Source: a virus | Strand: one strand, 5' to 3' | Virus record (IMG/VR): IMGVR_UViG_3300025617_000013 | Span: 23,664 to 87,663 of that record | DNA: 64,000 bases | Shown here: positions 1 through 64,000 of the stretch, one piece after another | Layout: every line of letters begins with the position of its first letter | Position numbering within the stretch: position 1 is the stretch's first letter | Translations under genes and position numbers: made by a program | The notes under the pieces: generated by a model | What the model saw: the letters and a program-made list of their open reading frames with translations, nothing else | What the model was told of the DNA's origin: nothing | The model's database searches: none

Positions 1-1
1 T

Positions 2-3000
2 GATACTGCTTCTGCAGAAATTATTAGATTAGGAGAAATATCAGATGATGCTTCTGATCTATACGGTTTAAAAATTTATAACGGCTCTGGTACCGGTAGT
101 GCTGATACGATAGCAATGTTCGGCCAACAGGGTAATAAAATCGGAGGTTGGGAAATAACCGACTCTCAGATAAGAACAGTACCTAGTTCTGGTTTTGGAG
201 GTTCTTACGGAGCTGATGAAACAGGACTTATAATACATTCAGATGGTAAGTTAGAATCTTCTAATTTTGTTACCAATGTTAAAGGGTGGAGAATAGATAC
301 CGCCGGTAATGGTTCTGCTGAATTTGAAAATATGAGAATACGTGGTACTTTAAGAACCACAGTATTTGAAAAAGAAAGTGTAAACGTAGTCGGAGGACAA
401 TTAATGGTTGCTAATGCAACTACTATTGAACCTCTACGAGATGCTGATGGAACTATTATAGCTGGTTCATCTTCGTATGCAGATACAGCTGTTACTTTTT
501 CTGTAGCTAATGTTTCTGGATTTGCAGAAGGAGAAATTATAAAAGCAAAATCAGTAGATGCAACAGGTTTTTCAGTAGAGTACTTCTACGTATCAGGTAG
601 CTCTAGATATTCAGAACATGGTAACTTATCCTACAATACAGGTTCCATAGACCCTGATGGATTAGCTGGAGAGATATACGTTGAAAGATCGTTTGGAGGA
701 GCACCAGCTGCTTCTTCATCTCTAACTACCCTATCTTCCGAAATACCAGATGATATAGTTACTACTATTGATGTAACTTCTGCTACAGGTATTACCACTC
801 AGAATATTTTAAAAATAGGTGATGAGAGGTTAAAAGTTACCGCTATCAACGGCACTACTTTTACTGTAATAAGAGGGTACCATGACACAGCTCCTAATTC
901 TCATATAAACGGTAGCACAGTCTTTTTAGTAAATACAGATAATGAATTTTTAGCAGGACTAGTATCCTCAGCTAAACCATACAATGAAGGTCAAGTATTA
1001 GTTTCTACCGGTGTATATAATCCTTCTGAAAATATATCTTCTGGGTATATCCTAATGAATGCTAATCCTAGAGATGTTTCTACTCCATATATGGATATAG
1101 TAGAAAGAACAGGATCAGGAGTATATGATTTAGAATTAAGATCTAGATTAGGTGACCTATCAGGTTTATCATCAGGCTACTTATACGGTAATAACGAACC
1201 AGGATTTGGTTTATATACTGAGAATGGATTCTTTAAAGGTGCTATTACTGCTGATACAGGATCTATAGCAGGTATACTTCATGTAGCAACAGTACAAGGA
1301 GGTTTAGAAACTGGACAGAAGATATCTATCGGTAGAGATGTTTCTGGTACCAATGATGGTATATATGTAAACAACAATAACTACTGGTACACAGACGGTG
1401 CTTGGAAAGTAGGCGGTGCAACTAATTTTATATCTCTAGATAATTTTACTGATGGTAATCTAGTAGTAAGAACTGAAACCTTTACTTTAGATACTCCTAA
1501 TATGATAATTTCTAGTTCCCTTAATAACGGAACTATGACATTAGGTGCTAATGCTGATACTATTACAGAAACAGCAGAAGCAGGTATATACATGGACGGT
1601 AACGGCAAGTTTAGAGTCGGAACCGGAACTACAGGCAACAATTACATATATTGGGATGGTAGTACTTTAAATATTAAAGGTGCTATCGATATAACAGGAG
1701 GTACGGGTGTTAATACAGACGAACTTAATGCTGCTACTAGCTCAGCCATAACTACAGCTAATGAATTTACTAATCAGTCTACAGCATCACTATCAGGTTC
1801 TATATCCGATGTAACAGATGAACTTGATGATAAAATATTTACTGACAGTACCGGTAGAGCAGTAAAAGCACCAACAGCTAACACAGAAGGATTATATTTA
1901 GCATCTACTAATATAGGATTCTATAAAGACGGAGAATGGAAAACCTACATGGATAATGAAGGGGATTTCTTTTTAACTGGATCGGCAGGAAATAAATTAG
2001 CATGGGATTCTTCAACAGGAGTCTTAGAAATAGCTGGTGCAATTAACATAACCGGAGGTAATGCAGCAACACAAGATTACGTAACTGGCAGTATTGACAG
2101 TATATCAGGTTCTTTAGCTAGCTCTATATCATCTTCTAATTCTGAATTATCTAGTTCTATTAGTTCTTCTAATGCTACACTAGTTAGTCAACTTAATGCA
2201 GTAGAATCTTTAGCGGAAGGAAAAACATCTATATTCAAACAAGCCACTGCTCCTGCTACTGAAAGTAGAATTAATGGAGATATGTGGATCGACTCTGACG
2301 ATCAAAACAGAGTATACATTTTTGATATAGGTACTGAAACCTGGGTAACTACACCAGACGGCACTTACGATCAAACAGACCTTATAAATCAAACATCTTC
2401 TTCTTTATCTGGCTCTATAGCTTTAGATATATTCACAGATGCAACCGGTAAATTAGTCAGAACACCAGATACTTCTTCAGCAGGACTTTACTTAGGAGAT
2501 ACTAACTTAGGGTTTTACGATGATGGTGAGTGGAAAACATACATGGCCAATAATGGTAATTTCTACCTAACAGGTAGTGATTCAAATTACCTATTTTGGG
2601 ATGGTACTAGTTTAAATATAGCAGGTTCAATAAATATTACTTCTGGAAATGCAGCAACAACAAGCTCAGTTTCAGATGCACAAATAGCAGCTCAGAATTT
2701 CGCAGCAACAGCTTCTGCTAATGCAGTAACAAGTGGTAGTAATGCAGCAGATGCAGCTTTAACCTCATCTATAGATTACGCTAATCAAGCTACTGCTTCT
2801 TTATCAGGCTCTATAGCAACAGATATTTCTGCTTCTAATCTAAATGTTAATCAAATATCAGCATCACAAGCATTAATAAATGACGGAGTAACAGGATTCT
2901 TAGACGGTAAGAACTCTGTATTTAGACAACAAACAGAACCTAGTTCAACTGGAAGAGTAGATGGTGATATTTGGATAGATACCAATAGTGATCCTGCAAA

Positions 3001-6000
3001 TAAAGTATACGTATGGGCAACTGATACATTTGTAGCAACACCAGACGGTACCTACGATCAATCAGGACTTATAAGTCAAACATCAGGTTCGATAGCTGCT
3101 GACATATTTACAGACTCTACTGGTAAATTAGTAAAAACACCTAATCTATCAGGAGCAGGTTTATTCTTAGGAGATTCTAACTTAGGATTTTACGGTGACG
3201 GTAAGTGGAAAACTTACATGGCTAACAACGGTAACTTCTTCCTTACAGGTAGTGATGGCGGTTTCCTAAAATGGCAAAACGGAGCACTTGAAATCAAAGG
3301 TTCTATTAATATAGTCGGTGGAAATGCTGCAACACAAGATTTCGTAAATTCAGCAACAGGCTCAATTTCAAGTTCTTTATCAAGCTCTATAAGTGATAGT
3401 TTTATAGCTAACTCATCTTCAGCTGCAAACGCTCAACAAACCGCTGTTATAGCATCCGGAGAAGCAGCATTAGCTGAACAAACAGCTTTAACCGCTTCTG
3501 CTTTAGCAACAACTGCTACAGAAAGAACAGTAGATGCAGATGGTAAAATAACATTTAATCCAACACCTTCAGGTACTGGATTATTTATGAGTGCTGATAA
3601 CTTAGGTTATTATGATACTAATACTTGGAAAACTTACATGTCTGCATCAGGTGATTTTTATCTTGCTGGAGACGGAAATAACGGACTTTCATGGGATGGT
3701 TCTGATTTAAGTATTGATGGTACGATAGTAGCTAGAGACGGTTCAATAGGAGGTATAACATTAGAAAGTAATAAACTATACAACGGAACAGGTACACACG
3801 GTAACTCTAATACAGGTTTCTATATAGATTCTTCTAGTAAGTTTTCATTAGGAGATAAATTAGTTTGGGACGGAACAACCCTTACAGTTTCAGGTAATAT
3901 AACAGTTACTAATTCAAATGATTTTGCTTCTCAAGCGGAGTTAGATGCAGCAACAGGCTCATTACAAAATAGTATAGACGGTATTAATAGTTCTACTAGC
4001 TCATTAGTAAATCCATCTTCTTATGCATTTGGAGGCGGTGGGTTTAGTTTAGGTAACGTACCAAGTCCTTCTGCCGGTCTACATTTAGGAGCAGATAAAT
4101 TAGGATACCACAATGGTACCTCTTGGCTAACTTACATGGATAACTCAGGACACTTCTTACTATCAGGTTCAGGAGATGATTCATTATCTTGGAATGGAGC
4201 TACTTTAAGAATAGGTTCACCAGGTGTAGGTCCTTCATTAGCATATCAATTTGTCGGATCTTTAGATACCAACGTATTTGATATATCTTCAAACTTAACA
4301 GTAACATCAGTAACATCACCAGTAGTTGGAGTCAAATTACGAACTCCTTCAGACGGATGGAATAATGGATTACACTCCAAAGCTCTTTTTGACAGACAAG
4401 ACGGAGGTATATTTGAATGGGATATTGTAGTAGGACCTCTTAACGCTAGAATGATGTTTGGTCTTTATAAGGAAAATCCATCATCCTTTTCTTACAGTCA
4501 GTTACCACATGCAATCTATATCGATACTTCAGGTAATATATCGATATACGAAAACGGAGGTAGCCCTTCAGGAATCTTAGCATCAAATGATTATACAGCA
4601 GATAACGACTATTCAGAAAATCAACAGTATAGGCTTAGAATTCAACCTCTACCGACAGGTGCAAGATATGAAATATTTAAAGATGGTGATTTCACAACAC
4701 CTCATTCTACCTATGATTCATCTGCAAATGGAGTTACAGAGAGATATCTAAGACCAGGTATTTCAGTATATGAATCTGATCCTAATGCCGGAGTTATAGT
4801 ACAAGCTATAGCTGGAGGTTCTAGTTTAGGAATAGCAACTAAAATATCAGGTAATACGATTCAAACAGGTGTATTAGAATCATCTAACTTATCTACTACT
4901 TTAGGTTCACAATTTAACTTAAATGACGGTACATTTAAATTAGGAGGTACTTCTTCACCTAAATTAAATTGGAACGGCAGTACATTATCAGTTGTTGGTA
5001 ATATAACAGTTACAAACCCTGATAGCTTTGCAACACCTGCAGAAAAGAATAAAGAAGACTTTAAGATTATTCTTTTAGCTACAGGTAGTATAGGTTCTAC
5101 CAATACAGACTCAGTAGCGTATCTAGCAAGTCAAGGATATACAGGTGGTAACGGCAGTACTCACTTCTACGATAATAATAATGACTCAGACGGCAACACC
5201 AACCCTGCTAATATTTCAGGATACGATACTCAAGACTACGATCTGTACATATTTGACTGTAGAAACTGGGCTATAAATGGTACAGAAATAAAGCTAGCTC
5301 TTGATTTATTTGATAACGGTAAATCGGTTCTTATAGCAGGTAATGATAACACAGTAGCAAACTATACAGGTTCTTATAATACAGAGTGGCCGATTAAAGC
5401 AACAGTAGCACGAAGCGGTACAGGCTGGATGGTAGGACCATCAGCTTCGGGTAAAGGTTTACCTGCTTCTCATCCTATACTAGCAGGCATATCAGGTAAT
5501 GTAGCAACTACAACTAGTGGTGATGGCGGTACAATAATCACACAGTTAAAAGCATTTCCTAAAGGTGGAACAGTAGTACAGCCATTTTCTATCACAGATG
5601 AAACAACATCTGTAACAAATACAAATGATGTATTTACAACTAGTGGAACTGGTCAAGGTATTACAAGTTTTATTGCCACTAACCCTAGAGGTGGTAGGAT
5701 GGTTAATCTTAACTTATTCGCTTTAAATACCACAGGTGGGTATAGATCTCTATCAGAACAAGCAGCTAAAAACTTAACAAGTTTCTTACTTAGAACAGAC
5801 CCTGCTATCGAAGCACACTATATGCAGGTTACTTCTATTACCGGTGAAATGGTAACAACAGGTAAGATTAATTCTTCTAACTTAAATGAAGGATCTGGTA
5901 CATACACTACTGCCGGTACATTATTTGATTTAGATAATGGCGCAATAAAAAGTAAATCTTTTGCAATCGATAGTTCAGGTAATGCATTCTTCAAAGGTAA

Positions 6001-8650
6001 TCTTTCAGGTGCTTCCGGTACATTCTCAGGAACATTGTCAGCTACAGCTGGTACTATTGGAGGTTGGACTTTAGGTAGTAATACTTTATCTAGTACTGGT
6101 ATTGCTGATACTTCCGGGTATACCACAGGAGGTATTACCTTAAATGCAAACGGTAACGGAAGTATACATAGTAAAAACTTCTATATAGATACATCAGGTG
6201 ATGCATTCTTTAGAGGAAGTTTGAGCGGTGCAGATATTACAGGAGCTACAGGTACTTTTGCCGGTCAAATAGAAGTTGGAGGTCAAAACCTAGATTCGGT
6301 AATCACTCAAACCTCTACAAATCAAAACTCATTATTCCCTAATCCTGACTTTGGAGAAATAGATCCTATATACACCTACAGACCATTTGGTGTATTTGCT
6401 ACATATGGAAGTAATGTACGAGAAAATATCAGCTATTCAGGCTCTAATGCGGAATCAGGAATATTAGAACTACAAAGTGATAGTGACACCTCTATAGGTA
6501 TGGCATTCTCAGCATTTACAGTAATACCTGGTCAAACATATAAGTTCTATATACGTATAGCTCATGAAGTTAATACGTCATCTAATGGAATGTATATTAG
6601 AGTTTATGAATCAACTAGCACATTAAGTTCAACTGAATTTTTTGTATCACAAAATGGTGCAAGTACAACCTGGGAAACCGGAGGTAAAGCTGGAACTGCT
6701 AGACCTCTTGAGAATAGAACTATAGATGGTGTAGCATCTTTTAGTGCTTTTGAAGACATTGCTTTCCATACTGATTATAAAATTTATCAATTTACTTATA
6801 CAGCAACTTCTACTGCTAAAGCAGCATCTGTAAATATTTTAAACTGGACTGGAGGCGGAACAAACGGACTATACGTATCTAGAATGTCTGTTATCCCGGT
6901 ATCACAAGATGTTTATACCGGTATCATAGGGGGTTGGACTATGGATAGCACAGGTATATTTGCCGGACCAAAAGATTCAAATGGATATGCAGACGCCGGC
7001 GGTATTACTCTATCGGCAGGTGGTTCTATACATGCCAAACAGTTCTACATAGATACCACAGGTGATGCATTCTTTAAAGGTACTTTAGCTATCGGTACAG
7101 GTAATAATATATTTAAAGCTACACCTGGTACAGGTATACAAGTTGGACATGCAACATTTGCATCTGCACCATTTAGAGTTACCGAAGCAGGATCAGTATC
7201 AGCAACCTTAGGAAATATAGGGAACTGGATTATTAGTTCTGGTGAATTGAGAGACAGTACTGGAAGAATTGAATTAGATCCTACAGATAGAGCTATTAGG
7301 ATAAATGACAGTGGCGGTACTAATAGAGTAGAGATAAGCTCAGAGAATCTAAGCGCAGTATCCCCTACTAGAGCATTAGATGCAGGGTATGCTACTTTTG
7401 AAACCAGCATGTATACTAGAAGAGATTCTTCCTCTGTCGCAGCAACCGTTGCTTTTGATCAATCTAGTACAACTACTGTAAACCAGAAACTCTTCCAATT
7501 GGCTCAGTATACATCTTGGGGACCAGGTTATAGCGGTAGAGATATAAGTGCTTACAAATATACATCTGGATATACACACAGCGGTGGAGATCTACCTGTC
7601 ATTCTTCCTATCGCAAGTAACCCAAGCACAGGTAGACTAACTGTACAAGTACCAGACCTATCAGACACTGGATATCCGACTAACACTTGGTACGATAAGT
7701 TTTCTGCAGCTTTTCTCCAACCAAACCAGATGAATCTAAAGTACGTTCTTCAAAGAGAAGAATCAGGAGGAACAAGCGGTCCTGCCTACTGGGCAGACGT
7801 ATATGGTACTTTTACTTCAGTTAAGCTAGCTGAAACATTTACACCTAATTATGTTGGAGTAGGTAAAAATGACCTAAGACCTTTATCCCCAGGATCCTCA
7901 ACATATGTAGGCTACGCATATTATTCATCAGATGAGAATGACTGGAATTGGAATGCTACTACTATAAGCAGAACATTCACGAATTTAACTGCAGGTACGT
8001 ATAGATTAGGGGTAAAGTATGAGTTAGACTATAGTTTAAACCTAAACCTTACACAAGGTAATAACACTACAGGAGCATCAACGTATTCGCCTGCAATTTC
8101 TATAGATTTAAGACTGTATGAATTTCACGCAGAAAACACCCCAGTAACCTTCGGAACTTTCTCTCAAAAAGTAAACGTTGGATTAAACGGAGTACAGGTA
8201 TCCGGTGTTTCCGGATCTGTAGTACTAGGAGAGGTAAATGATACCGGAGTAGCTTCAATTTACGGAGATGCATTAATTACCGGTAAACTTACTGCTAATA
8301 CTACTGCATTCTCGGATGTAAGGTTAAAAGACAATATACAAGATATAGAGAACCCTCTAGAATTAATTGGTGGTCTACAACCTCGTTCATTCAATTGGAA
8401 CCGTACTGTTAACCCATATGAAACTAGAGGTAACTCGTACGGATTTATTGCACAAGAAATAACAGGCAGTTTACCTGAATTAGTAGGTGTTGAATTAAGA
8501 GAGGTAGGGCATACACGTAACTTACTTACCTTAGATCAAATGCCAATTATAGCTCTAAATACAGCAGGAATAAAGGCTCTTTTAGAGAAAGTAGAAAGTC
8601 TAGAAACGAAAGTGCAACAGTTAGAAACTGAAGCAAGCGGCTCACAATAA
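2..8650 (+). CDS. Giant tail/fibre protein, 5'-truncated, with C-terminal intramolecular chaperone (Peptidase_S74-like) domain
   Basis: Frame is open from position 2, so ATG 116 is probably internal. Gly/Ser/Thr-rich beta repeats, about five 'GFY..G.WKTYM.N.G.F.L.G' repeats, and C-terminal 'SDVRLKDNIQDI...LQPRSFNW...GFIAQE...coiled coil' typical of S74 chaperones. Confidence 0.8.
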   Translation, partial: DTASAEIIRLGEISDDASDLYGLKIYNGSGTGSADTIAMFGQQGNKIGGWEITDSQIRTVPSSGFGGSYGADETGLIIHSDGKLESSNFVTNVKGWRIDTAGNGSAEFENMRIRGTLRTTVFEKESVNVVGGQLMVANATTIEPLRDADGTIIAGSSSYADTAVTFSVANVSGFAEGEIIKAKSVDATGFSVEYFYVSGSSRYSEHGNLSYNTGSIDPDGLAGEIYVERSFGGAPAASSSLTTLSSEIPDDIVTTIDVTSATGITTQNILKIGDERLKVTAINGTTFTVIRGYHDTAPNSHINGSTVFLVNTDNEFLAGLVSSAKPYNEGQVLVSTGVYNPSENISSGYILMNANPRDVSTPYMDIVERTGSGVYDLELRSRLGDLSGLSSGYLYGNNEPGFGLYTENGFFKGAITADTGSIAGILHVATVQGGLETGQKISIGRDVSGTNDGIYVNNNNYWYTDGAWKVGGATNFISLDNFTDGNLVVRTETFTLDTPNMIISSSLNNGTMTLGANADTITETAEAGIYMDGNGKFRVGTGTTGNNYIYWDGSTLNIKGAIDITGGTGVNTDELNAATSSAITTANEFTNQSTASLSGSISDVTDELDDKIFTDSTGRAVKAPTANTEGLYLASTNIGFYKDGEWKTYMDNEGDFFLTGSAGNKLAWDSSTGVLEIAGAINITGGNAATQDYVTGSIDSISGSLASSISSSNSELSSSISSSNATLVSQLNAVESLAEGKTSIFKQATAPATESRINGDMWIDSDDQNRVYIFDIGTETWVTTPDGTYDQTDLINQTSSSLSGSIALDIFTDATGKLVRTPDTSSAGLYLGDTNLGFYDDGEWKTYMANNGNFYLTGSDSNYLFWDGTSLNIAGSINITSGNAATTSSVSDAQIAAQNFAATASANAVTSGSNAADAALTSSIDYANQATASLSGSIATDISASNLNVNQISASQALINDGVTGFLDGKNSVFRQQTEPSSTGRVDGDIWIDTNSDPANKVYVWATDTFVATPDGTYDQSGLISQTSGSIAADIFTDSTGKLVKTPNLSGAGLFLGDSNLGFYGDGKWKTYMANNGNFFLTGSDGGFLKWQNGALEIKGSINIVGGNAATQDFVNSATGSISSSLSSSISDSFIANSSSAANAQQTAVIASGEAALAEQTALTASALATTATERTVDADGKITFNPTPSGTGLFMSADNLGYYDTNTWKTYMSASGDFYLAGDGNNGLSWDGSDLSIDGTIVARDGSIGGITLESNKLYNGTGTHGNSNTGFYIDSSSKFSLGDKLVWDGTTLTVSGNITVTNSNDFASQAELDAATGSLQNSIDGINSSTSSLVNPSSYAFGGGGFSLGNVPSPSAGLHLGADKLGYHNGTSWLTYMDNSGHFLLSGSGDDSLSWNGATLRIGSPGVGPSLAYQFVGSLDTNVFDISSNLTVTSVTSPVVGVKLRTPSDGWNNGLHSKALFDRQDGGIFEWDIVVGPLNARMMFGLYKENPSSFSYSQLPHAIYIDTSGNISIYENGGSPSGILASNDYTADNDYSENQQYRLRIQPLPTGARYEIFKDGDFTTPHSTYDSSANGVTERYLRPGISVYESDPNAGVIVQAIAGGSSLGIATKISGNTIQTGVLESSNLSTTLGSQFNLNDGTFKLGGTSSPKLNWNGSTLSVVGNITVTNPDSFATPAEKNKEDFKIILLATGSIGSTNTDSVAYLASQGYTGGNGSTHFYDNNNDSDGNTNPANISGYDTQDYDLYIFDCRNWAINGTEIKLALDLFDNGKSVLIAGNDNTVANYTGSYNTEWPIKATVARSGTGWMVGPSASGKGLPASHPILAGISGNVATTTSGDGGTIITQLKAFPKGGTVVQPFSITDETTSVTNTNDVFTTSGTGQGITSFIATNPRGGRMVNLNLFALNTTGGYRSLSEQAAKNLTSFLLRTDPAIEAHYMQVTSITGEMVTTGKINSSNLNEGSGTYTTAGTLFDLDNGAIKSKSFAIDSSGNAFFKGNLSGASGTFSGTLSATAGTIGGWTLGSNTLSSTGIADTSGYTTGGITLNANGNGSIHSKNFYIDTSGDAFFRGSLSGADITGATGTFAGQIEVGGQNLDSVITQTSTNQNSLFPNPDFGEIDPIYTYRPFGVFATYGSNVRENISYSGSNAESGILELQSDSDTSIGMAFSAFTVIPGQTYKFYIRIAHEVNTSSNGMYIRVYESTSTLSSTEFFVSQNGASTTWETGGKAGTARPLENRTIDGVASFSAFEDIAFHTDYKIYQFTYTATSTAKAASVNILNWTGGGTNGLYVSRMSVIPVSQDVYTGIIGGWTMDSTGIFAGPKDSNGYADAGGITLSAGGSIHAKQFYIDTTGDAFFKGTLAIGTGNNIFKATPGTGIQVGHATFASAPFRVTEAGSVSATLGNIGNWIISSGELRDSTGRIELDPTDRAIRINDSGGTNRVEISSENLSAVSPTRALDAGYATFETSMYTRRDSSSVAATVAFDQSSTTTVNQKLFQLAQYTSWGPGYSGRDISAYKYTSGYTHSGGDLPVILPIASNPSTGRLTVQVPDLSDTGYPTNTWYDKFSAAFLQPNQMNLKYVLQREESGGTSGPAYWADVYGTFTSVKLAETFTPNYVGVGKNDLRPLSPGSSTYVGYAYYSSDENDWNWNATTISRTFTNLTAGTYRLGVKYELDYSLNLNLTQGNNTTGASTYSPAISIDLRLYEFHAENTPVTFGTFSQKVNVGLNGVQVSGVSGSVVLGEVNDTGVASIYGDALITGKLTANTTAFSDVRLKDNIQDIENPLELIGGLQPRSFNWNRTVNPYETRGNSYGFIAQEITGSLPELVGVELREVGHTRNLLTLDQMPIIALNTAGIKALLEKVESLETKVQQLETEASGSQ

Positions 8651-8658
8651 TAGAGAAT

Positions 8659-9684
8659 ATGAAAATCTTACAAACATTAGCGACAGAATATTTAGAAGAT
8701 ACTCCCTATAGAGAGTATACTCAAAAACTACTCTACCATTTAGTAAGTGCATTAAGTATACGTCAAGCTTACGGTAAAGACCAAGAGTTTATATTGATAA
8801 CTGATACTCAAGGAAAAAGTATAATTGAAGATTTAGGTATATTTCCCTATACTACTATTACTACAGATCTAGATAATTGGCCTTATGCTAGACCATTTAG
8901 AAAGGTTGGATACAAGTTATACGGATTTGAACTTTACCCTGATGATGATATAATACATTTTGATAATGATGTTTTCATAAAAAATACTTTACCAGAATTT
9001 ACTGATGTACTAGTACAAGGACATGAAGGTAATTTCCTTGAAATGCTTTGGGACGATTCAGACTATGTCTACGAAGGATGGGTATACCCACCTGCTGCAA
9101 TGTCAGGCAGTGAGCATAAATTAACCAACAACTATAACCCTGGAGTATTAGGATTTAAAGCTAATAGTAGTATTAGAGAGCAGTTTGTTAACGACTACAA
9201 CCAATATCTAAACACAAACACACTTAACCTCTTACAATTAAAAGAAGACAATCCCGCTCAATTTAACTCAATTTCAGGAGAAGAACACCAGTGGATAAAT
9301 ACAGCTTTAGAAGAATCATACCTATACCATTTATGTCAGGATAATGGTGTTAATGTTGTAGAAGCCCTAAACCCAGAAGTAGTTCCAACACCTTTAAAGT
9401 ACGTCCGTGAAGAACGTAAACAAGGAGAGTTTATAGTTAGGCTTACAGAAAGACACTATGACTACTGGCAAGAGTTAGGGTATATACATCCATTTAATCG
9501 TAAAAGAAAACAAAAATCATTTATGGTGGATTTATTAGGAAATATAGAGACAGACCCAGTTGCTACTTTTATTCCTAATATGACCGAAGAAATAACTACC
9601 TTCTTAAAAAAGAGATACGGTACGTCTGAAAATCCTTCTAATGAAGAAATCGCAATGTGCCTTAAGAAAATCTGCTTACAGTAA
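8659..9684 (+). CDS. Putative GT-A fold glycosyltransferase-like protein
   Basis: 'LITD' strand, 'KLY', DxD motif 'IIHFDNDVF', 'YNPGVLGF' and 'LEE..LY' fit the GT-A/nucleotide-diphospho-sugar transferase pattern. Confidence 0.5.
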   Translation: MKILQTLATEYLEDTPYREYTQKLLYHLVSALSIRQAYGKDQEFILITDTQGKSIIEDLGIFPYTTITTDLDNWPYARPFRKVGYKLYGFELYPDDDIIHFDNDVFIKNTLPEFTDVLVQGHEGNFLEMLWDDSDYVYEGWVYPPAAMSGSEHKLTNNYNPGVLGFKANSSIREQFVNDYNQYLNTNTLNLLQLKEDNPAQFNSISGEEHQWINTALEESYLYHLCQDNGVNVVEALNPEVVPTPLKYVREERKQGEFIVRLTERHYDYWQELGYIHPFNRKRKQKSFMVDLLGNIETDPVATFIPNMTEEITTFLKKRYGTSENPSNEEIAMCLKKICLQ

Positions 9685-9691
9685 GTAGTAG

Positions 9692-9720
9692 TTGCTTTTC
9701 TGGAATTAATTTCTTAAATT
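9692..9720 (+). promoter_or_regulatory. Putative early/middle promoter (TTGCTT-17-TAAATT)
   Basis: Same GTTG...TTC[TG]TA[TA]ATT layout as 12713 and 16527; directly upstream of ATG 9729. Confidence 0.55.
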
Positions 9721-9728
9721 TATTAACT

Positions 9729-10208
9729 ATGGTAACAGTACCCGGATGGACATATAAAGGACATCTCATAACAGATATTGCCGACATGCCAGAAGGTACG
9801 TACGGCTTTATATACGAGACATTTCATAAACCTACAGGTCAAAAGTACTTAGGTAAAAAAGTACTATACTTTGAACGTAATAAAAGATTAGGTAAAAGAG
9901 CCTTAGAAGCTTTGAGAGAAGAAAGAAAAGCTAAAGGTATAGGAGGTAGAGTTCCTCTTAAACAAAAAGTAATAACAGAATCAGACTGGAAAGATTACTA
10001 CGGATCTCATAAAGATATACTTAAATTAGTAAAAGAAGATGGACCTACAAATTTTCAGAGAAAAATTCTTTGCTACGTTCCTAATAAGAAGCTACTAACA
10101 TATTATGAATGTAAATACCTATTTATAAATGAAGTACTAGAAAACCGTGATAACTATATTAACGATAATATTCTAGGAAAATTTTATAGAAAAGACTTCG
10201 ACTTATGA
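9729..10208 (+). CDS. GIY-YIG (Seg-like) nuclease-domain protein
   Basis: 'YGFIY...KYLGKK' and 'WKDYYGS...E...YINDNILGK' resemble the GIY-YIG/Seg-like family of T4-like phages. Confidence 0.6.
   Translation: MVTVPGWTYKGHLITDIADMPEGTYGFIYETFHKPTGQKYLGKKVLYFERNKRLGKRALEALREERKAKGIGGRVPLKQKVITESDWKDYYGSHKDILKLVKEDGPTNFQRKILCYVPNKKLLTYYECKYLFINEVLENRDNYINDNILGKFYRKDFDL
10120..10127 (+). promoter_or_regulatory. TATTTATA putative late promoter (inside the upstream gene)
   Basis: Exact motif 85 nt upstream of ATG 10205. Confidence 0.4.
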
Positions 10209-10993
10209 TACAAATAAAAGAAATTATCGGATATCCGTCATTAGAATACCATTTAGATAATAATCTAACCTTATCTGAACATGTCTATCGTTATAGCTCG
10301 AAAGCGTTTATACAACTATTTAAAGAAGCAAGAGAGGCTTGGAGAGACGGTAAAATCGAATTGAATGAACAAGATACTCTTTTACTAGAGACTACCGATA
10401 TAGGAGAATACGCAGAGTATAATGGAATGAGAGTTCCTTTAGACTTACCAATGGTATCTCCAAACTACAATCCAATGTTTGAAATTGGTAACTTAATCGA
10501 TGAAATGATCGAAAATGAAGATACTATCGACGAAGCTACTACAATAGAGGAGATGATTGATTTTGATATGATTAAAGAACTAGTAGAATCTATCGGCGGT
10601 CAAATTGATATGGATAAGTTTAGAAAAGCAGTATCACTACAAAACGAAACTTTTGATTACAACGGCTTTGAAATGCTTAAAGCAGCTGTTAATTACATAC
10701 CTGAAGCAGAGTATAAAGGTAAAAAAGTGCAACTTAATAAACCAAAACGTGGTGGTTCTAAAAAATTCTACGTTTATGTTAAGAATCCAAAAACAGGGAA
10801 CGTAAAGAAAGTATCTTTCGGTGATACCGGACTTTCAGTTAAATTTAAACAAAAAGGAGCTAGAGCCTCATTTGCTGCACGTCACAAATGTGCACAGAAA
10901 AAAGATAAGACTAAAGCAGGATACTGGTCATGTAACATTGGACGTTATTGGAAGAGTCTTGGCGGTAGTTCTAACTTCTCTGGATACTGGTAG
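10205..10993 (+). CDS. Hypothetical protein: acidic N-region plus basic C-terminal domain; probable head cargo
   Basis: Acidic region with TIDE/TIEE/YIPE sites, followed by a Lys/Arg-rich domain 'KKFYVYVKNPKTGNVKKVSFG...RHKC...GYWSC'. Confidence 0.6.
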   Translation: MIQIKEIIGYPSLEYHLDNNLTLSEHVYRYSSKAFIQLFKEAREAWRDGKIELNEQDTLLLETTDIGEYAEYNGMRVPLDLPMVSPNYNPMFEIGNLIDEMIENEDTIDEATTIEEMIDFDMIKELVESIGGQIDMDKFRKAVSLQNETFDYNGFEMLKAAVNYIPEAEYKGKKVQLNKPKRGGSKKFYVYVKNPKTGNVKKVSFGDTGLSVKFKQKGARASFAARHKCAQKKDKTKAGYWSCNIGRYWKSLGGSSNFSGYW

Positions 10994-10996
10994 AAA

Positions 10997-11134
10997 ATGG
11001 AATTAACTTGGCTACAGTTTAAAAATAAAGATAATATTCGTATCTTAACAGAAAGTGAGCAGATGCGTCAATATAGATTTTATCTTGAAGCTCTGTCAAA
11101 TGAACTAAGAAGACAAAACATTAAAATAGGTTAA
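10997..11134 (+). CDS. 45-aa small protein (not in the ORF track), paralogue of 38374..38601
   Basis: Translates as MELTWLQFKNKDNIRILTESEQMRQYRFYLEALSNELRRQNIKIG, matching MELTWPQFRNQNHIRILNENEQIRQYRFYL at 38374; fills the gap between two genes. Confidence 0.8.
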   Translation: MELTWLQFKNKDNIRILTESEQMRQYRFYLEALSNELRRQNIKIG

Positions 11135-11135
11135 T

Positions 11136-11720
11136 ATGGGAGTATTATATTTTAATACAGCAGGGAGACCTCATAGCCTCAGTACACTAAAAACTTTTTC
11201 CGCTGCCGCATCTGCTTATTTCTTAGGCAATGGAACTGGGGAAGCAAACATCAGCTTGAGAGACATATCAATCCAAGGGTTCATGCCCAGCGTCACTACA
11301 AATGTAGGCATGGAGAGTACCTTTGCTAGAGGCACCACAACCGTACCAGGTGCCGGTTATAGGCACTTATTAGTAGATGCATCCAATTGTCAAGTAAATA
11401 TAGCTTACCCAAGCAATATGTATAGCACTCTATATAATAGTTCTACCGATACCGCCTTATCATATTCTAGAACTTATATAACTACCTCTGAGACAACCAA
11501 CGGATACGCACTTTACTGTAGAGCTGTAAGTTATACCGACTACCAATATATTCAAATTTCAGCTAATAATTTTAATTATGGATACTCTACAGGTACTTGG
11601 GTATGGTATAATTCCTCAGGTAACTTTGTTACTACAGCAGGTTTCGGATCAACCTTAACTCTATATGTTAATTCATACACAGGCACTGAGTACTACAGAC
11701 TAAGACATGTAGCATCTTAA
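11136..11720 (+). CDS. Hypothetical Thr/Ser/Tyr-rich beta protein, possibly virion-associated
   Basis: 194-aa ORF with composition like the distal domains of the tail proteins. Confidence 0.55.
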   Translation: MGVLYFNTAGRPHSLSTLKTFSAAASAYFLGNGTGEANISLRDISIQGFMPSVTTNVGMESTFARGTTTVPGAGYRHLLVDASNCQVNIAYPSNMYSTLYNSSTDTALSYSRTYITTSETTNGYALYCRAVSYTDYQYIQISANNFNYGYSTGTWVWYNSSGNFVTTAGFGSTLTLYVNSYTGTEYYRLRHVAS

Positions 11721-11723
11721 AAT

Positions 11724-11987
11724 ATGAACAAACCATATACAGAATTCACATTACAAGATTATGTTATTAGAGAATTTTCCTCTAATACAACCGCTTTTGA
11801 GTTTGTTTGGCATAGAGATAAAGAAGATAGAATCGTACAAGCAATGCATAACACAGATTGGAAGTTTCAATTAGACAATAAAACACCAAAGGTATTATCA
11901 GAAAACAAACTATTTATACCAAAGGAAACCTATCACCGTTTAATTAAAGGTACAGGTAATCTAAAAGTTAAAATATACAAATTATGA
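11724..11987 (+). CDS. Small cupin-like protein
   Basis: 'WHRDKEDR' and 'FIPKETYHRLIKG' resemble the two cupin metal-binding motifs. Confidence 0.55.
   Translation: MNKPYTEFTLQDYVIREFSSNTTAFEFVWHRDKEDRIVQAMHNTDWKFQLDNKTPKVLSENKLFIPKETYHRLIKGTGNLKVKIYKL
11911..11918 (+). promoter_or_regulatory. TATTTATA putative late promoter (inside the upstream gene)
   Basis: Exact motif 73 nt upstream of ATG 11984. Confidence 0.4.
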
Positions 11988-12289
11988 AGTTAAGTCAAAT
12001 CATATTAGAATCTAAACCTGATTTTAAAGTTAAAGGTATTAACCTTGGGTATACCGACCGTGGTCGTTTCTATAGTGCTAAACTTTACCCTATAGCACAA
12101 ACTGTTAACTTACCTTTAGGAACAAGAAGACATAAACTTCCTTATCAAGAAGCTGAAAAATATATCAAGGATTTAACAGGAATGGATCTACCAGATAGAT
12201 ACTTACCTGATGTATTAGACGGTATTGTGTCTGCATTAAAGAAGAAAGGTATTTATGCTGATCATGATGATGCAATGGATGTAAGTTAA
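11984..12289 (+). CDS. Hypothetical protein with MKLSQIILE leader
   Basis: 101-aa ORF; the leader is shared with 12295, 14525 and 41297. Confidence 0.65.
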   Translation: MKLSQIILESKPDFKVKGINLGYTDRGRFYSAKLYPIAQTVNLPLGTRRHKLPYQEAEKYIKDLTGMDLPDRYLPDVLDGIVSALKKKGIYADHDDAMDVS

Positions 12290-12294
12290 AATGT

Positions 12295-12723
12295 ATGAGA
12301 CTGTCACATGTCATATTAGGAGAGATACTTTACTACGATCCTGGTTTTGAAAGGGAAGTAGATAAAATAAAAGACCAAGGAGGTAAATACTTAGGCTCTG
12401 GAGACTATGGATCAGCCTACCTACTCAATGGTAGAGTCTATAAAGTTACTACAGACGAAATCGAATTAGAACACGCACAAATTCTTAAAGGTAAAAAGAC
12501 AAATAACTTTGCTGCAATATATGATGTAGAGGTTATTAATCCTAAATTAGGAATTATACAAATGGAGGTTTTAGGAGAATACAAAGGAGAAATACCAGAA
12601 GAATGGGTTGAAGCTGTTAATAGAGAAGCAGAACAACACGGTATAGATCCTGACGAACTAGACATTAGACCTTCTAACATTATGGTGAATCAAAAAAATC
12701 ACCTTAAATTAGTTGACATTTAG
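12295..12723 (+). CDS. Minimal protein-kinase-like fold protein
   Basis: Gly loop LGSGDYG, beta3 Lys (VYKVT), catalytic loop DIRPSNIM and terminal LKLVDI; leader MRLSHVILGE. Confidence 0.65.
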   Translation: MRLSHVILGEILYYDPGFEREVDKIKDQGGKYLGSGDYGSAYLLNGRVYKVTTDEIELEHAQILKGKKTNNFAAIYDVEVINPKLGIIQMEVLGEYKGEIPEEWVEAVNREAEQHGIDPDELDIRPSNIMVNQKNHLKLVDI

Positions 12724-12741
12724 GAATATTTTTCTTATATT
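12713..12741 (+). promoter_or_regulatory. Putative early/middle promoter (TTGACA-17-TATATT)
   Basis: Near-consensus -35/-10 with a 17-nt spacer upstream of the primase. Confidence 0.65.
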
Positions 12742-12769
12742 AAACTAATAACTAGTTACAGAACATAGT

Positions 12770-13693
12770 ATGGATTATACATTCCTACTCGGCTCTATTG
12801 AGAATATATTAGGGAAGTCTCATAAAAGAGCTAGAGCAAACCACGCCTTTCATTGCCCTTTCTGCAATCACAGAAAGCCAAAGTTAGAGATCAACATGGA
12901 GACTAATGAAAAAGGTCATAATCCATGGGAATGCTGGGTTTGCCAGACTAGAGGACGAACAATCAGATCTTTACTAAAGCAGTTAAAAACTCCTAGAGAA
13001 CAAGCAGCCGAAGTCCTCAAATACCTTCCTAAAGGTTCGCAAATAGAGTATAAACAGCTATCTATAGTAGAACTACCAAAGGAATACCAAGAATTATATT
13101 CTGCTTCACCAACATCAGTTATAGCTAATATAGTAAAACAATACCTATATGAACGAGGACTTACCGACAATGATTTTATTAAATACAGTGTTGGATACTG
13201 CACAACTGGAGAATATGGAGGAAGAGTCATTATCCCAAGTTATACTTCATCCGGTACGCTCAACTTTTTTATTGCAAGAACTTTTGACGGAAGCTATTAT
13301 AAGTACAAGAATCCAGAAGCTTCCAAAGACATAATATTTTTTGAGAATCTAATTAACTGGAATGCACCTATTATACTATGTGAAGGAGTATTTGACGCTA
13401 TAGCAATACGTCGAAATGCTATACCGATTTTAGGTAAAAGCATATCTAACGAACTTTATAAAAAGATTATAACAAGCAAAGTAAGAGATATCTACATTGC
13501 TTTAGATAATGATGCTAAAGATAGAGCATTACAAATAGCAGAACAATTTTTAAATAACGGTAAAAGAGTTTTTATAGTTGAGATGGAGGATAAAGATCCT
13601 TCCGAAATGGGTTTTCGAACTTTTACCAAATATATACAATCAGCAGAAGAATTAGATTTATCTCGTCTAATGATGCATAAACTAGATCTATGA
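12770..13693 (+). CDS. DNA primase (zinc finger + Toprim)
   Basis: CPFC...CWVC zinc finger, 'GRVIIP', 'KYKNP', Toprim 'CEGVFDA' and 'ALDND', 'KDPSE'. Confidence 0.9.
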   Translation: MDYTFLLGSIENILGKSHKRARANHAFHCPFCNHRKPKLEINMETNEKGHNPWECWVCQTRGRTIRSLLKQLKTPREQAAEVLKYLPKGSQIEYKQLSIVELPKEYQELYSASPTSVIANIVKQYLYERGLTDNDFIKYSVGYCTTGEYGGRVIIPSYTSSGTLNFFIARTFDGSYYKYKNPEASKDIIFFENLINWNAPIILCEGVFDAIAIRRNAIPILGKSISNELYKKIITSKVRDIYIALDNDAKDRALQIAEQFLNNGKRVFIVEMEDKDPSEMGFRTFTKYIQSAEELDLSRLMMHKLDL

Positions 13694-14472
13694 TCAAACA
13701 AGGAATGAATATTCTCGAACAAAACGAGAAGAAAAGATTAGACTTTCAACCACAGTTGAAACAAATTAATTTTTTAGACAGAAGAGTTTACAAAAGATCG
13801 GAAGGAGTATACTATCCCTCTGTAACTACCATACTCCAATATATGCCCAAGAATAAGTTTTTTGAGTCTTGGCTCAAAGACGTTGGGCATAATGCCGATC
13901 TTATTATGAGAAGAGCAGGTAAACAAGGTACTCAAGTACATGAAGCTTGTGAAAAACTAATCTTAGGAGAAGAGGTTTCTTGGATGGACGATTATGGTAA
14001 TGCTAAATATTCCCAAATAGTATGGGAAATGATTTTAAAGTTCCATGATTTCTGGACCACACATAAACCAGAACTTATTTCTGCCGAAGAATTTGTATGG
14101 TCAGATGAACATAAGTATGCAGGTACAGCTGATATTGTATGTAAAATGAACGGTGAGATTTGGTTATTAGATATTAAGACCTCCAACTCTATCCATAAAT
14201 CTTATGATTTACAGTTAGCTTCTTATGCTAAGGCATTAGGAGAATCTAAAGGAGTTAATATTGAAAGAACTGGTATTATCTGGTTGAAAGCTCAATCTAG
14301 AGGTCCATCTAAACAGAAGAACGTTATTCAAGGTAAAGGATGGAAACTATTACAGATAGATGAAATCGATAAAAACTTTGAACTGTTTCAAATGATTTAT
14401 AAGCTATACAGTTTAGAGAACCCTAATACAGAACCTATTTATAATAGTTATCCAACTACTCTAAAACTATAA
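13690..14472 (+). CDS. PD-(D/E)xK exonuclease (Cas4-like/phage exonuclease)
   Basis: 'YPSVTTIL', 'GTQVH', 'YAGTAD', 'LLDIKTS' and 'QLASYA' motifs. Confidence 0.8.
   Translation: MIKQGMNILEQNEKKRLDFQPQLKQINFLDRRVYKRSEGVYYPSVTTILQYMPKNKFFESWLKDVGHNADLIMRRAGKQGTQVHEACEKLILGEEVSWMDDYGNAKYSQIVWEMILKFHDFWTTHKPELISAEEFVWSDEHKYAGTADIVCKMNGEIWLLDIKTSNSIHKSYDLQLASYAKALGESKGVNIERTGIIWLKAQSRGPSKQKNVIQGKGWKLLQIDEIDKNFELFQMIYKLYSLENPNTEPIYNSYPTTLKL
14436..14443 (+). promoter_or_regulatory. TATTTATA putative late promoter (inside the upstream gene)
   Basis: Exact motif 89 nt upstream of ATG 14525. Confidence 0.4.
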
Positions 14473-14524
14473 GAGCAAAGGTTAAGATTATAGAGTATAG
14501 GGAAAATTAAAATTATAAACAGAT

Positions 14525-15466
14525 ATGATAAAACTATCAGACATAATCTTAGAACAAAACAGTAGGCCAAAAGCTGTAATTATGGCAGGAGGAGCAGGTT
14601 CAGGTAAGACCTACCTACTCAACCAGTTAGGACTAGACAGTCTACTCAATCTCAACCCAGACAAGTACATAGAGGATCCCAACCATCCTTACTATAATAA
14701 ACTAGGTCCAGCAGCCAGCCAAGTAGCCAAAGACGCAGCAGCAGCAGCAGAAGAAGGTACTAGCTTTGTATGGGATACCACTGCATCTGGTGCTAGATTT
14801 GAAAAGCAGCTAGATGACCTGCTTGCAAAAGGATACGATGTATATATGGTAATGGTGTATGCACACCCAATGATATCTTATGTTTCTAATTTTATGGCTA
14901 GAGACAGAAATATACCTGCAGATGCTGTATTCTCTACTTGGAGAAATATCTACCAGAAAATAGAAGATTATAATAGAAAACTTAAAGGTAACTTATCTAT
15001 TTTTGTTTCTGATAGAGGAGGTAAATATAAGAAAGAAATAGAAGGATTCGATACTGCAGCCAAAAGTGGTTTAAGTGGAGTAAAAGACTACTTAGAAAAA
15101 TTTAACGAAAAAAACAGTATTGGAGGTTCGTCTTTCTTTAAACCAGTAGAAATGTCTACTGAAGAAGAAGAGGAGTTTAAAAAAGAAGTAGGAAGTATAG
15201 ACTGGAATAAAGATAATAGATCTGAAGATAAAGCTATAAAAACAGCATTCTTAAAAGCTTACCGAAAAAATGGTGTAGGACCTGGTCAAGATAAACTTAG
15301 AGATGCAGTTAAAAAGTATAGAGTAAGTAGTGAAAAAAGAAAGCAATCTGCTGATGAAGTATTAGATAATATTATCGATATGATATATAATCCTACTTTT
15401 CAAGAAAAACTTAAACACTCTACCCCTAAGGAAATAGATCAAAAAGTACAAACATTCTTAGCATGA
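14525..15466 (+). CDS. P-loop kinase (AAA_33/zeta-toxin/PNK-kinase-like) with MIKLSDIILE leader
   Basis: Walker A 'MAGGAGSGKT', 'NPD', 'FVWDTT' and lid 'RDRNIP'. Confidence 0.75.
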   Translation: MIKLSDIILEQNSRPKAVIMAGGAGSGKTYLLNQLGLDSLLNLNPDKYIEDPNHPYYNKLGPAASQVAKDAAAAAEEGTSFVWDTTASGARFEKQLDDLLAKGYDVYMVMVYAHPMISYVSNFMARDRNIPADAVFSTWRNIYQKIEDYNRKLKGNLSIFVSDRGGKYKKEIEGFDTAAKSGLSGVKDYLEKFNEKNSIGGSSFFKPVEMSTEEEEEFKKEVGSIDWNKDNRSEDKAIKTAFLKAYRKNGVGPGQDKLRDAVKKYRVSSEKRKQSADEVLDNIIDMIYNPTFQEKLKHSTPKEIDQKVQTFLA

Positions 15467-16518
15467 TAGCATTATACCCAGGAGCTTACAAACCACCTCA
15501 TAGAGGACATTTCAACGTAGTAAAATCTTTACTTGACGGTTCATATAATGGTGCTGTATATAATAAAGATAATTATAAAGAAACCGGAGCTGAACTTCTT
15601 AAAGGTAAAAGAGAGAATAAACCTAAGATAAATAAAGTTATTATATTTGTAGGAGGCGGTGAGAGAAACGGTATAACTAAGGAAGAGTCGATGTCTATAT
15701 GGAACATTTACGCTAAGTATTTAGGTAATGTTGAAATTGTAGATGGACAGAAAAATCCAATGTTTGCTGCTAAGGATCACGCACAAGCAAATCCGAAAGA
15801 AGAATTTGTAGCGGTAACAGGGATTAGAGGTGAAAAAGATTTTGTAGATTTAAAAAGAGTTACCACTTTTAAGAATGCACCTAACGTTCAAGGATTAGCT
15901 TTAACAGCAGCACCGGGATCCGGAGTAAGAGCAACAGATTTTAGGAATAATATACTCTCAGGTAATTTAGATAAAATTACCGACTTCTTTCCTGAAGAAT
16001 TATCTAGAGAAGAAATACTTAATATATTAACAGATTTGAAAGACAAGATAGTAGCTGAAATTTTAGCTTCTAATATTGAAGGATTTGTAGAAGGTTATTT
16101 TAAAGAAACTGAAAGTATTGAAGAAGTTATACAAGAACAACAGTCCGGCCCTCAATTAAAAGACTATATTACTTCTTTAACAGAGTATATGTTAGAATTA
16201 GGGATGAATATTACTCCACTACCGGAAGTTAAATTAAGAAGAGATGAAGCCAATGCTGCTAACTTTTTCGGTAGAACAGCATACTATGACCCTAATGCAA
16301 GAGAAGTAGTACTTTATATAACAGGTAGACACGATAAGGATATAGTAAGATCATATGCTCATGAAATGATTCATCATATGCAAAACCTTCAAGGTACCTT
16401 ACACAATATACAAACTCAGGATACTAACGAAGATGATAAGCTTTTAGAATTAGAAAAAGAAGCATATACGTTAGGTAATATTACTTTCCGTAACTGGGAA
16501 GATGGTTTAAAAAACTGA
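15463..16518 (+). CDS. HIGH-family nucleotidyltransferase fused to a zincin-like metallopeptidase domain
   Basis: 'YPGAYKPPHRGH' HxGH motif, 'RATDFR' (KMSKS-equivalent region) and C-terminal HExxH 'AHEMIHHMQ...EKEAY'. Confidence 0.7.
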   Translation: MIALYPGAYKPPHRGHFNVVKSLLDGSYNGAVYNKDNYKETGAELLKGKRENKPKINKVIIFVGGGERNGITKEESMSIWNIYAKYLGNVEIVDGQKNPMFAAKDHAQANPKEEFVAVTGIRGEKDFVDLKRVTTFKNAPNVQGLALTAAPGSGVRATDFRNNILSGNLDKITDFFPEELSREEILNILTDLKDKIVAEILASNIEGFVEGYFKETESIEEVIQEQQSGPQLKDYITSLTEYMLELGMNITPLPEVKLRRDEANAANFFGRTAYYDPNAREVVLYITGRHDKDIVRSYAHEMIHHMQNLQGTLHNIQTQDTNEDDKLLELEKEAYTLGNITFRNWEDGLKN

Positions 16519-16526
16519 TAAAAAAG

Positions 16527-16555
16527 TTGGAAAATTGCATAAAAGTTCGTATATT
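16527..16555 (+). promoter_or_regulatory. Putative early/middle promoter (TTGGAA-17-TATATT)
   Basis: Same architecture as 9692 and 12713; intergenic, upstream of 16588. Confidence 0.55.
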
Positions 16556-16587
16556 AAGTATGTTAATTAACGCTAAATAAAGGTTTT

Positions 16588-17178
16588 ATGAATACAAGTA
16601 TTGTAGATTTATTAGAAGCTTATCCGCTTCCTGAACAAAAAGAAACTCCTCCATATAAGATTTACTGTGATATGGACGGTGTATTAACTGATTTCGAAAA
16701 AAGATTTCATGAAAAACTTAATGAAGTAGGTCCTGATTATTATCCATTAAAAGATATTAAAAAGGTAGTTAAACCTAAAGACTTTGAAGCTATATTTGGT
16801 ATTGAAGAATTTTGGAACTTTATAGACGGTATAGTAGGAATTGGTTTTTGGGTAGGTATGGATTGGATGCCTCAAGGAAAAGCACTATGGAACTTCATCT
16901 CTCCTTACAAACCAGAACTACTTACTTCTCCTTCAAGAGATAATGCTTCTAGATTAGGTAAAAATTTATGGGCTAAAAACCAACTAAGCCCTAAACCAAG
17001 AGTAATTTTCGCCTACTCTAAAGATAAACAGAGATATGCTAATGCTAATAGTATATTAATAGACGACAAAAAATCAAATATTGAACAGTGGATAGCAAAA
17101 GGAGGAATCGCTTTTAGAGTTAAAGACGGTGACATCGGTCCTGTTATTCAAGGACTAAAAGAACTAGGTTATGAATGA
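16588..17178 (+). CDS. HAD-family phosphatase (5'(3')-deoxyribonucleotidase-like)
   Basis: HAD motif I 'IYCDMDGVL', 'LTS', 'K..W' and motif IV 'ILIDDK'. Confidence 0.8.
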   Translation: MNTSIVDLLEAYPLPEQKETPPYKIYCDMDGVLTDFEKRFHEKLNEVGPDYYPLKDIKKVVKPKDFEAIFGIEEFWNFIDGIVGIGFWVGMDWMPQGKALWNFISPYKPELLTSPSRDNASRLGKNLWAKNQLSPKPRVIFAYSKDKQRYANANSILIDDKKSNIEQWIAKGGIAFRVKDGDIGPVIQGLKELGYE

Positions 17179-17746
17179 AAGCGCTCTTAAAAAAGAGTTT
17201 AACAGATCAGATGTAGAGAGGATAAGAAACTTAGTTAATAAGGATTTTACGTCTGGTACTAAATCTCAATCTGGATATAAGAAAACTTCTAAAAGATATA
17301 AAGAAGGTGATGTTTGGGAAGAAGGTGGAAAACAATGGACCATTAAGAACGGCCTTAGACAGAACATTACTAAATTAGATGCAGCTAAAAAAGCAGCACA
17401 AGTACCATTAAAATGCCCTAAATGTAGCGGCTCAATGTCTTACCATCTCAGTAAAAAGATTTATAAGATAAACAAGATGTGTTTTAATTGTTTTATAGAT
17501 TATGAAGCTGAATTAAGAAGAAATGGTCTTTACGAGGATTACTTAATACACGCTAGAAAAGGTAACCTTAAATACTTTATTAAGGAACTAGAAGAAAAGT
17601 TTGCAGAAGCTTTAGAATACGACGATACTTTCGTAACTGAACAAGGTGATATAGAGTCATGGAATACAAATAAAAGTATTAATCGAAATCAGATGACCGA
17701 AAAGTTTAAAGAATATATAAGTTACCTGAGAAGTAAGCTTGATTAG
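17171..17746 (+). CDS. Hypothetical zinc-finger protein
   Basis: CPKC...CFNC motif. Confidence 0.6.
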   Translation: MNESALKKEFNRSDVERIRNLVNKDFTSGTKSQSGYKKTSKRYKEGDVWEEGGKQWTIKNGLRQNITKLDAAKKAAQVPLKCPKCSGSMSYHLSKKIYKINKMCFNCFIDYEAELRRNGLYEDYLIHARKGNLKYFIKELEEKFAEALEYDDTFVTEQGDIESWNTNKSINRNQMTEKFKEYISYLRSKLD

Positions 17747-17750
17747 TATA

Positions 17751-17764
17751 TATTTATATTTATA
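17751..17764 (+). promoter_or_regulatory. Overlapping double TATTTATA putative late promoter
   Basis: Motif at 17751 and 17757, intergenic, upstream of ATG 17790. Confidence 0.6.
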
Positions 17765-17789
17765 TACTACTTTATATTTTTAAAGCCTT

Positions 17790-18149
17790 ATGACACAAAA
17801 AGAACTGCTAGAATCAGTATTATCTGAGCTTGTACATATTAAGAAGCATATGCCAAACGGCGAGCTTAAAGCAATGCTTATAGATGTAAAAGACCTAAAA
17901 GAAGATATGTCTGACCTTAAATTTACACTACTTAACCCAGAAAATGGTGTGATAGTTAAGACAAATCAAAATACTGAATTCAGAAAATTCATGCAAGGAA
18001 ACGAGAAAGAGTTTCAAGCCAAAATGATAGAGTTAGCAGAATTCAAAAGATGGAAAGAAGGAGTAAATAAAGCCCTTTGGATATTATTTACAGTACTTGC
18101 AGGTGTTGTAATTAAACTTTTATCTGAAGTCCTTAAATCAGGAGCATAA
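17790..18149 (+). CDS. Coiled-coil protein with C-terminal transmembrane helix (possibly holin-like)
   Basis: Hydrophobic 'ALWILFTVLAGVVIKLL' near the C-terminus. Confidence 0.5.
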   Translation: MTQKELLESVLSELVHIKKHMPNGELKAMLIDVKDLKEDMSDLKFTLLNPENGVIVKTNQNTEFRKFMQGNEKEFQAKMIELAEFKRWKEGVNKALWILFTVLAGVVIKLLSEVLKSGA

Positions 18150-18703
18150 TGTCAAACACTAAAAAGAAGATACCTGCAGATATACAAGCTTTTATGAGGG
18201 AACTCATACAGGAATCTTTACGTGATTGGTTTAAAAAAGAAAAGTGGGTTAGAATATCGTCATCTGGTAATATAGCAGGTCCTTGCGGAACATCTAAAAA
18301 TAAGAAGAATCCAGATAGATGCTTACCCAAAGCAAAGGCACAGAGTTTAACTAAAGGCCAAAGAGCCGCTACTGCAGCTAAGAAAAAGAAAGCAGGAGCT
18401 AAAGGTAAACAGGTAGTACCGAATACAAAAAAAGGAAAAGTAACAAAAGCATATGTTAGAGAAATGATACATCAAGTTATCATGGAAAAAGATGATAGAT
18501 GTACTCGCATTGCTAAACGTAAATACGATACCTGGCCATCAGCTTATGCTTCAGGAGCAGTAGTTAGATGTAGAAGAGGTGAAATCTGGAAAGGAGTAAA
18601 AGAAGAAACTCTTGATGAAATGAATTGCAAGTACGGTAAGTATTACTGCACAACCGATAAAAAATATAAGTGTAGAAAAGGACCTAAAAAGTCCAAAAAT
18701 TAA
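18149..18703 (+). CDS. Very basic multi-module hypothetical protein; probable head cargo
   Basis: Three Lys/Arg/Cys-rich segments, each preceded by an [ILV]xE site (LIQE, VIME, TLDE). Confidence 0.6.
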   Translation: MSNTKKKIPADIQAFMRELIQESLRDWFKKEKWVRISSSGNIAGPCGTSKNKKNPDRCLPKAKAQSLTKGQRAATAAKKKKAGAKGKQVVPNTKKGKVTKAYVREMIHQVIMEKDDRCTRIAKRKYDTWPSAYASGAVVRCRRGEIWKGVKEETLDEMNCKYGKYYCTTDKKYKCRKGPKKSKN

Positions 18704-18711
18704 ATAAAGAA

Positions 18712-18909
18712 ATGCCCGTAAAACTAAAACCCAGCATTAAGCAGTACTTAAAAGATAAAAATGGTAAACAGACTAGTACCTGGGTGTGGGTACATTATAC
18801 GGTGAAAAATACACCTACAGTTGAGTTGAAAAAGTATTATGAAAATCCATCTTTTTCAAGAAAAAAACAAGTAATTAAAAGAGAATTAGAAAGAAGAAAT
18901 GCCATTTAA
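18712..18909 (+). CDS. Small basic hypothetical protein
   Basis: 65-aa ORF in a tightly packed operon. Confidence 0.55.
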   Translation: MPVKLKPSIKQYLKDKNGKQTSTWVWVHYTVKNTPTVELKKYYENPSFSRKKQVIKRELERRNAI

Positions 18910-19105
18910 AAAGTCACAATTAAGAGAGTTAGTATTAGAAGTTATGTACGAAGGAGTACATGACCCTGTTAAACCTGGCATTCTTAAAAAAAGACTCGGC
19001 AAACTTTCTTGCTCAAAAGTAAGATCAGCTAAATCTGGTCTCAAGAATAAAGGAACGCATTATGCTAAAGCGTTACAACGTTATTTAAATTATCATTGTC
19101 AATGA
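18899..19105 (+). CDS. Small basic protein with 'KKSQLRELVLEVMYE' leader
   Basis: Leader similar to 32353 (MKRSELVNLVKEV). Confidence 0.55.
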   Translation: MPFKKSQLRELVLEVMYEGVHDPVKPGILKKRLGKLSCSKVRSAKSGLKNKGTHYAKALQRYLNYHCQ

Positions 19106-19731
19106 AATTAACCAACAATAAGTTACACAGAAATGCATATTTTTTAGATCCCACAGAAGAGATAGAGACTCTAAAAAATCCAAAGAGTGTAGACTTATTT
19201 GATCAAAACGGTTACCATTTGACAAAAGCAGAACAAGCTTTCTTAACTTACAACGGATATACCCCTATTGAAAGAAGACATGAAGATTGTCTAAGATACG
19301 ATTGGCTAACTTGGGATAAGAGAGAAGGTGCACATATTAATCATTCTGATTTATTCGAAAGAAAAGGATTCTACTCAACAGCTCTAGAACAAATTACAGC
19401 CATCGCTGAAGAATTTAATCCTATGTTATGGAAATTAGTTAAAATGAAACCTAAATGGGGAATAGATATTTCTATAGATTACACTTCTAAGGATGCTGTA
19501 TTTGAAGTATTTCACTACGAATGGGATTCTTTTGACTTCTGTAAAGTTATGGAAAAAAAACAAGAGATCGAACAATTTGTTTTAAATCAAGATTGGGATG
19601 ATGTAGCAAAAAAACTATGGAAGAAAAGAAATCAATGGTATGATTTAAATTTCTTTGAACAAACACAATGGAGAACAGATTATTTTGGATTATCCCCTGA
19701 AAAGTTTAAAAACGTTATTTGGGAAGATTAA
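19102..19731 (+). CDS. Hypothetical protein
   Basis: ORF track starts at TTG 19096; ATG 19102, which overlaps the upstream stop, is the more likely start. Confidence 0.6.
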   Translation: MKLTNNKLHRNAYFLDPTEEIETLKNPKSVDLFDQNGYHLTKAEQAFLTYNGYTPIERRHEDCLRYDWLTWDKREGAHINHSDLFERKGFYSTALEQITAIAEEFNPMLWKLVKMKPKWGIDISIDYTSKDAVFEVFHYEWDSFDFCKVMEKKQEIEQFVLNQDWDDVAKKLWKKRNQWYDLNFFEQTQWRTDYFGLSPEKFKNVIWED

Positions 19732-19737
19732 TCTATT

Positions 19738-19745
19738 TATTTATA
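19738..19745 (+). promoter_or_regulatory. TATTTATA putative late promoter
   Basis: Intergenic, 33 nt upstream of ATG 19771. Confidence 0.6.
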
Positions 19746-19770
19746 TAGCTATACAATAAAACACACTACG

Positions 19771-22700
19771 ATGACGTACGATGAAATTAAGCAACGGCTA
19801 GCACAGGTTGAAAACACATTGCAAACTATCAGCAATACAGGAAAACCGGTATTAGTTAATTCATACACCGCTAAATCTTTAGAAAAACTAACTACTCTAA
19901 AAGAATCACTACAAAAACAATTAGCAGAAAAAGACGAGACTATGTTCATTTCTACCAAAGGAGGCGATACTAAAGCCGTTAAAATGGATAGAAAGACTGC
20001 CATGGATCTTAAAAAAGATCCTAACATTACAGGAATCGATACAGCAAAAGGTCAATCCTTAAAAGAAGTAGACAGATTAATTAAAAACTCAGGTGTAGAG
20101 TTTGATAAAAAGGAAGTAGCAATTGTTGCTAAATCTACCGGTAAAGCATTAGCCATTGCATTAAAGAAAGCAGGTGATGAAATCGCTAGAATGAAAGCTA
20201 TAAGATTGGATGTTAATAGTTTTGATGTAGAGGTAACGTATAAAGGTGAAAACAGAGGCTATGATGAGTTTTCTTTTTATATTACCGATAACGAGTTACA
20301 TCTAGTAGATTTTTCATTCGACAAAACACTAGTCCAAGTAGGTGTTAAGCCTTCAGGAGAACCAATCGTAAACGTGGATGTACTAGCAAATGAACTCTTA
20401 AAACACTTCAAATCTTTAAATGAGCAAGTAAACGAAGTAAACTACGATTATTACACTACCCCAAAACATTTTGATATCTGCCCAGGAGCTGAAACATTAA
20501 GAGATGAAGTTTTAGCAAGCGGTAAATCACCTGAAGAATTAGGAGAATGGACCTTTAAACATGACGAATTATTTAGATTAGAAAAAGCAGTCTTAAAAGC
20601 AAATAAAGCTGACGAAAGACATGTTAAAGTAGCTAAACAATTAGCAGGAGAAATTACTCACCTTTCTAGAGATTTAGGAATTGAAGCCAATAAAATAGGG
20701 TACTTAAAAGGGCACGTTAAGAAAATCGAAGATGTAGCTAACAAGACTGATGGACGTGGTGATAATATGTCATTAAGAAGCAGAGACATTTATGAAGGTG
20801 AAGGAGATGACCATCATTACATTAAAGTAAAATCACATGATTATAAGAAGGCTATGGCTATCTTAGATCAAAACATAGATCCAACTTACGTAAAAACAGA
20901 AGTAGTTGACGACGACGGAGCAGGTAACGTAATTATTTACTTTATATTCAGACATGAATACGGATTCGACGATATGTACGATGATCCAGAAGGTAAAGAA
21001 AACCCAGAATTTTATCAAGAACCAGACGAAGATCCAAATGCGTTTGTGTATGATGTAGTAATGGATTTACGAGCAAACGATATTGAACTAGCAGATCATT
21101 CAGCTGAAATGGATGAAGATTACGATCCAGATCAAGAGCAGAAACACGACGAAGAAGATCATGGAGTAGCATACGATGACGACGGAAGACCTCTAGGAGA
21201 GGATTTAGACGTTGGACATCAAGATGATGAGCCTAGTATGTTAAAATCTTCTGCTTTCGAAACAGCTACCTATGCTGCTAAATTAGCAAAGAAATTAGCT
21301 CAATATGATCAAGTAGACGGAGAAGTAGATTTTCCTAACTGGTGGCAAAAGAAATTAATATTAGCTAGAGACTATATGTCTGCAGCATATCACTACTTAG
21401 AATCAGAAGAAAAACAACCTCTTATTGATAAGTTAGCTTTAGAATCTGTTAGTGAAGTTTCTTTAAATAAGATACAAAAATCTTACGACCAGACAATTAG
21501 TATAATGAAAGATCTTGCTAAAAAATATAAGGCAGGAGACAAATCAGTAGTTGATCAATTAAAAACTTTAACTATAACAAAGAAAAAGTTAGAAAAGCAA
21601 TTAGATGATAAAATATCTGGCTCAGGAAGGGATCAAGAATTAACTATTAATGAATCAGCATCTAGAGATTTAGATGAAATATTTGGAGCATTAGGATATA
21701 GACAGGGGTTTGATGAATTTATTGAAGATAACCCAGGATGTGTAGAAGTAATAATGGAATGGATCGGAGGAATATCTGATTTTCAAGAAAAATTATCTCA
21801 AGAATACGATAATGAAGAGTTAGAAAATTTAGGATTTTACTTTGGCGATGATGATTATAACGAAGTAATTAGAGAGTCACTAAACCCAGAAGTATCCCAA
21901 GCAGTAAATCGTTTTATTAAAGCAATGGCTAAACGATATAGCTACAGCGAACAAGATGCTGTATTTGCTATCATGGCTGCTTTAAAACAAAGAAAATTTG
22001 ATGGTTTAAATGAAGCTAATAATTTACTTAAACAAGACGCATTATCACCTGCAGAATATCAAAAAGCTAAAAAATTAAAGGGATTTGATTCTAAAAATTA
22101 TAAATGGGATAAAGATCAAGAACTTCATTTAATTAGAAAAATGAGTGAAGATTTAGATGTAGGTAAAAAACCTCTGAAAGAATTTACTGATAATAGTTTC
22201 AAAGGTTCAGAACTAATCGACGATGCTAATAGTAACGCACCTGATATGTTTGGTAAACAAATATTTGCAGATCTATTACCTAAAGGAGTAGCTAGTGAAA
22301 ACGATGCAATTGAAGCTTTAAAGAAACATGATAAGAGTGGTATCAAAGCTAGAATGGGACAGTATGCTCCTATGTTTGTTCACGTTCAATACCATGAATT
22401 AGAGCATGAAGGTGAATACTATAGAATGCATCAAAGACAATACTATAACAGTAACTTTAAAGATAGAGACCCAGACTTTAATCCTGCAGTATCTAAAATT
22501 ACATTATTTAAGATTACTAAGAAAGCAGCAGATAGACGTGATAAAGAAGAAAAAGAAGTGTTAGGAACTATACTAGTTAAAACAGATCAGTACGTACAAG
22601 ATCTAAGAAACTTACCTGGATTAGGTAAGAGACATATGGAAGAAGCTACTAGACAAGATTTAGGAATGGTATCATCTATATCTAAACGTAGAGCTAAAGC

Positions 22701-23121
22701 ACACTTAAAGAACCCATCTAATGATGGATCTAAAGTATACGGTTTAGATAAGGACGGCAAAAGAGTTCATATTAAAAATATCAACGACGTAGATAAATTT
22801 ACAAAATTCGAAATTGATGCTGATTTAAAAGAAGCTAAAGGAGGTCAAATAATGCCTGGAGATTATGTTAAAAATCAACACGGTAATATTTACCAAAGAG
22901 TAGATGGAAAAGTCGGTAGACATGATGCTTATGTTAGAGTTACTAACGGCAAACCAGGTAAAAAGAAAACTGGCTTACATGACTCTTTTAAATTAACTTT
23001 AGTTAAGAAAGACGAATTAACTGAAGGAGCAACATGCTGCGGTAAATGCGGTAGAGTACATGTTAAAGGAAACTGTAAAAGACCTTTTTTAAAAGGAAAG
23101 TCTCACTGTAGAAATAAATAA
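19771..23121 (+). CDS. Large modular acidic protein; putative protease-processed internal head polyprotein
   Basis: More than 15 [ILVM]xE sites delimit short unrelated segments; two modules are shared with 23125. Confidence 0.6.
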   Translation: MTYDEIKQRLAQVENTLQTISNTGKPVLVNSYTAKSLEKLTTLKESLQKQLAEKDETMFISTKGGDTKAVKMDRKTAMDLKKDPNITGIDTAKGQSLKEVDRLIKNSGVEFDKKEVAIVAKSTGKALAIALKKAGDEIARMKAIRLDVNSFDVEVTYKGENRGYDEFSFYITDNELHLVDFSFDKTLVQVGVKPSGEPIVNVDVLANELLKHFKSLNEQVNEVNYDYYTTPKHFDICPGAETLRDEVLASGKSPEELGEWTFKHDELFRLEKAVLKANKADERHVKVAKQLAGEITHLSRDLGIEANKIGYLKGHVKKIEDVANKTDGRGDNMSLRSRDIYEGEGDDHHYIKVKSHDYKKAMAILDQNIDPTYVKTEVVDDDGAGNVIIYFIFRHEYGFDDMYDDPEGKENPEFYQEPDEDPNAFVYDVVMDLRANDIELADHSAEMDEDYDPDQEQKHDEEDHGVAYDDDGRPLGEDLDVGHQDDEPSMLKSSAFETATYAAKLAKKLAQYDQVDGEVDFPNWWQKKLILARDYMSAAYHYLESEEKQPLIDKLALESVSEVSLNKIQKSYDQTISIMKDLAKKYKAGDKSVVDQLKTLTITKKKLEKQLDDKISGSGRDQELTINESASRDLDEIFGALGYRQGFDEFIEDNPGCVEVIMEWIGGISDFQEKLSQEYDNEELENLGFYFGDDDYNEVIRESLNPEVSQAVNRFIKAMAKRYSYSEQDAVFAIMAALKQRKFDGLNEANNLLKQDALSPAEYQKAKKLKGFDSKNYKWDKDQELHLIRKMSEDLDVGKKPLKEFTDNSFKGSELIDDANSNAPDMFGKQIFADLLPKGVASENDAIEALKKHDKSGIKARMGQYAPMFVHVQYHELEHEGEYYRMHQRQYYNSNFKDRDPDFNPAVSKITLFKITKKAADRRDKEEKEVLGTILVKTDQYVQDLRNLPGLGKRHMEEATRQDLGMVSSISKRRAKAHLKNPSNDGSKVYGLDKDGKRVHIKNINDVDKFTKFEIDADLKEAKGGQIMPGDYVKNQHGNIYQRVDGKVGRHDAYVRVTNGKPGKKKTGLHDSFKLTLVKKDELTEGATCCGKCGRVHVKGNCKRPFLKGKSHCRNK

Positions 23122-23124
23122 GAT

Positions 23125-25833
23125 ATGCATAAGTTAGAAAAACTCATATTAGAGTCTTACGTCGAACTACTTAACGAAATGGATGGTGGTCGATTATTTG
23201 ATTATTTTGCTAATAAAGGATACAAAGTAACAGAACGTAGACCAGATGGTTATCCACCAAAACCAGGAGTAGAAGGATATCAGGTAAATAGGGGCAGTGG
23301 TAGATATCCTCAATCAGTAATATTTCAACATAATAAGGATACTGATGAATTTACAATCAGTAGAATGAGTGGATATAGAATTGATCAAAAAAATGCTATA
23401 AAAGCAGGAATGAGAGAAGCAGGCAGTTCAGGAGCAGCCGGTATGGATTCTTATATGACAGATGGTAACTACACACCAGTAGGTATTTCAGCTGAAGGCT
23501 TAAAAGATATAGTAGACCATGTTATGACTGGTTTAGATCGAGAAGCTAAAGCACAAGGTGACTTTTATAAAGCTAGAGGACGTACATCAGGTACTATAGA
23601 TGAAATGGCTAAAGCTGATATGGAAAAAAAAGCCGGCAGTAATGTTATCCAGTGGGAAGATCTTACAGATAAACAAAGAGCCGGGATCGTTAAAAGGTAC
23701 GGTGAACCAATGTTTAACGGAGAGCATGATTTCTTTAGTAAAGACATGACTACCTACTTTAAGACTAATAGTAAAAGTAAAGAAACAGGTAGTATAGGTC
23801 ATTCAATCATTACATTACCTTCATTCTCCTCCCTATATAAGAACTTCTCAGACATTATTAACGATATTAAAAAGTTAATGGGTTCTGATGATGTAAGGGG
23901 AGATGAAGCAGCTAGAGAGCTTTTTGATATCACTAAAACTAACTTTAGAAAACTACAAAGATACCTAAGAACAGAAAGACCTGAGCAATATAGAATGCTT
24001 AAAATGCAGAGAATGATGGAGGGTATCAAATCGTCTTTTTCTAAGATAGAAGAGAAGATGGATATTAATGATCCAGTTATGCTAAAAGTAAGACGAGCTA
24101 AAATGCATTCAGATAGAATGAAAAAATTAGATGCTTATTTAAAATCTCCTGAAGGTAAAGCTGCTGCACGAGCACAAGCTAGTGCTGAAAGAAAAGAACA
24201 AAAAGCTAGAGAGATAGTTCGTAAATTAAAGATCAAGAGAGCCCAAGTAGAAAGAGAGATGGAGAACGATCCAGACATCGAACCTCAAGGAGGCCCAGTA
24301 TCTGATATGTACGGAGACCAATTAAATAAAATTGACAATGCTATTGAAAAAGCAGCATCTGTATACAATAAACCTATGGACTACGATACAGCAGTCGGTA
24401 AAATAAATGAATTTGTAGGTGATGCTTGGGAAAAAAGAAATGGAATTCTTTATGACAAACTTGTTAAAGGTTCTGGAAAATCAGATACTGTAGAAGGAGA
24501 AATTTTGAGAGCAGTAAATAGAATTATATATAGATGGGGTAATGATGGAGATTACTTTTGGAAAGGGTACGGAACAGAAACAGTAGGTCCTGCTATATCA
24601 TACTTAGTTAATAGCTCAATGATACCACAAATAATCCAAAGTAAATTTAATGCTTGGGAAAGTAATAATGAAGGTAAAAATTACGGTATAAAAGAATTAG
24701 AAGATCTTCTTGCAATAGCTTTAGAGTATATAGAAAGGAAAGACGAAAGTGAATATTCTAAGAATACAGAAGATATGTTTGATTACGAATCTGAGTATCA
24801 AGATGAAGAAGAAGATGATTACGATGATTATGATGATTACGATGAAGAAGATGATGAATATTTTCAAGAAGGTTCTGCAACACATGATGATGGTGGAGAT
24901 TTAGATGTAGGACATCAAGATGATGAGCCTGCAATGCTAAAAAATAAAATGTATAGAGCAGCCAAACTTGCAAACATGCTATATGACAAGTTAGATGCTT
25001 ATGACCAAATGCCTCAAGAAGTAGACTTTCCAGATTGGTGGCAAACAAAGCTATCAAAAGCCAAAGATATGATTCAATCCTGCTATGATTACTTAGATGG
25101 AGAAGAAGGAATGGCTGAAAAAGATGCTGAGAATACACAACCAGATATCGCAGCACTAGCTTTAGAGAATGTAAATGAAGACAAATCAGACGCTATTAGA
25201 TGGTTCGGTAACTTAAAGTATTATTACCAAAAAGCCTTTACAGAACTTAAAGGTGAAGACAGAGAAACTTATAAGCAATTAACTAAAGACTTCTTTTCTA
25301 AACTAAAAATTGATAAACACGTACGCCCAGTAGGGTTATCTGAAAGTGAAGGACAAGACTTATCAGAATTAAAACCTGGAGATAAGTTTGAATTCAACGG
25401 AAAAACATTTACCTTAATACAACATATAGAAGGAAATATCGCTAAAGTAATACGACCAAACGGAGATACTTCAACAGTTTCTTTTGGAGGTAAAGTAAAC
25501 ACTGGAAAGAAAGCCGGTATTGGACCTGATGCTTTCGGACAAGGAAAAGGCCATCACATAGATGAAGATCATTCTAAAAACCCAAACGACAAATATGTTG
25601 TACGTCCATGTAAGAATAAGAAAGAGCCTTGGGCGGTATGGGAAGGTGAAAAGAGAGTTAAAGGATTTGCTGAAAAGAAAGATGCTCAGGCATATGCAGA
25701 CAAGCAAAATAAGGAACAGGGGCTAAACGAAGAAAAATCAACTTGTTGCGGTAAATGTGGTAGAAAACACGTTAAAGGAACAAAATGTAAAACTCCTTAC
25801 TTAAAAGGAAAAGATCACTGTAGAACTAAATAG
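23125..25833 (+). CDS. Large modular protein; putative internal head polyprotein
   Basis: Leader MHKLEKLILE...LLNE; modules shared with 19771 and 25835. Confidence 0.6.
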   Translation: MHKLEKLILESYVELLNEMDGGRLFDYFANKGYKVTERRPDGYPPKPGVEGYQVNRGSGRYPQSVIFQHNKDTDEFTISRMSGYRIDQKNAIKAGMREAGSSGAAGMDSYMTDGNYTPVGISAEGLKDIVDHVMTGLDREAKAQGDFYKARGRTSGTIDEMAKADMEKKAGSNVIQWEDLTDKQRAGIVKRYGEPMFNGEHDFFSKDMTTYFKTNSKSKETGSIGHSIITLPSFSSLYKNFSDIINDIKKLMGSDDVRGDEAARELFDITKTNFRKLQRYLRTERPEQYRMLKMQRMMEGIKSSFSKIEEKMDINDPVMLKVRRAKMHSDRMKKLDAYLKSPEGKAAARAQASAERKEQKAREIVRKLKIKRAQVEREMENDPDIEPQGGPVSDMYGDQLNKIDNAIEKAASVYNKPMDYDTAVGKINEFVGDAWEKRNGILYDKLVKGSGKSDTVEGEILRAVNRIIYRWGNDGDYFWKGYGTETVGPAISYLVNSSMIPQIIQSKFNAWESNNEGKNYGIKELEDLLAIALEYIERKDESEYSKNTEDMFDYESEYQDEEEDDYDDYDDYDEEDDEYFQEGSATHDDGGDLDVGHQDDEPAMLKNKMYRAAKLANMLYDKLDAYDQMPQEVDFPDWWQTKLSKAKDMIQSCYDYLDGEEGMAEKDAENTQPDIAALALENVNEDKSDAIRWFGNLKYYYQKAFTELKGEDRETYKQLTKDFFSKLKIDKHVRPVGLSESEGQDLSELKPGDKFEFNGKTFTLIQHIEGNIAKVIRPNGDTSTVSFGGKVNTGKKAGIGPDAFGQGKGHHIDEDHSKNPNDKYVVRPCKNKKEPWAVWEGEKRVKGFAEKKDAQAYADKQNKEQGLNEEKSTCCGKCGRKHVKGTKCKTPYLKGKDHCRTK

Positions 25834-25834
25834 T

Positions 25835-26887
25835 ATGGATAAAATACAAAAACTTATTTTAGAAGCATATAGTAAGGTATCTGAAAGAACTGAAGGTACT
25901 AAAAAACTCAAAGAACTACCAGATGCCTTTGTAAAAGCTCTAAGTAAAAAGTACGGAGAAGTAGATATGGAAAATGATTTCGTATCTCCCAACCTAGATA
26001 CATACTATAAACATACAAGTACTAATAAAAAAACCGGTAGTATCGATCATAAGATTTATGAACTACCTTCTTTTTATAAACTGTACGGTGAATTTGAATC
26101 TATTATAAGTGATATAAAAACTTTAATGGGAAACGAAGATGTACGAAACGATCAAGCAGCCCGTGAATTATTTGAACTTATCAAAACTAACTTTAGAAAA
26201 CTTCAAAGCTACTTAAGAAAGGAAAGACCAGATCAATATGCTATCATAAGAGGTAGAGCAGAATTAAAAGAACTACATGAATCTTTTTTAAAAACCGCTT
26301 CACTTATTAACGAGTCTTTAATTGATGAGTTAGAAGATAAACCAGAACCTGAAGAGGAACCTGATACTGATGCTCCAAAAGAAACTGTTCTTGAAGATGC
26401 TACAGATAAAATTTTAGGTAAATTTCCAACTTTAAAAGCTGCTATAACTAAACTTCAAACAGAAGACTTTAAAGAGTTTGTAGACAGTATAGATTGGATT
26501 TCACCCCGACCTACTTCTTTTCGTATTAATTTAAAAAACGGACAAGATTACGTTTTAAAATGGACAGGTAAATCATTTCAAGCTCAAATTTTAGGTAAAA
26601 GGTATTTACTTTCTAATATAGCAGACTATCAACAAGCTCTTGATAAATTAGCCATACTCTATAAAGAAGCACCTTTAAAAGGAGCAGGAGAAGGAGAAGG
26701 CGGAGAAACAGGAGATGAATTTACCGGAGGTGGAGGAGGAGATTTTCCTGGCGAAGAAGGTGGAGCAACAGGAGGTGAAGATGACTTTGCAGCAGACGAT
26801 ACCGGAGGCGGTGATGAAGGTGGCGGAGAAGATTTATCCGGTGAACCAATAGATTTTGAAGACACAGCAGAAGAACCAGAAGCATAG
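25835..26887 (+). CDS. Modular hypothetical protein with acidic Gly-rich tail; probable head protein
   Basis: Leader MDKIQKLILE; N-terminal module paralogous to a segment of 23125. Confidence 0.6.
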   Translation: MDKIQKLILEAYSKVSERTEGTKKLKELPDAFVKALSKKYGEVDMENDFVSPNLDTYYKHTSTNKKTGSIDHKIYELPSFYKLYGEFESIISDIKTLMGNEDVRNDQAARELFELIKTNFRKLQSYLRKERPDQYAIIRGRAELKELHESFLKTASLINESLIDELEDKPEPEEEPDTDAPKETVLEDATDKILGKFPTLKAAITKLQTEDFKEFVDSIDWISPRPTSFRINLKNGQDYVLKWTGKSFQAQILGKRYLLSNIADYQQALDKLAILYKEAPLKGAGEGEGGETGDEFTGGGGGDFPGEEGGATGGEDDFAADDTGGGDEGGGEDLSGEPIDFEDTAEEPEA

Positions 26888-27967
26888 ATGGATATTATAG
26901 ATAAATTATATACGGAATGGGCTTGGAGAACTAAAAATGGTACCCCAGATATTAATAACCCTGAAGATAAAGGTATTTTAGATTCTTTAATTAAGGAATT
27001 ATCCGGTAACGAAGGAGGAGTATCTAAAAAAGAAGTACTTACAGCTATTAATCAAGGAGATTTTACACCAGAACAGTTAAAATCTATACTTAATACTGTG
27101 TCCGGTCTTGCTTATAAAGCAGATATAATTAAATATCTTAATACAAAAGGGAAAGGTGTAAGTTCTATATCTAATAGAATTTATAACATTATGGTAGAAA
27201 ATGGTGATATTAAAACTTACCATGATGCAGTAACAGGAAACAAGTTACCTTCCTATAATGCTTTAGGAAGTGAAGGTAATTTAAAAAATCTTTTTTCAAA
27301 GTATTATTCCGCTGATACGATTAATTTCTTATTTGATATTAAACCTCAAATAGGTAACGTAGCTACCGGAAAAGGAGAAATATTACTTAGCGTATTATGT
27401 TCAGACGTCACTGGAGATACCAGAGCCGGTGATATAGAAGCTTCAGGAAAACCAGTAGAAGTAAAAAATAGAGGAGCAAAACCCTACGGACAGAAAGCAC
27501 AGTATGGAACTAATAGCGATAAAACGTTTATTGATTCTAGTGTAAAAAATACTCAAAGAATTGTTGGAGAGTTAGATCAGGTAGTAACTAAAGGTAGTAG
27601 ACCTTTTCATAGGTTAAATATTATTTTAAAAGCTGCTCAAGAAGTAGATAATACAAAAACAGAAGAAGTTATTAACGGATTCACCGAAGCGTTGAAGACA
27701 AGCTATCCAGGATTAGATTTAACAAACTTTGATTTAAAATCATTTAAATCTGGTACAGTATTAGATGCAGACAAGATTGAACAAGAATTCGGTAAATTAG
27801 TTATAGACCATTATAGAACTTTAGAGGATTTTGAAGAAGTTTTATTTTTAGATGATAAATCTGGTAATTATGCTAAAGTACCTACTGATAAACTAGTTAG
27901 TTTGGTTGGTACTAAAATAGCTGTAGTACAAAAAGACGGTCTTCCTCGATGGTCTTATAAATTTTAG
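26888..27967 (+). CDS. Putative PD-(D/E)xK nuclease-like protein
   Basis: 'GKGE...GDI......VEVK' catalytic pattern after an N-terminal leader ending in LIKE. Confidence 0.45.
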   Translation: MDIIDKLYTEWAWRTKNGTPDINNPEDKGILDSLIKELSGNEGGVSKKEVLTAINQGDFTPEQLKSILNTVSGLAYKADIIKYLNTKGKGVSSISNRIYNIMVENGDIKTYHDAVTGNKLPSYNALGSEGNLKNLFSKYYSADTINFLFDIKPQIGNVATGKGEILLSVLCSDVTGDTRAGDIEASGKPVEVKNRGAKPYGQKAQYGTNSDKTFIDSSVKNTQRIVGELDQVVTKGSRPFHRLNIILKAAQEVDNTKTEEVINGFTEALKTSYPGLDLTNFDLKSFKSGTVLDADKIEQEFGKLVIDHYRTLEDFEEVLFLDDKSGNYAKVPTDKLVSLVGTKIAVVQKDGLPRWSYKF

Positions 27968-27969
27968 TT

Positions 27970-29544
27970 ATGGCACAAGACATAAAAAAAATAATTGCAC
28001 AGGAGTATATCAAATGTGCAAAGGATCCGGCGTACTTTATGAAGAAGTATTGTCACATCCAGCATCCACAAAGAGGTAGGATATTATTTAACCTATACCC
28101 ATTCCAAGATAAAGTACTCCACTTATTTAGAGACGAACAATTTATTATAACTCTTAAATCTAGACAGTTAGGTATATCAACTCTTGCTGCTGGATACTCT
28201 CTATGGTTAATGTTATTCCATAAAGATAAAAACGTACTTGCATTAGCAACCACACAGGCTACTGCTCGTAACCTTGTAACAAAGGTTATCTTTATGTATG
28301 ACGAGTTACCAAGGTGGCTAAAACTACCTTCTGTAGAAAAAAATAAACTATCACTAAGACTTAAGAACGGTTCTAAGGTACAGGCTAAATCATCTAATGC
28401 TGATGCAGCTAGATCGGAAGCGGTATCATTATTATTAATAGATGAGGCTGCTTTTATTGATAACATTGACGAAACCTTCGCAGCAGCACAGCAAACACTA
28501 GCTACCGGGGGTCAATGTATGGCCTTATCTACACCAAATGGTATCGGTAACTGGTTTCACCAAACATGGGAAAAAGCTGAAACAGGGGAAAATTCATTTG
28601 TACCTGTAAGATTACCTTGGACTGTACACCCGGAAAGAAATCAAGATTGGAGAGATCAACAAGATAGAGATTTAGGACCTAGAATGGCAGGACAGGAATG
28701 TGACTGTGACTTCTTAGCTTCAGGGGATACTGTATTTGAACCAACCGACCTTATATTCTATGAAGAAACTTATCAAAAAGATCCGGTAGAGAAAAGAGGC
28801 GTTGATAGTAATTTATGGATATGGGAACCTGCTGATTACACTAAATCATATATGGTTGTAGCGGATGTCTCTAGAGGAGATTCTGCGGATTATTCAGCAT
28901 TTCATATATTTGACATAGAAACTTGTACTCAAGTCGGGGAATATAAAGGTAAAATATCTCCTAAAGATTTCGGTAACGTACTTGTAGGTATAGCAACTGA
29001 ATACAATGAAGCACTTTTAGTGGTAGAAAACGCTAATATAGGTTGGGCTACTATAGAACAGGTATTGGAAAGAGAATATAGGAATATGTACTATAGCTCT
29101 ACATCTAATATGGAGACAGTAGAATCCTATATGAATAAGTATGAAAGAGATAAACTTGTTCCTGGTTTTACCATGTCAATGAAAACACGACCATTAGTAA
29201 TTGCCAAGATAATAGAGTATATCAGAGAAAGATCCGTTACTATACAATCTAAAAGATTGATGGCAGAAATGAGAGTATTCGTATGGAAAAACGGTAAACC
29301 TCAAGCACAAACTAACTACAATGATGATTTACTTATGGCTTGTGCAACTGCACTATATGTTAGAGATACAGCACTAAGATTACGTCAACAAGGTATGGAT
29401 TTAGCAAGAGCACAATTATCTTCTTTTAGTAGTCTTAATGCAAAGAACCAAGCAGTTATGAAAAATGTTGGTAGCCAACTAGAAAATCCGTATCTTACTA
29501 AGACACCGTACGGAGATGAAGATATCCGTTGGTTACTTAAATAG
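27970..29544 (+). CDS. terL: Terminase large subunit (T4 gp17-like)
   Basis: 'LYPFQ' adenine-binding motif, Walker A 'KSRQLGIST', Walker B 'LLIDEAAF', 'STPNG', nuclease 'ADVSRG..DYS' and 'DDLLMA'. Confidence 0.95.
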   Translation: MAQDIKKIIAQEYIKCAKDPAYFMKKYCHIQHPQRGRILFNLYPFQDKVLHLFRDEQFIITLKSRQLGISTLAAGYSLWLMLFHKDKNVLALATTQATARNLVTKVIFMYDELPRWLKLPSVEKNKLSLRLKNGSKVQAKSSNADAARSEAVSLLLIDEAAFIDNIDETFAAAQQTLATGGQCMALSTPNGIGNWFHQTWEKAETGENSFVPVRLPWTVHPERNQDWRDQQDRDLGPRMAGQECDCDFLASGDTVFEPTDLIFYEETYQKDPVEKRGVDSNLWIWEPADYTKSYMVVADVSRGDSADYSAFHIFDIETCTQVGEYKGKISPKDFGNVLVGIATEYNEALLVVENANIGWATIEQVLEREYRNMYYSSTSNMETVESYMNKYERDKLVPGFTMSMKTRPLVIAKIIEYIRERSVTIQSKRLMAEMRVFVWKNGKPQAQTNYNDDLLMACATALYVRDTALRLRQQGMDLARAQLSSFSSLNAKNQAVMKNVGSQLENPYLTKTPYGDEDIRWLLK

Positions 29545-29547
29545 AAC

Positions 29548-29555
29548 TATTTATA
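29548..29555 (+). promoter_or_regulatory. TATTTATA putative late promoter
   Basis: 27 nt upstream of the portal ATG. Confidence 0.65.
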
Positions 29556-29574
29556 TATATAAAATTACACCTTA

Positions 29575-31473
29575 ATGGCGGATACTTCCTTATTTGGTAG
29601 ATTAAAGAGATTGTTTTCTAACGACGTAGTAGTACGTAACGTAGGAGGTGATCAATTAAAAATCGCAGATGTTAACCAGATACAGCAAACTGGTAAATTT
29701 CAAACTAATTCTTTAGTTGATAGATTTAGTAGATTATACATCTACAATAATAAAAATATATTTAACCCTAACCTTAATTATCAGACATTAAGGATACAGT
29801 TATATTCTGATTATGAGGCAATGGATACCGATCCTATTATAGCTTCAGCCTTAGATATATTAGCAGATGAGGCTACTCTTAAGAATGATCAGAATGAGAT
29901 TCTTACAATTAAATCCTCAGATGAAAATATACAACGTGTACTTTATAACTTATTTTACGATGTACTTAACATAGAATTTAACTTATGGTCATGGACACGT
30001 AATATGTGTAAGTATGGAGACTTCTTCCTAAAGTTAGAGGTAGCTGAAAAATTTGGTGTATATAATGTTCTACCTTATACAGTCTACCATATGGTAAGAG
30101 AAGAAGGGTTAGATCCTGAAAATCCTTCAAAAGTAGAATTCGTACTTGATCCTGAAGGAATAGCAGCTTCACAGAATCCTAATTACCTCCCTAAAAGAGA
30201 CGGTAAATCAAGAACAGTTAGATTTGATAATTACGAAATAGCACATTTCAGATTAATCTCTGATACCAACTACTTACCTTATGGACGTTCTTATTTAGAA
30301 CCTGCTAGAAAGATATTCAAACAAGTTACTTTAATGGAGGATGCAATGTTGATTCATAGAATCATGAGAGCTCCTGAAAAGAGAATGTTTTATATTAATG
30401 TAGGTTCTATTCCACCTAATGAGGTAGAGCAGTTTATGCAAAAGACTATCAACCAAATGAAAAAAACTCCATATATTGGAGAAGATGGTCAATATAATTT
30501 ACGTTTCAATATGCAGAACATGATGGAAGATTTCTATCTACCAGTTCGTGGGGGTGATACTTCTACTCGTATTGATACTACAAAAGGATTAGAGTACGAT
30601 GGTACAAACGATGTACAGTACCTACAAGCTAAAATGTTTGCAGCTCTTAAGATTCCTAAAGCATACTTTGGGTATGAAGGAGACTTAAGTGGTAAAGCAA
30701 CCTTAGCAGCAGAAGATATACGTTTTGCTAGAACTGTAGAACGTATTCAAAAGATAATGGAATCCGAGCTTACTAAAATAGCTTTAGTTCATTTATATAC
30801 ACAAGGCTTTACAGGAGAATCTTTAACTAACTTTGAAATTAAATTAACATCTCCATCAGTAATATTTGAGCAAGAAAAAGTTGCCCTATTAAAAGAGAAG
30901 ATTGATTTAGCAGCTCAAATGAAAGATACTAAAATGTTTTCTACAGACTACATATATGAAAATATATTTGATATGTCAGAAGACAAGTATATGGAAATGA
31001 GAGATTTAGTTAGAGAGGATATCAAACGTAACTTTAGATTAAATCAAATTGAATCAGAAGGTAATGACCCAGCTAAATCTGGAATTACTTACGGTACACC
31101 ACATGATTTAGCATCTATGTACGGTAGACGATCAGTTGCTACACCTAAAGGTGGTGCACCAGGAGATGTACCAGTAGGTTATTCTGAAACCGAACCTGAA
31201 TGGGGACAGCCAGGACCAGAAGGCGGTAGACCAAAAGAAAAAGCCTCCGTGTACGGTACTAATGATGATCCTATAGGAGGTCGTGATCCGTTAGGTATTC
31301 ATGGTATGAGAGGTGGATATCCTTCCGATAACGATAATGTATCAGAAAATATAGCTACACAAGCTGTTTTCCATAAAAACAAAGAATCTTTTAAAAATAT
31401 AGTTTTCCAAAAGGAAAACAAGAAAGAATCAGATCTTCTTAATGAAGATAATATAAAAGATTTAGGAAAGTAA
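29575..31473 (+). CDS. Portal protein (T4 gp20-like)
   Basis: 'MEDAMLIHRIMRAPEKRMFYINVG', 'EDFYLPVRG' and 'ALKIPK' gp20-family motifs; follows terL. Confidence 0.92.
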   Translation: MADTSLFGRLKRLFSNDVVVRNVGGDQLKIADVNQIQQTGKFQTNSLVDRFSRLYIYNNKNIFNPNLNYQTLRIQLYSDYEAMDTDPIIASALDILADEATLKNDQNEILTIKSSDENIQRVLYNLFYDVLNIEFNLWSWTRNMCKYGDFFLKLEVAEKFGVYNVLPYTVYHMVREEGLDPENPSKVEFVLDPEGIAASQNPNYLPKRDGKSRTVRFDNYEIAHFRLISDTNYLPYGRSYLEPARKIFKQVTLMEDAMLIHRIMRAPEKRMFYINVGSIPPNEVEQFMQKTINQMKKTPYIGEDGQYNLRFNMQNMMEDFYLPVRGGDTSTRIDTTKGLEYDGTNDVQYLQAKMFAALKIPKAYFGYEGDLSGKATLAAEDIRFARTVERIQKIMESELTKIALVHLYTQGFTGESLTNFEIKLTSPSVIFEQEKVALLKEKIDLAAQMKDTKMFSTDYIYENIFDMSEDKYMEMRDLVREDIKRNFRLNQIESEGNDPAKSGITYGTPHDLASMYGRRSVATPKGGAPGDVPVGYSETEPEWGQPGPEGGRPKEKASVYGTNDDPIGGRDPLGIHGMRGGYPSDNDNVSENIATQAVFHKNKESFKNIVFQKENKKESDLLNEDNIKDLGK

Positions 31474-31477
31474 CACA

Positions 31478-31485
31478 TATTTATA
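31478..31485 (+). promoter_or_regulatory. TATTTATA putative late promoter
   Basis: 24 nt upstream of ATG 31502. Confidence 0.65.
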
Positions 31486-31501
31486 ATAGTAAACGTGTAT
31501 A

Positions 31502-32356
31502 ATGAAAATTAAGCATTCAAAATTCCGTAATACCGGTCTGATATTTGAACTACTAGTTAAGCAAGTAGCTTCAGATACTCTGAATAATAGAGATTCAGCA
31601 GCTGTAAGTATTATTAAAAAGTACTACGCTGGGAAGACTAGTTTAGCGAAAGAATATAAACTTTACGAATTTATAACTAAAAATAAAAACGTATCTCAAT
31701 CTAAAGCTGAAGCTATAGTTTCTACTATAACAGAGATTTCTAGAAAACTTGATCAAAAACTTCTCAAAAAACAGAAGTATGAACTTATATCTGAAATTAA
31801 AGCTAATTACAATATAGATGAGTTTTTCAGTATACAGGTAAGGGATTACAAAGGTTTAGCTGCATTATACTGTTTACTAGAAGCACAAAATAATTCTAAT
31901 TTAGTTAATCCGCAAACTTTAGTAGATAATAAGACTACTATATTAGAGCATTTAACTGAAGAACCTCAAAAGGAAAAGAACGTTAAGGATACATTAATAG
32001 AAGATTATTCTAAATACGATAAAGACCTTAGGTTACTTACTTTTAAAATATTACTAGAGAAGTTTAACGATAACTATAAAGACTTACTCCCACAACAGAA
32101 AAGAATACTTAAAGAGTTTATAACCTCAGTTAATTCAGATACAAGATTACGTAATACTGTTAACGAAGAGTTAAGTATAATTCTTTCTGAAATTAAGTCA
32201 CTAATAGGAAAAGTAGAGGATAAAGTAATAAAGATTAAATTAGACGAAATAACTAAGACTATTAAACCTTTATCTAATAAAGAAAAAGTTACAGATAGCC
32301 ATTTAGTTAACCTGATGCAATATTACGACTTAATACAGGAACTAAAGAATATATGA
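31502..32356 (+). CDS. Head-module hypothetical protein (helical; possible prohead core component)
   Basis: Lies between portal and protease; 284-aa helical protein. Confidence 0.55.
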   Translation: MKIKHSKFRNTGLIFELLVKQVASDTLNNRDSAAVSIIKKYYAGKTSLAKEYKLYEFITKNKNVSQSKAEAIVSTITEISRKLDQKLLKKQKYELISEIKANYNIDEFFSIQVRDYKGLAALYCLLEAQNNSNLVNPQTLVDNKTTILEHLTEEPQKEKNVKDTLIEDYSKYDKDLRLLTFKILLEKFNDNYKDLLPQQKRILKEFITSVNSDTRLRNTVNEELSIILSEIKSLIGKVEDKVIKIKLDEITKTIKPLSNKEKVTDSHLVNLMQYYDLIQELKNI

Positions 32357-32592
32357 AACGATCTGAATTAGTTAATCTAGTTAAAGAAGTTTTAGGGGAG
32401 TTAGATGAAGCAAACGTAACCGGTGGATCAGCAACCTTTACACCAGGTACCGGAGCACAATATGCTACTCCTAACGCCTTTTCAAAAAATAAAAAAGGTA
32501 ACAGAGCAACAAAATTATTAAAGAAATTAGGCTGGAAAAAGCAGGAACGCCCAAAACGGCCATCACATACTAAAATGTTTGACTACTTATGA
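32353..32592 (+). CDS. Small head-associated protein with cleavable-looking leader
   Basis: MKRSELVNLVKEVLGELDE followed by a Gly/Thr linker and a basic tail. Confidence 0.55.
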   Translation: MKRSELVNLVKEVLGELDEANVTGGSATFTPGTGAQYATPNAFSKNKKGNRATKLLKKLGWKKQERPKRPSHTKMFDYL

Positions 32593-34691
32593 GACAGGTA
32601 ACTGCAACAGAAAAATATAGAGCCGTAAACGAAGGTAAGCTCGCTGAAGGCGAATTCGTACGTCAAATGCGCTTATCTTACCCTTCAGTTATTTCGCAAT
32701 GGAGTAGCTTTAAGGATACTGTAACTATACTTAAAAATAGAGGATATATCACAGAAAAATCAGGAGTTGATACTTATGATAGTCGAGTTAATTTAAACAT
32801 CTCTCCTAATTCAATAGATAGAGGAGTTCGTTATGAATTAAGTGGACAAGATGTTGATCCTACAACTACTACAGATAAAGAACTTGTAGCTAAAATCACC
32901 GACAGAGTAGTTAAGAACCTTAAGAAAGATCCACTTCACTATATTAACTTATTATCAAAGGAATCTAATAAAGTAGATAAACATGATAAAGAAGTTGAAA
33001 CTAAAAGAGGAGCAAAAGATAAAGACGTTATAAACGGTTTGAAGAAAGCAACCTTGAAGGAAGATTCTACTCCTAAACAGAAAGACTTTTATGCAGATTA
33101 TACTGACATAGGTATGTTCTATATGGAGAAACATGGAAATATCTATAAAGGTAAAGAACAGGTACTATCAGATGCACAATATGAGGATTTAGGAAAGAAG
33201 ATTGTTGATCAGCTGTATGATGGAGATATAGCAAAAGCATATGATGATTTAGCAGTTCCAGGATTAGACGCTGCCGCCAAGAGGTTAGCTGATGATGGTA
33301 AGCTTATCAATCCTCAAAAAGTAGACGGTACTCCTGTAGAAGAAGAAGACGGATACAATACAGATCCTAACCTTCAAATGCATATCGATGATGAAGAGTG
33401 GGAAAGAGAAATGGGAAGAGGCCCTAAAGAAGACGTAGTTAAAGAAGCAGGTAAAGCCGCTCTTATTCAAACTATGAACAATGCAATCTCAGCTATTAAA
33501 GGTAAATACGGTAAAATATCAGGTATTTCTGGTATCATTAGAGATTTTTTAAAGACACATTTAGATGACTTAGCAAATGGAGCAGATCCATTAGATGAGT
33601 TTGAAAACTTTGTAGATATTAACTATGATTCATTATCAGAAACAGAAATATCTGAAGAAGATATAGATACAGATGGATATGTAGAATCAATGGGACCAGA
33701 ATTTGATGTAGCAGTAGAACAATTAGTCGCTGCATTTGAAGATTGGAAATCGGGTCCAATGACTGAACCGGAAATGATTCCTTATGCAGTAAAAGATGTA
33801 ATCGGATACCTGCAAGGCAAATTAGGAGGAACTTTAGCTGAAGCAGCTGGACCAGATCCAGAATCTATTTGCCCGGAATGTGATGGTTCAGGATGCGACC
33901 ACTGTGACGGTACAGGAGCACACAAAATAAGAGAAGAAGATTATGTTCCAAAAAGAAGAGGTGCATTAGAAGAAAGAGTAGGAGGATTACAAGAATTTAT
34001 TTCGTTAATAGAAGATAGAGCAGCAGAAAACGACACTACAGAAGCTGATGAAGCAGAAGAAGTAGTTTATGCTATAGGTGACCATTACAACTTTGGTGTA
34101 GACATTATGCATGCTCCAAACGAAGCTAAAGGAAAAGATCATGACGGAGATGGAGACATCGATGGAGATGATTATATGGCTGCTAAAGATAAAGCTATCA
34201 AAAAAGCCATGGGTAAAGATGAAGCTTTTTTAAAGGAAAATATTAAATCAATTATTACTAAAGTTCTTGAGGAAGAAGTAATCGTAGAAGCAGCTACAGG
34301 TAATCTTGCTAAATACTCAGAAGAGTATGGAGGATTTGAAGGTCTACCAAATGCTATTAATCAACTTGAGAATATAGTTACAGATGTAGAGTCTTACTAT
34401 AACAAGGTTAGAGAGAAACTTCAAAAAGTATACAACGATATAGGTAATATTACCAATGAAGAAGGTTTAAAAGTTGGAGGATTTATCGCACCATCAATTG
34501 AATCTGCTTTCCTTAAAGATCTTAAACCAGTAATTGCTAAAGGATTTACTAAAGGATTAGAAACTCCTAAAGTAAAAACTATTTCTCAAGCCGATATCAT
34601 GTCAGCAAGAATGGAACAGGGATTAGATGAGAAAGAGATAGAAGAGAAACAAACAATGTTTACTCCGGTTCACGAAACTAAAAAGAAATAA
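32589..34691 (+). CDS. Acidic modular prohead core/internal polyprotein-like protein
   Basis: Many [ILV]xE sites; embedded CPECDGSGCDHCDGTG zinc finger and DHDGDGDIDGDDY Ca-binding-like loop. Confidence 0.55.
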   Translation: MRQVTATEKYRAVNEGKLAEGEFVRQMRLSYPSVISQWSSFKDTVTILKNRGYITEKSGVDTYDSRVNLNISPNSIDRGVRYELSGQDVDPTTTTDKELVAKITDRVVKNLKKDPLHYINLLSKESNKVDKHDKEVETKRGAKDKDVINGLKKATLKEDSTPKQKDFYADYTDIGMFYMEKHGNIYKGKEQVLSDAQYEDLGKKIVDQLYDGDIAKAYDDLAVPGLDAAAKRLADDGKLINPQKVDGTPVEEEDGYNTDPNLQMHIDDEEWEREMGRGPKEDVVKEAGKAALIQTMNNAISAIKGKYGKISGISGIIRDFLKTHLDDLANGADPLDEFENFVDINYDSLSETEISEEDIDTDGYVESMGPEFDVAVEQLVAAFEDWKSGPMTEPEMIPYAVKDVIGYLQGKLGGTLAEAAGPDPESICPECDGSGCDHCDGTGAHKIREEDYVPKRRGALEERVGGLQEFISLIEDRAAENDTTEADEAEEVVYAIGDHYNFGVDIMHAPNEAKGKDHDGDGDIDGDDYMAAKDKAIKKAMGKDEAFLKENIKSIITKVLEEEVIVEAATGNLAKYSEEYGGFEGLPNAINQLENIVTDVESYYNKVREKLQKVYNDIGNITNEEGLKVGGFIAPSIESAFLKDLKPVIAKGFTKGLETPKVKTISQADIMSARMEQGLDEKEIEEKQTMFTPVHETKKK

Positions 34692-34702
34692 TAATATAAA
34701 TT

Positions 34703-35281
34703 ATGTCACAACTATTAGTAGACGTTACCCCTTTTAAACCAACTATTAGAGAATCCAAAGAAAAACCCGGAGTCTTTGAAGTAGAAGGTGTATTACAAAG
34801 AGCAGTAGCTAAAAATCAGAATGGACGTACTTATAGTAAAGACATCCTAATGAGAGAAGCTAAGAGATATGTTGAAGAGTTCGTAAAGGTAGGTAATGCC
34901 TTTGGAGAACTCGACCACCCTGAATCCCCAGTTGTCTCTTTAAAGAACGCCTCCCATATAGTAAAGGATTTATGGTGGAAAGGAGACGACCTTATGGGAC
35001 GTGTTGAACTATTAAATACACCAGCCGGTAATATTGTAAAAGAGATATGTAAAGCAGGTCATACAATAGGTATCTCATCTAGAGGAACCGGTTCAGTACA
35101 ACAAACAAACGAAGGTACTTTAGAAGTACAAGACGACTTTGAATTAGTATGTTGGGACTTTGTATCTAATCCATCTACACATGGAGCATTTATGAACCCA
35201 GTATCCTTAAATGAAGGTAAAGTTAAAGTATCTAAATATTCTAATTTAGATTCAATTATAAACGATATTTTAAGAGCCTAA
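34703..35281 (+). CDS. Prohead protease (T4 gp21-like)
   Basis: 'NQNGRTY', 'GELDHP', 'GISSRGTGS' and 'WDFVSNPS' motifs. Confidence 0.93.
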   Translation: MSQLLVDVTPFKPTIRESKEKPGVFEVEGVLQRAVAKNQNGRTYSKDILMREAKRYVEEFVKVGNAFGELDHPESPVVSLKNASHIVKDLWWKGDDLMGRVELLNTPAGNIVKEICKAGHTIGISSRGTGSVQQTNEGTLEVQDDFELVCWDFVSNPSTHGAFMNPVSLNEGKVKVSKYSNLDSIINDILRA

Positions 35282-35316
35282 TAATAATTCCCTCGGACGC
35301 TACCGAAGGCAGGTGT

Positions 35317-35351
35317 AAGAGACCTTTCAGAAATGAAAGGTTTTCTTGTTT
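35317..35351 (+). terminator. Rho-independent terminator after the protease gene
   Basis: ACCTTTCA-GAAA-TGAAAGGT stem-loop followed by a T-rich tract. Confidence 0.7.
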
Positions 35352-35365
35352 TAGTAAAACATATA

Positions 35366-35373
35366 TATTTATA
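35366..35373 (+). promoter_or_regulatory. TATTTATA putative late promoter of the scaffold-capsid operon
   Basis: Directly after the terminator, 100 nt upstream of ATG 35466. Confidence 0.65.
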
Positions 35374-35465
35374 TACATAATATAACGTCCTATACGTTAT
35401 TAATAATTTTATAACTTCACATTACAGTTTACAGTAACTGTACGAAATCACAAAACATTATTTAA

Positions 35466-36698
35466 ATGGCAAACAAAGATTTACTTAAGCAAGCTATTGC
35501 TGAAGCCAAATCCGTACGTGAAGCCGCTATTGCTAACGCTAAAGAAGCTTTAGAAGAGACTTTAACTCCTCACCTAAAAGATATGTTAGCTGCTAAACTT
35601 CAAGAGATGGAAGATTCATCTGTAGAAGAAGAAGTAGTAAATGAATCTATAGAAGAAGAGATTGAAGAAACTGTAGAAGTAACTGAAGAAGAAACAGTAG
35701 AGGAAGAAGTACTAGAAGAGGTACCAGCAGCAGTAAAAGAAGCTGAGGATGACTCTGAAGAATCAGAGGACGAAGCTGAGGAAGAAATCGAAGAACCCGC
35801 TGAAGAAGAGGGTGAAGAAGAAACAGTTGAAGGTGACGAGGATCTTGGAGACTTAACAGTAGACCAGTTCAAAGATATGATCCGTGACATAATCGCTCAA
35901 GAACTTGACCACGATGGTGGTGAAGAAGAACTTGGTGCTGATATGGACGCTGGGGATATTGAAGGAATGGGAGATGAAGAGTCTATGGAAGAACCTATGG
36001 AACTTGATGCTGCTTCTGACGAAGAAGAGATCGACTTAGACGAACTTTTAAGAGAGTTAGACGAAGTAGATGAATACGGCTCTACTAGACAAAGAGACCG
36101 TGCTGATTCTGCTGCATCAGGTCTAGAGAACATTGTAAAAGGATTAACAGCTCTTTCTAAAAAAGCAGGTCCAGCCGCTAAAAAAGCATATGCTGCTTTA
36201 CAAGCTTTAGGAGCAGGAGCAGGTTATGCAATGCGTAACGAAGGAGACCAAGATGGAGACGATGAAGCTCTATCACCAGAGGAGTTAGCAAATAAACATG
36301 CTGGTTCTCCAATGAAAGAAGATAGAGATAATTCTGAATTATCAGAAGCGTTAGAGACTGTTGAAGCTCTACGTAAAGATCTTCAAGAAGTAAACCTTCT
36401 TAATTCTAAATTACTTTATGTGAACAAAATCTTCAAGGCTAATAGTCTTTCTGAATCACAAAAAGTAAATGTAATTGCTGCTTTTGATAAAGCAGAAACA
36501 GTAAAAGAAGTAAAATTAGTATTCGAAACAGTTTCTGAAAATGTAGCTACTCCTAAAAAGGAGAATGTAACTGAAGCTAAATTAGGCATGGCGTCTAAAG
36601 CAACAGGTACTACAGCAACAAAACCAGAAATCATTGCAGAAAATTCTGCAGTACATCGTATGCAAGTTTTAGCTGGTATTAAACCAAGACAATTTTAA
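35466..36698 (+). CDS. Prohead scaffolding protein (gp22-like position)
   Basis: Highly acidic coiled-coil protein between protease and capsid genes. Confidence 0.8.
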   Translation: MANKDLLKQAIAEAKSVREAAIANAKEALEETLTPHLKDMLAAKLQEMEDSSVEEEVVNESIEEEIEETVEVTEEETVEEEVLEEVPAAVKEAEDDSEESEDEAEEEIEEPAEEEGEEETVEGDEDLGDLTVDQFKDMIRDIIAQELDHDGGEEELGADMDAGDIEGMGDEESMEEPMELDAASDEEEIDLDELLRELDEVDEYGSTRQRDRADSAASGLENIVKGLTALSKKAGPAAKKAYAALQALGAGAGYAMRNEGDQDGDDEALSPEELANKHAGSPMKEDRDNSELSEALETVEALRKDLQEVNLLNSKLLYVNKIFKANSLSESQKVNVIAAFDKAETVKEVKLVFETVSENVATPKKENVTEAKLGMASKATGTTATKPEIIAENSAVHRMQVLAGIKPRQF

Positions 36699-36724
36699 TT
36701 TAATTTAACTTATTTATTTCAATC

Positions 36725-38308
36725 ATGGAAATTAATTCATTATTAGAAAGCTCAAACTCATATAAGAGTTTACAGGCTGACTCAGCAAAATTAGCTGACA
36801 AATGGTCTGCTTCAGGTTTACTTGAAGGTATTGAGGATAATCGCTACAAAAACAACATGGCGATGATTCTTGAGAACCAAGCAAAACAAATCGTAGCAGA
36901 AGCAAATAGTACTAACGTAGGAGGAGGATCTTTCTCTGCTGGCTCTGGAGAGCAGTGGGCAGGAGTTGCTTTACCTTTAGTAAGAAAGGTATTCGCTCAA
37001 ATCGTTGCACAAGATTTCGTATCTGTACAACCAATGAACTTACCTTCAGGTCTAGTATTTTATCTAGATTTCAAATACGGTGATACTGCTAACGGTAGAA
37101 CTGATAACGACAACATGTACGGTAACGTATCTACTGCTAACGATAAAATGGCAGTTAACGAAGCTGTAGCTGGTGGTCTTTATGGAGCTGGTCAATTTGG
37201 ATACTCAATCAATGAAGTAGACGGTACTGCTGTATCTGCTTCTGTATCTAATGCAGATTCTGCTTCTGTAAACTATGAAGTAGGAATTTCTCCTGCATCT
37301 TACGATGAAGTAGCTGTACCAGTTTCTTCTATCTCTAACTTTGACGCAGAAGGTATCCGTGCTTTCCGTTTAACATCTGCATCTGTTGCTGTAGCTACAT
37401 TAAACCAGTATACGAAAGTAGAAGGTTCAAACGTAGTGTTTGTAACTGCTGATGGAGCTGTATCTACTGACGATACTGTAGTAGTAAAATACCACAAACA
37501 ACCAGTTGATAACGACAGAGGAGACTTTGAAGCAACAGGAGCTAGAGCTGTAGAAAACTTAGCTATTCCAGAAATCGACGTAAAACTTGCTTCTGAAGCA
37601 ATCGTTGCTAAAACTAGAAAGTTAAAAGCACAGTGGACACCAGAGTTCGCACAAGATCTAAATGCTTACCATTCAATTGATGCTGAAGCTGAATTAACAT
37701 CTTTATTATCTGAGTACATCTCTATGGAGATTGATTTAGAAATTTTAGATATGTTAATCTTAGGTGCACGTACAACTGAACACTGGTCAGCTGAGAACAA
37801 CAAAGTATGGAGTGGAACTAACTGGACTACTGATACTTCTGATTTCTATAATACTCAAGGACAATGGTTCCAAACTTTAGGAACTAAAATCCAAAAAGTA
37901 TCTAACAAGATTCACCAGAAAACTTTAAGAGGTGGTGCTAACTTCGTAGTAGTATCTCCAACAGTTGCTACAGTATTAGAGTCTATCCCAGGATTTGCTG
38001 CTTCTACTGACGGTGATCAAATGGACTTCAATATGGGAGTACAACGTGTAGGTTCTCTTGCAAACAGATTTAAAGTTTACAAGAATCCTTATATGACTGA
38101 GAACATTGCTCTTTTAGGATATAGAGGATCTCAATTCTTAGAAACAGGTGCAGTATATGCTCCTTACGTTCCATTAATGATGACTCCATTAGTATACGAT
38201 CCGGAATCTTTCACACCAAGAAAAGGTTTGATGACTCGTTATGCTAAGAAGATGATCAGACCAGAATTCTACGGTAAAATTCATATCTCTGACTTAGATC
38301 AGATTTAA
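36725..38308 (+). CDS. Major capsid protein (T4 gp23-like)
   Basis: 'VSVQPMNLPSGLVFYL', 'AKTRKLKAQWTPEFAQDLNAYH..DAEAEL', 'YAPYVPL' and 'FTPRKGLMTRY'. Confidence 0.96.
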   Translation: MEINSLLESSNSYKSLQADSAKLADKWSASGLLEGIEDNRYKNNMAMILENQAKQIVAEANSTNVGGGSFSAGSGEQWAGVALPLVRKVFAQIVAQDFVSVQPMNLPSGLVFYLDFKYGDTANGRTDNDNMYGNVSTANDKMAVNEAVAGGLYGAGQFGYSINEVDGTAVSASVSNADSASVNYEVGISPASYDEVAVPVSSISNFDAEGIRAFRLTSASVAVATLNQYTKVEGSNVVFVTADGAVSTDDTVVVKYHKQPVDNDRGDFEATGARAVENLAIPEIDVKLASEAIVAKTRKLKAQWTPEFAQDLNAYHSIDAEAELTSLLSEYISMEIDLEILDMLILGARTTEHWSAENNKVWSGTNWTTDTSDFYNTQGQWFQTLGTKIQKVSNKIHQKTLRGGANFVVVSPTVATVLESIPGFAASTDGDQMDFNMGVQRVGSLANRFKVYKNPYMTENIALLGYRGSQFLETGAVYAPYVPLMMTPLVYDPESFTPRKGLMTRYAKKMIRPEFYGKIHISDLDQI

Positions 38309-38332
38309 GATTTACTTTAGTAATAAATTAAG

Positions 38333-38359
38333 AGAGGCCTTCGGGCCTCTTTTTTTTTT
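38333..38359 (+). terminator. Rho-independent terminator after the major capsid gene
   Basis: AGAGGCC-TTCG-GGCCTCT (cUUCGg loop) followed by a run of T. Confidence 0.92.
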
Positions 38360-38373
38360 ACTATTTATTATAT

Positions 38374-38601
38374 ATGGAATTAACTTGGCCACAGTTTCGG
38401 AATCAAAATCATATTCGTATCTTAAATGAAAACGAACAGATACGACAGTATAGATTTTATTTAGACACAGTTTCAAATCAAATAGTAAATCAAAATAAAG
38501 GACCGCAATCCTCTAGACCAGTAATAGTGACTGGGCTTCTACTACAAGAAAATTTATTTCTAATACAGCAGGAAAACGGATCCAGAATATATATAACATA
38601 A
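38374..38601 (+). CDS. Small protein, paralogue of 10997..11134
   Basis: MELTW...RQYRFYL N-terminus; C-terminal 'LLQEN..IQQENG' motif; preceded by TATTTATT at 38362. Confidence 0.7.
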   Translation: MELTWPQFRNQNHIRILNENEQIRQYRFYLDTVSNQIVNQNKGPQSSRPVIVTGLLLQENLFLIQQENGSRIYIT

Positions 38602-38607
38602 TAAATT

Positions 38608-39396
38608 ATGCCGAACTTACCAATATCCTTATTACCACAATCTACAGCTCTACAAGGAGATGAACTTTTTGTAGACGTTCAAGGAGGAGTAACTAAGTAC
38701 ACTACTCTAGGTAGTTTAGCAGCATTTACTACAAGTTCAATTCAAACAGAGGTAAATAATCTTACTGCAGCTACTTCTTCTTATTTAGCTTCACATCAAG
38801 ATACCGGTTCACTTATGGTAACTGGATCTTTATCCGGTTCATCATTGGTATTTGAAAAAGGAGATACAACTACATTTGATATTGATTTATCTAGTACATT
38901 TATTACCCCTTCTCAAACAGGTTCTTTGGTAGAAGCAGCTCATATTTCACTTTACTCCTCAGCCTCACAGCAATTAGCTGTATCTGGAGCTGCACAGCCT
39001 GTAACATTTACATCAGTATGGACTGCAAGAGGAGTTAACTTAGTAAGCGGTTCTCAAATTGTAATGGAGAAAGCAGGAACTTATCAATTTAATTTCGTTG
39101 CCCAAATTACAAATACTGAAAACGCGGTACATGATTCTTACTTTTGGATAAAGTATAATGGAAATAACTTTCCAAATTCAGCAACTCAAATGTCTTTACA
39201 ACCAAGAAAGAACGAAAGTACTCCATCTGCTCAATTAATGACAGTAAATATAGTTGGTGTTGCTCAAAACGATGGGGATTATATTGAATTATATTGGACA
39301 GGTGATAGTAATACTATAAAACTAAGTGAAACTCCTGGTGATGGAGTCAAACCAGAAACACCTTCGGTAATTGCAAATATAGTAAGAGTAGGATAA
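38608..39396 (+). CDS. Putative capsid decoration/head fibre protein with C-terminal BclA/C1q-like jelly-roll
   Basis: N-terminal 'PISLLP...GDELF..VQGGVT', an 'FEKGD..TFDI' repeat shared with 45188, and C-terminal 'AGTYQFNF...DYIELYW'. Confidence 0.5.
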   Translation: MPNLPISLLPQSTALQGDELFVDVQGGVTKYTTLGSLAAFTTSSIQTEVNNLTAATSSYLASHQDTGSLMVTGSLSGSSLVFEKGDTTTFDIDLSSTFITPSQTGSLVEAAHISLYSSASQQLAVSGAAQPVTFTSVWTARGVNLVSGSQIVMEKAGTYQFNFVAQITNTENAVHDSYFWIKYNGNNFPNSATQMSLQPRKNESTPSAQLMTVNIVGVAQNDGDYIELYWTGDSNTIKLSETPGDGVKPETPSVIANIVRVG

Positions 39397-39407
39397 TGAG
39401 TGCAGCC

Positions 39408-39415
39408 TATTTATA
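39408..39415 (+). promoter_or_regulatory. TATTTATA putative late promoter
   Basis: 34 nt upstream of the likely phoH ATG at 39442. Confidence 0.55.
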
Positions 39416-39441
39416 GGTATAAACTTAAAGTTATTAAAATA

Positions 39442-40128
39442 ATGAGTTCAAACCATCATACGGACGATGTATTCGTTCAAAAGAGAAGACCAAAGAACCC
39501 AATTAAATTTAACGTTCAATTAAATAGCGAACAAAAAACAGCAAAGCAATTAATTTTAGATAACCCGATTACTGTTATAAAAGGAATGGCAGGATCCGGT
39601 AAGACTTTAGTTTCTACACAAGTAGCATTAGATCTGTTATTTACAAAGCAGGTAGAAAAGATTATTATAACAAGACCTACTGTGTCTAAAGAAGATATAG
39701 GTTTCCTACCAGGAGATATAAGGGAAAAAATGGACCCTTGGTTAGCACCAATATATCATAACTTATACATGTTGTATAATAAAGAGAAGATAGATAAAGA
39801 ATTAGAGAATGAAAATATAGAAATAGTACCTTTTGCTTTTATGAGAGGTAGGACTTTCTTAAATTCTTTTGTCATAGTAGATGAAGCTCAAAATGTTACC
39901 CATAATCAAATGGAAACTGTAATCGGTAGATTAGGTGTAAATTCCAAGATGGTAATATGCGGGGATATAGCACAGATAGACCTTAAAGATAAAAGAGAAA
40001 CAGGATTTTCTTTTCTGTCTAGAGTAGAAGAACAAGTAGAAGGGTTTAGTACTATAGCATTAGAAAAGAATCACAGACATGATATAGTATCTCCTATACT
40101 AAAAGTATATCAAACCTTCAGAGATTAG
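39442..40128 (+). CDS. phoH: PhoH-family ATPase
   Basis: 'GMAGSGKT', 'ITRP', 'GFLPGD', 'MRGRTF', 'DEAQN', 'GDIAQIDL' and 'RH' motifs. Start moved from GTG 39400 to ATG 39442. Confidence 0.9.
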   Translation: MSSNHHTDDVFVQKRRPKNPIKFNVQLNSEQKTAKQLILDNPITVIKGMAGSGKTLVSTQVALDLLFTKQVEKIIITRPTVSKEDIGFLPGDIREKMDPWLAPIYHNLYMLYNKEKIDKELENENIEIVPFAFMRGRTFLNSFVIVDEAQNVTHNQMETVIGRLGVNSKMVICGDIAQIDLKDKRETGFSFLSRVEEQVEGFSTIALEKNHRHDIVSPILKVYQTFRD

Positions 40129-40132
40129 TCAC

Positions 40133-40140
40133 TATTTATA
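40133..40140 (+). promoter_or_regulatory. TATTTATA putative late promoter
   Basis: 22 nt upstream of ATG 40155. Confidence 0.65.
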
Positions 40141-40154
40141 TATAAACTAATACT

Positions 40155-41297
40155 ATGGCTGATATCTCTATATGGAACGGCAGTTCGACTTTTTCTCCCG
40201 GACAGACACCATTTGGTTTTTACGATACAGACTCAACATTTCAAGCTGAAGCCGATAAAGTAGCTCATTTTTGTGCTACTAGATTAGGTTATCCGTTAAT
40301 GGATGTAGAATTACAATCAGGTTCATTCTATGCTTGCTTTGAAGAAGCAGTAACTACATATGGAAACGAAGTCTTTCAATACCAAATAAGAGAAAACTAC
40401 ATTTCATTAGAAGGTTCAGATAGTACGACTACTGCTAATAATAAACTTATTAACCCATCTTTAGATAGAGTAGTAAATATATCAAAAAATTACGGAACAG
40501 AAGCAGAAGTAGGTGGATTTGTAACTAAATATACAGGTTCTCTAACTATGTCAGCATCAGTTCAAGAGTATGATTTAGATCAATGGGCTATAGATCAAGG
40601 TATTACCGGATCTATTGAAGTAAGAAAAGTATTTTACGAAGCACCTCCAGCAATATTAAGGTATTTTGACCCTTATGCAGGTACTGGAACAGGAGTTCAG
40701 TCATTAATGGATGCTTTTGACTTCGGATCATATAGTCCTGGAGTAAACTTCTTAATGATGCCAGCATCTTTTGATATGTTAAAAGTACAGGCTATAGAAT
40801 TTAATGATCAAATTAGAAGATCTACCTATTCTTTCGAAATGTCTAATAATAAGTTAAGAATTTTTCCTATTCCTAGCAGTAATGCTAACCTTAGATTTGA
40901 TTATTATAAGGTAGATGAGAAAAAAGCAGCTTCATTCTTAGACGGTACAGGTTTAATTACCAATGTATCTGAAGTTCCCTATTCTAATATTACCTATGAA
41001 GGTGTAAATAGTGTAGGAAGACAGTGGATTTATAGATATGCTTTAGCTTTAGCAAAAGAATTACTAGGATACATAAGAGGAAAGTATCAAACAGTACCAG
41101 TACCTGGTTCTGAAGCAACTCTCAACCAAGCCGACCTTCTAGCTGATGCTAGATCTGAAAAAGAAAGCTTAATTACTAATTTAAGAGAAATGCTTGAACA
41201 AACATCAAGACAATCTCAGTTAGAACGTAAAGCTAATGAAGGAGACAACTTAAATAGGACTCTAAAAGAAGTTCCTATGACAATTTTTATAGGATAA
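40155..41297 (+). CDS. Neck/head-tail adaptor protein (T4 gp13-like)
   Basis: 'RLGYPLMDVEL' N-terminal and 'WIYRYALALAKELLG.IRGKY...LN' C-terminal motifs. Confidence 0.75.
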   Translation: MADISIWNGSSTFSPGQTPFGFYDTDSTFQAEADKVAHFCATRLGYPLMDVELQSGSFYACFEEAVTTYGNEVFQYQIRENYISLEGSDSTTTANNKLINPSLDRVVNISKNYGTEAEVGGFVTKYTGSLTMSASVQEYDLDQWAIDQGITGSIEVRKVFYEAPPAILRYFDPYAGTGTGVQSLMDAFDFGSYSPGVNFLMMPASFDMLKVQAIEFNDQIRRSTYSFEMSNNKLRIFPIPSSNANLRFDYYKVDEKKAASFLDGTGLITNVSEVPYSNITYEGVNSVGRQWIYRYALALAKELLGYIRGKYQTVPVPGSEATLNQADLLADARSEKESLITNLREMLEQTSRQSQLERKANEGDNLNRTLKEVPMTIFIG

Positions 41298-41593
41298 TGA
41301 AATTAGCTAATATAATATCTGAAATAGAATTTTTTACCTATGTAGGAATGATACAAGTAGTTTATGAGGGTCTAACTACCGTTGAAATAGCTGATTTATT
41401 ACGTGCTTTACCCGGTGTTACTACTGTTACTATAGCAGCCGACTTAGGAGAAGGTAGAGAAAACTTAAAAATTAAACTAATATCACAGAAAGGCGGTAAA
41501 GAAGCTTTTCAAGCGTTTAAAAGTAATGCTATAAGTAAATATAAACCTATTAAGATACTAAAAGTAGCTGAAAATACAATAGAAAAGAAATAA
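41297..41593 (+). CDS. Small protein with MKLANIISE leader
   Basis: 98 aa; 'LRALPGVTTV' suggests a ferredoxin/ACT-like fold. Confidence 0.55.
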   Translation: MKLANIISEIEFFTYVGMIQVVYEGLTTVEIADLLRALPGVTTVTIAADLGEGRENLKIKLISQKGGKEAFQAFKSNAISKYKPIKILKVAENTIEKK

Positions 41594-42093
41594 TGCTGTT
41601 CGGATCAAATAGAGATTTTAATTTATTAGTTAATATCAATAGAGAACTAATAAAAGACGTAGTAGAACAGGAAATACTGTACTACAAACTAGATCTATAT
41701 GGTACTGAAGCAAATATATACGGAGAAGCATCGAATAAGAGCTATAATCAACCAATTAAACTAAATTGTTTAGTTACAAGAGGAGATCAAGTAATAACAA
41801 ACGATGAATTCGGCCCAGATCTAATTAGAGAGATGTCTTTTGCATTTATAAGACAAGATCTTGAAGATTCTGTAACATATCCCGAAGTAGGTGATATAAT
41901 TATGTGGCATGAAGATTATTTCCAGGTTGATACAGTAAGAGAGAATGAATTGTTTATGGGTAGAGATAAAAATTATAATTTATCTAATTACGCCAACAAG
42001 TTTGGTTCATCTTTATCTATAATAACCGATACTCATCTTACTAGAATTGAAGATACAGGAATAACCTTTGCAAATTCACCAAATAACATTTAA
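41593..42093 (+). CDS. Head closure/neck protein (gp14-like)
   Basis: 'IYGEA', 'FG.D' and 'PEVGDII.W....FQV' pattern; position after the gp13-like gene. Confidence 0.6.
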   Translation: MLFGSNRDFNLLVNINRELIKDVVEQEILYYKLDLYGTEANIYGEASNKSYNQPIKLNCLVTRGDQVITNDEFGPDLIREMSFAFIRQDLEDSVTYPEVGDIIMWHEDYFQVDTVRENELFMGRDKNYNLSNYANKFGSSLSIITDTHLTRIEDTGITFANSPNNI

Positions 42094-43346
42094 TGTCTAA
42101 GAATAAACCTATACCAAAAACACAAAAACAACTCTCAGAGGATTTAAGAGAGCCGTACCTTAATCAAGGTGCTACTCCTTCTGTGAATCCTAAAAGAAGA
42201 GAACTGCAGCGTGCTATTAAAGAAGATGATGGTAAAAGGTTTAATGTTGGACTAAGAGAAATAGATGAAGCAATCTTTTACTACTTTGATAATGTAATTA
42301 AACCTAAAGTAGTAAGAAATAATAGGGAAGTTAACGTTCCTGTCTTATATGGTTCACCAGAAAGATGGAAAGCCGTACAAGCAGACGGGTTTTATAGAGA
42401 TAGAAACGGTAAAATACTTACTCCTCTTATAATGGTTAAGAGAGATTCTTTAGAAAAGAATAGATCCTTAGGTAATAAGTTAGATGCTAATAATCCTGTT
42501 AATTTTGGTATATTTGAAAAGAGATACTCTAACAAAAACGTATATGATAGGTTTAGTAGGTTAAATAATAGGGAAGAAATAAAAGAATACCAAGGGGTAG
42601 TAATACCTGATTTTGTAAATATTACGTATTCGTGTATTATTTTTACACAGTATGTAGAACAAATGAATAAATTAGTAGAATCTATTAATTATGCTTCGGA
42701 TGCTTACTGGGGAGACCCAAATAAGTTTAATTTTAGAGCAATGATTGATAGTTATACTACTGCTACTGAATTAACCCAGGGTCAAGATAGAACTGTAAAG
42801 ACTAATTTTACTATATCTTTACTAGGACACATAGTACCTGATTCAATTAATGCTGCTTTACAAGGAAGTAGTAAGTTTTTCTCTAAAGGTAGAGTAAATT
42901 TTGGATTAGAAACAGTATCAGAAGTTGCAGAGATCGACAGAAATAGATTTGACATCGCCAGAACGAATTCTACTAGAAGTAAATTCTATGATAAGATTGG
43001 TGAGACTTTAGATTTAACACAAATAGGGGAATCAATGACAGCAGAACAGAAACTTTATGTATCTCTTCGTAGAATATACAGCAGTAACAGTACAGTAGTA
43101 GTGGTAGATAATAATATTAAGACTATAGTTTGGGAAGGATTGACAATAGCAACCCCACCAGTAGGTTTCCCAGCTTTAGGAGTTACAGATTTTGAGGTAT
43201 TTATAAATGGAGTGATAGTTGAGACGGATGCAATAGATTCTATTGTACAGTCAGGAGCGGATGTTACCGTAACCTTTAACTCAGGTCTAGAATATCCAAT
43301 AGAGGATTCAGATGAGTTCACTATAATCGGTAAATTTGTAGTTTAG
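42093..43346 (+). CDS. Tail terminator/completion protein (gp15-like) with C-terminal extension
   Basis: 'VPVLYGSPERW', 'P....ITY..II.T.Y.EQMNKLVE' and synteny. Confidence 0.6.
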   Translation: MSKNKPIPKTQKQLSEDLREPYLNQGATPSVNPKRRELQRAIKEDDGKRFNVGLREIDEAIFYYFDNVIKPKVVRNNREVNVPVLYGSPERWKAVQADGFYRDRNGKILTPLIMVKRDSLEKNRSLGNKLDANNPVNFGIFEKRYSNKNVYDRFSRLNNREEIKEYQGVVIPDFVNITYSCIIFTQYVEQMNKLVESINYASDAYWGDPNKFNFRAMIDSYTTATELTQGQDRTVKTNFTISLLGHIVPDSINAALQGSSKFFSKGRVNFGLETVSEVAEIDRNRFDIARTNSTRSKFYDKIGETLDLTQIGESMTAEQKLYVSLRRIYSSNSTVVVVDNNIKTIVWEGLTIATPPVGFPALGVTDFEVFINGVIVETDAIDSIVQSGADVTVTFNSGLEYPIEDSDEFTIIGKFVV

Positions 43347-44062
43347 TGGCTTTAGTAGAATGGAAACAGATAAATAGTGATTTAAAAAGTTCGGGAGACC
43401 TAACCGGTTCCTTATATCTTTCAGGCTCACAAGAAATAACAGGTTCACTATTTACTAGTGGAGGAATAGTTAGTTTTGATGCTTACCCTTGGCCAGAAGC
43501 AGGAAATGAGACTCATATTCTTAAAACACAAGCGTTTGAGTTAGAGTTTAACGGAGTTACCCGTTCTTATGAGTATATGGGTATAGCTTTAGAGCACTAT
43601 GAGACTAATTTCGATTATTATCATAACTCTCTTTTACTTTATACCTATAATGATCATGATAATCCAAGTTTCGGTGCTGAGTTAAATATAGGACCAATAC
43701 GAAGTCACTTACGACAGTATGCTTCAGGTTCAGATAACTTAGGTAATGTATCATTTAGGGAAAAGTATGATGGTAGAATACAAGGTTTACTTTATGCCAA
43801 TGAACTCCAAATAGGTAAGTACTTAGGGGAAGATATTGGAATAGGTAACGATTCTGCTAGCGTTCATATTACAGGTTCTCTTAATTTAAGATTAGACGGT
43901 GTAGAACAGTACTTCTCTGTTAATATAGATGGTTCTCCTCAAGTAAAAGTAAACGAAGAAGGTACTTTACAGGTTTACCCTAAAACAGAAACACCAACAG
44001 CAGTAACAGGAGGACTATTCTATAGTTCCTCAAATGAATATTATTTAGGTTTTAATAGTTAA
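43346..44062 (+). CDS. Virion structural protein (fibre-associated)
   Basis: TGS/SGS-rich, N-terminal 'WKQI', within the structural operon; GTG start overlaps the upstream stop. Confidence 0.5.
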   Translation: MALVEWKQINSDLKSSGDLTGSLYLSGSQEITGSLFTSGGIVSFDAYPWPEAGNETHILKTQAFELEFNGVTRSYEYMGIALEHYETNFDYYHNSLLLYTYNDHDNPSFGAELNIGPIRSHLRQYASGSDNLGNVSFREKYDGRIQGLLYANELQIGKYLGEDIGIGNDSASVHITGSLNLRLDGVEQYFSVNIDGSPQVKVNEEGTLQVYPKTETPTAVTGGLFYSSSNEYYLGFNS

Positions 44063-44066
44063 CGTA

Positions 44067-44074
44067 TATTTATA
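44067..44074 (+). promoter_or_regulatory. TATTTATA putative late promoter
   Basis: 32 nt upstream of ATG 44099. Confidence 0.65.
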
Positions 44075-44098
44075 TAAGATTAAACATCTCTTTTTACT

Positions 44099-44875
44099 AT
44101 GGCAATTTGGAAAAAAATACTTGTTAGTGGATCTAGCATTCATGTAAACGAAATAACAGCATCATCATTAACTAATAACAATCTTATTGTTGTTGGTTCA
44201 GGTGGAGCACTTGAGAACAGTGGACTAACCTTTGACGGTTCTGCAGTTACACTTACAGGTGCTAAATTAATTGTTCCAGGAGATATATCTGGAAGTGGAG
44301 ATTTAAAAATCTCTGGTAGTACAGTTATTGATACTAATTTAACAGTAGGAGGAACTTCAACATTTACTGGCGGAGTTCAATTATCTGGAGATTTAGATGT
44401 CGATGGTAATATAGCCGGTGATGGTAATTTAGATATAGCCGGTAACGGTAAAATTACTGGAAGTTTTGAAGTAGACGGTGCTTCTACTTTTAATAGTGAA
44501 GTAACAATTTCAGGAACTAACAATTTAAGAGTTGGTGGTGATATAATAGTAGATGGAGATTTTACCTACTTAAATACTGCTAACTTATTTGTAGAGGATA
44601 AATTTATTCTTTTAAATTCTGGTTCTGCTAATCCTGATGAAGGAGGTCTTATTATAGATGAAGGTAATGCAACAGGACATGCTTTTGTATATGATGCAGA
44701 CTCATCTAGATTTGCTTTTACAGGATCTTTAGATTCTACAGCTACTTCAGTAACACCAGATGCATTCGTTGCAGCAGTAGTACATGAAGGATCAGGACAT
44801 ACAGATGTACCGGAATACCAAAAAGCGGGTAACATCAAAGTAGATTCTTCTGACGAAATTTGGATTTACGTTTAA
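44099..44875 (+). CDS. Virion structural protein with beta-helix repeats
   Basis: 'GDL.V.G' repeats; N-terminus MAIWKKILVSGS matches MPNWKKLIVSGS of 45188. Confidence 0.6.
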   Translation: MAIWKKILVSGSSIHVNEITASSLTNNNLIVVGSGGALENSGLTFDGSAVTLTGAKLIVPGDISGSGDLKISGSTVIDTNLTVGGTSTFTGGVQLSGDLDVDGNIAGDGNLDIAGNGKITGSFEVDGASTFNSEVTISGTNNLRVGGDIIVDGDFTYLNTANLFVEDKFILLNSGSANPDEGGLIIDEGNATGHAFVYDADSSRFAFTGSLDSTATSVTPDAFVAAVVHEGSGHTDVPEYQKAGNIKVDSSDEIWIYV

Positions 44876-44894
44876 AATAGTATATAATATAGTT

Positions 44895-45086
44895 ATGGGA
44901 TTATTAGATAAAGGCAGAACTAAGCCTAGTAATACGGGTACGGAATTAACTCAAGCAGGTTTAACCAAAGAAGATTTTAAATTTATTCTTGCTAAATTAA
45001 GATTAGCAGATTATAAAGGAACAGAATTTGAAGCTTTTTACGCCGTATACACAAAAATACAAGATCATATAAATAATCAAAAATAA
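44895..45086 (+). CDS. Small hypothetical protein
   Basis: 63-aa ORF followed by a terminator. Confidence 0.55.
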   Translation: MGLLDKGRTKPSNTGTELTQAGLTKEDFKFILAKLRLADYKGTEFEAFYAVYTKIQDHINNQK

Positions 45087-45090
45087 GTAG

Positions 45091-45110
45091 AGGGGCTTTT
45101 AAGCCCTTTT
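45091..45110 (+). terminator. Probable rho-independent terminator
   Basis: GGGCT-TTTA-AGCCC hairpin followed by TTTT. Confidence 0.65.
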
Positions 45111-45112
45111 GC

Positions 45113-45120
45113 TATTTATA
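45113..45120 (+). promoter_or_regulatory. TATTTATA putative late promoter
   Basis: Between the terminator and the structured leader of 45188. Confidence 0.65.
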
Positions 45121-45180
45121 GGTATATTATAGGCCCGAAAGGGAAGTGGGCGGGAACGAACCCGTAACCTACCGTAATAG
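45121..45180 (+). ncRNA. Candidate structured cis-regulatory RNA (three-way junction), family unrecognised
   Basis: GC-rich island: TAGG/CCTA closing stem, CCC-GAAA-GGG and CGGG-AACGAA-CCCG hairpins, outer TATTA/TAATA pairing. Confidence 0.5.
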
Positions 45181-45187
45181 AGAAGAT

Positions 45188-47215
45188 ATGCCCAATTGGA
45201 AAAAACTGATAGTCAGTGGATCAGATGCGCACCTGAATTCACTTGACATTGCAACATTTATATCCGCTTCCAACTTTGAAGGTGGATTATTCAAAGGAGA
45301 TGGTTCACAACTCACAAACATCTCTGCCTCTTATTTATCAAACGAACTTACAGCCAGTATTTCTGGTGCATTTAATTCTGTTTCTCAATCTATTGCTTCT
45401 GATATAGAAGATATTGTAGATGGGACAACAACAGTAACATCCGCCTCTTACGCTTTAACAGCTTCTTATGCATTGAATGCAGGTGGAGGTACAGGAGTAG
45501 GCTTTCCTTTTAGCGGTTCAGCTATTATCACAGGATCTCTCTTAGTATCTAGTTCATTTGTAGACTTTACAAATGCTACCGTAATATCAGGCTCTATATT
45601 TAGTGGTTCTTTTGTAGGAGATGGTTCCGGTCTAACAGGATTAGCCGGAGATGTAGATACAGGTTCATTATTAACCACAGCTTCTGCAGCCGGTTCTACT
45701 ATTACTTTTGAAAAAGGTGATGGATCAACCTTTGACGTTTCTATAGCAGCTTCTGCTTCTTCAGCAGATGCACTAGTAACTGCTTCTATAGACGGCTCCA
45801 CTCTTACATTTGAAAAAGGAGATGCTTCTACTTTTGATATCATACTACCATCAGGAGGTAATGGATATTCTGGAGAGACTGCAACAGCAATACTCTCACA
45901 ATCAACAGCAGCTGAAACCTGGAGCTTTGCACACAACCTAAACGAAAGACATCCAGTTATTACAGTTTATGATGATAACGAAGATGTAATCGTACCGAAT
46001 ACTATTTCAGTAGTAGATGAGAATAATTTAGATATTATATTCTCTACTACTAGAACAGGTTATGCTACAGCAGTAGTTGTAGGAGTTAGTTCTTCTTTTG
46101 CTACTACAGCATCTTATATAGAATCTTTAAATGTTGACGGTCCATTAGGATTAGATAGTATAACTTCTGCTTCCTATGCATTAACTGCATCTTATGCTGA
46201 TGACTTTAACGCTAACAATATAACAGCTACATCATTTACAGGTTCTTTCTCAGGTTCTTTTTACGGAGACGGTTCTAACCTATCAGGAGTAACTTCTTAT
46301 ACAGATGTAGATACTTTAGAATATATTAACAGTATTGGAGTAGTATCAAGCTCTGCCCAGATTAATACAGGTTCTTTCTCTGGCTCTTTCTTTGGAGACG
46401 GTACAGGATTAACCGGACTTGGGTATGGAGATACTAAAAAACTATATCAAACAGTAGCAGCAACTACATGGTCGTTTAACCATAATATGGTCGAACAGTA
46501 TCCAACAGTTACTGTATACAACGATTTAAATGAAGTAGTACAGCCAACTAAAATAGTAGCGGTAGATTCTTCTTCTTTAGATATATACTTTGGAATACCG
46601 ACAGCAGGTACAGCGGTAGCTGTAGTAGGTGGTGTAGCAACCACCCAAGAAGCAGGGTATAATAGAGTATTAGAACAAACATTATCGGCCACTACTTGGT
46701 CATTTACCCATAACCTAGGGAATAAATACCCACAAGTATCGGTATATGATTCTAGTGATGAATTAATTATACCTGGTAAGTTAGAAGCAGTAGATCAGAA
46801 TAATTTAATTATATATTTTGATAACCCTCATGCAGGTACTGCAACCGCTACAGTAGGAGGAACATCTCTTACAGCGTCTTATGCCGATAGTTTAGTAATA
46901 AGTGATACACTTCTTACATATCAAGATAATACTGATGTAGATACAGGGACAGAGACTATAGCAACGGTATCAACTTCTACTTATGATGGTGCTTTTTTTG
47001 ATTATATTATTAAAGACGGAACTAACTTTAGAGCCGGTACTGTTTTATCAGTATGGGATGGTTCTTCAATAGAATATACAGAAACTTCAACTCAAGATAT
47101 AGGAAACACCACAGGTGTAACCATGTCAGTAGATATATCAGGAACTGATGCTAGACTAAGAGCAACCACAACATCAGATAATTGGAACATAAAAGCATTT
47201 GTAAGAGCATTATAG
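45188..47215 (+). CDS. Fibre-like structural protein with three 'W.F.HN....P...VY' domains
   Basis: ATG 45188 (MPNWKKLIVSGS) preferred over GTG 45146; SGS-rich repeats. Confidence 0.7.
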   Translation: MPNWKKLIVSGSDAHLNSLDIATFISASNFEGGLFKGDGSQLTNISASYLSNELTASISGAFNSVSQSIASDIEDIVDGTTTVTSASYALTASYALNAGGGTGVGFPFSGSAIITGSLLVSSSFVDFTNATVISGSIFSGSFVGDGSGLTGLAGDVDTGSLLTTASAAGSTITFEKGDGSTFDVSIAASASSADALVTASIDGSTLTFEKGDASTFDIILPSGGNGYSGETATAILSQSTAAETWSFAHNLNERHPVITVYDDNEDVIVPNTISVVDENNLDIIFSTTRTGYATAVVVGVSSSFATTASYIESLNVDGPLGLDSITSASYALTASYADDFNANNITATSFTGSFSGSFYGDGSNLSGVTSYTDVDTLEYINSIGVVSSSAQINTGSFSGSFFGDGTGLTGLGYGDTKKLYQTVAATTWSFNHNMVEQYPTVTVYNDLNEVVQPTKIVAVDSSSLDIYFGIPTAGTAVAVVGGVATTQEAGYNRVLEQTLSATTWSFTHNLGNKYPQVSVYDSSDELIIPGKLEAVDQNNLIIYFDNPHAGTATATVGGTSLTASYADSLVISDTLLTYQDNTDVDTGTETIATVSTSTYDGAFFDYIIKDGTNFRAGTVLSVWDGSSIEYTETSTQDIGNTTGVTMSVDISGTDARLRATTTSDNWNIKAFVRAL

Positions 47216-47216
47216 T

Positions 47217-50200
47217 ATGAAAATATTTGACCCAAAATTAACAGGAAGTATAGAAATCCTTAACACCATAAGCGGTAGTGTTGAAATACAACAAGATTTA
47301 ACAGTAGGGGGAACTATATTTGGAGATATAGAAGGAAGTATAGAGGGTACTGCAGCAACAGCTTCTTACGTAGAATTTAACAGTGTAGATGGATTATCTA
47401 CTTTTTCATCAAGTATTGAAGATAGAGTAACTTTACAAGAAGAATTTAGTTCTTCTTTAGACAGTACTTTTGCAACAGATACAGCAGTGGCAACTGCAGT
47501 TTTAAGCCTCAATGCTGCTACATCCTCATACCTACTTAACACCACAGATACGTTAGATGGGGATTTAACTGTGACAGGAACAATAACTGCTCAAGAATTT
47601 CATACAGAATATGTTAGTGCTTCTATTATTTATCAATCAGGATCAACACAGTTTGGAGATACTTCTGATGACACTCACATTTTTACCGGCAATATTGGTA
47701 TAGGCACGAATAGTCCTATACAAAAATTAGATGTAAATGGAAATATAGTTTCTAATTCATTTTATTTATATGATTCAACATCTAATGATAGAAACGTAAT
47801 GTTCCTTGACGGTTCAGATAATTTATTACTAGCAACAGGGACAAGTACTGGAGCAAGATCAATGCTTTTTTATACTGAAAACGCAGAACGTATGCGTATT
47901 GATTCTACGGGTAACGTAGGTATAGGAACGAGTAGTCCTGTAAGAAAACTTGATGTAAATAGTGGAGTTTCTTCTGATATAGTGAGGTTTGGAAATAATA
48001 GTGGAGCAATGACTTTTGGTCAAACACCTAATCAGTCAAGTCTTGACCTTGCTTCAAGCAACGTTTTTAGAATTAGACAAGGCTCTTCAATTCCATTTAT
48101 ATTAAGTTCAAGTGGTAATGTAGGTATCGGAACGACTAGTCCAGGTAGATTGCTTGAAGTTTATGGGGCTCTTGATGGTTATATTAAAGTCAATGGGGGC
48201 CGTTCTGGTAATCACGGTTTTACACTTGGTTCAGATGCATACGGTTTTATTATTTTTGACGATACATTAAGTAATTATAGATTTGTTATTGAACAAGACT
48301 CAGGCAACGTCGGGATCGGAACAGCTAATCCAAATGGAAAATTAGACGTGCAATCATCTAACACAGGAAATTTACTTTCTAGAGTTTACAACCCTAACAC
48401 CGGTGCTAGTTCTTCTGCTTCTTTTAGAATAGCTTCTGCCGCAAACAACGCAAACTCTGCTAGATTAGAATTTTCTGACGCTAGTTATTATACAGCTACA
48501 ATATCAGGAGATAGAGTTCAGGGGCTAGTTTTTAGAACATCAGCAACTGGGAGTAACCCCACTACGGTCCCTGAGAGAATGCGTATTGAATCAGATGGTA
48601 TAATTAGTATAGGTGAAGGTGCTACACAATCTTGGATAGCTAATAAAGTACAGACTACAACCACTGCAGTTTCAGGGAAGCAGGACATGTCTGACATAGA
48701 CAGAACCACAGCCAATTGGATGAGGATTACTAATCCTGTTTATTCAACAAATGGTTCTGTAGGTTTAATAATGCGTACTTTCCCAAATTCAGATGCAAGG
48801 CAGGGTGCTGGTATAATAGCTTCAGGAGGATCTGATAACGCGGCTACGGATTTAGATTTATTTGTTAGTCAACAAACATCTGGTGCTACAACGAGTACAT
48901 CATATTCTGCTCTATCGATAAAAGGTAACACAGGTAACGTAGGTATAGGTAACACAACACCTTCTGCTAACCTATATGTTTCCGGAGCAAATGGAGATGC
49001 GACTACTAAAGCAGAAATGCAATCAAACTCAGTATTTACTATAAAACCTTCTGCAACAAATTCTGGTAATTTAAATTTTGCTCAAGTAGATGGGGGTAAT
49101 TCAATAGGTATTCAATTTACAAACGGTGCAGGAACATCAGATTGGGATATAGCACTGAATCCATTTGGAGGTAACGTAGGTATAGGGGTAACTGCTCCAA
49201 GTGAGAAACTAGAAGTAGCAGGAAATGCTATTTTAGATGCCAGTAATGCTAGGTTGAAAATTAAAGGAGGTGTAACAGGAACTAATAGCGGTATAGATTG
49301 GACTTTTAATTCAGATTCAACACAGTATGCTAAAATAGAATTAGACTATGATACTAGAGCTACTACCGGACTATTGATAGATTCAGGATACCCGATGACC
49401 TTAGATTACAGTAGCGGTACTTTTAGTATTAAGAAAAATGGCTCAAGTGAGTTAACAATTCTAAATGGCAACGTAGGTATCGGAACGACTAGTCCGGGCT
49501 ATAAACTTGAGATAGATGGCACCCTTAAATCTACAGGTTGGGGTTATTTAGCCACTACGGGAGCTACAAGTATTGTAAATATTGGAAGCTCTAATGCAGC
49601 AGTGACGCAATTAAATCTCTCAACTTCGTCTTCGGGAGGCAGCACGGTAGCTGCTACAAATTCATTATCAATAAGCGTAAATAATACGACAGCAGCAAAA
49701 ATCCTGTCAAACGGAAATATAGGCATCGGAACGACTAGTCCTTCTGAAGCGCTGCACATATATCGCAATGCAGCATCTGCTGAGATAAGACTTCAGAACA
49801 ACAATATTAGCTCCTACATAAGAAGTAATACAGACAATTTAAACTTCTATGTATTTAATGGGGAGAAGATGCGTATCACCTTAGGTGGCAACGTAGGTAT
49901 AGGTACTACAAGCCCAAATTGCATGCTGGACGTTCAAGGGAACTCATCTTTTGGTTCTATAAAAAGCCTACAAGGAACATACCACCAGCCTAATAAGTGG
50001 CAAAAAGTTATAAGTTTTACTTATTCTGCATTTAGTTTTGATTCGTTTACTTTGATTGTTAATGAGGGAGGAGATACAGGTAATTACAATTCAAATGCTG
50101 AAGTATACATACATTATAAGTTCCAAAATAATAACGGTAGAATAGTAGCAAACATAATTAATTATGGAGATAAACCTATACTAGCTGAAAACTTTGAAAT

Positions 50201-51197
50201 TTATAAAACCGGTACAACTAACGGTACAATCACTATCTACCATAAGATGGTAAGGAATTACCAAACACCAAGTTACACACTTTTAGGACCTACAGTTAAT
50301 ATAGATTATACCTGGCACGGTACAGTAGTCGGTGATGACTTATCATCAGAAACAAACGACCCTTGGTTTATAAAAGATATTACAAACGGGTTAACCATCA
50401 ATGGAAGATCTGGTAATGTAGGTATAGGAAAAACTAGTCCTTCCTATAAACTTGATATAGATGGAGGATCATCAGTTCCACTACAGGTAAATTCTACTCA
50501 AGATTATATGATAGGTTTATCTAGATCTGGGGTATCTCAATGGTGGTTAAAAGCTTATACTAATGGAGCATTTGCTCTACATGAAAACGGAGTTGGTGAT
50601 CAAATATATATTCCAGGTGGCGGTAACGTAGGTATAGGTACAACAGCACCTGGTGAAAAACTTGATGTCAACGGGGCTGTACAAGCTGTAGCATATAAAG
50701 CTACAGGAGGAGGAACTTCCACTTTCGGTACGATGACTAAGGTATATCAAGATCTACATAAAAGATCTTTTGTTACAACTCATAATTTTACTTATGCTGG
50801 GACAGGTACATATTACTTTAACTTAGCTTTCCCAGCTTCCGGTACTATCGGATTTAACTTAAAGATTGTTACCAGTAGAAATGGTAACTGGAGAAATTTT
50901 GGATATATCGATCATCAAGGTTTCGTATATTGGGAAACAGATGGTGATTTTGTACACGAAGCAGGGGTAACCTCAATAGCATCAAGTCATGGAGGAGGTA
51001 TTACAGTAGGTAATCCGACTGGCTTTGGAGCTAATAGTATCTCAGCTTCAACCCCCGGCTCCCTTAATTACAACTACATGATCGTTAGATTTCCTATATA
51101 CTTCCCAGACGGTACCACCGGATCAGATGGATTCTGGAAAGTTCATTTAGATACTTATGGATACACCGGAGATACAGCATACTTCTTAAAAGCATAA
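47217..51197 (+). CDS. Tail fibre protein 1 (GNVGIGTTSP repeats)
   Basis: Shared 'TTDTLDGDLTVTGTITAQEFHTE...GSTQFG' anchor plus about 11 GNVGIG repeats. Confidence 0.8.
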   Translation: MKIFDPKLTGSIEILNTISGSVEIQQDLTVGGTIFGDIEGSIEGTAATASYVEFNSVDGLSTFSSSIEDRVTLQEEFSSSLDSTFATDTAVATAVLSLNAATSSYLLNTTDTLDGDLTVTGTITAQEFHTEYVSASIIYQSGSTQFGDTSDDTHIFTGNIGIGTNSPIQKLDVNGNIVSNSFYLYDSTSNDRNVMFLDGSDNLLLATGTSTGARSMLFYTENAERMRIDSTGNVGIGTSSPVRKLDVNSGVSSDIVRFGNNSGAMTFGQTPNQSSLDLASSNVFRIRQGSSIPFILSSSGNVGIGTTSPGRLLEVYGALDGYIKVNGGRSGNHGFTLGSDAYGFIIFDDTLSNYRFVIEQDSGNVGIGTANPNGKLDVQSSNTGNLLSRVYNPNTGASSSASFRIASAANNANSARLEFSDASYYTATISGDRVQGLVFRTSATGSNPTTVPERMRIESDGIISIGEGATQSWIANKVQTTTTAVSGKQDMSDIDRTTANWMRITNPVYSTNGSVGLIMRTFPNSDARQGAGIIASGGSDNAATDLDLFVSQQTSGATTSTSYSALSIKGNTGNVGIGNTTPSANLYVSGANGDATTKAEMQSNSVFTIKPSATNSGNLNFAQVDGGNSIGIQFTNGAGTSDWDIALNPFGGNVGIGVTAPSEKLEVAGNAILDASNARLKIKGGVTGTNSGIDWTFNSDSTQYAKIELDYDTRATTGLLIDSGYPMTLDYSSGTFSIKKNGSSELTILNGNVGIGTTSPGYKLEIDGTLKSTGWGYLATTGATSIVNIGSSNAAVTQLNLSTSSSGGSTVAATNSLSISVNNTTAAKILSNGNIGIGTTSPSEALHIYRNAASAEIRLQNNNISSYIRSNTDNLNFYVFNGEKMRITLGGNVGIGTTSPNCMLDVQGNSSFGSIKSLQGTYHQPNKWQKVISFTYSAFSFDSFTLIVNEGGDTGNYNSNAEVYIHYKFQNNNGRIVANIINYGDKPILAENFEIYKTGTTNGTITIYHKMVRNYQTPSYTLLGPTVNIDYTWHGTVVGDDLSSETNDPWFIKDITNGLTINGRSGNVGIGKTSPSYKLDIDGGSSVPLQVNSTQDYMIGLSRSGVSQWWLKAYTNGAFALHENGVGDQIYIPGGGNVGIGTTAPGEKLDVNGAVQAVAYKATGGGTSTFGTMTKVYQDLHKRSFVTTHNFTYAGTGTYYFNLAFPASGTIGFNLKIVTSRNGNWRNFGYIDHQGFVYWETDGDFVHEAGVTSIASSHGGGITVGNPTGFGANSISASTPGSLNYNYMIVRFPIYFPDGTTGSDGFWKVHLDTYGYTGDTAYFLKA

Positions 51198-51231
51198 AAT
51201 ATTTATAATAAAATAACCAAAGAATGATAAT
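51195..51231 (+). repeat. 37-nt exact repeat (stop codon, TATTTATA, ATG), copy 1
   Basis: TAAAATATTTATAATAAAATAACCAAAGAATGATAAT, identical to 57609..57645. Confidence 0.9.
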
Positions 51232-53935
51232 TTACGATCCTTACCTAACCGGAAGTTTGACAATAAATGGAGCTTTAGTAGACTCTTTAGGAAACTTAGA
51301 TAACATATCTTCTTCGGTACACTCTCTAACACAAGACTCTGCTTCTTTTTCAACAAGAGTATCTTCAACAGAAGGTAATATAACAGCTTTAAATGCTGCT
51401 TCATCATCATATGCATTAAAGACTGAAATAAGTGGATCATTTACTTCGGTATCGCAATCATTTGCTTCAGAAAGACTTAAGAATACTACAGATATACTTA
51501 ATGGTGATTTAACTGTAACAGGAACGATCACAGCACAGGAGTTCCACACCGAGTTTGTAAGTGCTAGTATTCTTTATCAAAGCGGTTCAACACAATTCGG
51601 TAATTCAACTGATGATGAACATAACTTTACCGGAACTTTAACTAATACAGGGAATGTAGGTATAGGTACGACTGATCCTAGTACTAAGTTAGAAGTTAAT
51701 GAACAAACAGCTAATACTTCTGCTTATATTACAGTGGACTCATTAAGTTGGAATGCAGGTATAAGTTTAAAAAATGGGAATGGAACTTGGGAAATATTAA
51801 ATGACTACACAGGATTAGGGACTACTGATACATTAGGTTTCTTTAATAATGGTTATCATATGGTTATTGATAATACAGGTAAAGTAGGTATAGGCACAAG
51901 TAGTCCCGCAAAAAAACTTGACGTAAATGGAACAGTTAGAGGTTTAACCTTAGTTGCAGATGACACTACTGTTCAGACGGGTTTTAACGGCAATTCTTTA
52001 ATACAAATAAGCAGGGGAGCAGCACCTTCTTATTTACAGTTTATTTCCCCAACTAATCAACAACAAGGTATTTTATTTGGAGATACAGATGATACTGTTA
52101 TGGGATCTGTTAGATATGACCATACAGGGGATTATATGTGGTTTGAGGCTAATAACGCAGAACGTATGCGTATTGACTCAAGCGGTAAAGTAGGTATAGG
52201 TGCTACAAATCCTACTGAAAAATTAACTGTAAATGGAAATATAAACTTTCCGTTTGATACGACAGGTGCATATTATTTTGGAATTCAGCCTTCTCCTTCA
52301 AACCCATTTTCAACCAGTGCAAGGGAACTTATAATAAGAGGAGCTAATGCCTATCAAGGGGCAAATCCTTCACAAGCGCAAGCAGGTGGGGATGTTTATA
52401 TAAAAGGAGGTTATTCCATAGCTAATACAGGTATTGGTGCGTATGCTGGAGATGTAAATATAGAGGGGGGAGAAACTCATACTGGCGGTACAGATGGAGC
52501 AGGTATAATTACGCTTAAGACCGCAGGAACAGAACGTATGCGTATTAATTCCGGTGGCAACGTAGGTATAGGTATTACGAACCCAACTGAAGCACTTACA
52601 GTGCAAGACTCAATCGGAGTTCAACTTGGCTTTAAAAGATTCTACTCAGGATTCGGTACTGTACCAGCTGGCGTAGGTTCAGCTTATAATTTACCTGTTA
52701 CATTAAATCAGGCACAAGGAACTACATTAACCTCTACATATCAATATAAGATATTTTTAACCACTACAGGTACAGGTACATATAATAGTTCCGTATACAT
52801 TATATATATCAATAGTGATGCATCTGCTTGGGTAGGAAGGGAGTTATCTAGAAGCGGCACCTCAAGTAACCACCCGGAATTAGATATAATTAATGGTAGC
52901 GCGGTAATATTTAATGATCATCCGAACGCTTACGGTGTTTATTATAGAGTAGAGACAACCCATACAGGTCAAGCTAAAACAAGTCCTAATATTTTTGGTA
53001 GTGACTTTATGTGGCAAAGGACAGATACCCGATTAACATATGAGGACGGTAACGTAGGTATAGGTACAAGTAATCCAAGTGCTAAGTTAGATGTTAATGG
53101 AATAACTAGAGTATCAGGAGATTTTGCTGGAACAGGTCAAAACCCATTAATACAGTTATATAATACAGATACTTCTTTAGGCGCAGATCAAATACTTGGT
53201 GATATTGATTTCTATCAGTCTGACGCTTCAGGAGGTGGAGCGGGCGTAGTTGGAAGGATAAGATCTATTAATGATAGTAATTTTAAAGGAGAAGCATCTT
53301 TAACATTTCATACTGGGGAAGCTAATGTAAGCTTTCAAGAACGTATGCGTATTACAAGTGGTGGGGCTGTTATAATTGGGACAGGAGGTGCATTTTCAGC
53401 AGGTAGTGGAAACATACAAATTAATCGTTCACCTGATGGTGGTTATATTCAAACAAGTGCTGTATTAACTTCAGCAGTAGACCAAAGATACTTTTACAAC
53501 CCAAATGGATTAGTTGGTAGAATAGAAACATCAGGTTCTTCAACTTCTTATATAACTACTTCTGACTATAGATTAAAAGAAAATGTAATACCATTAACAA
53601 ATGCTTTAGATAGATTAGATGCTCTTAAACCTTCTCGCTTTAACTTTATAGCAGATGGTAACAAAACAGTAGACGGATTTTTAGCACACGAAGTACAAGA
53701 TATAGTTCCTGAAGCTATTAGTGGAGAAAAAGATGCTACCGAAGAATATGAAGTTACACCTGCCATTTTAGACGAAGAAGGTAATGTAAGTGAAGAAGCG
53801 GTAATGGGAACAAGAGACGTTTATCAAGGAATAGATCAATCTAAAATAGTACCTTTATTGACTGCTGCTTTACAAGAAGCAAACGCATTGATAAAAGAAT
53901 TACAGACTAGAGTACACAACTTAGAAAATAATTAA
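51224..53935 (+). CDS. Tail fibre protein 2 with C-terminal S74 chaperone domain
   Basis: Anchor domain, GNVGIG repeats and 'SDYRLKENV...LKPSRFNF...GFLAHEVQ...QGIDQSKIVPLL'. Confidence 0.85.
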   Translation: MIIYDPYLTGSLTINGALVDSLGNLDNISSSVHSLTQDSASFSTRVSSTEGNITALNAASSSYALKTEISGSFTSVSQSFASERLKNTTDILNGDLTVTGTITAQEFHTEFVSASILYQSGSTQFGNSTDDEHNFTGTLTNTGNVGIGTTDPSTKLEVNEQTANTSAYITVDSLSWNAGISLKNGNGTWEILNDYTGLGTTDTLGFFNNGYHMVIDNTGKVGIGTSSPAKKLDVNGTVRGLTLVADDTTVQTGFNGNSLIQISRGAAPSYLQFISPTNQQQGILFGDTDDTVMGSVRYDHTGDYMWFEANNAERMRIDSSGKVGIGATNPTEKLTVNGNINFPFDTTGAYYFGIQPSPSNPFSTSARELIIRGANAYQGANPSQAQAGGDVYIKGGYSIANTGIGAYAGDVNIEGGETHTGGTDGAGIITLKTAGTERMRINSGGNVGIGITNPTEALTVQDSIGVQLGFKRFYSGFGTVPAGVGSAYNLPVTLNQAQGTTLTSTYQYKIFLTTTGTGTYNSSVYIIYINSDASAWVGRELSRSGTSSNHPELDIINGSAVIFNDHPNAYGVYYRVETTHTGQAKTSPNIFGSDFMWQRTDTRLTYEDGNVGIGTSNPSAKLDVNGITRVSGDFAGTGQNPLIQLYNTDTSLGADQILGDIDFYQSDASGGGAGVVGRIRSINDSNFKGEASLTFHTGEANVSFQERMRITSGGAVIIGTGGAFSAGSGNIQINRSPDGGYIQTSAVLTSAVDQRYFYNPNGLVGRIETSGSSTSYITTSDYRLKENVIPLTNALDRLDALKPSRFNFIADGNKTVDGFLAHEVQDIVPEAISGEKDATEEYEVTPAILDEEGNVSEEAVMGTRDVYQGIDQSKIVPLLTAALQEANALIKELQTRVHNLENN

Positions 53936-53937
53936 TT

Positions 53938-54111
53938 ATGGCTTATAAAATCCTAAAACAATTCCAACCAAACTCTAAAAATGTTTGGGTAGAAAAATTA
54001 TCTAATGAAGATACACTAGATGTATTTGATACACAAGAATTAGCAGAGAATAAACTAAGTGAATTACAATCCTCAGATTCAACCAGAGAATATAAAATTG
54101 TAGAGGTCTAA
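53938..54111 (+). CDS. 57-aa small protein (not in the ORF track)
   Basis: MAYKILKQFQPNSKNVWVEKLSNEDTLDVFDTQELAENKLSELQSSDSTREYKIVEV; fills the gap after fibre 2. Confidence 0.7.
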   Translation: MAYKILKQFQPNSKNVWVEKLSNEDTLDVFDTQELAENKLSELQSSDSTREYKIVEV

Positions 54112-54172
54112 TACACTCAACAGTCCTATTTATTAGTATATCCCTTTTGGATAGTGAAAAAAGGACTGTAAC

Positions 54173-57100
54173 ATGGCAAATAAATTTGTAGCCCGTAAAG
54201 GGTTAATCTCATTAGATGATACTGAAATAACAGGATCTCTAAGTATCACTGAAAACATAATCGCCGCCGGCACTATTCAAGCAGCTTTTGCTGGGAGTAC
54301 CTCTACGGCTATATCTGGAGCATTTACAGATGTATCTAGTTCTCTATCAGGACGAATTACTTCTAATGAAGTAAGTGTTAGTTCTCTAAATTCTAATACT
54401 TCTTCTTATGCATTAAAAACAGATATTACCGGATCATTCACCGATGTATCAGCATCAATAACCTCAGAGAGGTTAAAAAATACTACAGATACTTTAGACG
54501 GAGATCTTACAGTTACAGGAACAATTACTGCACAGGAATTTCATACAGAATTAGTTTCTGCTTCTATCATATATGAATCAGGTTCAACACAATTTGGTAA
54601 TTCATCGGATGATACTCATAGTTTTACTGGTACTCTGACTAATACAGGAAATGTAGGTATCGGGACGACTAGTCCTTTTGATTCTAAATTACAAGTAGTT
54701 GGAAGAATTAGAGCAGCAGGTGGAACAAGTGGAGGGTATTTCTTTGGTTCAGAAGAATTTGACGGAGGTTTTTACGCTCCTTCGGATGGTAATTTAGCTT
54801 TTAGCACAAACGGTACTGAAAGAATACGTATTGATGGTAATGGCAACGTAGGTATCGGGACGACTAGTCCTTTGCATCTACTTCACGTTAACGGAGCTTC
54901 AGACGGTAACTCTATTTACACTGCAATGTTACAAAATACTGGAACTGCACCTAATACCGCAAGTAAATTATTATTTGTTCAAGGTGGAAGTACGATAAGA
55001 GGTGCGGTAATTGGTGGATTACAAGAAGCCACAGCTGGCTCTCCTACATCTATGGTTTTTGAAACATCTGCAGCTTATGCTACTCCTACAGAAAAAATGC
55101 GTATTACTTCAGATGGTAACGTAGGTATCGGAACGACTAGTCCTACTTCAGCTAAATTAGTAGTTGCTGGAGATCTGGATGTTTGGAGCTCCACAAACAC
55201 ACTTTTAAGATCTGCACATAATGGAAGTTTCGGAAGCTTACAAACTTACACGGGCGGCGCATATGGAATTTTAACACTTAATCCAGGAGGCGGCAACGTC
55301 GGGATCGGTACGACTTCGCCTAGCAAAAAGCTTGACGTAGATGGTGCTATAAGAACACGTAATAGCTTTAACGTATCCGATGGTACCACGCAAATTGGAG
55401 GATTATTTCCTTACAAAGTTATTACAGGTGCTGGAACTGATAATTCATTGGCATTATTTACTGAAAATGGGTTAGACCTTCACTTTATGACAGACGGAAG
55501 CATTTCGTCTAAAATGATTATAAAATCAGGTGGCAACGTAGGTATCGGGACGACTAGTCCTGGGGCTAAGTTAGATGTAGAGGATTCTGGTGCTGATTTA
55601 ATTGATTTAACTAGAACTTCTGTAGGTACTTATAGATTAGCTATTTCTGGGAACGATAGATTTTCTATATATGACGTTGGAGAATCTTCTGAAAGATTAA
55701 GTATCACTAGCACTGGCAACGTAGGTATAGGTACAACTTCTCCAGACACACCTTTACATATTGATTATGAACAGTCATCCTTAGCAGGAAATTCGTGGAT
55801 TGGATTACATGTAGACAGATCGTATGCATCAACAGCAGGATTTTATACAGGTTTAGCTCTGACAGCATATCAAAATAAAGGAGCATTGATAGGAGCAGAC
55901 GGTAACCAAAACTTAATGTTCTTCAATTATGACGGAGTAAACAATGTTACTACATCTGAAGCAATGCGACTAAATGCTAATGGAGTTTTAAACATCTACA
56001 AAGGAAGTTCCTCTAATGACAATATTAGATTTTATAATACAGACGGTAACTACGCCTACATTAGAACTACATCAGCTAATAATTTGAATAATGTTTGGTT
56101 TGACGGTACGCTAGGGTGTATACAGTGGTATGCTTGGGATAACCCAGGAGGAGCAAGAACAGCCGATACTTATACAACACATTATTTCGGTATCGGAAGA
56201 GGTACAGATTATGAATCTGTTAGGATTGAAAGAGGGGTTATAACCGGTAAAGAAAATAGTAATACCGATAGGTATAAAATAAACCCAGTAGGTGATAGTT
56301 ACTTTAATGGTGGTAACGTAGGTATAGGTACGAGCAGCCCTGATGCTAATCTAGAGATTTCTAAAAATGCTGGAGCAGACCCTGGCCCAGTTGATGAGCC
56401 AGTTACACTCAGGTTAACAGACGCAGGAAATGCTGCGAACGGATTAGGCGATACAACAAATCCTTGGGCTGAAATTCAATTCTATAGCGAAGATGCTTCT
56501 TCAGGTGGACCATCTATACAAGCTAAAATAGCTACAATATATGATGATATTTATTCTGCAGGTTCTCACATAGTATTTTATAATACATCAACTCCAACTA
56601 ACGGGTTATCGGAAAGGATGCGTATTAATTCTGTAGGTAATGTAAGCATAGGAACTGCAGCAGTAGCATCAGCAAATGCAGCTGCAGATAATTTTGTTAT
56701 TAAAGGAGAAGGAACCGCAGTAGGTTTGACAATATCAAATTCTGTAAACTCAGGAACAGGTACAATCTTTTTTGGAGATGCAGCAAGTTCAACAGTAGCA
56801 GGTTTTAGATATAATCATAATACTGGAGATATGGCAGTAGCTTTTGAAGATGATATTACCTTTAGTTCCAGCGGTTACGAAAAAGCTCGTATTCTATCAA
56901 GTGGAGGTATTACCTTCAACGGTGATACTTCTACTTCAAATGCTCTTGATGATTATGAAGAAGGGACTTTTACTCCAGTAATCGGAGATGGAACATATAC
57001 GTATTCCAATAGAAGAGGACATTATGTTAAAATAGGTAATTTAGTTTATGTTCATATAGGATTAAGATTAGCATCAGCATCTCCCGGTTCAAGCACGGCA

Positions 57101-57349
57101 AATATAAGTGGTTTACCTTTTACTAGCGCAAATTTCGGGTCTTATCAAGAACCTCATACAAGAGTAGGAATGGCAGGCTTATGTGTAACAGCTAACTTAT
57201 CCTACAATTTGAGTTTTTACATTGCTAGCAATAACAGTGTAATTTATGCTAGAACATCAGCTAGTAACGTAGACTCCCCAGTAGCTTCAAATCAACTATG
57301 GAAAGCAGGAACTTTTATAAAATACCAGTTAATTTATACAGTTAGTTAA
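54173..57349 (+). CDS. Tail fibre protein 3
   Basis: Anchor domain, GNVGIG repeats and C-terminal 'NALDDYEEGTFTP...YVKIGNLV...GLPFTS' tip domain. Confidence 0.8.
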   Translation: MANKFVARKGLISLDDTEITGSLSITENIIAAGTIQAAFAGSTSTAISGAFTDVSSSLSGRITSNEVSVSSLNSNTSSYALKTDITGSFTDVSASITSERLKNTTDTLDGDLTVTGTITAQEFHTELVSASIIYESGSTQFGNSSDDTHSFTGTLTNTGNVGIGTTSPFDSKLQVVGRIRAAGGTSGGYFFGSEEFDGGFYAPSDGNLAFSTNGTERIRIDGNGNVGIGTTSPLHLLHVNGASDGNSIYTAMLQNTGTAPNTASKLLFVQGGSTIRGAVIGGLQEATAGSPTSMVFETSAAYATPTEKMRITSDGNVGIGTTSPTSAKLVVAGDLDVWSSTNTLLRSAHNGSFGSLQTYTGGAYGILTLNPGGGNVGIGTTSPSKKLDVDGAIRTRNSFNVSDGTTQIGGLFPYKVITGAGTDNSLALFTENGLDLHFMTDGSISSKMIIKSGGNVGIGTTSPGAKLDVEDSGADLIDLTRTSVGTYRLAISGNDRFSIYDVGESSERLSITSTGNVGIGTTSPDTPLHIDYEQSSLAGNSWIGLHVDRSYASTAGFYTGLALTAYQNKGALIGADGNQNLMFFNYDGVNNVTTSEAMRLNANGVLNIYKGSSSNDNIRFYNTDGNYAYIRTTSANNLNNVWFDGTLGCIQWYAWDNPGGARTADTYTTHYFGIGRGTDYESVRIERGVITGKENSNTDRYKINPVGDSYFNGGNVGIGTSSPDANLEISKNAGADPGPVDEPVTLRLTDAGNAANGLGDTTNPWAEIQFYSEDASSGGPSIQAKIATIYDDIYSAGSHIVFYNTSTPTNGLSERMRINSVGNVSIGTAAVASANAAADNFVIKGEGTAVGLTISNSVNSGTGTIFFGDAASSTVAGFRYNHNTGDMAVAFEDDITFSSSGYEKARILSSGGITFNGDTSTSNALDDYEEGTFTPVIGDGTYTYSNRRGHYVKIGNLVYVHIGLRLASASPGSSTANISGLPFTSANFGSYQEPHTRVGMAGLCVTANLSYNLSFYIASNNSVIYARTSASNVDSPVASNQLWKAGTFIKYQLIYTVS

Positions 57350-57359
57350 GATTTATATT

Positions 57360-57611
57360 ATGGCAATAACAAAAACAATAACAATCGACAAAATTGAAAT
57401 CGTAGGAGATTTTAAGAACATTCAAGTAAGACAAGCTTCTGTTATCGAAGAAGATGGTGTTGAGCTTACAAGAAGCTTTCATAGGTATGTATTATCTCCG
57501 GGTAATGATCTTACAGAACAACCTACAGAGATACAGTCTATCGCTAATGTAGTTTGGACAGAAGAAATTATTACAGCATACCAAGCCTCTCAAGAACAAA
57601 CAGTAGAGTAA
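57360..57611 (+). CDS. 83-aa putative fibre assembly/tip partner protein
   Basis: Follows fibre 3; paralogue of 61751. Confidence 0.65.
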   Translation: MAITKTITIDKIEIVGDFKNIQVRQASVIEEDGVELTRSFHRYVLSPGNDLTEQPTEIQSIANVVWTEEIITAYQASQEQTVE

Positions 57612-57645
57612 AATATTTATAATAAAATAACCAAAGAATGATAAT
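57609..57645 (+). repeat. 37-nt exact repeat (stop codon, TATTTATA, ATG), copy 2
   Basis: Identical to 51195..51231. Confidence 0.9.
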
Positions 57646-60600
57646 AGATAACCCCATAGTCTCCGGCTCATTAGATATACAAAATGATGTAACGGCTTCA
57701 AACTTACTACTCCGAGGTACAGCTTCTGGGGTATTTTCTGGTTCATTTTTAGGGGATGGATCACAGCTTTCCGGTGTAACATCTTATACAGATTCAGATA
57801 CACTCACCTATATTAATACATTAGGGGTACTATCAGGTTCAGCACAAATAGCATCTGATATATCTGGTTCATTTACAGATTTGTCTAGTTCAATTCAAGG
57901 TAGAGTAGCAGCTCAAGAAAGCTTCAGCTCATCATTAAGTACTACAGAACTAATACTATCAGGTTCTTTTTCAGGAAGTTTTATTGGTGATGGATCTCAA
58001 CTATCAGGAGTTACTTCATATACAGATTCAGATACTTTAGCCTTTATAAATTCAAAAACAGTACTATCAGGTTCGATTGCAGAACTTACATCAGTTACAG
58101 CTTCATTTTTGAATACAGGTTCGGTAACTATACCGCATGGCTTCAATTCAAAGAACGTCTCTATCGCCGTTTATGATGATAGTGATATACTTATTATACC
58201 CCAAGAAATTGCACTCGTTAGCAACAATGCTGTTAAGGTAACTTTTGGAGGGTTAACTTCTGGATTTGCTGTAGTAGCAAAAGGTGGACATATAGTATCA
58301 GGTTCTGTACCGGTACCTCAATTATCAACAGTTGCAGATTCATTTACATCTACAACTTCTCATACAGTCACACATAACTTTAATACTAAAAACGTAATAG
58401 TATCGGTATATGAAGGAGATAATTATATTATACCAGATACAATAACTACCCCTACAGACAATACTGTTGAAGTTACCTTCCCTGAAGCGATTTCAGGTAG
58501 AGTGGTAGTGGTAAAGTCTGGACATATAGTATCAGGTTCTATACCATACAGTAACTTATCTAATACACCAACACTTCTTTCATCTTCAGCTCAAATAGCA
58601 TCTGATATTTCAGGTTCGTTTACCTCTCTTAGTTCTTCATTTCAAGGAAGAATTTCTACTAATGAAGATAATATTGGATCATTAACGGCTAGTACGTCTT
58701 CTTATGCATTAAAAGAACAAATCTCAGGTTCGTTTACTTCGGTTTCACAATCATTTGCATCAGAAAGACTTAAAAATACTACGGATACATTAGATGGGGA
58801 TTTAACTGTAACAGGAACAATAACTGCTCAAGAATTTCATACAGAATTTGTTTCTTCTTCTATTATTTATCAATCAGGTTCAACACAGTTTGGAGATACA
58901 TCTGACGATACTCATATTTTTACCGGTACTGTAGGTATAGGTACGAGTAGTCCTTCTACTTTACTTACTGCTGATTTAGGCGCAAGTGGAAATATTGCAC
59001 ATTTTGAGGGTAACAGTAATGTTCATTTAAGAATTGGAGAATCTTCAGGAGATATGTACTTAAATGCTAATAATGGCAACGCTACCATTGCATTTCAAAC
59101 AAATACTGTAGAACGTATGCGTATTGACTCTAGTGGGAATCTAAATTTTAGCACCGCAGATGGAGTAGGAATTACATTTAAGGAATCAGGATTTATTACC
59201 ATTGACTCGGATAACAACGATTCTAGTAGAAACTTCCAATTTAAGGACGGTAGTGGTAGTACGTTAATGACTTTACTCGATACAGGTAATGTAGGTATCG
59301 GAATAACTGATCCTCAAAATAGATTATCCCTGGGCTCTACTCAAGGAAGTGGTATTGACTTCCTGTACGATGCTACTAATACATATAAAAACCAGATAAA
59401 AAACTATTGGAACTCTAGTACAGATACTAGAATGGATTTCAATATCGGTAGAACAGCTAATGTTACACCTGTAACTGTTATGTCCGTAGGATATAATAGT
59501 AACGTAGGTATAGGTACTACAAGTCCAACTGAAAAATTGGAAGTTAATGGAACTGGTAGATTTACAAATTCATCAACCGCTATTGGTATAATACTTAATA
59601 GAGGTTTAGATGTTAATTCTGTAGGAGAAGCAGGAGTTGGTATGCAATTAGGTGCATTAGACGGTTCTACATATAAAGAAGGTGTAACCATGTACGGCTC
59701 TTTAAAATCAAACGGAGACGATGGTGGATTTACCGTGCAAGTCAGAAAGTCAAATGTTATGCAAACTCGTTTTACTATAAATGAAGACGGTAACGTAGGA
59801 ATCGGTACGACTTCGCCTTCAAGTGGTGCTAAATTAGACGTAAATGGAAGTTTAGCTATAGCTAATACAGGTCAACTTAATCTTACCCGTACTTTGGATA
59901 CTAATAATCTTTGGTACGGGATGAGATATGATAATGATGAAGTTCAAATTTATACATATTACCCATCAAACAGGAGTATAACTTTCAATACTGTTTCTGG
60001 AGGAACAGGAATTACCAATCAATTAATGAAAATTGAAGCTGGCGGTAACGTAGGTATAGGTACGACTAGTCCTGAACAGAAAATGCATATTGAAGGAGCA
60101 TCATTAACCGTAAATAGAGCAAATGATGACAGTTCTGTTGCTTTTCAAAATTCGGCAACTAATGCAACTTGGAGAATTGGTAGAGATTATTCTAATTCAG
60201 AAGCATTGACTTTTGCTTATTCCGTATCCGGCTACCCTTCTTTAACTGGTAATACAATAACGGTAATTGATACAAGCGGTAACATAGGTATCGGTACGAG
60301 TAGTCCAGCTGCTAAATTAGATGTTTACGGTTCTTCGAATAGTGCTGATAATATGATTGAGCTAATAAACTCAAAATACGACAGCACAGACACAACAGGA
60401 GAAACAGGTATACTGTTTGGATGGAATAATCACGTTGCAGCAAGAATAACTGCTTTTAAAGAAGGTACTGTAAATCGAACAGGTTTTAAAATTATAGGAG
60501 AAGCTGGGTTTAACGTACCTACAACAATTGCTACGTTTAGATCAACAGGTTTAGTAGGGATAGGTACTACAAGTCCATCGGATCCTTTACATATACTTTC

Positions 60601-61735
60601 ATCGACTAACATAACCAGATTTGAATCCTCTACTACTGGACTATATAATACTTATAAAAATTCAAATGGAATATTTGGGTATGTAGGAACTGGTTCTCAA
60701 ACAGTTTCAGGAGGTGGTTCTGATGATTTTGGTATACAATCAGCTAACAATTTTGTAATAGCTACAGGTGGGAATACGGAACGTATGCGTATTACAAGTG
60801 GGGGTCAAGTTAATATCGGATATAATGGCACTGCAAGAGGTAGTGTTAATACTGTTTTAATGGTTGGTAAAACAGGAGCAACTTACCTTGAAATAAATGG
60901 AGGAGATACATCTGGACAAGGAGGATTGTTGTTTGCAGATGGTTCTGGAGGAGCGTATGGTTTAATAAATTACCTTCACGCTTCTGACGAAATGCAGTTT
61001 TATACTGCTGAAGCAGAACGTATGCTCATCACCTCAAGTGGTATTATTCAAACAAATGTTACTAAACCATTAGGAAGTGATACTCCTAACTTAAGGTTAA
61101 AAGTTACTCCTACAGGTACTAATTATTCCTCAGGTGCTTATGTTAATATAGTTTTTGGAGATGAAACTGTTACCAATAGTTATCTTGGAGACATACAAGT
61201 AGTTCAAGGAGATCCTTCCATCAGTACAGCAACTACAATGAGATTTCTTACAAATTCAGGAGGAGGTAATGCTGCTACTCAAGAACGTATGCGTATTCTA
61301 CCAAGTGGGGGGATTACCTTCAACGGAGATACTTCTACTTCAAATGCTTTAGATGATTATGAAGAAGGTACTTGGACGCCTACTTTTCCTGACGCAGGTA
61401 ATGTTAGTTCGGTAGCTATTTCTGGAACAGCTGTCTATACAAAAATAGGAAGAATAGTTCATTTAGCTTTAGAAGTAAGCGGCCAATTCATTTCTACAGG
61501 TACTGAATCTTTATTCTCTTTTACACTTCCTTTTACAGCCGCTTCCACTACTATGGATCATGTTGGAACTGCAACTTTTTTTATAGGCACTGGTGCTAAT
61601 AGATTCGGTATGGGTAGTGTTTTTCAAGGAACCACAACCAACAGCAAAACATATGTATACATACCAGCAAGAGAAGTACAGCAATCAGGAACTTGGGGAC
61701 AAATGAGAATTAGTTTAACATATTTTGCATTATAA
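57638..61735 (+). CDS. Tail fibre protein 4
   Basis: N-terminal segments shared with 45188, anchor domain, GNVGIG repeats and a 'DDYEEGTWTP' tip domain. Confidence 0.8.
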   Translation: MIIDNPIVSGSLDIQNDVTASNLLLRGTASGVFSGSFLGDGSQLSGVTSYTDSDTLTYINTLGVLSGSAQIASDISGSFTDLSSSIQGRVAAQESFSSSLSTTELILSGSFSGSFIGDGSQLSGVTSYTDSDTLAFINSKTVLSGSIAELTSVTASFLNTGSVTIPHGFNSKNVSIAVYDDSDILIIPQEIALVSNNAVKVTFGGLTSGFAVVAKGGHIVSGSVPVPQLSTVADSFTSTTSHTVTHNFNTKNVIVSVYEGDNYIIPDTITTPTDNTVEVTFPEAISGRVVVVKSGHIVSGSIPYSNLSNTPTLLSSSAQIASDISGSFTSLSSSFQGRISTNEDNIGSLTASTSSYALKEQISGSFTSVSQSFASERLKNTTDTLDGDLTVTGTITAQEFHTEFVSSSIIYQSGSTQFGDTSDDTHIFTGTVGIGTSSPSTLLTADLGASGNIAHFEGNSNVHLRIGESSGDMYLNANNGNATIAFQTNTVERMRIDSSGNLNFSTADGVGITFKESGFITIDSDNNDSSRNFQFKDGSGSTLMTLLDTGNVGIGITDPQNRLSLGSTQGSGIDFLYDATNTYKNQIKNYWNSSTDTRMDFNIGRTANVTPVTVMSVGYNSNVGIGTTSPTEKLEVNGTGRFTNSSTAIGIILNRGLDVNSVGEAGVGMQLGALDGSTYKEGVTMYGSLKSNGDDGGFTVQVRKSNVMQTRFTINEDGNVGIGTTSPSSGAKLDVNGSLAIANTGQLNLTRTLDTNNLWYGMRYDNDEVQIYTYYPSNRSITFNTVSGGTGITNQLMKIEAGGNVGIGTTSPEQKMHIEGASLTVNRANDDSSVAFQNSATNATWRIGRDYSNSEALTFAYSVSGYPSLTGNTITVIDTSGNIGIGTSSPAAKLDVYGSSNSADNMIELINSKYDSTDTTGETGILFGWNNHVAARITAFKEGTVNRTGFKIIGEAGFNVPTTIATFRSTGLVGIGTTSPSDPLHILSSTNITRFESSTTGLYNTYKNSNGIFGYVGTGSQTVSGGGSDDFGIQSANNFVIATGGNTERMRITSGGQVNIGYNGTARGSVNTVLMVGKTGATYLEINGGDTSGQGGLLFADGSGGAYGLINYLHASDEMQFYTAEAERMLITSSGIIQTNVTKPLGSDTPNLRLKVTPTGTNYSSGAYVNIVFGDETVTNSYLGDIQVVQGDPSISTATTMRFLTNSGGGNAATQERMRILPSGGITFNGDTSTSNALDDYEEGTWTPTFPDAGNVSSVAISGTAVYTKIGRIVHLALEVSGQFISTGTESLFSFTLPFTAASTTMDHVGTATFFIGTGANRFGMGSVFQGTTTNSKTYVYIPAREVQQSGTWGQMRISLTYFAL

Positions 61736-61750
61736 TAATAGTAAATAAAA

Positions 61751-62002
61751 ATGGCATTAACAAAACAAAAAGTACAAGATAAAGTAGAAATAGTATCTAC
61801 TTTTAAACACATTCAAATTCGTTACTCTAATCAAATATTAGAAGATGGAGTAGTAATTTCTGATTCATTTGAGCGTACCGTAGTATCTTGCGGTGAATAC
61901 GATAAAGCAGATGAACATAACGTAAGAGCAATAGCAGATGCAGTTTGGACAGAAGAAATAGTTGAAGCATATCAAGCCTCTCAAGTACAAACAGTAGAGT
62001 AA
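61751..62002 (+). CDS. 83-aa putative fibre assembly/tip partner protein
   Basis: Paralogue of 57360, with the same 'VWTEEI..AYQASQ.QTVE' ending. Confidence 0.65.
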   Translation: MALTKQKVQDKVEIVSTFKHIQIRYSNQILEDGVVISDSFERTVVSCGEYDKADEHNVRAIADAVWTEEIVEAYQASQVQTVE

Positions 62003-62004
62003 AA

Positions 62005-62012
62005 TATTTATA
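62005..62012 (+). promoter_or_regulatory. TATTTATA putative late promoter
   Basis: 31 nt upstream of ATG 62036. Confidence 0.65.
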
Positions 62013-62035
62013 AACAAAGCACCAAAGCATAACTA

Positions 62036-64000
62036 ATGAAAATATACAACCCCACAGGATTTAGCTCAAATCTAACAGGATCTTTTACAGGATCATTTAA
62101 AGGAGAGTTCGACGGAATATTCTCTGAAGAAACCTCAAATAATATTTCAGGAGCATTTGAGGAAGTATCCTCTTCTTTATCAGCACGTATATCTTCAAAT
62201 GAAAGTAATGTTAGTTCTTTAAATTCTTCTACTTCTTCCTACCTTTTAAACTCCACAGATACTTTAGATGGAGATTTAACTGTTACGGGAACAATCACGG
62301 CCCAAGAATTTCATACAGAATTTGTTTCTTCTTCAATAATCTATGAATCAGGTTCAACTAAGTTTGGAGATACTTCTGATGATATTCATTCATTTTCAGG
62401 CTCTTTAAGAGTAAAAGGTTCAGGAGATCATTATTTCACTGACGGTAACGTAGGTATTGGTACGACTAGTCCTGGTAGTTACGACACTGCTATAATAGGC
62501 AGCGGTCATAAGTTCTTAAACGTTCAAGCTAGCTCTACTAATTACGCAGTACAAACATTAGCAGGTAATAGCAGTACAAATGGAAATAGACTAGGTTATT
62601 TAACTTTTGTTAATAACAATAATAGCGCCACTTATAAATATTCTGCTTGGATAGGTTCTGAAATAGAAGGTACAACTGCAAACAAACAAGGTGGAAGGTT
62701 AATTTTCTCAACTACTTCAGATAATTCAACAGCTGGACCTATTGAACGAATGCGCATTAACGCATCAGGTAACGTAGGTATCGGGACTACTAGTCCTAGT
62801 GCTAAGTTACAAGTTACTGGAGCAAGTGGAGCAATCTCAGGTACGGGAATGACGTACTTAAATAATTCAGATGATGCATTTTCTTTAGTAATTAACAATG
62901 CAGGTAATTCATCTCAAAATGATAGAGGCGTATTTGATGCTAGAGTAGGAGATAGTTCTGTGTTTAGGATAAATAACTCTGGCAACGTAGGGATCGGAAC
63001 GACTAGTCCTGGAAGTAGAAGACTAAGCGTTGTTAAAGATAGTGGTATTACCTCTGGTTTTAATGATATAACAGAGTTTTTAGATACAACTTTAGGTGGT
63101 GGTGGTTCAGTAAGTTTAAATATTGGTAGAGCAAATAGTACTAAAAACTTAGGTAAAATGGCGTTTAAATATGCCAGCTCAGGCTCTAATAATAACGAAT
63201 TGAACTTTGGGTTTTATGATGCTGATAATTTGATGACCATACAAGCAGGCGGTAACGTTGGGATCGGGACGACTAGTCCAGCATCTAAACTACATATAAA
63301 AACGTCTGTTGATAATAGTGTTGCTCAAGGATTAGTTATTGAGAGAAGCGCAAACAGTGATAAGGGTTATATAAATTATAACGGAGGTGGATTTCAGTTT
63401 AGGTCAACAGTGGGGGACCCTATTGTATTTGGTGAAACAGACGCTGAACATATGCGAATCTTGCCTGACGGTAACGTCGGTATCGGAACGACTAATCCTG
63501 CTAAAAAACTTACGGTTAATGGTAGCTTTAAACTTGGTACAAATGCTTATATTGAATACGGAGGTGTTTATCCTTATACTATAACAACTGCAAATACAGC
63601 AGCAGTTGGTAATTTGGTTTTTAGTGCAGGTTTAGGAAGTGCTGCATACGAATCAAAAATAGATTTACAAGGAACTAACGCAGCAGGCGTTGCTGGTATA
63701 ACATTATCCACTGCTGCAACTGCTAGAATGGTTGTAACTGCAGACGGCAACGTAGGTATAGGTAGGACTGATCCTGGAGCAAAAATGGCTTTTGGAAATT
63801 TTGTAGATACAAACGGATATGATATAGGTACAATACGTTTTTATGATAATAATGATGGTATAATCTACGGTATTGGTGTAAGTAATAATCAATTTAATTT
63901 AAGAGCTGGTACAACTTCTGATGGTTTTGCTTTTTGGGCTGGAACTAGCCATAGAATGCAAATTCAAGCAACCACCGGTAACGTAGGAATCGGTACGACT
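62036..64000 (+). CDS. Tail fibre protein 5, 3'-truncated (not in the ORF track)
   Basis: Begins MKIYNPTGFSSNLTGSF..., contains the anchor 'STDTLDGDLTVTGTITAQEFHTEF' and GNVGIG repeats up to the window end. Confidence 0.8.
   Translation, partial: MKIYNPTGFSSNLTGSFTGSFKGEFDGIFSEETSNNISGAFEEVSSSLSARISSNESNVSSLNSSTSSYLLNSTDTLDGDLTVTGTITAQEFHTEFVSSSIIYESGSTKFGDTSDDIHSFSGSLRVKGSGDHYFTDGNVGIGTTSPGSYDTAIIGSGHKFLNVQASSTNYAVQTLAGNSSTNGNRLGYLTFVNNNNSATYKYSAWIGSEIEGTTANKQGGRLIFSTTSDNSTAGPIERMRINASGNVGIGTTSPSAKLQVTGASGAISGTGMTYLNNSDDAFSLVINNAGNSSQNDRGVFDARVGDSSVFRINNSGNVGIGTTSPGSRRLSVVKDSGITSGFNDITEFLDTTLGGGGSVSLNIGRANSTKNLGKMAFKYASSGSNNNELNFGFYDADNLMTIQAGGNVGIGTTSPASKLHIKTSVDNSVAQGLVIERSANSDKGYINYNGGGFQFRSTVGDPIVFGETDAEHMRILPDGNVGIGTTNPAKKLTVNGSFKLGTNAYIEYGGVYPYTITTANTAAVGNLVFSAGLGSAAYESKIDLQGTNAAGVAGITLSTAATARMVVTADGNVGIGRTDPGAKMAFGNFVDTNGYDIGTIRFYDNNDGIIYGIGVSNNQFNLRAGTTSDGFAFWAGTSHRMQIQATTGNVGIGTT

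Follow-up and report, generated by a model that had tools for sequence, protein, structure and literature searches.

Unrelated genes in a 64,000-nucleotide stretch of phage DNA (the window) begin with nearly the same short peptide, which raises the question of what such a leader does on proteins that include enzymes. The window belongs to a T4-like myophage in the Flavobacterium phage immuto group, with a gp23 capsid and a Peptidase_S77 protease; its genome is AT-rich, phage immuto is its closest isolate, and the hosts of its family are Bacteroidota (marine Flavobacteria). The first-pass annotation had read the leader as a T4-style mark of enzymes packaged in the virion. Comparative support for a T4-style leader common to unrelated proteins is strong, and we consider it fairly likely, judging from sequence, that the leader is a T4-type capsid-targeting and propeptide tag that has been greatly expanded and placed on enzymes too. 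By analogy with T4, the proteins that bear it would probably be loaded into the virion and delivered along with the DNA.

The leader (h-x-x-h-h-x-E, 9-14 residues, consensus M-(I)-K-L-S-x-I-I-L-E) starts at least 11 proteins. The N-termini first listed for genes 11984, 12295, 14525, 16588, 23125, 25835, 41297 and 36725 (named by their first nucleotide, Table 1) are all present, as are the longer variants at 18899 (MPFKKSQLRELVLEV) and 32353 (MKRSELVNLVKEVLGEL), and to these we add 18149 and a gene upstream of the window at contig position 7313 (MKLDQLRKIIRE). The pattern [ILVMFY]xx[ILVMFY][ILVMFY]xE, with the Glu at residue 8-17, matches 10 of the 76 proteins (13%) of the 87.6-kb contig versus 2.2% of equally sized internal windows (binomial p 7e-6), 21/216 proteins of phage immuto versus 2.5% (p 1e-7), and 598/2704 proteins (22%) of 160 related IMG/VR loci versus 2.8%. 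The position of the Glu peaks sharply at residues 9, 10, 12, 13 and 16, with ∼3-6 counts per position past residue 20, and K(-7), L(-1) and a start Met at -8/-9 recur across 19 families although the search pattern leaves them free. Several leader classes are interchangeable (KLSxIILE, KKSQLxxIIKE and NFDLKKFLVE), and the leaders of the capsid protein and the NT5C-like nucleotidase are shifted in register by one residue (h-x-x-h-h-E). In favor of a tag, the 15 matches of the same pattern in T4 include IPII, IPIII, gp24, Alt and gp2. Against it, the motif is short and helical and N-termini in general show some excess of it: ten of the 15 T4 matches are proteins other than these head or virion proteins, and the internal-window rate is 2.2%.

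Across orthologues the positions that define the motif (-6, -3, -2 and the Glu) are kept and a hypervariable linker follows. The codons vary freely (Leu CTA/TTA/TTG, Ile ATC/ATA/ATT, Glu GAA/GAG), and because the amino acids are conserved while synonymous codons vary, selection acts on the leader peptide and not on the DNA. One and the same protein body is found behind different leaders or none, with the joint always directly after the Glu. Kinase homologues at 29-45% identity retain the leader while others have nothing ahead of the strand that precedes the P-loop, NMNAT-like orthologues occur both with and without a 17-22-aa leader, the KKLCPKG body stands behind four different leaders or just MIEE, and homologous bodies carry a class A leader in the window and a class B leader in immuto. 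The tag has been gained and lost on one same protein over evolutionary time, and the leader is an optional add-on to the body. Primase, terminase and portal, our negative controls, lack the leader, and a look-alike in the exonuclease (NILEQ) loses its Glu in many orthologues, so that the leader is not equally common in clearly non-virion proteins. Two observations count against the tag or limit its membership. Some predicted mature parts are acidic and others basic (pI 4.3-10.1), and in 41297, 12295 and the 26888 family conserved core residues follow directly after the Glu, so that the ‘leader’ may there belong to the fold.

If the leader works as in T4, M-(x)-K-h-x-x-h-h-x-E would use its hydrophobic face (positions -6 and -3 relative to the Glu, corresponding to T4 tag residues 4 and 7) to bring its protein into the scaffolding core while the prohead assembles. 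The prohead protease would then cut after the Glu (P3 Ile/Leu/Val, P1 Glu, like T4 L/I-x-E), and the mature protein would remain in the head and exit with the DNA at infection. In the T4 capsid-targeting sequence (CTS) the targeting residues are 4 and 7 and the processing residues 8 and 10, and the gp21 cut follows L/I-x-E (PMC9026906). The window's ∼10-residue leaders end likewise, and MIKLSDIILE equals T4 MKTYQEFIAE in length and register, both having hydrophobic residues 4, 7 and 8 and a Glu as residue 10. As in T4, the leader is common to proteins with unrelated mature parts. T-even internal proteins are diverse, with only the CTS in common, and their genes lie in variable loci, to which the two hypervariable loci of leader-bearing small proteins are a parallel (PMC3012670). 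Unlike T4, where only a handful of proteins are tagged, the window's family uses several leader sequence classes on 10-20% of its predicted proteins, including many small proteins of the two loci, enzymes (the zeta-toxin-like kinase and NT5C nucleotidase of the window, an NMNAT-like nucleotidyltransferase in relatives) and large mosaic proteins with copies at module joints. The predicted cargo is also not uniformly basic as T4 internal proteins are, the hosts differ, and targeting and cleavage are here predictions.

Table 1. Leader-bearing genes, head-module genes and TATTTATA copies in the window (nucleotide positions).
Feature	Position	Strand	N-terminus	Remarks
TATTTATA copy	11911..11918	+		lies within 11724-11987; 73 nt upstream of 11984
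101-aa protein	11984..12289	+	MKLSQIILE (nt 11984-12010)	first gene of pre-primase slot
142-aa protein	12295..12723	+	MRLSHVILGE	second gene of pre-primase slot
TATTTATA copy	14436-14443	+		intragenic, 89 nt upstream of 14525
Zeta-toxin-like P-loop kinase, 313 aa	14525..15466	+	MIKLSDIILE (nt 14525-14554)	Pfam Zeta_toxin, 50.8 bits (cut-off 22.3)
NT5C-like HAD 5'-nucleotidase	16588..17178	+	MNTSIVDLLE	PHROG 2643, E 1.4e-19, residues 21-180 only
184-aa two-module protein	18149..18703	+	leader ending E22	internal copy ending E113
68-aa basic protein	18899..19105	+	MPFKKSQLRELVLE	longer leader
TATTTATA	19738..19745	+		probable late-promoter element; precedes operon 19771-23125-25835-26888-terminase
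902-aa acidic mosaic protein	23125..25833	+	MHKLEKLILE	late operon 19771-29544, terminase gene last
350-aa mosaic protein	25835..26887	+	MDKIQKLILE	paralogue of 23125
79-aa basic protein	32353..32592	+	MKRSELVNLVKE	between portal and protease, T4 gp67/gp68 position
Prohead protease, T4 gp21 family	34703..35281	+		Pfam Peptidase_S77, E 1.3e-33; PHROG 207, E 7.7e-51
Hypervariable protease-scaffold slot, empty form	35282..35465	.		contains TATTTATA at 35366
Probable scaffold protein	35466..36698	+	MANKDLLKQAIAE	T4 gp22 position, between protease and capsid genes
Major capsid protein, gp23 family	36725..38308	+	MEINSLLE	Pfam Gp23, E 2.9e-82
98-aa protein	41297..41593	+	MKLANIISE (leader-like)	follows head-tail adaptor gene

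The gp21-like protease noted at first pass is confirmed by its family match; its own N-terminus has TIRE17, and it is presumably the enzyme that removes the leaders. As in T4, its gene adjoins those of the scaffold and a gp23-type capsid protein. The product of 35466 is probably the scaffold protein by synteny (it matches no family and is 43% identical to that of immuto 125626-126867). The slot between protease and scaffold, empty in the window, shows 19 arrangements with at least 10 protein families in 62 related loci (empty in 15), and nearly all of its proteins begin MKLSxhhLE or NFDL[KR]KFLxE. The capsid protein itself carries a matching site. Its predicted 59-residue propeptide (nt 36725-36901) holds four h-h-(x)-E sites, SLLE8, GLLE34, MILE50 and IVAE59↓AN (↓, known or predicted cut), the last of which falls at the T4 gp23 cut position by alignment only, residue 61 aligning with residue 10 of mature gp23*; Q[IVL][IV][AS]E↓A is conserved in 30/30 unique orthologues and in Mel-JY01. 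The start of the same protein, MEINSLLE↓SS, resembles that of T4 gp24 (MAKINELLRE↓ST), which the T4 record annotates as cleaved by gp21 and whose cut follows residue 10. Unlike T4 with gp23 and gp24, the window has a single capsid gene, and a separate gp24-like vertex gene was not found there. The motif is present in 71/71 members of the 32353 family (49 unique orthologue N-termini); 32353 has further sites at LGE16 and LDE19↓ANVTGG, and the junction E↓ANVTGG is similar to the capsid protein's E59↓ANSTNVGG.

The enzyme genes lie elsewhere. An unlikely alternative is that only the leaders of the head module and slots (32353, 23125, 25835, 18899, capsid and slot proteins) are true prohead-protease propeptides, and that the N-termini of 14525, 16588, 12295 and 41297 are ordinary helices or serve another purpose on unpackaged proteins. 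The enzyme genes indeed adjoin primase and exonuclease outside the head module, which counts against a tag, and TATTTATA is poorly conserved upstream of them. This element has 20 copies, 18 of them on the + strand; twelve precede structural gene starts by 22-40 nt. Its conservation reaches 99% upstream of portal, 95% upstream of scaffold and 86% upstream of the 31502 family. From the TATTTATA copies in the preceding genes, 11984 and 14525 had been proposed to be expressed late; those copies exist, but the case is weak, as 35% of the contexts of the 11984 family and 16% of those of the kinase retain the element (versus 3.3% of background 130-nt windows), and in the kinase contexts it encodes P-I-Y-N of the upstream protein. 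The same alternative draws on the nucleotidase, whose leader is out of register and in which Asp replaces Glu in 4/34 unique orthologue N-termini, and on the conserved sequence after the Glu of 41297 and 12295.

Against this, of all leaders that of the kinase comes closest to the MKLSxIILE of slot proteins. Across 45 unique N-termini of its orthologues, conservation is at least 90% for ILE and only 0-40% over the four positions that follow; E10 is invariant in the alignment, and the four-residue hypervariable linker is followed by conserved PKAVIMAGGAGSGKT. In the AF2 model (pLDDT 89.8 overall, 52 for residues 1-10) the leader is an unanchored helix, and the best Foldseek matches of the protein are zeta/PezT, AvrRxo1 and polynucleotide kinase. 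Kinase orthologues, whose distant homologues are found both with and without a leader, and NMNAT orthologues toggle leaders just like the small proteins. T4 with Asp at the last CTS position still targets (PMC9026906). The nucleotidase retains its leader as DLLE or ELLKE across orthologues, ahead of a Pro-rich linker of variable length (AYPLPEQKETPPY) and the catalytic DMDGV. Packaged enzymes might serve host takeover or anti-defence; what a packaged nucleotidase would be for is hard to see, which counts against the tag. The ‘kinase’ of the first-pass annotation at 12295 is tentative: kinase-like motifs are there (GSGDYG, VYK, DIRPSN and a terminal VDI), but no Pfam or PHROG family matches, the AF2 model is poor (pLDDT 46.5), and the Atlas gives a weak lead to Phage_T7_kinase only.

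It is quite improbable that the leader is a docking helix for a partner outside the prohead (phage GroEL/GroES or a multi-enzyme complex), with neither packaging nor cleavage. The leader is modeled as an amphipathic helix, GroES and GroEL are encoded by immuto, the capsid protein starts in a similar way, and in T4 it is the N-terminus of gp23 that guides proteins to GroEL; the kinase, NMNAT and NT5C genes are neighbors and are fused in some phages, so their products may act together. Docking leaves unexplained, however, the near-invariant terminal Glu, the hypervariable linker, swap joints exactly after the Glu, the slot adjoining the protease gene, and a capsid maturation site with the identical motif. 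Finally, it is hardly credible that there is no protein-level signal and that base composition (the genome is AT-rich, its N-termini rich in Lys codons), a translation-initiation constraint, shared recombination DNA or paralogy explains the leaders, a reading already contradicted by the 6- to 8-fold excess over internal windows, by codons that vary behind conserved amino acids, by low DNA identity among the leaders of the window, and by bodies that are non-homologous in BLASTP. In its favor are the paralogues 23125 and 25835, which are not independent cases among the ‘unrelated’ genes.

A tag that is both targeting signal and propeptide would have partial counterparts beyond T4. In the giant phages phiKZ, 201phi2-1 and SPN3US, gp21-related proteases process propeptides and ejection proteins, and, as predicted here, many head proteins including ejected ones have N-terminal propeptides cut after the Glu of a three-residue motif, with several redundant sites per propeptide (PMC10052503; PMC9026906). 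Their motif is A/S/G-x-E where that of the window is I/L/V-x-E, their propeptides are mostly long (111-254 residues), and a common short exchangeable tag has not been described for them. In phage P1 the first 30 residues of DarB suffice to direct this large anti-restriction enzyme and a reporter into the capsid, so that a signal at the N-terminus targets an enzyme to the capsid, as proposed here; the P1 capsid-assembly system is unrelated and has no tag common to many proteins, and Glu-specific removal is not described in the available part of the DarB account (PMC9024508).

The small and mosaic proteins combine the leader with different bodies. The pre-primase slot has 16 arrangements in 81 loci, filled by unrelated small proteins with the leader; in the 11984 family MKLSxIILE is conserved in 10 unique orthologue N-termini ahead of variable, gapped sequence, and the C-terminal half of 11984 is homologous to immuto 102880-103359, whose leader differs (MKKSQLREIIRKE). 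In 18149, module 1 stands behind ...FMRELIQE22 and module 2, with the KKLCPKG... body, behind an internal leader-like ...MIHQVIME113, and both modules are separate proteins in relatives. Gene 18899 belongs to an operon preceded by the TATTTATA copies at 17751 and 17757, and the body of its product has a homologue in the C-terminus of immuto 113188-113946, a protein that begins MKKSQLRQIIKE. Membership of 41297 in the set is uncertain because of the conserved residues directly after its Glu, although MKL and the Glu are ∼90% conserved in 31 unique orthologue N-termini. In the late operon, a tight array of genes that follows the TATTTATA at 19738, orthologues of 23125 begin K-L-[ED]-K-[LI]-ILE-[AST]-[YF], and 23125 and 25835 have in common an internal module of ∼80 aa.

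Short N-terminal leaders that end in glutamate recur on otherwise unrelated proteins of this phage and are a real feature, conserved across the phage family; the first-pass annotation had quoted a set of them, and each of those N-termini was found at its position. The window makes up the final 64 kb of one contig of 87.6 kb, encodes a T4-type portal and large terminase, and has all of its noteworthy genes on the + strand. The closest isolate is Flavobacterium phage vB_FspM_immuto (capsid identity 67%), with Microcystis phage Mel-JY01, an uncultured 484-kb phage and Rhodothermus phage RM378 as remoter relatives. More than 240 close relatives in IMG/VR were found for both the primase and the protease, out of which 160 related loci were fetched, and a second sample comprised 80 loci from a more divergent but syntenic clade of ∼31% GC.

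Counted from the Glu, the leaders share one register, with hydrophobic residues at -6, -3 and -2; position -7 is mostly Lys and -1 mostly Leu. In most families the Glu is residue 9 or 10 and the P3 residue is I, L or V, giving a leader of about ten residues that ends in L/I-x-E, and the start Met is found at -8 or -9 in 86% across 19 leader families. In the same 19 families -6 is L or I in 94% and -3 is I, L or V in 87%, which are the targeting positions of T4 (residues 4 and 7 of its capsid-targeting sequence, CTS); both belong to the search pattern, yet they are also kept across orthologues collected by body homology. A longer kind of leader, class B (18899, 32353 and contig position 7313), has the same register as the KLSxIILE type of class A, and those of the capsid and the NT5C-like protein are off by one residue.

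N-termini were scored against internal windows for the pattern h-x-x-h-h-x-E with the Glu within residues 8-17. Matches were found at 10 of the 76 N-termini of the contig (13%, versus 2.2% of internal windows; p 7e-6), at 21/216 in phage immuto (versus 2.5%; p 1e-7), at 598 of 2704 in the 160 related loci (22% versus 2.8%) and at 244/1235 in the divergent clade (20% versus 1.8%; p 9e-170). The Glu position has maxima at residues 9, 10, 12, 13 and 16 and falls to background level beyond about residue 20, and in 19 of 81 families the leader stands on at least 60% of the members. Non-structural immuto proteins with a leader include QQO91855-58, QQO91863, QQO91870-72, QQO91878 and QQO91881. With the identical pattern, T4 as positive control gave 15 matches among 249, including IPII, IPIII, gp24, Alt and gp2, the other 10, outside the head and virion proteins picked out, being a rough gauge of a general N-terminal excess. 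Separately, a candidate further shared leader, MKKQILSEQF[KR]RMQ.LAGIITE, occurs in the immuto genome (loci L002-L005, for example 25061-25456 and 111675-112139) and, in the form MKEITRLQQLAGILTE, at 6330-6803 of the related locus L251; the remaining sequences of these proteins have no BLASTP similarity to one another, and this leader, ending in I-x-E, is probably a fourth class.

Positions of the features discussed, in window coordinates (single numbers are gene starts)
Position	Feature	N-terminus or remark
2-8650	very large ORF, cut by the window start	>2,880 aa; 3,288 aa in the full contig
9729-10208	SegE-like GIY-YIG homing-endonuclease domain protein	Pfam PF19835, E 1e-24
10120-62012	span of the TATTTATA copies	20 copies, 18 on +, 2 on -
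10997-11134	small ORF, 45 aa	MELTW[LP]QF[KR]N...
11984	pre-primase slot gene	class A leader
12295	pre-primase slot gene, candidate kinase	
13690	exonuclease	MIKQGMNILEQ
14525	predicted zeta-toxin-like P-loop kinase	MIKLSDIILE
14525-17178	kinase, nucleotidyltransferase and NT5C cassette	syntenic across the phage family
15463	NMNAT-like HxGH nucleotidyltransferase	no leader
16588	NT5C-like protein	register off by one
18149-18703	module fusion	internal leader-like stretch ending E113
32353	universal in the phage family	class B leader
32589-34691	module fusion	
34703	Peptidase_S77 prohead protease	
35466	probable scaffold	
36725	major capsid protein	register off by one
38374-38601	small ORF, 75 aa	MELTW[LP]QF[KR]N...
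39400-40128	PhoH-like gene	listed GTG start; ATG at 39442

Paralogy as the source of the common N-termini holds for 23125 and 25835, which are paralogous mosaics; for most pairs it is ruled out by BLASTP of the bodies, which are non-homologous, so that the same leader stands on unrelated mature parts. A cause at the RNA or DNA level is ruled out by the low DNA identity among leaders and by codon variation, since 42 distinct kinase-gene leaders keep their residues fixed and vary their codons (Leu CTA/TTA/TTG/CTT; Ile ATC/ATA/ATT; Glu GAA/GAG). As for the fold, 45 unique N-termini of the 14525 kinase conserve I-L-E to at least 90%, the following four residues to 0-40%, and conservation returns at PKAVIMAGG; E10 is invariant in a 43-sequence alignment, and the 11984 family has the same pattern, with gaps behind the Glu. 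The AlphaFold2 model of the kinase made from that alignment has a body mean pLDDT of 89.8 and a helical leader with a pLDDT of 52, and in it the leader behaves like a conserved, unanchored linear motif. On these comparisons and this model the leader is a signal in the peptide rather than a product of DNA, paralogy or fold.

The first-pass annotation had named a leader equally common in clearly non-virion proteins as evidence against its reading. None is present in the primase, terminase or portal, and the exonuclease, a control with a leader-like start, does end its motif in Glu, yet has Lys there in many orthologues. Asp is frequent at the position equivalent to the leader Glu in 17790. We treat 41297, 12295 and the 26888 family as uncertain members because conserved residues follow their Glu.

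The leader is also detachable, a module that is joined at the Glu. In a search of 1.8 billion representative proteins, kinase homologues of 29-45% identity still begin M-(I)-K-L-x-x-[IL]-L-x-E, and others begin right at the strand preceding the P-loop, without a leader. The NMNAT-like neighbour of the kinase, leaderless in the window, has divergent-clade orthologues both without a leader and with leaders of 17-22 residues, and homologous bodies carry a class A leader in 11984 versus a class B leader in the immuto gene 102880. A small body, KKLCPKG..., follows four different leaders, drawn from both classes, or MIEE alone, with the junction always immediately after the Glu, and in the window it is fused within 18149, behind the internal leader-like stretch. 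Both fusions in the table are made of modules that relatives encode as separate leader-bearing small proteins. In 18149 the leader-like stretch precedes a 'KDDRC' module; in 32589 residues 349-412 correspond to a 75-aa immuto protein from the protease-scaffold slot, and the sequence upstream of them (...NFVDINYDSLSE) is similar to the NFD-type leader, NFDLKKFLVE. These fusions fit a polyprotein reading of 19771-26887.

Several observations link the leaders to head assembly. The protease matches Peptidase_S77 (Pfam E 1.3e-33) and PHROG 207 (E 7.7e-51), placing it in the gp21 family, and it is encoded with the scaffold and a major capsid protein of the Gp23 family (Pfam E 2.9e-82). The gap between protease and scaffold is a hypervariable slot, for which 62 related loci show 19 arrangements drawing on at least 10 protein families, and nearly all of its proteins begin MKLSxhhLE or NFDL[KR]KFLxE; in the window it is empty. 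A second slot lies directly upstream of the primase (16 arrangements in 81 loci), occupied in the window by 11984 and 12295. Its proteins, of 62-142 residues and from at least 8 families, begin almost without exception MKLSxIILE or the one-residue-shifted IILAE/IILNE/IILKE. Gene 32353 lies between portal and protease, the T4 position of the core proteins gp67 and gp68, and its ...LDE|ANVTGG resembles ...VAE|ANSTNVGG of the capsid. As a calibration, residue 61 of the capsid protein aligns with residue 10 of mature T4 gp23*, and just ahead of it all orthologues carry Q-[IVL]-[IV]-[AS]-E|A, the same h-h-x-E; the motif is kept in Mel-JY01, and the predicted propeptide of 59 residues has three further h-h-x-E sites. 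The genes 23125 and 25835 belong to a tightly packed operon with TATTTATA in front and the terminase gene last.

The T4 CTS is MKTYQEFIAE (PMC8442874), in which residues 4 and 7 serve targeting and residues 8 and 10 processing, gp21 cutting after L/I-x-E (PMC9026906). The kinase leader equals it in length, is hydrophobic at positions 4, 7 and 8 and has its Glu at 10. T-even internal proteins are likewise diverse and have only the tag in common (PMC3012670). T4 IPI-III are small and basic, whereas across the 19 leader families the mature proteins, as predicted, have median pI values of 4.3 to 10.1 and lengths of 64 to 507 aa and are not uniformly basic, and basic cargo charge was dropped as a parallel on account of this pI range. 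Because T4 packs and delivers whatever protein is fused to its CTS (PMC9026906), small basic cargo is a trait of those three T4 proteins, and the mechanism does not require it.

Given the likeness to the T4 CTS, the links to head assembly and the pattern of a detachable module, we lean towards the view that the leaders are targeting and propeptide tags of the T4 type. Their removal by the prohead protease is suggested indirectly by the invariant Glu, the hypervariable stretch behind it and the matching site at the position of capsid maturation. The best explanation of the feature is T4's system of capsid targeting and propeptides in a greatly expanded variant, and the enzyme payload proposed in the first-pass annotation is plausible but unproven; a literature search yielded no proteomic data on this phage family. 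A bolder picture, possible although we would not count on it, is that in a whole family of abundant aquatic T4-like Bacteroidota phages an exchangeable plug-in address of ∼10 residues loads into the capsid the products of 10-20% of the genes, a fast-changing set that would include NadR-like enzymes (zeta-like kinase, NMNAT, NT5C) and dozens of small proteins of the two slots, that lineages toggle the packaging of an enzyme by tag gain and loss, and that the injected payload forms a pre-made metabolic and anti-defence kit at DNA entry. If the tags do act as in T4, these phages would bring in a much larger protein payload, richer in enzymes, than any T4-type phage yet examined. In that case the two hypervariable loci would offer ready-made lists of candidates for anti-defence proteins injected into Bacteroidota hosts, and tag gain or loss on the same enzyme would show a function shifting from made-after-infection to delivered-with-DNA. 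The prediction is directly testable since a cultured relative is at hand, immuto on Flavobacterium sp. LMO8, and the short portable tag could become a protein-delivery tool for flavobacterial phages, like the CTS for T4.

Among the enzymes, 14525 has the Walker A motif GGAGSGKT and matches Pfam Zeta_toxin at 50.8 bits (cut-off 22.3), and in Foldseek zeta and PezT come top (E 2e-5), ahead of O-phosphoseryl-tRNA kinase, polynucleotide kinase and, at rank 24, AvrRxo1. Pfam and fold identify it as a zeta-toxin-like P-loop kinase, an activity that is predicted; tblastn against 50,697 phage records returned no homologue. The protein encoded at 16588 contains the catalytic motif DMDGV and matches PHROG 2643 (E 1.4e-19), which points to an NT5C-like enzyme; it gave no Pfam family at E up to 0.01 and no PDB sequence match. 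PDB sequence searches yielded nothing usable for 14525, 12295 or 16588. For 12295 we keep a candidate kinase label from protein-kinase-like motifs (Gly-rich loop, catalytic Lys, D-x4-N loop, DFG-like motif) that are invariant across 19 orthologues: it has no match in Pfam, PHROG or PDB, its AlphaFold2 model (pLDDT 46.5) is too poor for use, and the Atlas gave one weak lead, with Phage_T7_kinase assigned to 10% of one cluster. Together the kinase, the NMNAT-like protein and NT5C form a cassette that resembles, in its predicted domains, NadR (kinase plus NMNAT), and one may speculate that as infection begins it serves to salvage NAD or nucleotides. Fused forms occur as a 746-aa kinase-nucleotidyltransferase protein (P0162), as immuto's 907-aa 'NadR' and as a Mel-JY01 protein of 639 aa whose own start, MGKLINILLSE, is leader-like.

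The motif TATTTATA lies 22-40 nt upstream of structural genes in 12 of its copies. In relatives it is conserved upstream of the portal (99%), the scaffold (95%) and the 31502 family (86%), as well as 17790, PhoH and adaptor genes, a distribution that marks it convincingly as a late-promoter element for structural genes, probably the phage family's own late promoter. The first-pass annotation had taken copies just upstream of 11984 and 14525 as a sign of late expression; the copies do exist, but both sit inside genes and just 35% and 16% of contexts, respectively, retain them, and where kinase contexts keep the motif it encodes P-I-Y-N of the preceding protein, so that late expression of these two genes from TATTTATA is only weakly suggested. 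In the PhoH-like gene the ATG (MSSNHH...) matches the start of the immuto orthologue and lies 34 nt past the TATTTATA copy at 39408; the listed start is probably wrong.

The homing-endonuclease domain protein has the same position in both clades, and its immuto homologue is annotated 'NAD synthetase', which looks like a mis-annotation. The two MELTW ORFs are paralogous, with near-identical starts, and stand 27 kb apart, one in an early-looking region and the other just behind the capsid gene. The N-terminus of the very large ORF, MAIT[FL]R...L[TH][HY]EELD, is common to its upstream neighbour and two immuto tail-fibre or spike proteins; it is a fibre-protein start with no relation to the leaders described above.

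Follow-up and report, generated by a model that had tools for sequence, protein, structure and literature searches.

Candidate head-loaded polyproteins of an uncultured T4-type phage: shuffled small modules joined at predicted prohead-protease sites

Introduction

The prohead protease gp21 of T4 cleaves behind the Glu of L/I-x-E, and processing is blocked when P1 is Asp (PMC9026906). In phiKZ, 201phi2-1 and SPN3US, inner-body and ejection proteins, some with multi-site propeptides, are cut after Glu by the gp21-related proteases gp175/gp245 (PMC10052503, PMC9026906). Polyvalent proteins (Iyer et al., 2017, PMC5512222) are long multidomain proteins that presumably accompany the DNA and become divided into separate units.

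The DNA analyzed here (the window, 64,000 nucleotides, positions 23,664 to 87,663 of IMG/VR record IMGVR_UViG_3300025617_000013) comes from an uncultured T4-type phage with Flavobacterium-like hosts, and the contig is of the Immutovirus-like type. A sequence-only reading of this DNA had proposed that two long ORFs encode polyproteins that are cut by a gp21-like protease into many mini-proteins inside the head. On the basis of sequence comparison, structural models and analogy, we consider it probable (roughly two chances in three) that these two proteins and a third adjacent one are head-loaded polyproteins whose joints are cut by the prohead protease to give pieces of 3-25 kDa. A literature search retrieved no paper describing such a module and joint architecture and no virion proteome for this phage group.

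Three chains of small modules

The adjacent ORFs P0001 (1116 aa), P0002 (902 aa) and P0003 (350 aa) were confirmed, and the tetrapeptides listed for the first two in the sequence-only reading are indeed present. The chains and their parts are the following (a slash marks a predicted or known cut).

19771..23121, + strand: candidate polyprotein 1 (P0001), ORF of 1116 aa, about 13 predicted pieces
19771..20436, + strand: conserved N-terminal domain of P0001, aa 1-222
21202..21456, + strand: module E copy 1, aa 478-562, DLDVGHQDDEP...EVDFPxWWQ, with PLGE/ before and LALE/SVSE/ after
23026..23118, + strand: C-terminal basic Cys/His peptide of P0001, 31 aa, C-x2-C-x3-H-x4-C, net charge +9, with ELTE/ before
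23125..25833, + strand: candidate polyprotein 2 (P0002), ORF of 902 aa, about 10 predicted pieces
23125..23178, + strand: N-terminal leader region of P0002, MHKLEKLILE/SYVELLNE/, with a 10-residue amphipathic peptide ending in I-L-E
23179..23604, + strand: module A, aa 19-160, MDGGxLFD...RGxTSGTIDE/, alpha/beta domain
23605..24054, + strand: module B, aa 161-310, common to P0002 and P0003
24055..24411, + strand: module C, aa 311-429, long helices, KINE/ at the end
24412..24870, + strand: module D, aa 430-582, helical bundle with a disordered acidic tail rich in D/E/Y (AF2 model)
24871..25179, + strand: module E copy 2, aa 583-685, helical hairpin (pLDDT 93-96) followed by LALE/NVNE/
25180..25344, + strand: module F', aa 686-740, helical, GLSE/ at the end
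25345..25566, + strand: module F, aa 741-814, small KOW/SH3/Tudor-like beta-barrel, HHIDE/ at the end
25567..25731, + strand: module G, aa 815-869, HSKNPNDK..., three strands and a helix (pLDDT 95), GLNE/ at the end
25732..25830, + strand: C-terminal basic Cys/His peptide of P0002, 33 aa, net charge +9
25835..26887, + strand: candidate polyprotein 3 (P0003), ORF of 350 aa

The joint Glu residues are 218/222, 342, 449, 477, 558/562, 628, 702, 748, 804, 958, 1021 and 1085 in P0001, each conserved and located at homology breakpoints of relatives, and 18, 160, 310, 429, (582), 681/685, 740, 814 and 869 in P0002. Several segments are shared among the chains: residues 177-309 of P0002 match P0003 (50%), residues 552-734 match P0001 (43%), and the C-terminal 33 aa show a 75% match between P0001 and P0002. 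P0003 consists of the leader MDKIQKLILE/AYSKVSE/, a module B', an acidic linker, a conserved C-terminal module (aa 188-290) that comes after the module-E protein in nearly all related loci extending that far, and a Gly/Asp/Glu tail. A cultured relative, Flavobacterium phage vB_FspM_immuto, encodes gp079 (841 aa), a fusion of a module-E chain with a Cys/His peptide and a copy of the leader, both internal, and, behind this copy, the P0003 C-terminal module.

The modules recur among 599 matches to P0001 in the searched proteins and are found in at least 2,370 protein clusters (50% identity). As the sequence-only reading had predicted, segments of related phages are arranged in a different order, repeated in tandem or encoded separately after a leader; module D, for example, frequently forms the C-terminal unit or makes up a gene of its own after a short leader. 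Chains of relatives contain up to about 20 joints, some 100 recurrent module families or clusters have already been found in the sample, and module content turns over among phages that have 85% identity in their terminases. No relative of any module was found in Pfam, PHROG or PDB; in particular, Pfam gave zero matches in P0001-P0003 and six relatives of 1390-1527 aa, and no Pfam domains among the inspected members of the module clusters.

Placement of the motif at the joints

The total number of [ILVM]xE motifs does not exceed that in composition-preserving shuffles (P0001, 20 vs 19.1, p=0.45; P0002, 16 vs 14.2, p=0.37; P0003, 10 vs 7.9). The proposal of a polyprotein is partly supported, namely by the modules and the joint placement; the raw number of motifs is at background.

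The claim that shared modules start and end at the sites holds across the approximately 460 relatives that define the modules: the edges of all modules fall on [LIVM]xE. In an unbiased all-against-all comparison that yielded about 1,450 homology breakpoints, the motif is no farther than 6-8 residues away from 55-56% of them, compared with 27% of random positions, a strong enrichment at domain boundaries of the kind anticipated in the sequence-only reading, with the proviso that these junction statistics come from related sequences that are not fully independent. The distance between breakpoint and motif shows a sharp peak where the homology block ends on Glu. Among block ends with [LIVM] at P3, Glu at P1 is enriched 7.9-fold over background, and the same test shows no excess of Asp (0.8), Gln (0.4) or Lys (0.7). 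The P3 residues at the joints are L (308), I (161), V (147), M (83) and A (37), that is, L > I ~ V > M. Inside the modules, the motif is depleted rather than being at background frequency (20 vs 33.8 expected, P=0.0035, for joints picked after the data had been seen), and 17 control proteins of the window show no depletion (145 vs 128).

Individual joints show the same pattern in independent contexts. The hydrophobic-x-Glu (hxE) motif is present at the 5' joint of module A in 33/33 contexts and at its 3' joint in 35/36, at the 5' joint of module D in 33/34, and at the 5' and 3' joints of module G in 9/9 and 6/8, respectively; [LIVM]xE precedes the Cys/His peptide in all 19 of 19 contexts. The 5' joint of module E has [LIVM]xE in 35/59 contexts; Glu is missing from this upstream joint in about 40% of the independent contexts and also in P0002, and Lys is frequent at its P3 position in a more distant clade.

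Not all of the tetrapeptides that had been listed as cut sites qualify. Those at joints stand, whereas TLKE, SLKE and RMME are located inside modules, and LALE has Ala at P3 and hence falls outside the strict [ILVM]xE definition. At KMSE, the number of aligned relatives is too small for an assignment. The abrupt changes of composition at the sites are borne out by the predicted pieces, which alternate between a pI of 4.1 and a pI of 9-10.

Predicted structure of the joints

The AF2 model of P0002 agrees with the expectation of small independent domains with linkers at the xxE sites: confident small domains are split by segments with pLDDT below 50-60, and these segments hold E18, E160, E310, E429, E681/685, E740 and E814. 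E869 lies in a shallower dip (60-76). The internal hxE sites E37, E524, E748 and E840 are in blocks with pLDDT above 84, and E98, E299 and E665 in regions of 64-73. In module A, the block-mean pLDDT is mostly 84-93, with 60-67 at aa 81-120 and below 50 at 151-160. The model of module F resembles domain I of EF-P (Z 6.9, rmsd 2.5 across 55 residues).

The head gene cluster and its protease

P0001-P0003 are encoded directly 5' of the terminase gene (TerL), outside the gp67/gp68 slot between portal and protease, and upstream of the genes for a T4-type portal, a gp21-type prohead protease, the scaffold and gp23-type capsid proteins. The gp21-like protease that had been invoked is encoded in the phage itself, 8 kb downstream.

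32589..34691, + strand: 700-aa mosaic protein, directly 5' of the protease gene
34703..35281, + strand: gp21-family prohead protease, 192 aa (phrog_207, E=7.7e-51), the predicted cutting enzyme
35466..36698, + strand: acidic scaffold protein, enriched in [ILVM]xE (28 vs 17.8 expected)
36890..36901, + strand: predicted maturation site I-V-A-E59/A of the major capsid protein (MCP), in the same alignment column as L-T-E65/A of T4 gp23

The protease has His and Ser motifs that align with those of T4 gp21 as well as a C-terminal SLNE/G, and is present in 5/5 larger related contigs; the MCP was assigned through phrog_138 (E=3.5e-77). The scaffold and its 284- and 700-aa neighbors are enriched in the motif. 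In every one of 48 related loci, module-E proteins are encoded within the head cluster, headed in most loci by the P0001-type N-terminal domain (aa 1-222), and in one related clade the module-E gene is directly 5' of the protease gene, in the gp67/gp68 slot. A gene between portal and protease whose product carries several motifs is represented by the 700-aa ORF and by the module-E proteins of this clade.

Leader peptides and further members of the system

P0002 and P0003 both start with a 10-residue peptide ending in I-L-E. The pattern M-x-K-L-x-x-L-I-L-E is found at 24 of 817 ORF starts (0.7 expected), among them several unrelated proteins, and stand-alone relatives show a leader-site-module layout, including proteins that consist of the leader and module D. 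We verified the T4 capsid targeting sequence, MKTYQEFIAE/, in ipII and ipIII; the leader is alike in pattern, and homology between the two is not demonstrable. The N-termini of P0001 and the 700-aa protein are different.

14525..15466, + strand: zeta-toxin-like P-loop kinase (PF06414, E=1.8e-13) with the 10-residue leader MIKLSDIILE
18149..18703, + strand: 184-aa small member of the same system, related to P0034

The kinase is a possible single-module cargo. The 184-aa protein is encoded outside the region covered by the sequence-only reading; in its relative P0034, module A is inserted exactly at the ETL(D/N)E/ joint. The 700-aa protein exchanges modules with the P0001/P0002 family, and its relatives in the same position carry modules E and G. 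Judging from their sequences, the ORFs at 18149-18703 and 32589-34691 are candidates for at least two more precursor polyproteins of the phage head.

Proposed processing scheme and alternatives

With joints that bear the cleavage motif of the head protease encoded by this phage, the chains probably enter the capsid and are cleaved there. We infer the course of loading, cutting, retention and ejection, and any function of the pieces, along the following lines. The chains, in which small modules of about 30-220 aa would each fold independently, would be made late and would enter the prohead during its assembly, with the short N-terminal leader, the conserved module E or N-terminal domain, or a combination of these as the route. 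Every joint presents [L/I/V/M]-x-Glu, which is the rule of the T4 gp21 family and the form of the predicted MCP site, and the protease (34703-35281) would cut after the joint Glu, releasing about 13 + 10 + 3-4 pieces (some 25), very acidic and very basic in alternation, including two basic Cys/His peptides of 31-33 aa. Folded pieces of 3-25 kDa should remain with the DNA inside the head and exit with it at infection. Between related phages, modules are swapped, duplicated, inserted, dropped or split off as genes exactly at the joints, so that the set works as an exchangeable cassette library. Since no module has a known function, the term cargo is an argument from architecture and from the analogy with T4.

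The chains might also be cut by the prohead protease and yet be core or scaffold accessories like T4 gp22, gp67 and gp68, with a task in assembly, size control or charge balance that is completed before cleavage and with fragments that are expelled or persist as inert counter-ions. The presence of module-E proteins beside the protease in some relatives, the long scaffold-like acidic stretches, the presence of module E and the P0003 C-terminal module as conserved core parts in most related loci, and the cleavage of T4 core proteins to several fragments (PMC9026906) all fit this possibility, which we nevertheless regard as unlikely because most modules are predicted with confidence to be small folded domains (pLDDT 84-97), because their turnover at 85% terminase identity and the approximately 100 families are better compatible with cargo in an arms race, and because folded domains of 6-18 kDa are unlikely to escape the shell, judging from T4 IPI*. 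Still less probable are uncleaved multidomain proteins in which hydrophobic-x-Glu at domain edges is a structural or recombination signature of linkers: short motifs may persist as helix caps, and modular phage proteins such as tail fibers likewise shuffle at conserved linkers, but here a single three-residue rule applies on both sides of dozens of unrelated folds, discriminates Glu from Asp or Gln, is avoided within modules, is located in disordered linkers rather than helices, and coincides with the family rule of the neighboring protease and the MCP maturation site, while three residues with a free middle position are too short to guide homologous recombination. Mere chance could be suspected because [ILVM]xE is common in Glu-rich proteins, all occurrences had been listed in the sequence-only reading, the totals are at the level expected from shuffling and some of the listed sites are located inside modules; breakpoints, joint contexts, P1 specificity and depletion leave almost no room for it.

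If the joints are cut, as we consider probable, the chains would represent a general, so far undescribed phage route for packing many changeable small proteins from one gene and would explain a very large unannotated body of metagenomic proteins, namely the module clusters enumerated above. [LIVM]-x-E in a linker would then be a simple rule for parsing such proteins into functional units, the modules would amount to a list of putative injected mini-proteins that could be tried against bacterial defence systems, and the chains might offer a natural design for multi-protein loading of T4-type capsids. A more far-reaching version, which we put forward tentatively and with less than even confidence, is a Gag-like logic in a large aquatic T4-type group, whereby combinatorial polyproteins drawn from a pool of at least 100 mini-domain families would be loaded into the prohead, cut at every joint by the head protease and co-injected as a fast-evolving anti-defence or host-takeover cocktail that includes nucleocapsid-like basic zinc-knuckle peptides, with new cargo acquired by in-frame insertion at a joint.

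Comparison with known systems

One close parallel is with IPI, IPII, IPIII and Alt of T4. Both phages are of the T4 type and have a gp21-family protease, and in both a short N-terminal leader ends in I/L-x-E (MKTYQEFIAE/ in T4; MHKLEKLILE/ and MDKIQKLILE/ here) and small folded cargo, a candidate one here, varies between related phages. The T4 proteins carry one cargo per gene with one cut, whereas here up to 13 modules per chain are separated by a predicted site at each joint, and no Pfam or PHROG family matches P0001-P0003, so that no relationship to the T4 proteins is detectable. The genes of T4 gp22, gp67 and gp68 adjoin that of the protease, and their products are cleaved at several L/I-x-E sites (PMC9026906), but these are single-purpose assembly proteins that are degraded, in contrast to the conserved folded domains that shuffle as units here. 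In the phiKZ and SPN3US systems, the motif is S/A-x-E rather than L/I/V/M-x-E (P3 Ala 37 vs Leu 308 here), and cleavage mostly trims N-terminal propeptides off one mature protein instead of dividing a string of mobile modules.

Polyvalent proteins share with the present chains the combination of many unrelated domains in one highly mosaic polypeptide (here 10-13 modules in shuffled order), and both have been likened to RNA-virus polyproteins. However, polyvalent proteins contain recognizable enzyme and effector domains and an embedded zincin-like peptidase (MPTase) for self-processing, whereas the modules described here have no Pfam match and the predicted cutter is a separate prohead protease. 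Finally, retroviral Gag provides a functional analogy: the viral protease cuts this structural polyprotein inside the particle, and the small products include a basic Cys/His peptide resembling a zinc knuckle. The two are not homologous, their knuckles are spaced differently (C-x2-C-x3-H-x4-C here), and Gag belongs to another type of virus with another assembly pathway.

Gene order and annotation searches

The window belongs to an 87.7-kb IMG/VR viral contig that is about 53% complete. Its portal protein shares 72.6% identity with the one from Flavobacterium phage vB_FspM_immuto, a Baltic Sea myovirus of 160 kb in the genus Immutovirus. Every gene in the region lies on the + strand. The predicted polyproteins P0001-P0003 and the smaller genes considered together with them are the following (↓ denotes a predicted cut after Glu throughout).

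14525-15466, + strand, zeta-toxin-like P-loop kinase (PF06414, 1.8e-13) with the leader MIKLSDIILE
18149-18703, + strand, 184-aa basic protein with a 'WPSAYASGAVVRCRRGEIWKG' module and a tail rich in Cys, sharing modules with the P0001/P0002 family
19771-23121, + strand, P0001, ORF of 1116 aa
23125-25833, + strand, P0002, ORF of 902 aa
25835-26887, + strand, P0003, ORF of 350 aa
26888-27967, + strand, 359-aa ORF between P0003 and the large terminase (TerL), with immuto gp078 as its counterpart
32353-32592, + strand, 79-aa ORF (MKRSELVNLVKE...) between the 284-aa and 700-aa genes

Downstream of P0003, the order is the 359-aa ORF, TerL, a T4-type portal (PF07230, 8e-71), ORFs of 284, 79 and 700 aa, the prohead protease, which belongs to the gp21 family (phrog_207, 7.7e-51), a scaffold protein of acidic composition and the major capsid protein, which is of gp23 type. 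Searches of Pfam and PHROGs with P0001-P0003, their neighbours and six giant relatives left all of the mosaic head-cluster proteins, P0001-P0003 included, without a family. Among the proteins searched, Pfam matched only TerL, the portal and the zeta-like kinase, to which PHROGs added the protease, the major capsid protein, PhoH, a head-tail adaptor and a virion structural protein; the PHROGs matches of the 184-aa ORF are limited to families of unknown function. A sequence search of the PDB with P0001 and P0002 returned nothing at E<=1, and tblastn against cultured phages detected four Immutovirus records only, via module E (shared by P0001 and P0002) only. The window opens with a single 2844-aa ORF (116-8650) that is low in Glu (3.6%).

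Module sharing and shuffling

The sequence-only reading held that several genes have modules in common, and this sharing is real: P0002 177-309 aligns with P0003 26-153 at 50% identity, P0002 547-749 corresponds to P0001 436-637 (module E, 'DLDVGHQDDEP...EVDFPxWWQ'), and P0001 and P0002 share 73-75% identity over their C-terminal 33 residues, which form a basic peptide with the spacing C-x2-C-x3-H-x4-C. A scan of viral contigs identified 48 related loci; an exhaustive profile search with P0002 (threshold E<=0.001) retrieved 2,370 representative proteins, and the P0001 search contributed 599 further matches, none of them named and none with a Pfam domain.

Among the relatives, P0001-P0003 modules are found in altered order and stand-alone, as had been anticipated, and also in new combinations and in tandem. 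For example, module A, which is N-terminal in P0002 (19-160), occupies positions 958-1108 of an 1183-aa protein and 35-183 of a 213-aa protein; module D precedes module A in one related locus (L012), and residues 1-311 of P0002 are joined to most of P0003 in another (L008). In the 372-aa relative P0074, the 'ATRQDL...EIDADxNE↓' module is present as a tandem duplicate followed by module A, and module amplification therefore occurs within one chain. In another relative, P0034, module A is inserted exactly at the ETL(D/N)E↓ joint of the 184-aa ORF. The three parts of the 184-aa protein are separate genes for ~90-150 aa in other loci, and the 700-aa window protein exchanges modules with the P0001/P0002 family. 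The immuto protein gp072, encoded in the same slot as the 79-aa ORF, aligns to a stretch within polyprotein relatives (P0039 129-183), so that a small gene in that slot is a polyprotein module elsewhere.

In the window (24790-24870) as in relatives, module D always ends in a tail of 20-40 Asp/Glu/Tyr residues, such as DYDDYDDYDEEDDEY, which is frequently the C-terminus of the protein and could act as a DNA mimic or a counter-ion.

Placement of the motif

To survey the joints, that is, the boundaries between modules, every instance of a module was stacked together with its flanks, and flanks less than 50% identical to each other were counted as independent. For seven joint types, the joint motif, [LIVM]-x-E, marks the boundary in 33/33, 35/36, 33/34, 19/19, 9/9, 6/8 and 4/4 independent flanks; at the upstream edge of module E, it does so in 35 of 59. 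In particular, [LIVM]-x-E precedes module A in every case, with an optional A or E ahead of MDGG, and the module invariably closes with T-[IV]-D-E; module D is preceded by [LI]-[NK]-E↓F-[VI]-G-G, and module G lies between [LIV]-x-E↓[DS]-H-S and L-[NTSK]-E. The modules of P0001 behave alike (VNE↓VNYDYY, DIYE↓GEGDDH, EMDE↓, LALE↓SVSE↓VSLNKI, TINE↓SASRDL, VIRE↓SLNPEV, GLNE↓, PLKE↓FTDNSF, HMEE↓ATRQDL, DLKE↓AKGGQI and ELTE↓GATCCGKCG). The motif therefore goes with the joint irrespective of the neighbouring module.

Homology breakpoints agree with the stacked flanks in placing module edges at or near xxE sites. In an unbiased all-against-all BLAST of the family, which yielded ~1,450 internal block starts and ~1,450 internal block ends as breakpoints, the motif is within 6-8 residues of 55-56% of breakpoints, compared to 27% of random positions, and single-position peaks put 213 block ends exactly on Glu (baseline ~45) and 241 block starts on the P3 residue. 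Given [LIVM] at P3, the P1 enrichment at block ends, measured on an enlarged set of 462 proteins, is 7.9-fold for Glu, the corresponding values being 0.8 (Asp), 0.4 (Gln), 0.7 (Lys) and 1.0 (Gly); the P3 residue at joints is L in 308 cases, I in 161, V in 147 and M in 83. This specificity, with Glu but not Asp enriched and a hydrophobic P3, agrees with the T4 gp21 rule, L/I-x-E, under which Asp at P1 stops processing (PMC9026906). Another possible origin of the joint motif, recombination at conserved linker DNA, was discarded because the motif spans just three residues, of which the middle one is free.

All tetrapeptides listed in the sequence-only reading are found in the ORFs. It proposed counting [ILVM]xE at domain boundaries versus shuffled sequence; boundaries show an excess over random positions, and the raw total shows none over shuffles (20 observed vs 19.1 expected in P0001, 16 vs 14.2 in P0002 and 10 vs 7.9 in P0003). 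Raw counting was dropped as a test that neither supports nor refutes the claim: enrichment at joints and depletion in interiors cancel, and the total therefore resembles chance. Within the modules of P0001-P0003, the motif is not at background frequency but depleted (20 observed vs 33.8 expected, P=0.0035), against 145 observed vs 128 expected in seventeen other window proteins used as a control. Judged by placement and not by count, the original observation stands.

Predicted structures

Whole-protein MAFFT alignments of the shuffled homologues (A1, A2) misplaced modules and were unusable; they were replaced by region alignments (A3, A4) anchored on collinear relatives. The model of P0002 1-590 has a mean pLDDT of 78. 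The features predicted along P0002, including the low-pLDDT segments of the 581-902 model, are the following.

2-17, leader helix
21-151, module A, alpha/beta
151-160, segment with pLDDT <50 containing TIDE160
163-311, module B
311-320, pLDDT dip adjoining KIEE310
317-414, long helices
416-426, segment with pLDDT <50 directly ahead of KINE429
433-540, helical bundle, then a disordered acidic tail
672-684, segment with pLDDT <50 (LALE/NVNE)
728-741, segment with pLDDT <50 (GLSE)
796-813, segment with pLDDT <50 (HIDE)

In the 581-902 model, module E is a helical hairpin (pLDDT 93-96), the low-pLDDT segments part a helical module, a small beta-barrel (~95) and a three-strand-plus-helix module (95), and the C-terminal Cys/His hairpin is weakly modelled. 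For P0002, AlphaFold2 predicts the small independent domains with linkers at xxE sites that had been proposed. Among the non-joint copies of the motif, several (E37, E524, E748 and E840) are in blocks with pLDDT >84 and others (E98, E299 and E665) in blocks at 64-73.

Foldseek searches of the PDB with both models gave nothing at E<=0.001. Weak Foldseek matches were limited to the T4 MotA C-terminal domain for module A (prob 0.5) and to generic SH3/KOW/Tudor barrels for module F. For module A, the ESM Atlas gave weak YbjN/DUF2299-like structural neighbours alone (TM 0.4-0.5), a likeness that was not adopted. The similarity of module F to EF-P domain I (Z 6.9, VIA-align wide) is that of a generic small barrel and no more. 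These searches (Foldseek/PDB, VIA-align, ESM Atlas) gave no lead to the function of the P0002 modules.

N-terminal leaders

P0002 begins with MHKLEKLILE↓SY and P0003 with MDKIQKLILE↓AY; T4 IPII and IPIII start with MKTYQEFIAE, as confirmed in the T4 genome. Of 817 first-Met ORF starts from the window and related loci, 24 carry the leader pattern M-x(1-2)-K-h-x(2-3)-h-h-h-E, compared to 0.7 in shuffled sequences and to 2 of 3,734 internal Met positions. It is also present on unrelated proteins, and orthologues of the zeta-like kinase in L008, L017, L025 and L051 keep it. The 841-aa immuto gp079 combines in one ORF a chain with module E, an internal Cys/His peptide closed by FKNE↓, an internal leader copy (ELKEIMLEAYIEVLQE↓) and the C-terminal module of P0003, and gene fusion and fission therefore take place at joints.

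The ~35 N-terminal residues of the 359-aa ORF (MDIIDKLYTEWAWRT..GTPDINNPED) are conserved in most related loci; the remainder is similar in some relatives only, with no detectable similarity in others, and this could be another variable protein with a constant N-terminal tag. In L047, L050 and L051 (ORFs at 6093, 9883, 10210), the leader MDKLRQIIRE is followed by a CGCGC-x-GKCG Cys cluster; these proteins are a further leader-bearing family from a more distant clade.

Protease, capsid site and head cluster

The window protease, encoded at 34703-35281 and with gp070 as its immuto equivalent, aligns with T4 gp21 across the His and Ser motifs and contains SLNE↓G near its C-terminus. IVAE59↓A of the major capsid protein shares an alignment column with LTE65↓A of T4 gp23, an established cut position, and relatives have IVSE↓A or LVVE↓A there; the T4 record states that gp21 cleaves gp23. 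The motif is enriched in the scaffold and in the 284-aa and 700-aa ORFs, and the protease is encoded in all five larger related contigs tested. Across the 48 loci, the module-E protein is always within the head cluster, either 5' of the gene for the P0003 C-terminal module, with TerL where the locus reaches, or, in another clade, immediately 5' of the protease (9 bp gap in one contig), the position occupied by the 700-aa protein in the window.

Two deposited annotations in immuto (NC_055915, 20627-21868 and 12632-13633) look doubtful: gp067, a 'DNA polymerase phi-like protein', is the homologue of the acidic scaffold, and gp077, a 'cob(I)alamin adenosyltransferase', occupies the variable slot 5' of TerL.

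Size of the system and comparison with known systems

Parsing of 462 family proteins at junction-supported motifs gave 2,455 sites (median 3 per protein, maximum 20) and 2,654 predicted pieces, whose median length is 81 aa (interquartile range 54-139). About 100 piece clusters recur, 38 of them with at least 10 members, a rough figure as single-linkage chains some clusters. The predicted pieces of P0001-P0003 span 17-222 aa and swing between pI ~4.1 and pI 9-10, in line with the switch in composition at the sites that was noticed originally.

The best explanation, to which we assign a probability of about two in three, is that these proteins are polyproteins, with cutting predicted at the joints. 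The chief rival reading treats the cut products as debris of assembly and not as cargo. Searches of the literature turned up no account of mobile mini-domains strung together with prohead-protease sites at their joints. The closest precedents are the multi-cut core proteins of T4, the head proteins of phiKZ and SPN3US with S/A-x-E processing, 'polyvalent proteins' that carry embedded peptidases, and the T4 internal proteins with their targeting sequence. The T4 internal proteins have the same layout as the stand-alone relatives described here, namely a leader, a site and a single module.

Follow-up and report, generated by a model that had tools for sequence, protein, structure and literature searches.

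Tail fibres determine which bacteria a phage infects. In the window analysed here, the whole stretch of 64,000 nucleotides taken from an IMG/VR virus record, a short GC-rich island lies directly before a fibre-like gene. This raises the question whether the island encodes a functional RNA, how such an RNA folds and what it may do for the gene behind it. A preliminary description, made from the letters alone, had proposed a three-way-junction RNA serving as a novel cis-regulatory element or protein-binding operator for fibre expression. We found that positions 45126-45178 of the plus strand encode a conserved three-helix RNA of 53 nt, located on the mRNA strand. The virus record measures 87.7 kb, is about 53% complete and contains the element once; its nearest cultured relative is the Flavobacterium phage vB_FspM_immuto (immuto in the following).

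The leader and its distribution

The island reaches a G+C content of 61% (45130-45175) against 35% over the window, in agreement with the earlier impression of a GC-rich island in an AT-rich genome. On the plus strand a small gene is followed by a terminator-like hairpin, by the box TATTTATA, by the element and finally by the start codon of the fibre-like gene, with 9 nt between the 3' end of the element and this ATG (Table 1). The hairpin and the box had both been recognised correctly before. A simple terminator scan missed the hairpin; in many relatives, hairpins of different sequence occupy the equivalent site upstream of the element. In a contig of a related marine phage, position 44879 is joined straight to 45125, with the small gene and the terminator absent and the RNA element kept; this joint was seen in one metatranscriptome contig, which matches at less than 95% identity.

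Table 1. Coordinates of the leader, its helices and the neighbouring features in the window
Feature	Position	Strand	Description
Small gene, 63 aa	44895..45086	+	conserved family; predicted helical hairpin
Terminator-like hairpin	45086..45113	+	-17.4 kcal/mol; ends the upstream transcription unit
TATTTATA box	45113..45120	+	late-promoter-like motif
P1, 5' strand	45126..45133	+	AUUAU 45126-30, bulged A 45131, GG 45132-33; partner 45172-45178
P2 hairpin CCC-GAAA-GGG	45134..45143	+	third pair covaries: CG 41, UA 17, UG 5 (alignment A5)
J2/3, AAG	45144..45146	+	near-invariant or invariant; column entropy 0-0.08 bits in 98 sequences
P3	45147..45170	+	P3a UGG 45147-49 / CC(U) 45168-70; G45150-U45165; stem 45151-54/45161-64
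J3/1, single A	45171..45171	+	invariant; column entropy 0
P1, 3' strand	45172..45178	+	CC 45172-73, GUAAU 45174-78
A-rich spacer before the start codon	45179..45187	+	mostly unpaired
Fibre-like/virion gene	45188..47215	+	675 aa, starts MPNWKKLIVSGSDA; phrog_16122 (virion structural protein), phrog_21918

Folded alone, the element of the window beats shuffled sequences by a modest margin only (z = -2.05; an equally stable fold in 7 of 200 shuffles), so that the single sequence proves little. Its minimum free energy (MFE) structure differs from the fold drawn in the preliminary description. The consensus fold lies 0.5 kcal/mol above the MFE in the window, where both the earlier and the revised register of pairing are able to form. 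Across relatives it lies about 1 kcal/mol (median) above the MFE, which indicates a marginally stable structure. We rejected a pairing in the window's own MFE structure that joins GGUAUAUU (45121-28) with GAUAUGCC over the start codon; it is specific to the window and not kept in relatives. The support for a non-chance fold is comparative: the element recurs, with compensatory changes, in over 200 distinct contigs of phages.

Copies of the element are present in over 200 distinct IMG/VR phage contigs, in one contig of a metagenome-assembled genome (MAG) and in the cultured phage immuto, always in mRNA sense and matching the orientation of the gene. The same architecture was seen in 44 unique leaders beside homologues of the fibre gene. 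When IMG/VR was searched with a DNA pattern describing the RNA only, at least 120 stretches were retrieved. About 95 of the matches listed were true copies, and in each of these a start of the type MP(N/S)WKK followed within 12-23 nt after the ACCAACC box. A second subtype, in which P3 is longer (GGAAGUAG...CUAACC), accounts for at least 79 further unique IMG/VR sequences. Five genomes of 160-187 kb, complete or nearly so, each contain the element exactly once.

The link to the gene is equally clear from the gene side. Searching for the gene and ignoring the RNA, we found the core within 110 nt of 97 out of 103 unique gene starts; the other six comprise two variant cores and four starts with an insert of about 110 nt before the ATG. 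All 103 starts of the MP(N/S)WKK type thus carry the element or a variant, four of them probably behind an insert. Across contigs from 185,579 prokaryote species, the type-1 pattern gave a single match, on a phage-like MAG contig of 7.9 kb with the same gene behind the element. In immuto, the covariance model places the element at MW353175.1 137,891-137,947, where it precedes a 'putative tail fiber-like protein' starting with MPSWKK. Searches with blastn and tblastn, using the element of the window and the N-terminus against 50,697 phage records, had yielded nothing; since the covariance model later found the copy in immuto, we attribute these blanks to limits of sensitivity.

Downstream of the element there are at least 19 kb of fibre genes on the same strand, and the gene directly following the fibre-like gene (47217-51197) encodes a tail fibre. 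The proteins behind conserved leaders are down to about 25-30% identical in their best matching segment. A gene located two upstream (44099-44875) starts with MAIWK, a paralogous N-terminus of the MAxWKK type that is also present in relatives. This gene has TATTTATA 24 nt upstream and carries no structured leader; the RNA is thus confined to the MP(N/S)WKK paralogue.

Fold and covariation

The motifs assigned in the preliminary description were all read and placed exactly (TAGG 45130-33, CCTA 45168-71, CCC-GAAA-GGG 45134-43, AAGTGGG 45144-50 and CGGG-AACGAA-CCCG 45151-64). The proposed three-way junction held with respect to P2, P3 and the outer part of P1, while the inner part of P1 and the linker had to be redrawn. 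We compared the registers on a MAFFT alignment of 40 sequences. The inner helix TAGG/CCTA forms in the window, and its second pair is non-standard in 14 of the 40 relatives; the conserved register joins GG 45132-33 with CC 45172-73 instead. On the same alignment the alternative register has 98.5% of its cells paired. Nor is AAGTGGG a linker over its whole length, as its UGG pairs with the CC(U) strand to form P3a. A further register, 'Y' (GUGGG/CCUAC with an extended P3), was also rejected: it forms in the window and gives a G-A mismatch in most relatives.

The consensus of P1 reads AUUAU-x-GG with CC-R-UAAU, and compensatory changes occur in six of its seven pairs (alignment A5). In immuto, GA/UC replaces the near-invariant GG/CC, a change that fits the revised register and not the earlier one. 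P2 is a stub of 2-4 bp with a stable tetraloop, stacked directly on P1. Its loop is mostly of the GNRA type, as had been proposed from the window, and UUCG, UCAC and UAAU are found as well. P3a ends in a U-U pair in the window, where the consensus is UGG/CCA; its middle pair is AU in 65 sequences, GC in 33 and unpaired in none. The variable stem of P3, with a C-G pair at its base, shows up to five pair types per position. The P3 loop (45155-60 in the window) is free to vary in length and sequence, and an AA bulge (45166-67) leads back to P3a. Overall, about 20 nucleotides of the junction are invariant or near-invariant, and the helix ends and loops vary freely. The second bulge nucleotide (45167; column 83 of alignment A5) covaries with the middle pair of P3a (45148/45169; columns 40/85), with A accompanying G-C and U accompanying A-U. 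This could be a base triple or merely the split between two subfamilies.

In covariance-model alignments of 98 distinct sequences, 98.1-98.3% of the cells were paired and compensatory changes occurred in 10-12 of the 17 pairs. The covariation score was 0.29-0.39, compared with 0.12-0.17 in shuffles, and none of 500 shuffles reached the observed value. When the partners were slid by 1-3 columns, the paired cells dropped to 22-53% and the covariation score collapsed. These alignments were fitted to the covariance model and hence lean towards it. Three checks are free of this bias, namely RNAalifold, mutual information and a search for GUAG variants. RNAalifold independently yielded the consensus fold with an additional G-U/A-U pair beside the basal C-G pair of the variable stem, and a mutual-information scan blind to structure ranked the consensus pairs at the top. 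In the search with the GGAAGUAG pattern (the GUAG variants), the partner was left unconstrained. Every true copy among the 79 unique matches listed had a U at the predicted partner, which means that the G-C pair of P3a becomes A-U; the sequence was CUAACC in all of these true copies except one (CUAAUC). Moreover, G-U pairs are present at two positions of the element, so that only the strand in mRNA sense can fold.

A switch helix GCCC/GGGC, mutually exclusive with P2, had also been suggested. It is able to form since its letters are conserved, and it shows no covariation: shuffles were as good in 107 of 500 cases by paired cells and in 63 of 500 by score.

One may also ask whether the fold has arisen by chance, or whether the region is an N-terminal extension translated from GTG 45146. 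The modest z-score of the single sequence would agree with this, and in the window the GTG is indeed in frame. However, it is in frame in this window only. An in-frame stop lying between P1 and the ATG is found in 158 of 163 relatives, the length of P3 varies out of frame, substitutions follow base pairing and there are hundreds of covarying homologues. Covariation and in-frame stops refute this reading, to which we assign practically no probability. The conservation and covariation in related phages, on which the proposal of a structured leader had been made to depend, are very strong, and we are nearly certain that the element is a real, selected RNA structure.

Comparison with known RNA families

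At the gathering score, none of the 4,227 covariance models of Rfam 15 matched in the whole window. Relaxing the threshold to E<=10 in the region 44900-45400 gave matches on the upstream terminator region only and none on the element. Five other instances, including immuto, gave none on the element at E<=1. With ARAGORN, no tRNA or tmRNA genes were detected in the window. Since no Rfam 15 family matches, the earlier proposal of a novel structured leader RNA of the fibre gene stands; the leader is conserved, covarying and untranslated. Judged by these sequence comparisons, we class the element as a putative new family of structured mRNA leaders that act in cis. It probably represents a previously undescribed means of controlling a host-range gene.

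A catalogue from 2023 contains 8,495 unnamed candidate csRNAs ('DNAVirus_X') from intergenic regions of IMG/VR (PMC10690425). It gives numbers without functions, and its text makes no mention of tail, Flavobacter or three-way (PMC10690425). The data source is the same, as is the kind of object, a short covarying intergenic RNA beside a phage gene, and our motif with its more than 200 IMG/VR instances could well be among these entries (PMC10690425). The gene-specific linkage, the revised fold and the instance in a cultured phage come from the present analysis. A search of papers for the literal sequence of the element retrieved, among the matches listed, unrelated primers only and no phage or RNA paper.

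With the purine and c-di-GMP-I aptamers and the hammerhead, the element shares three helices, a highly conserved junction, a short helix capped by a GNRA loop and a size in the range of 55-90 nt, and members of these families occur in phages. The differences lie in the contacts. The loops of our element are not conserved, which leaves no loop-loop or tetraloop-receptor contact of the kind made in purine and c-di-GMP-I aptamers, and neither family gave an Rfam match. The junction strands measure 0 nt, AAG and A, that is 0, 3 and 1 nt, in contrast to the long conserved strands of the three families. The hammerhead box CUGANGA is absent from all aligned sequences and no Rfam hammerhead model matched.

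A riboswitch of a new kind is unlikely. Here, a metabolite, ion or nucleotide signal would bind the junction of a small aptamer and stabilise the weak, A-U-rich P1, and this would alter the access of ribosomes to the A-rich start region 7-17 nt downstream, an access of importance in a host whose initiation does not use a Shine-Dalgarno sequence. Such a device would be in line with the invariant core, the covarying stems and the variable loops, with a bulged P1 rich in A-U and G-U pairs in a fold so close to the MFE, and with the direct contact of the element to the translation start region. As no Rfam class matches, it would have to represent a new class. However, we found no conserved alternative helix or expression platform. 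There is no terminator either: no U tract follows the element, and the A-rich spacer runs into the ATG. The controlled gene is structural and has no metabolic link, and inserts of 110-730 nt before the AUG are tolerated. Furthermore, the type-1 pattern is absent from cells (185,579 species), whereas most riboswitch classes occur in cells.

A self-cleaving ribozyme or an RNase processing signal, which would shorten the fibre mRNA at its 5' end (leaving, for instance, a 5'-OH) and thereby alter its stability, appears quite unlikely. Its size of about 55 nt, the conserved junction core, stems capped by GNRA or UUCG loops and the phage context all agree with it, and the position at the 5' end is kept when ORFs are inserted behind the element. 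On the other hand, only about four unpaired nucleotides (AAG and A) are strictly conserved, which is little compared with the cores of hammerhead, twister, pistol and hatchet. The CUGANGA box is missing, and no Rfam ribozyme model matched at E<=10. An invariant junction with free stems and loops is equally typical of small riboswitches and of self-cleaving ribozymes. That the junction represents a new functional class, either a riboswitch or ribozyme or an IRES-like device recruiting ribosomes in hosts with non-Shine-Dalgarno initiation, is a possibility we entertain with considerable doubt.

Leaders that bind proteins include the three-way-junction mimics recognised by S15, the leader pseudoknot of T4 gene 32 and the com/mom operator of Mu. 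Like these, our element is a compact structured RNA just upstream of an unstructured start region. By analogy, its conserved junction, the G-U pair beside a C-G pair and its place before a phage late gene may point to a similar post-transcriptional control. Unlike in those systems, the gene encodes a fibre protein and not an RNA-binding protein able to regulate itself. Neither sequence nor covariance-model similarity to the leaders in Rfam was detected. A search of the record, which is about 53% complete, revealed neither RegA (PF01818) nor the cold-shock domain (PF00313), and the RegA control matched nowhere.

Position on the transcript and possible roles

The box TATTTATA is found 18 times on the plus strand of the window and twice on the minus strand. 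Twelve copies stand 14-31 nt before the ATG of an ORF of the structural module, and the genes identified behind the box include those for the portal, the head-tail adaptor and a PhoH-like protein. The 18 plus-strand sites span 10120-62012 (e.g. 29548, 40133, 44067, 51200, 57614 and 62005). From its sequence context, the box probably represents the motif of late promoters in this clade of phages; as such it would give most late genes very short leaders. In 176 of 197 motif instances, TATTTAT is present in the 70 nt upstream, and its distance to P1 is mostly 3-12 nt. The distance of 67 nt between box and ATG of the gene at 45188 is exceeded only by one other unit (35366, 92 nt), and the extra leader length at 45188 is the element. 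In this other unit (35366-35466), the 92 nt lie between TATTTATA and the ATG of gene 35466-36698; two hairpins are predicted there, with a z-score of only -1.7.

On the other side of the element, the spacer to the start codon measures 7-17 nt in nearly all of 197 instances and consists of 56% A and 5% C. The mean unpaired probability predicted for the start region is 0.66-0.74. When the leader was folded with 48 coding nucleotides attached, no conserved helix to the start region emerged across 93 sequences. A metatranscriptome run with exact contigs at 44238-44499 and 44710-44958 contained none over the leader; such contigs cannot show transcription starts.

We tentatively favour the view, with a confidence just short of even, that the element is a docking module: a trans-acting factor would bind its invariant junction and set the output of the fibre operon. 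Going by the spacing, the element would lie at the very 5' end of the late mRNA of the fibre operon and act in cis. Its junction may dock a conserved trans-acting macromolecule, such as a phage protein, the host ribosome or an RNase, and binding would set the translated or surviving amount of one late transcript. In this way, dosage or timing of the fibre anchor could be uncoupled from the other late genes with the same type of promoter, whose leaders would be too short for such an element. This view is supported by the invariant junction with its free tips, by the restriction to one gene and by the fixed position between box (3-12 nt) and start (7-17 nt). The lack of a conserved helix to the start region, the start region predicted to be open and the GCCC/GGGC helix without covariation argue against a classical switch.

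Could any stable structure at the 5' end serve the same purpose? As a passive stabiliser or insulator, the element would block decay that depends on the 5' end and would need no specific partner. P1 begins only few nucleotides from the presumed transcription start, and the element keeps its 5' position where ORFs have been inserted behind it, both of which would suit such a role. This explanation is improbable, as it does not account for some 20 invariant or near-invariant nucleotides ahead of proteins that have diverged so far, nor for the confinement of the element to one out of at least 13 late units.

The put RNA of phage HK022 is a cis-acting antiterminator of about 60-70 nt that forms two stem-loops, acts on RNA polymerase and belongs to early promoters. 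Our element is likewise encoded by a phage, proximal to a promoter if TATTTATA is a real one (3-12 nt after the box in most instances), cis-acting and at the head of a long operon, a mode of action that needs no adjacency to a start codon. It differs in that it is a three-way junction and not two tandem stem-loops, follows a promoter of late type, lies directly before an AUG and has no evident terminators downstream. Were it to act on RNA polymerase as put does, it would render transcription of the long fibre operon processive and resistant to termination. The location directly after a promoter-like box, the at least 19 kb of fibre genes that it heads and its occurrence as a single copy acting in cis only would fit. 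Nevertheless, we regard this as decidedly improbable: the downstream terminators are unconvincing (12 weak matches against 8.4 +/- 3.3 expected), the later fibre genes have TATTTATA boxes of their own and the architecture is a different one.

Natural inserts between the element and the fibre start, ranging from 110 to 730 nt, bear on all of these models. In one relative (L128), a GIY-YIG gene of 241 aa lies between the two, and the fibre gene starts with TTG behind an AAGGAG-like sequence. In another (L089), an HNH gene of 81 aa is found there, and the first three codons (MPN) now belong to this endonuclease. In both, the homing-endonuclease gene sits exactly at the junction of leader and start codon. 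Inserts of about 110 nt between the element and the fibre AUG occur in five lineages. Four leaders (L140, L333, L336 and L400) have a conserved insert of about 110 nt before the ATG with possible hairpins of its own, and for L140 we located the element on the upstream side of this insert. Another, different insert of about 120 nt (L007:2887-3000) ends in a GGAGG-like sequence. Judged by the order of these parts, the element appears to keep its position at the head of the transcript even when displaced from the start codon. The inserts argue against a mechanism that needs the element near the start codon and weaken pure occlusion of the start site, whereas models based on stability, processing or a polymerase-directed, put-like action stay alive.

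The exact insertion of homing endonuclease genes at this site, as well as the border that the conserved leader and the N-terminal codons form with a very variable gene body, might be taken for signs of an element acting at the DNA level, for example a recombination joint of the fibre cassette, a target of a homing endonuclease or a signal of a single-strand origin. We consider this very improbable. Compensatory changes preserve the pairing, as do G-U pairs possible on one strand only, the position is fixed with respect to box and AUG, and the orientation always follows the gene.

As to a possible partner of the docking module, the 63-aa protein encoded upstream was considered and rejected. For 190 of 202 motif instances, a homologue of its gene lies no more than 350 nt upstream. 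Synteny is weak evidence, the protein has no recognisable RNA-binding fold and the hairpin model is non-diagnostic. It matched no family in Pfam or PHROG; in the AlphaFold2 model (pLDDT 76), two helices form a hairpin behind a disordered N-terminus. The core pattern of the family is L(S/T)xxELxF(I/L)...KG...KL. In immuto, immuto26A_218 agrees in position and size and has the pattern LxxEE...KG...KL, a likeness judged by eye.

With its 53 nt, a fold supported by covariation and a cultured pair of phage and host (vB_FspM_immuto and Flavobacterium sp. LMO8), the motif is directly testable. Bacteroidota initiate translation without the classical Shine-Dalgarno mechanism, and few of their cis-regulatory RNAs are understood. 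The element could hence inform how structured leaders function in these bacteria. If the junction does represent a new functional class, synthesis of the first receptor-binding fibre would be conditional in a large clade of aquatic Flavobacteriia myophages, the condition being a cellular signal or the state of the translation machinery. Overall, the restriction of a conserved RNA to a single fibre gene, seen in hundreds of Flavobacteriia phages from marine and fresh waters, implies an undescribed post-transcriptional control of host range.
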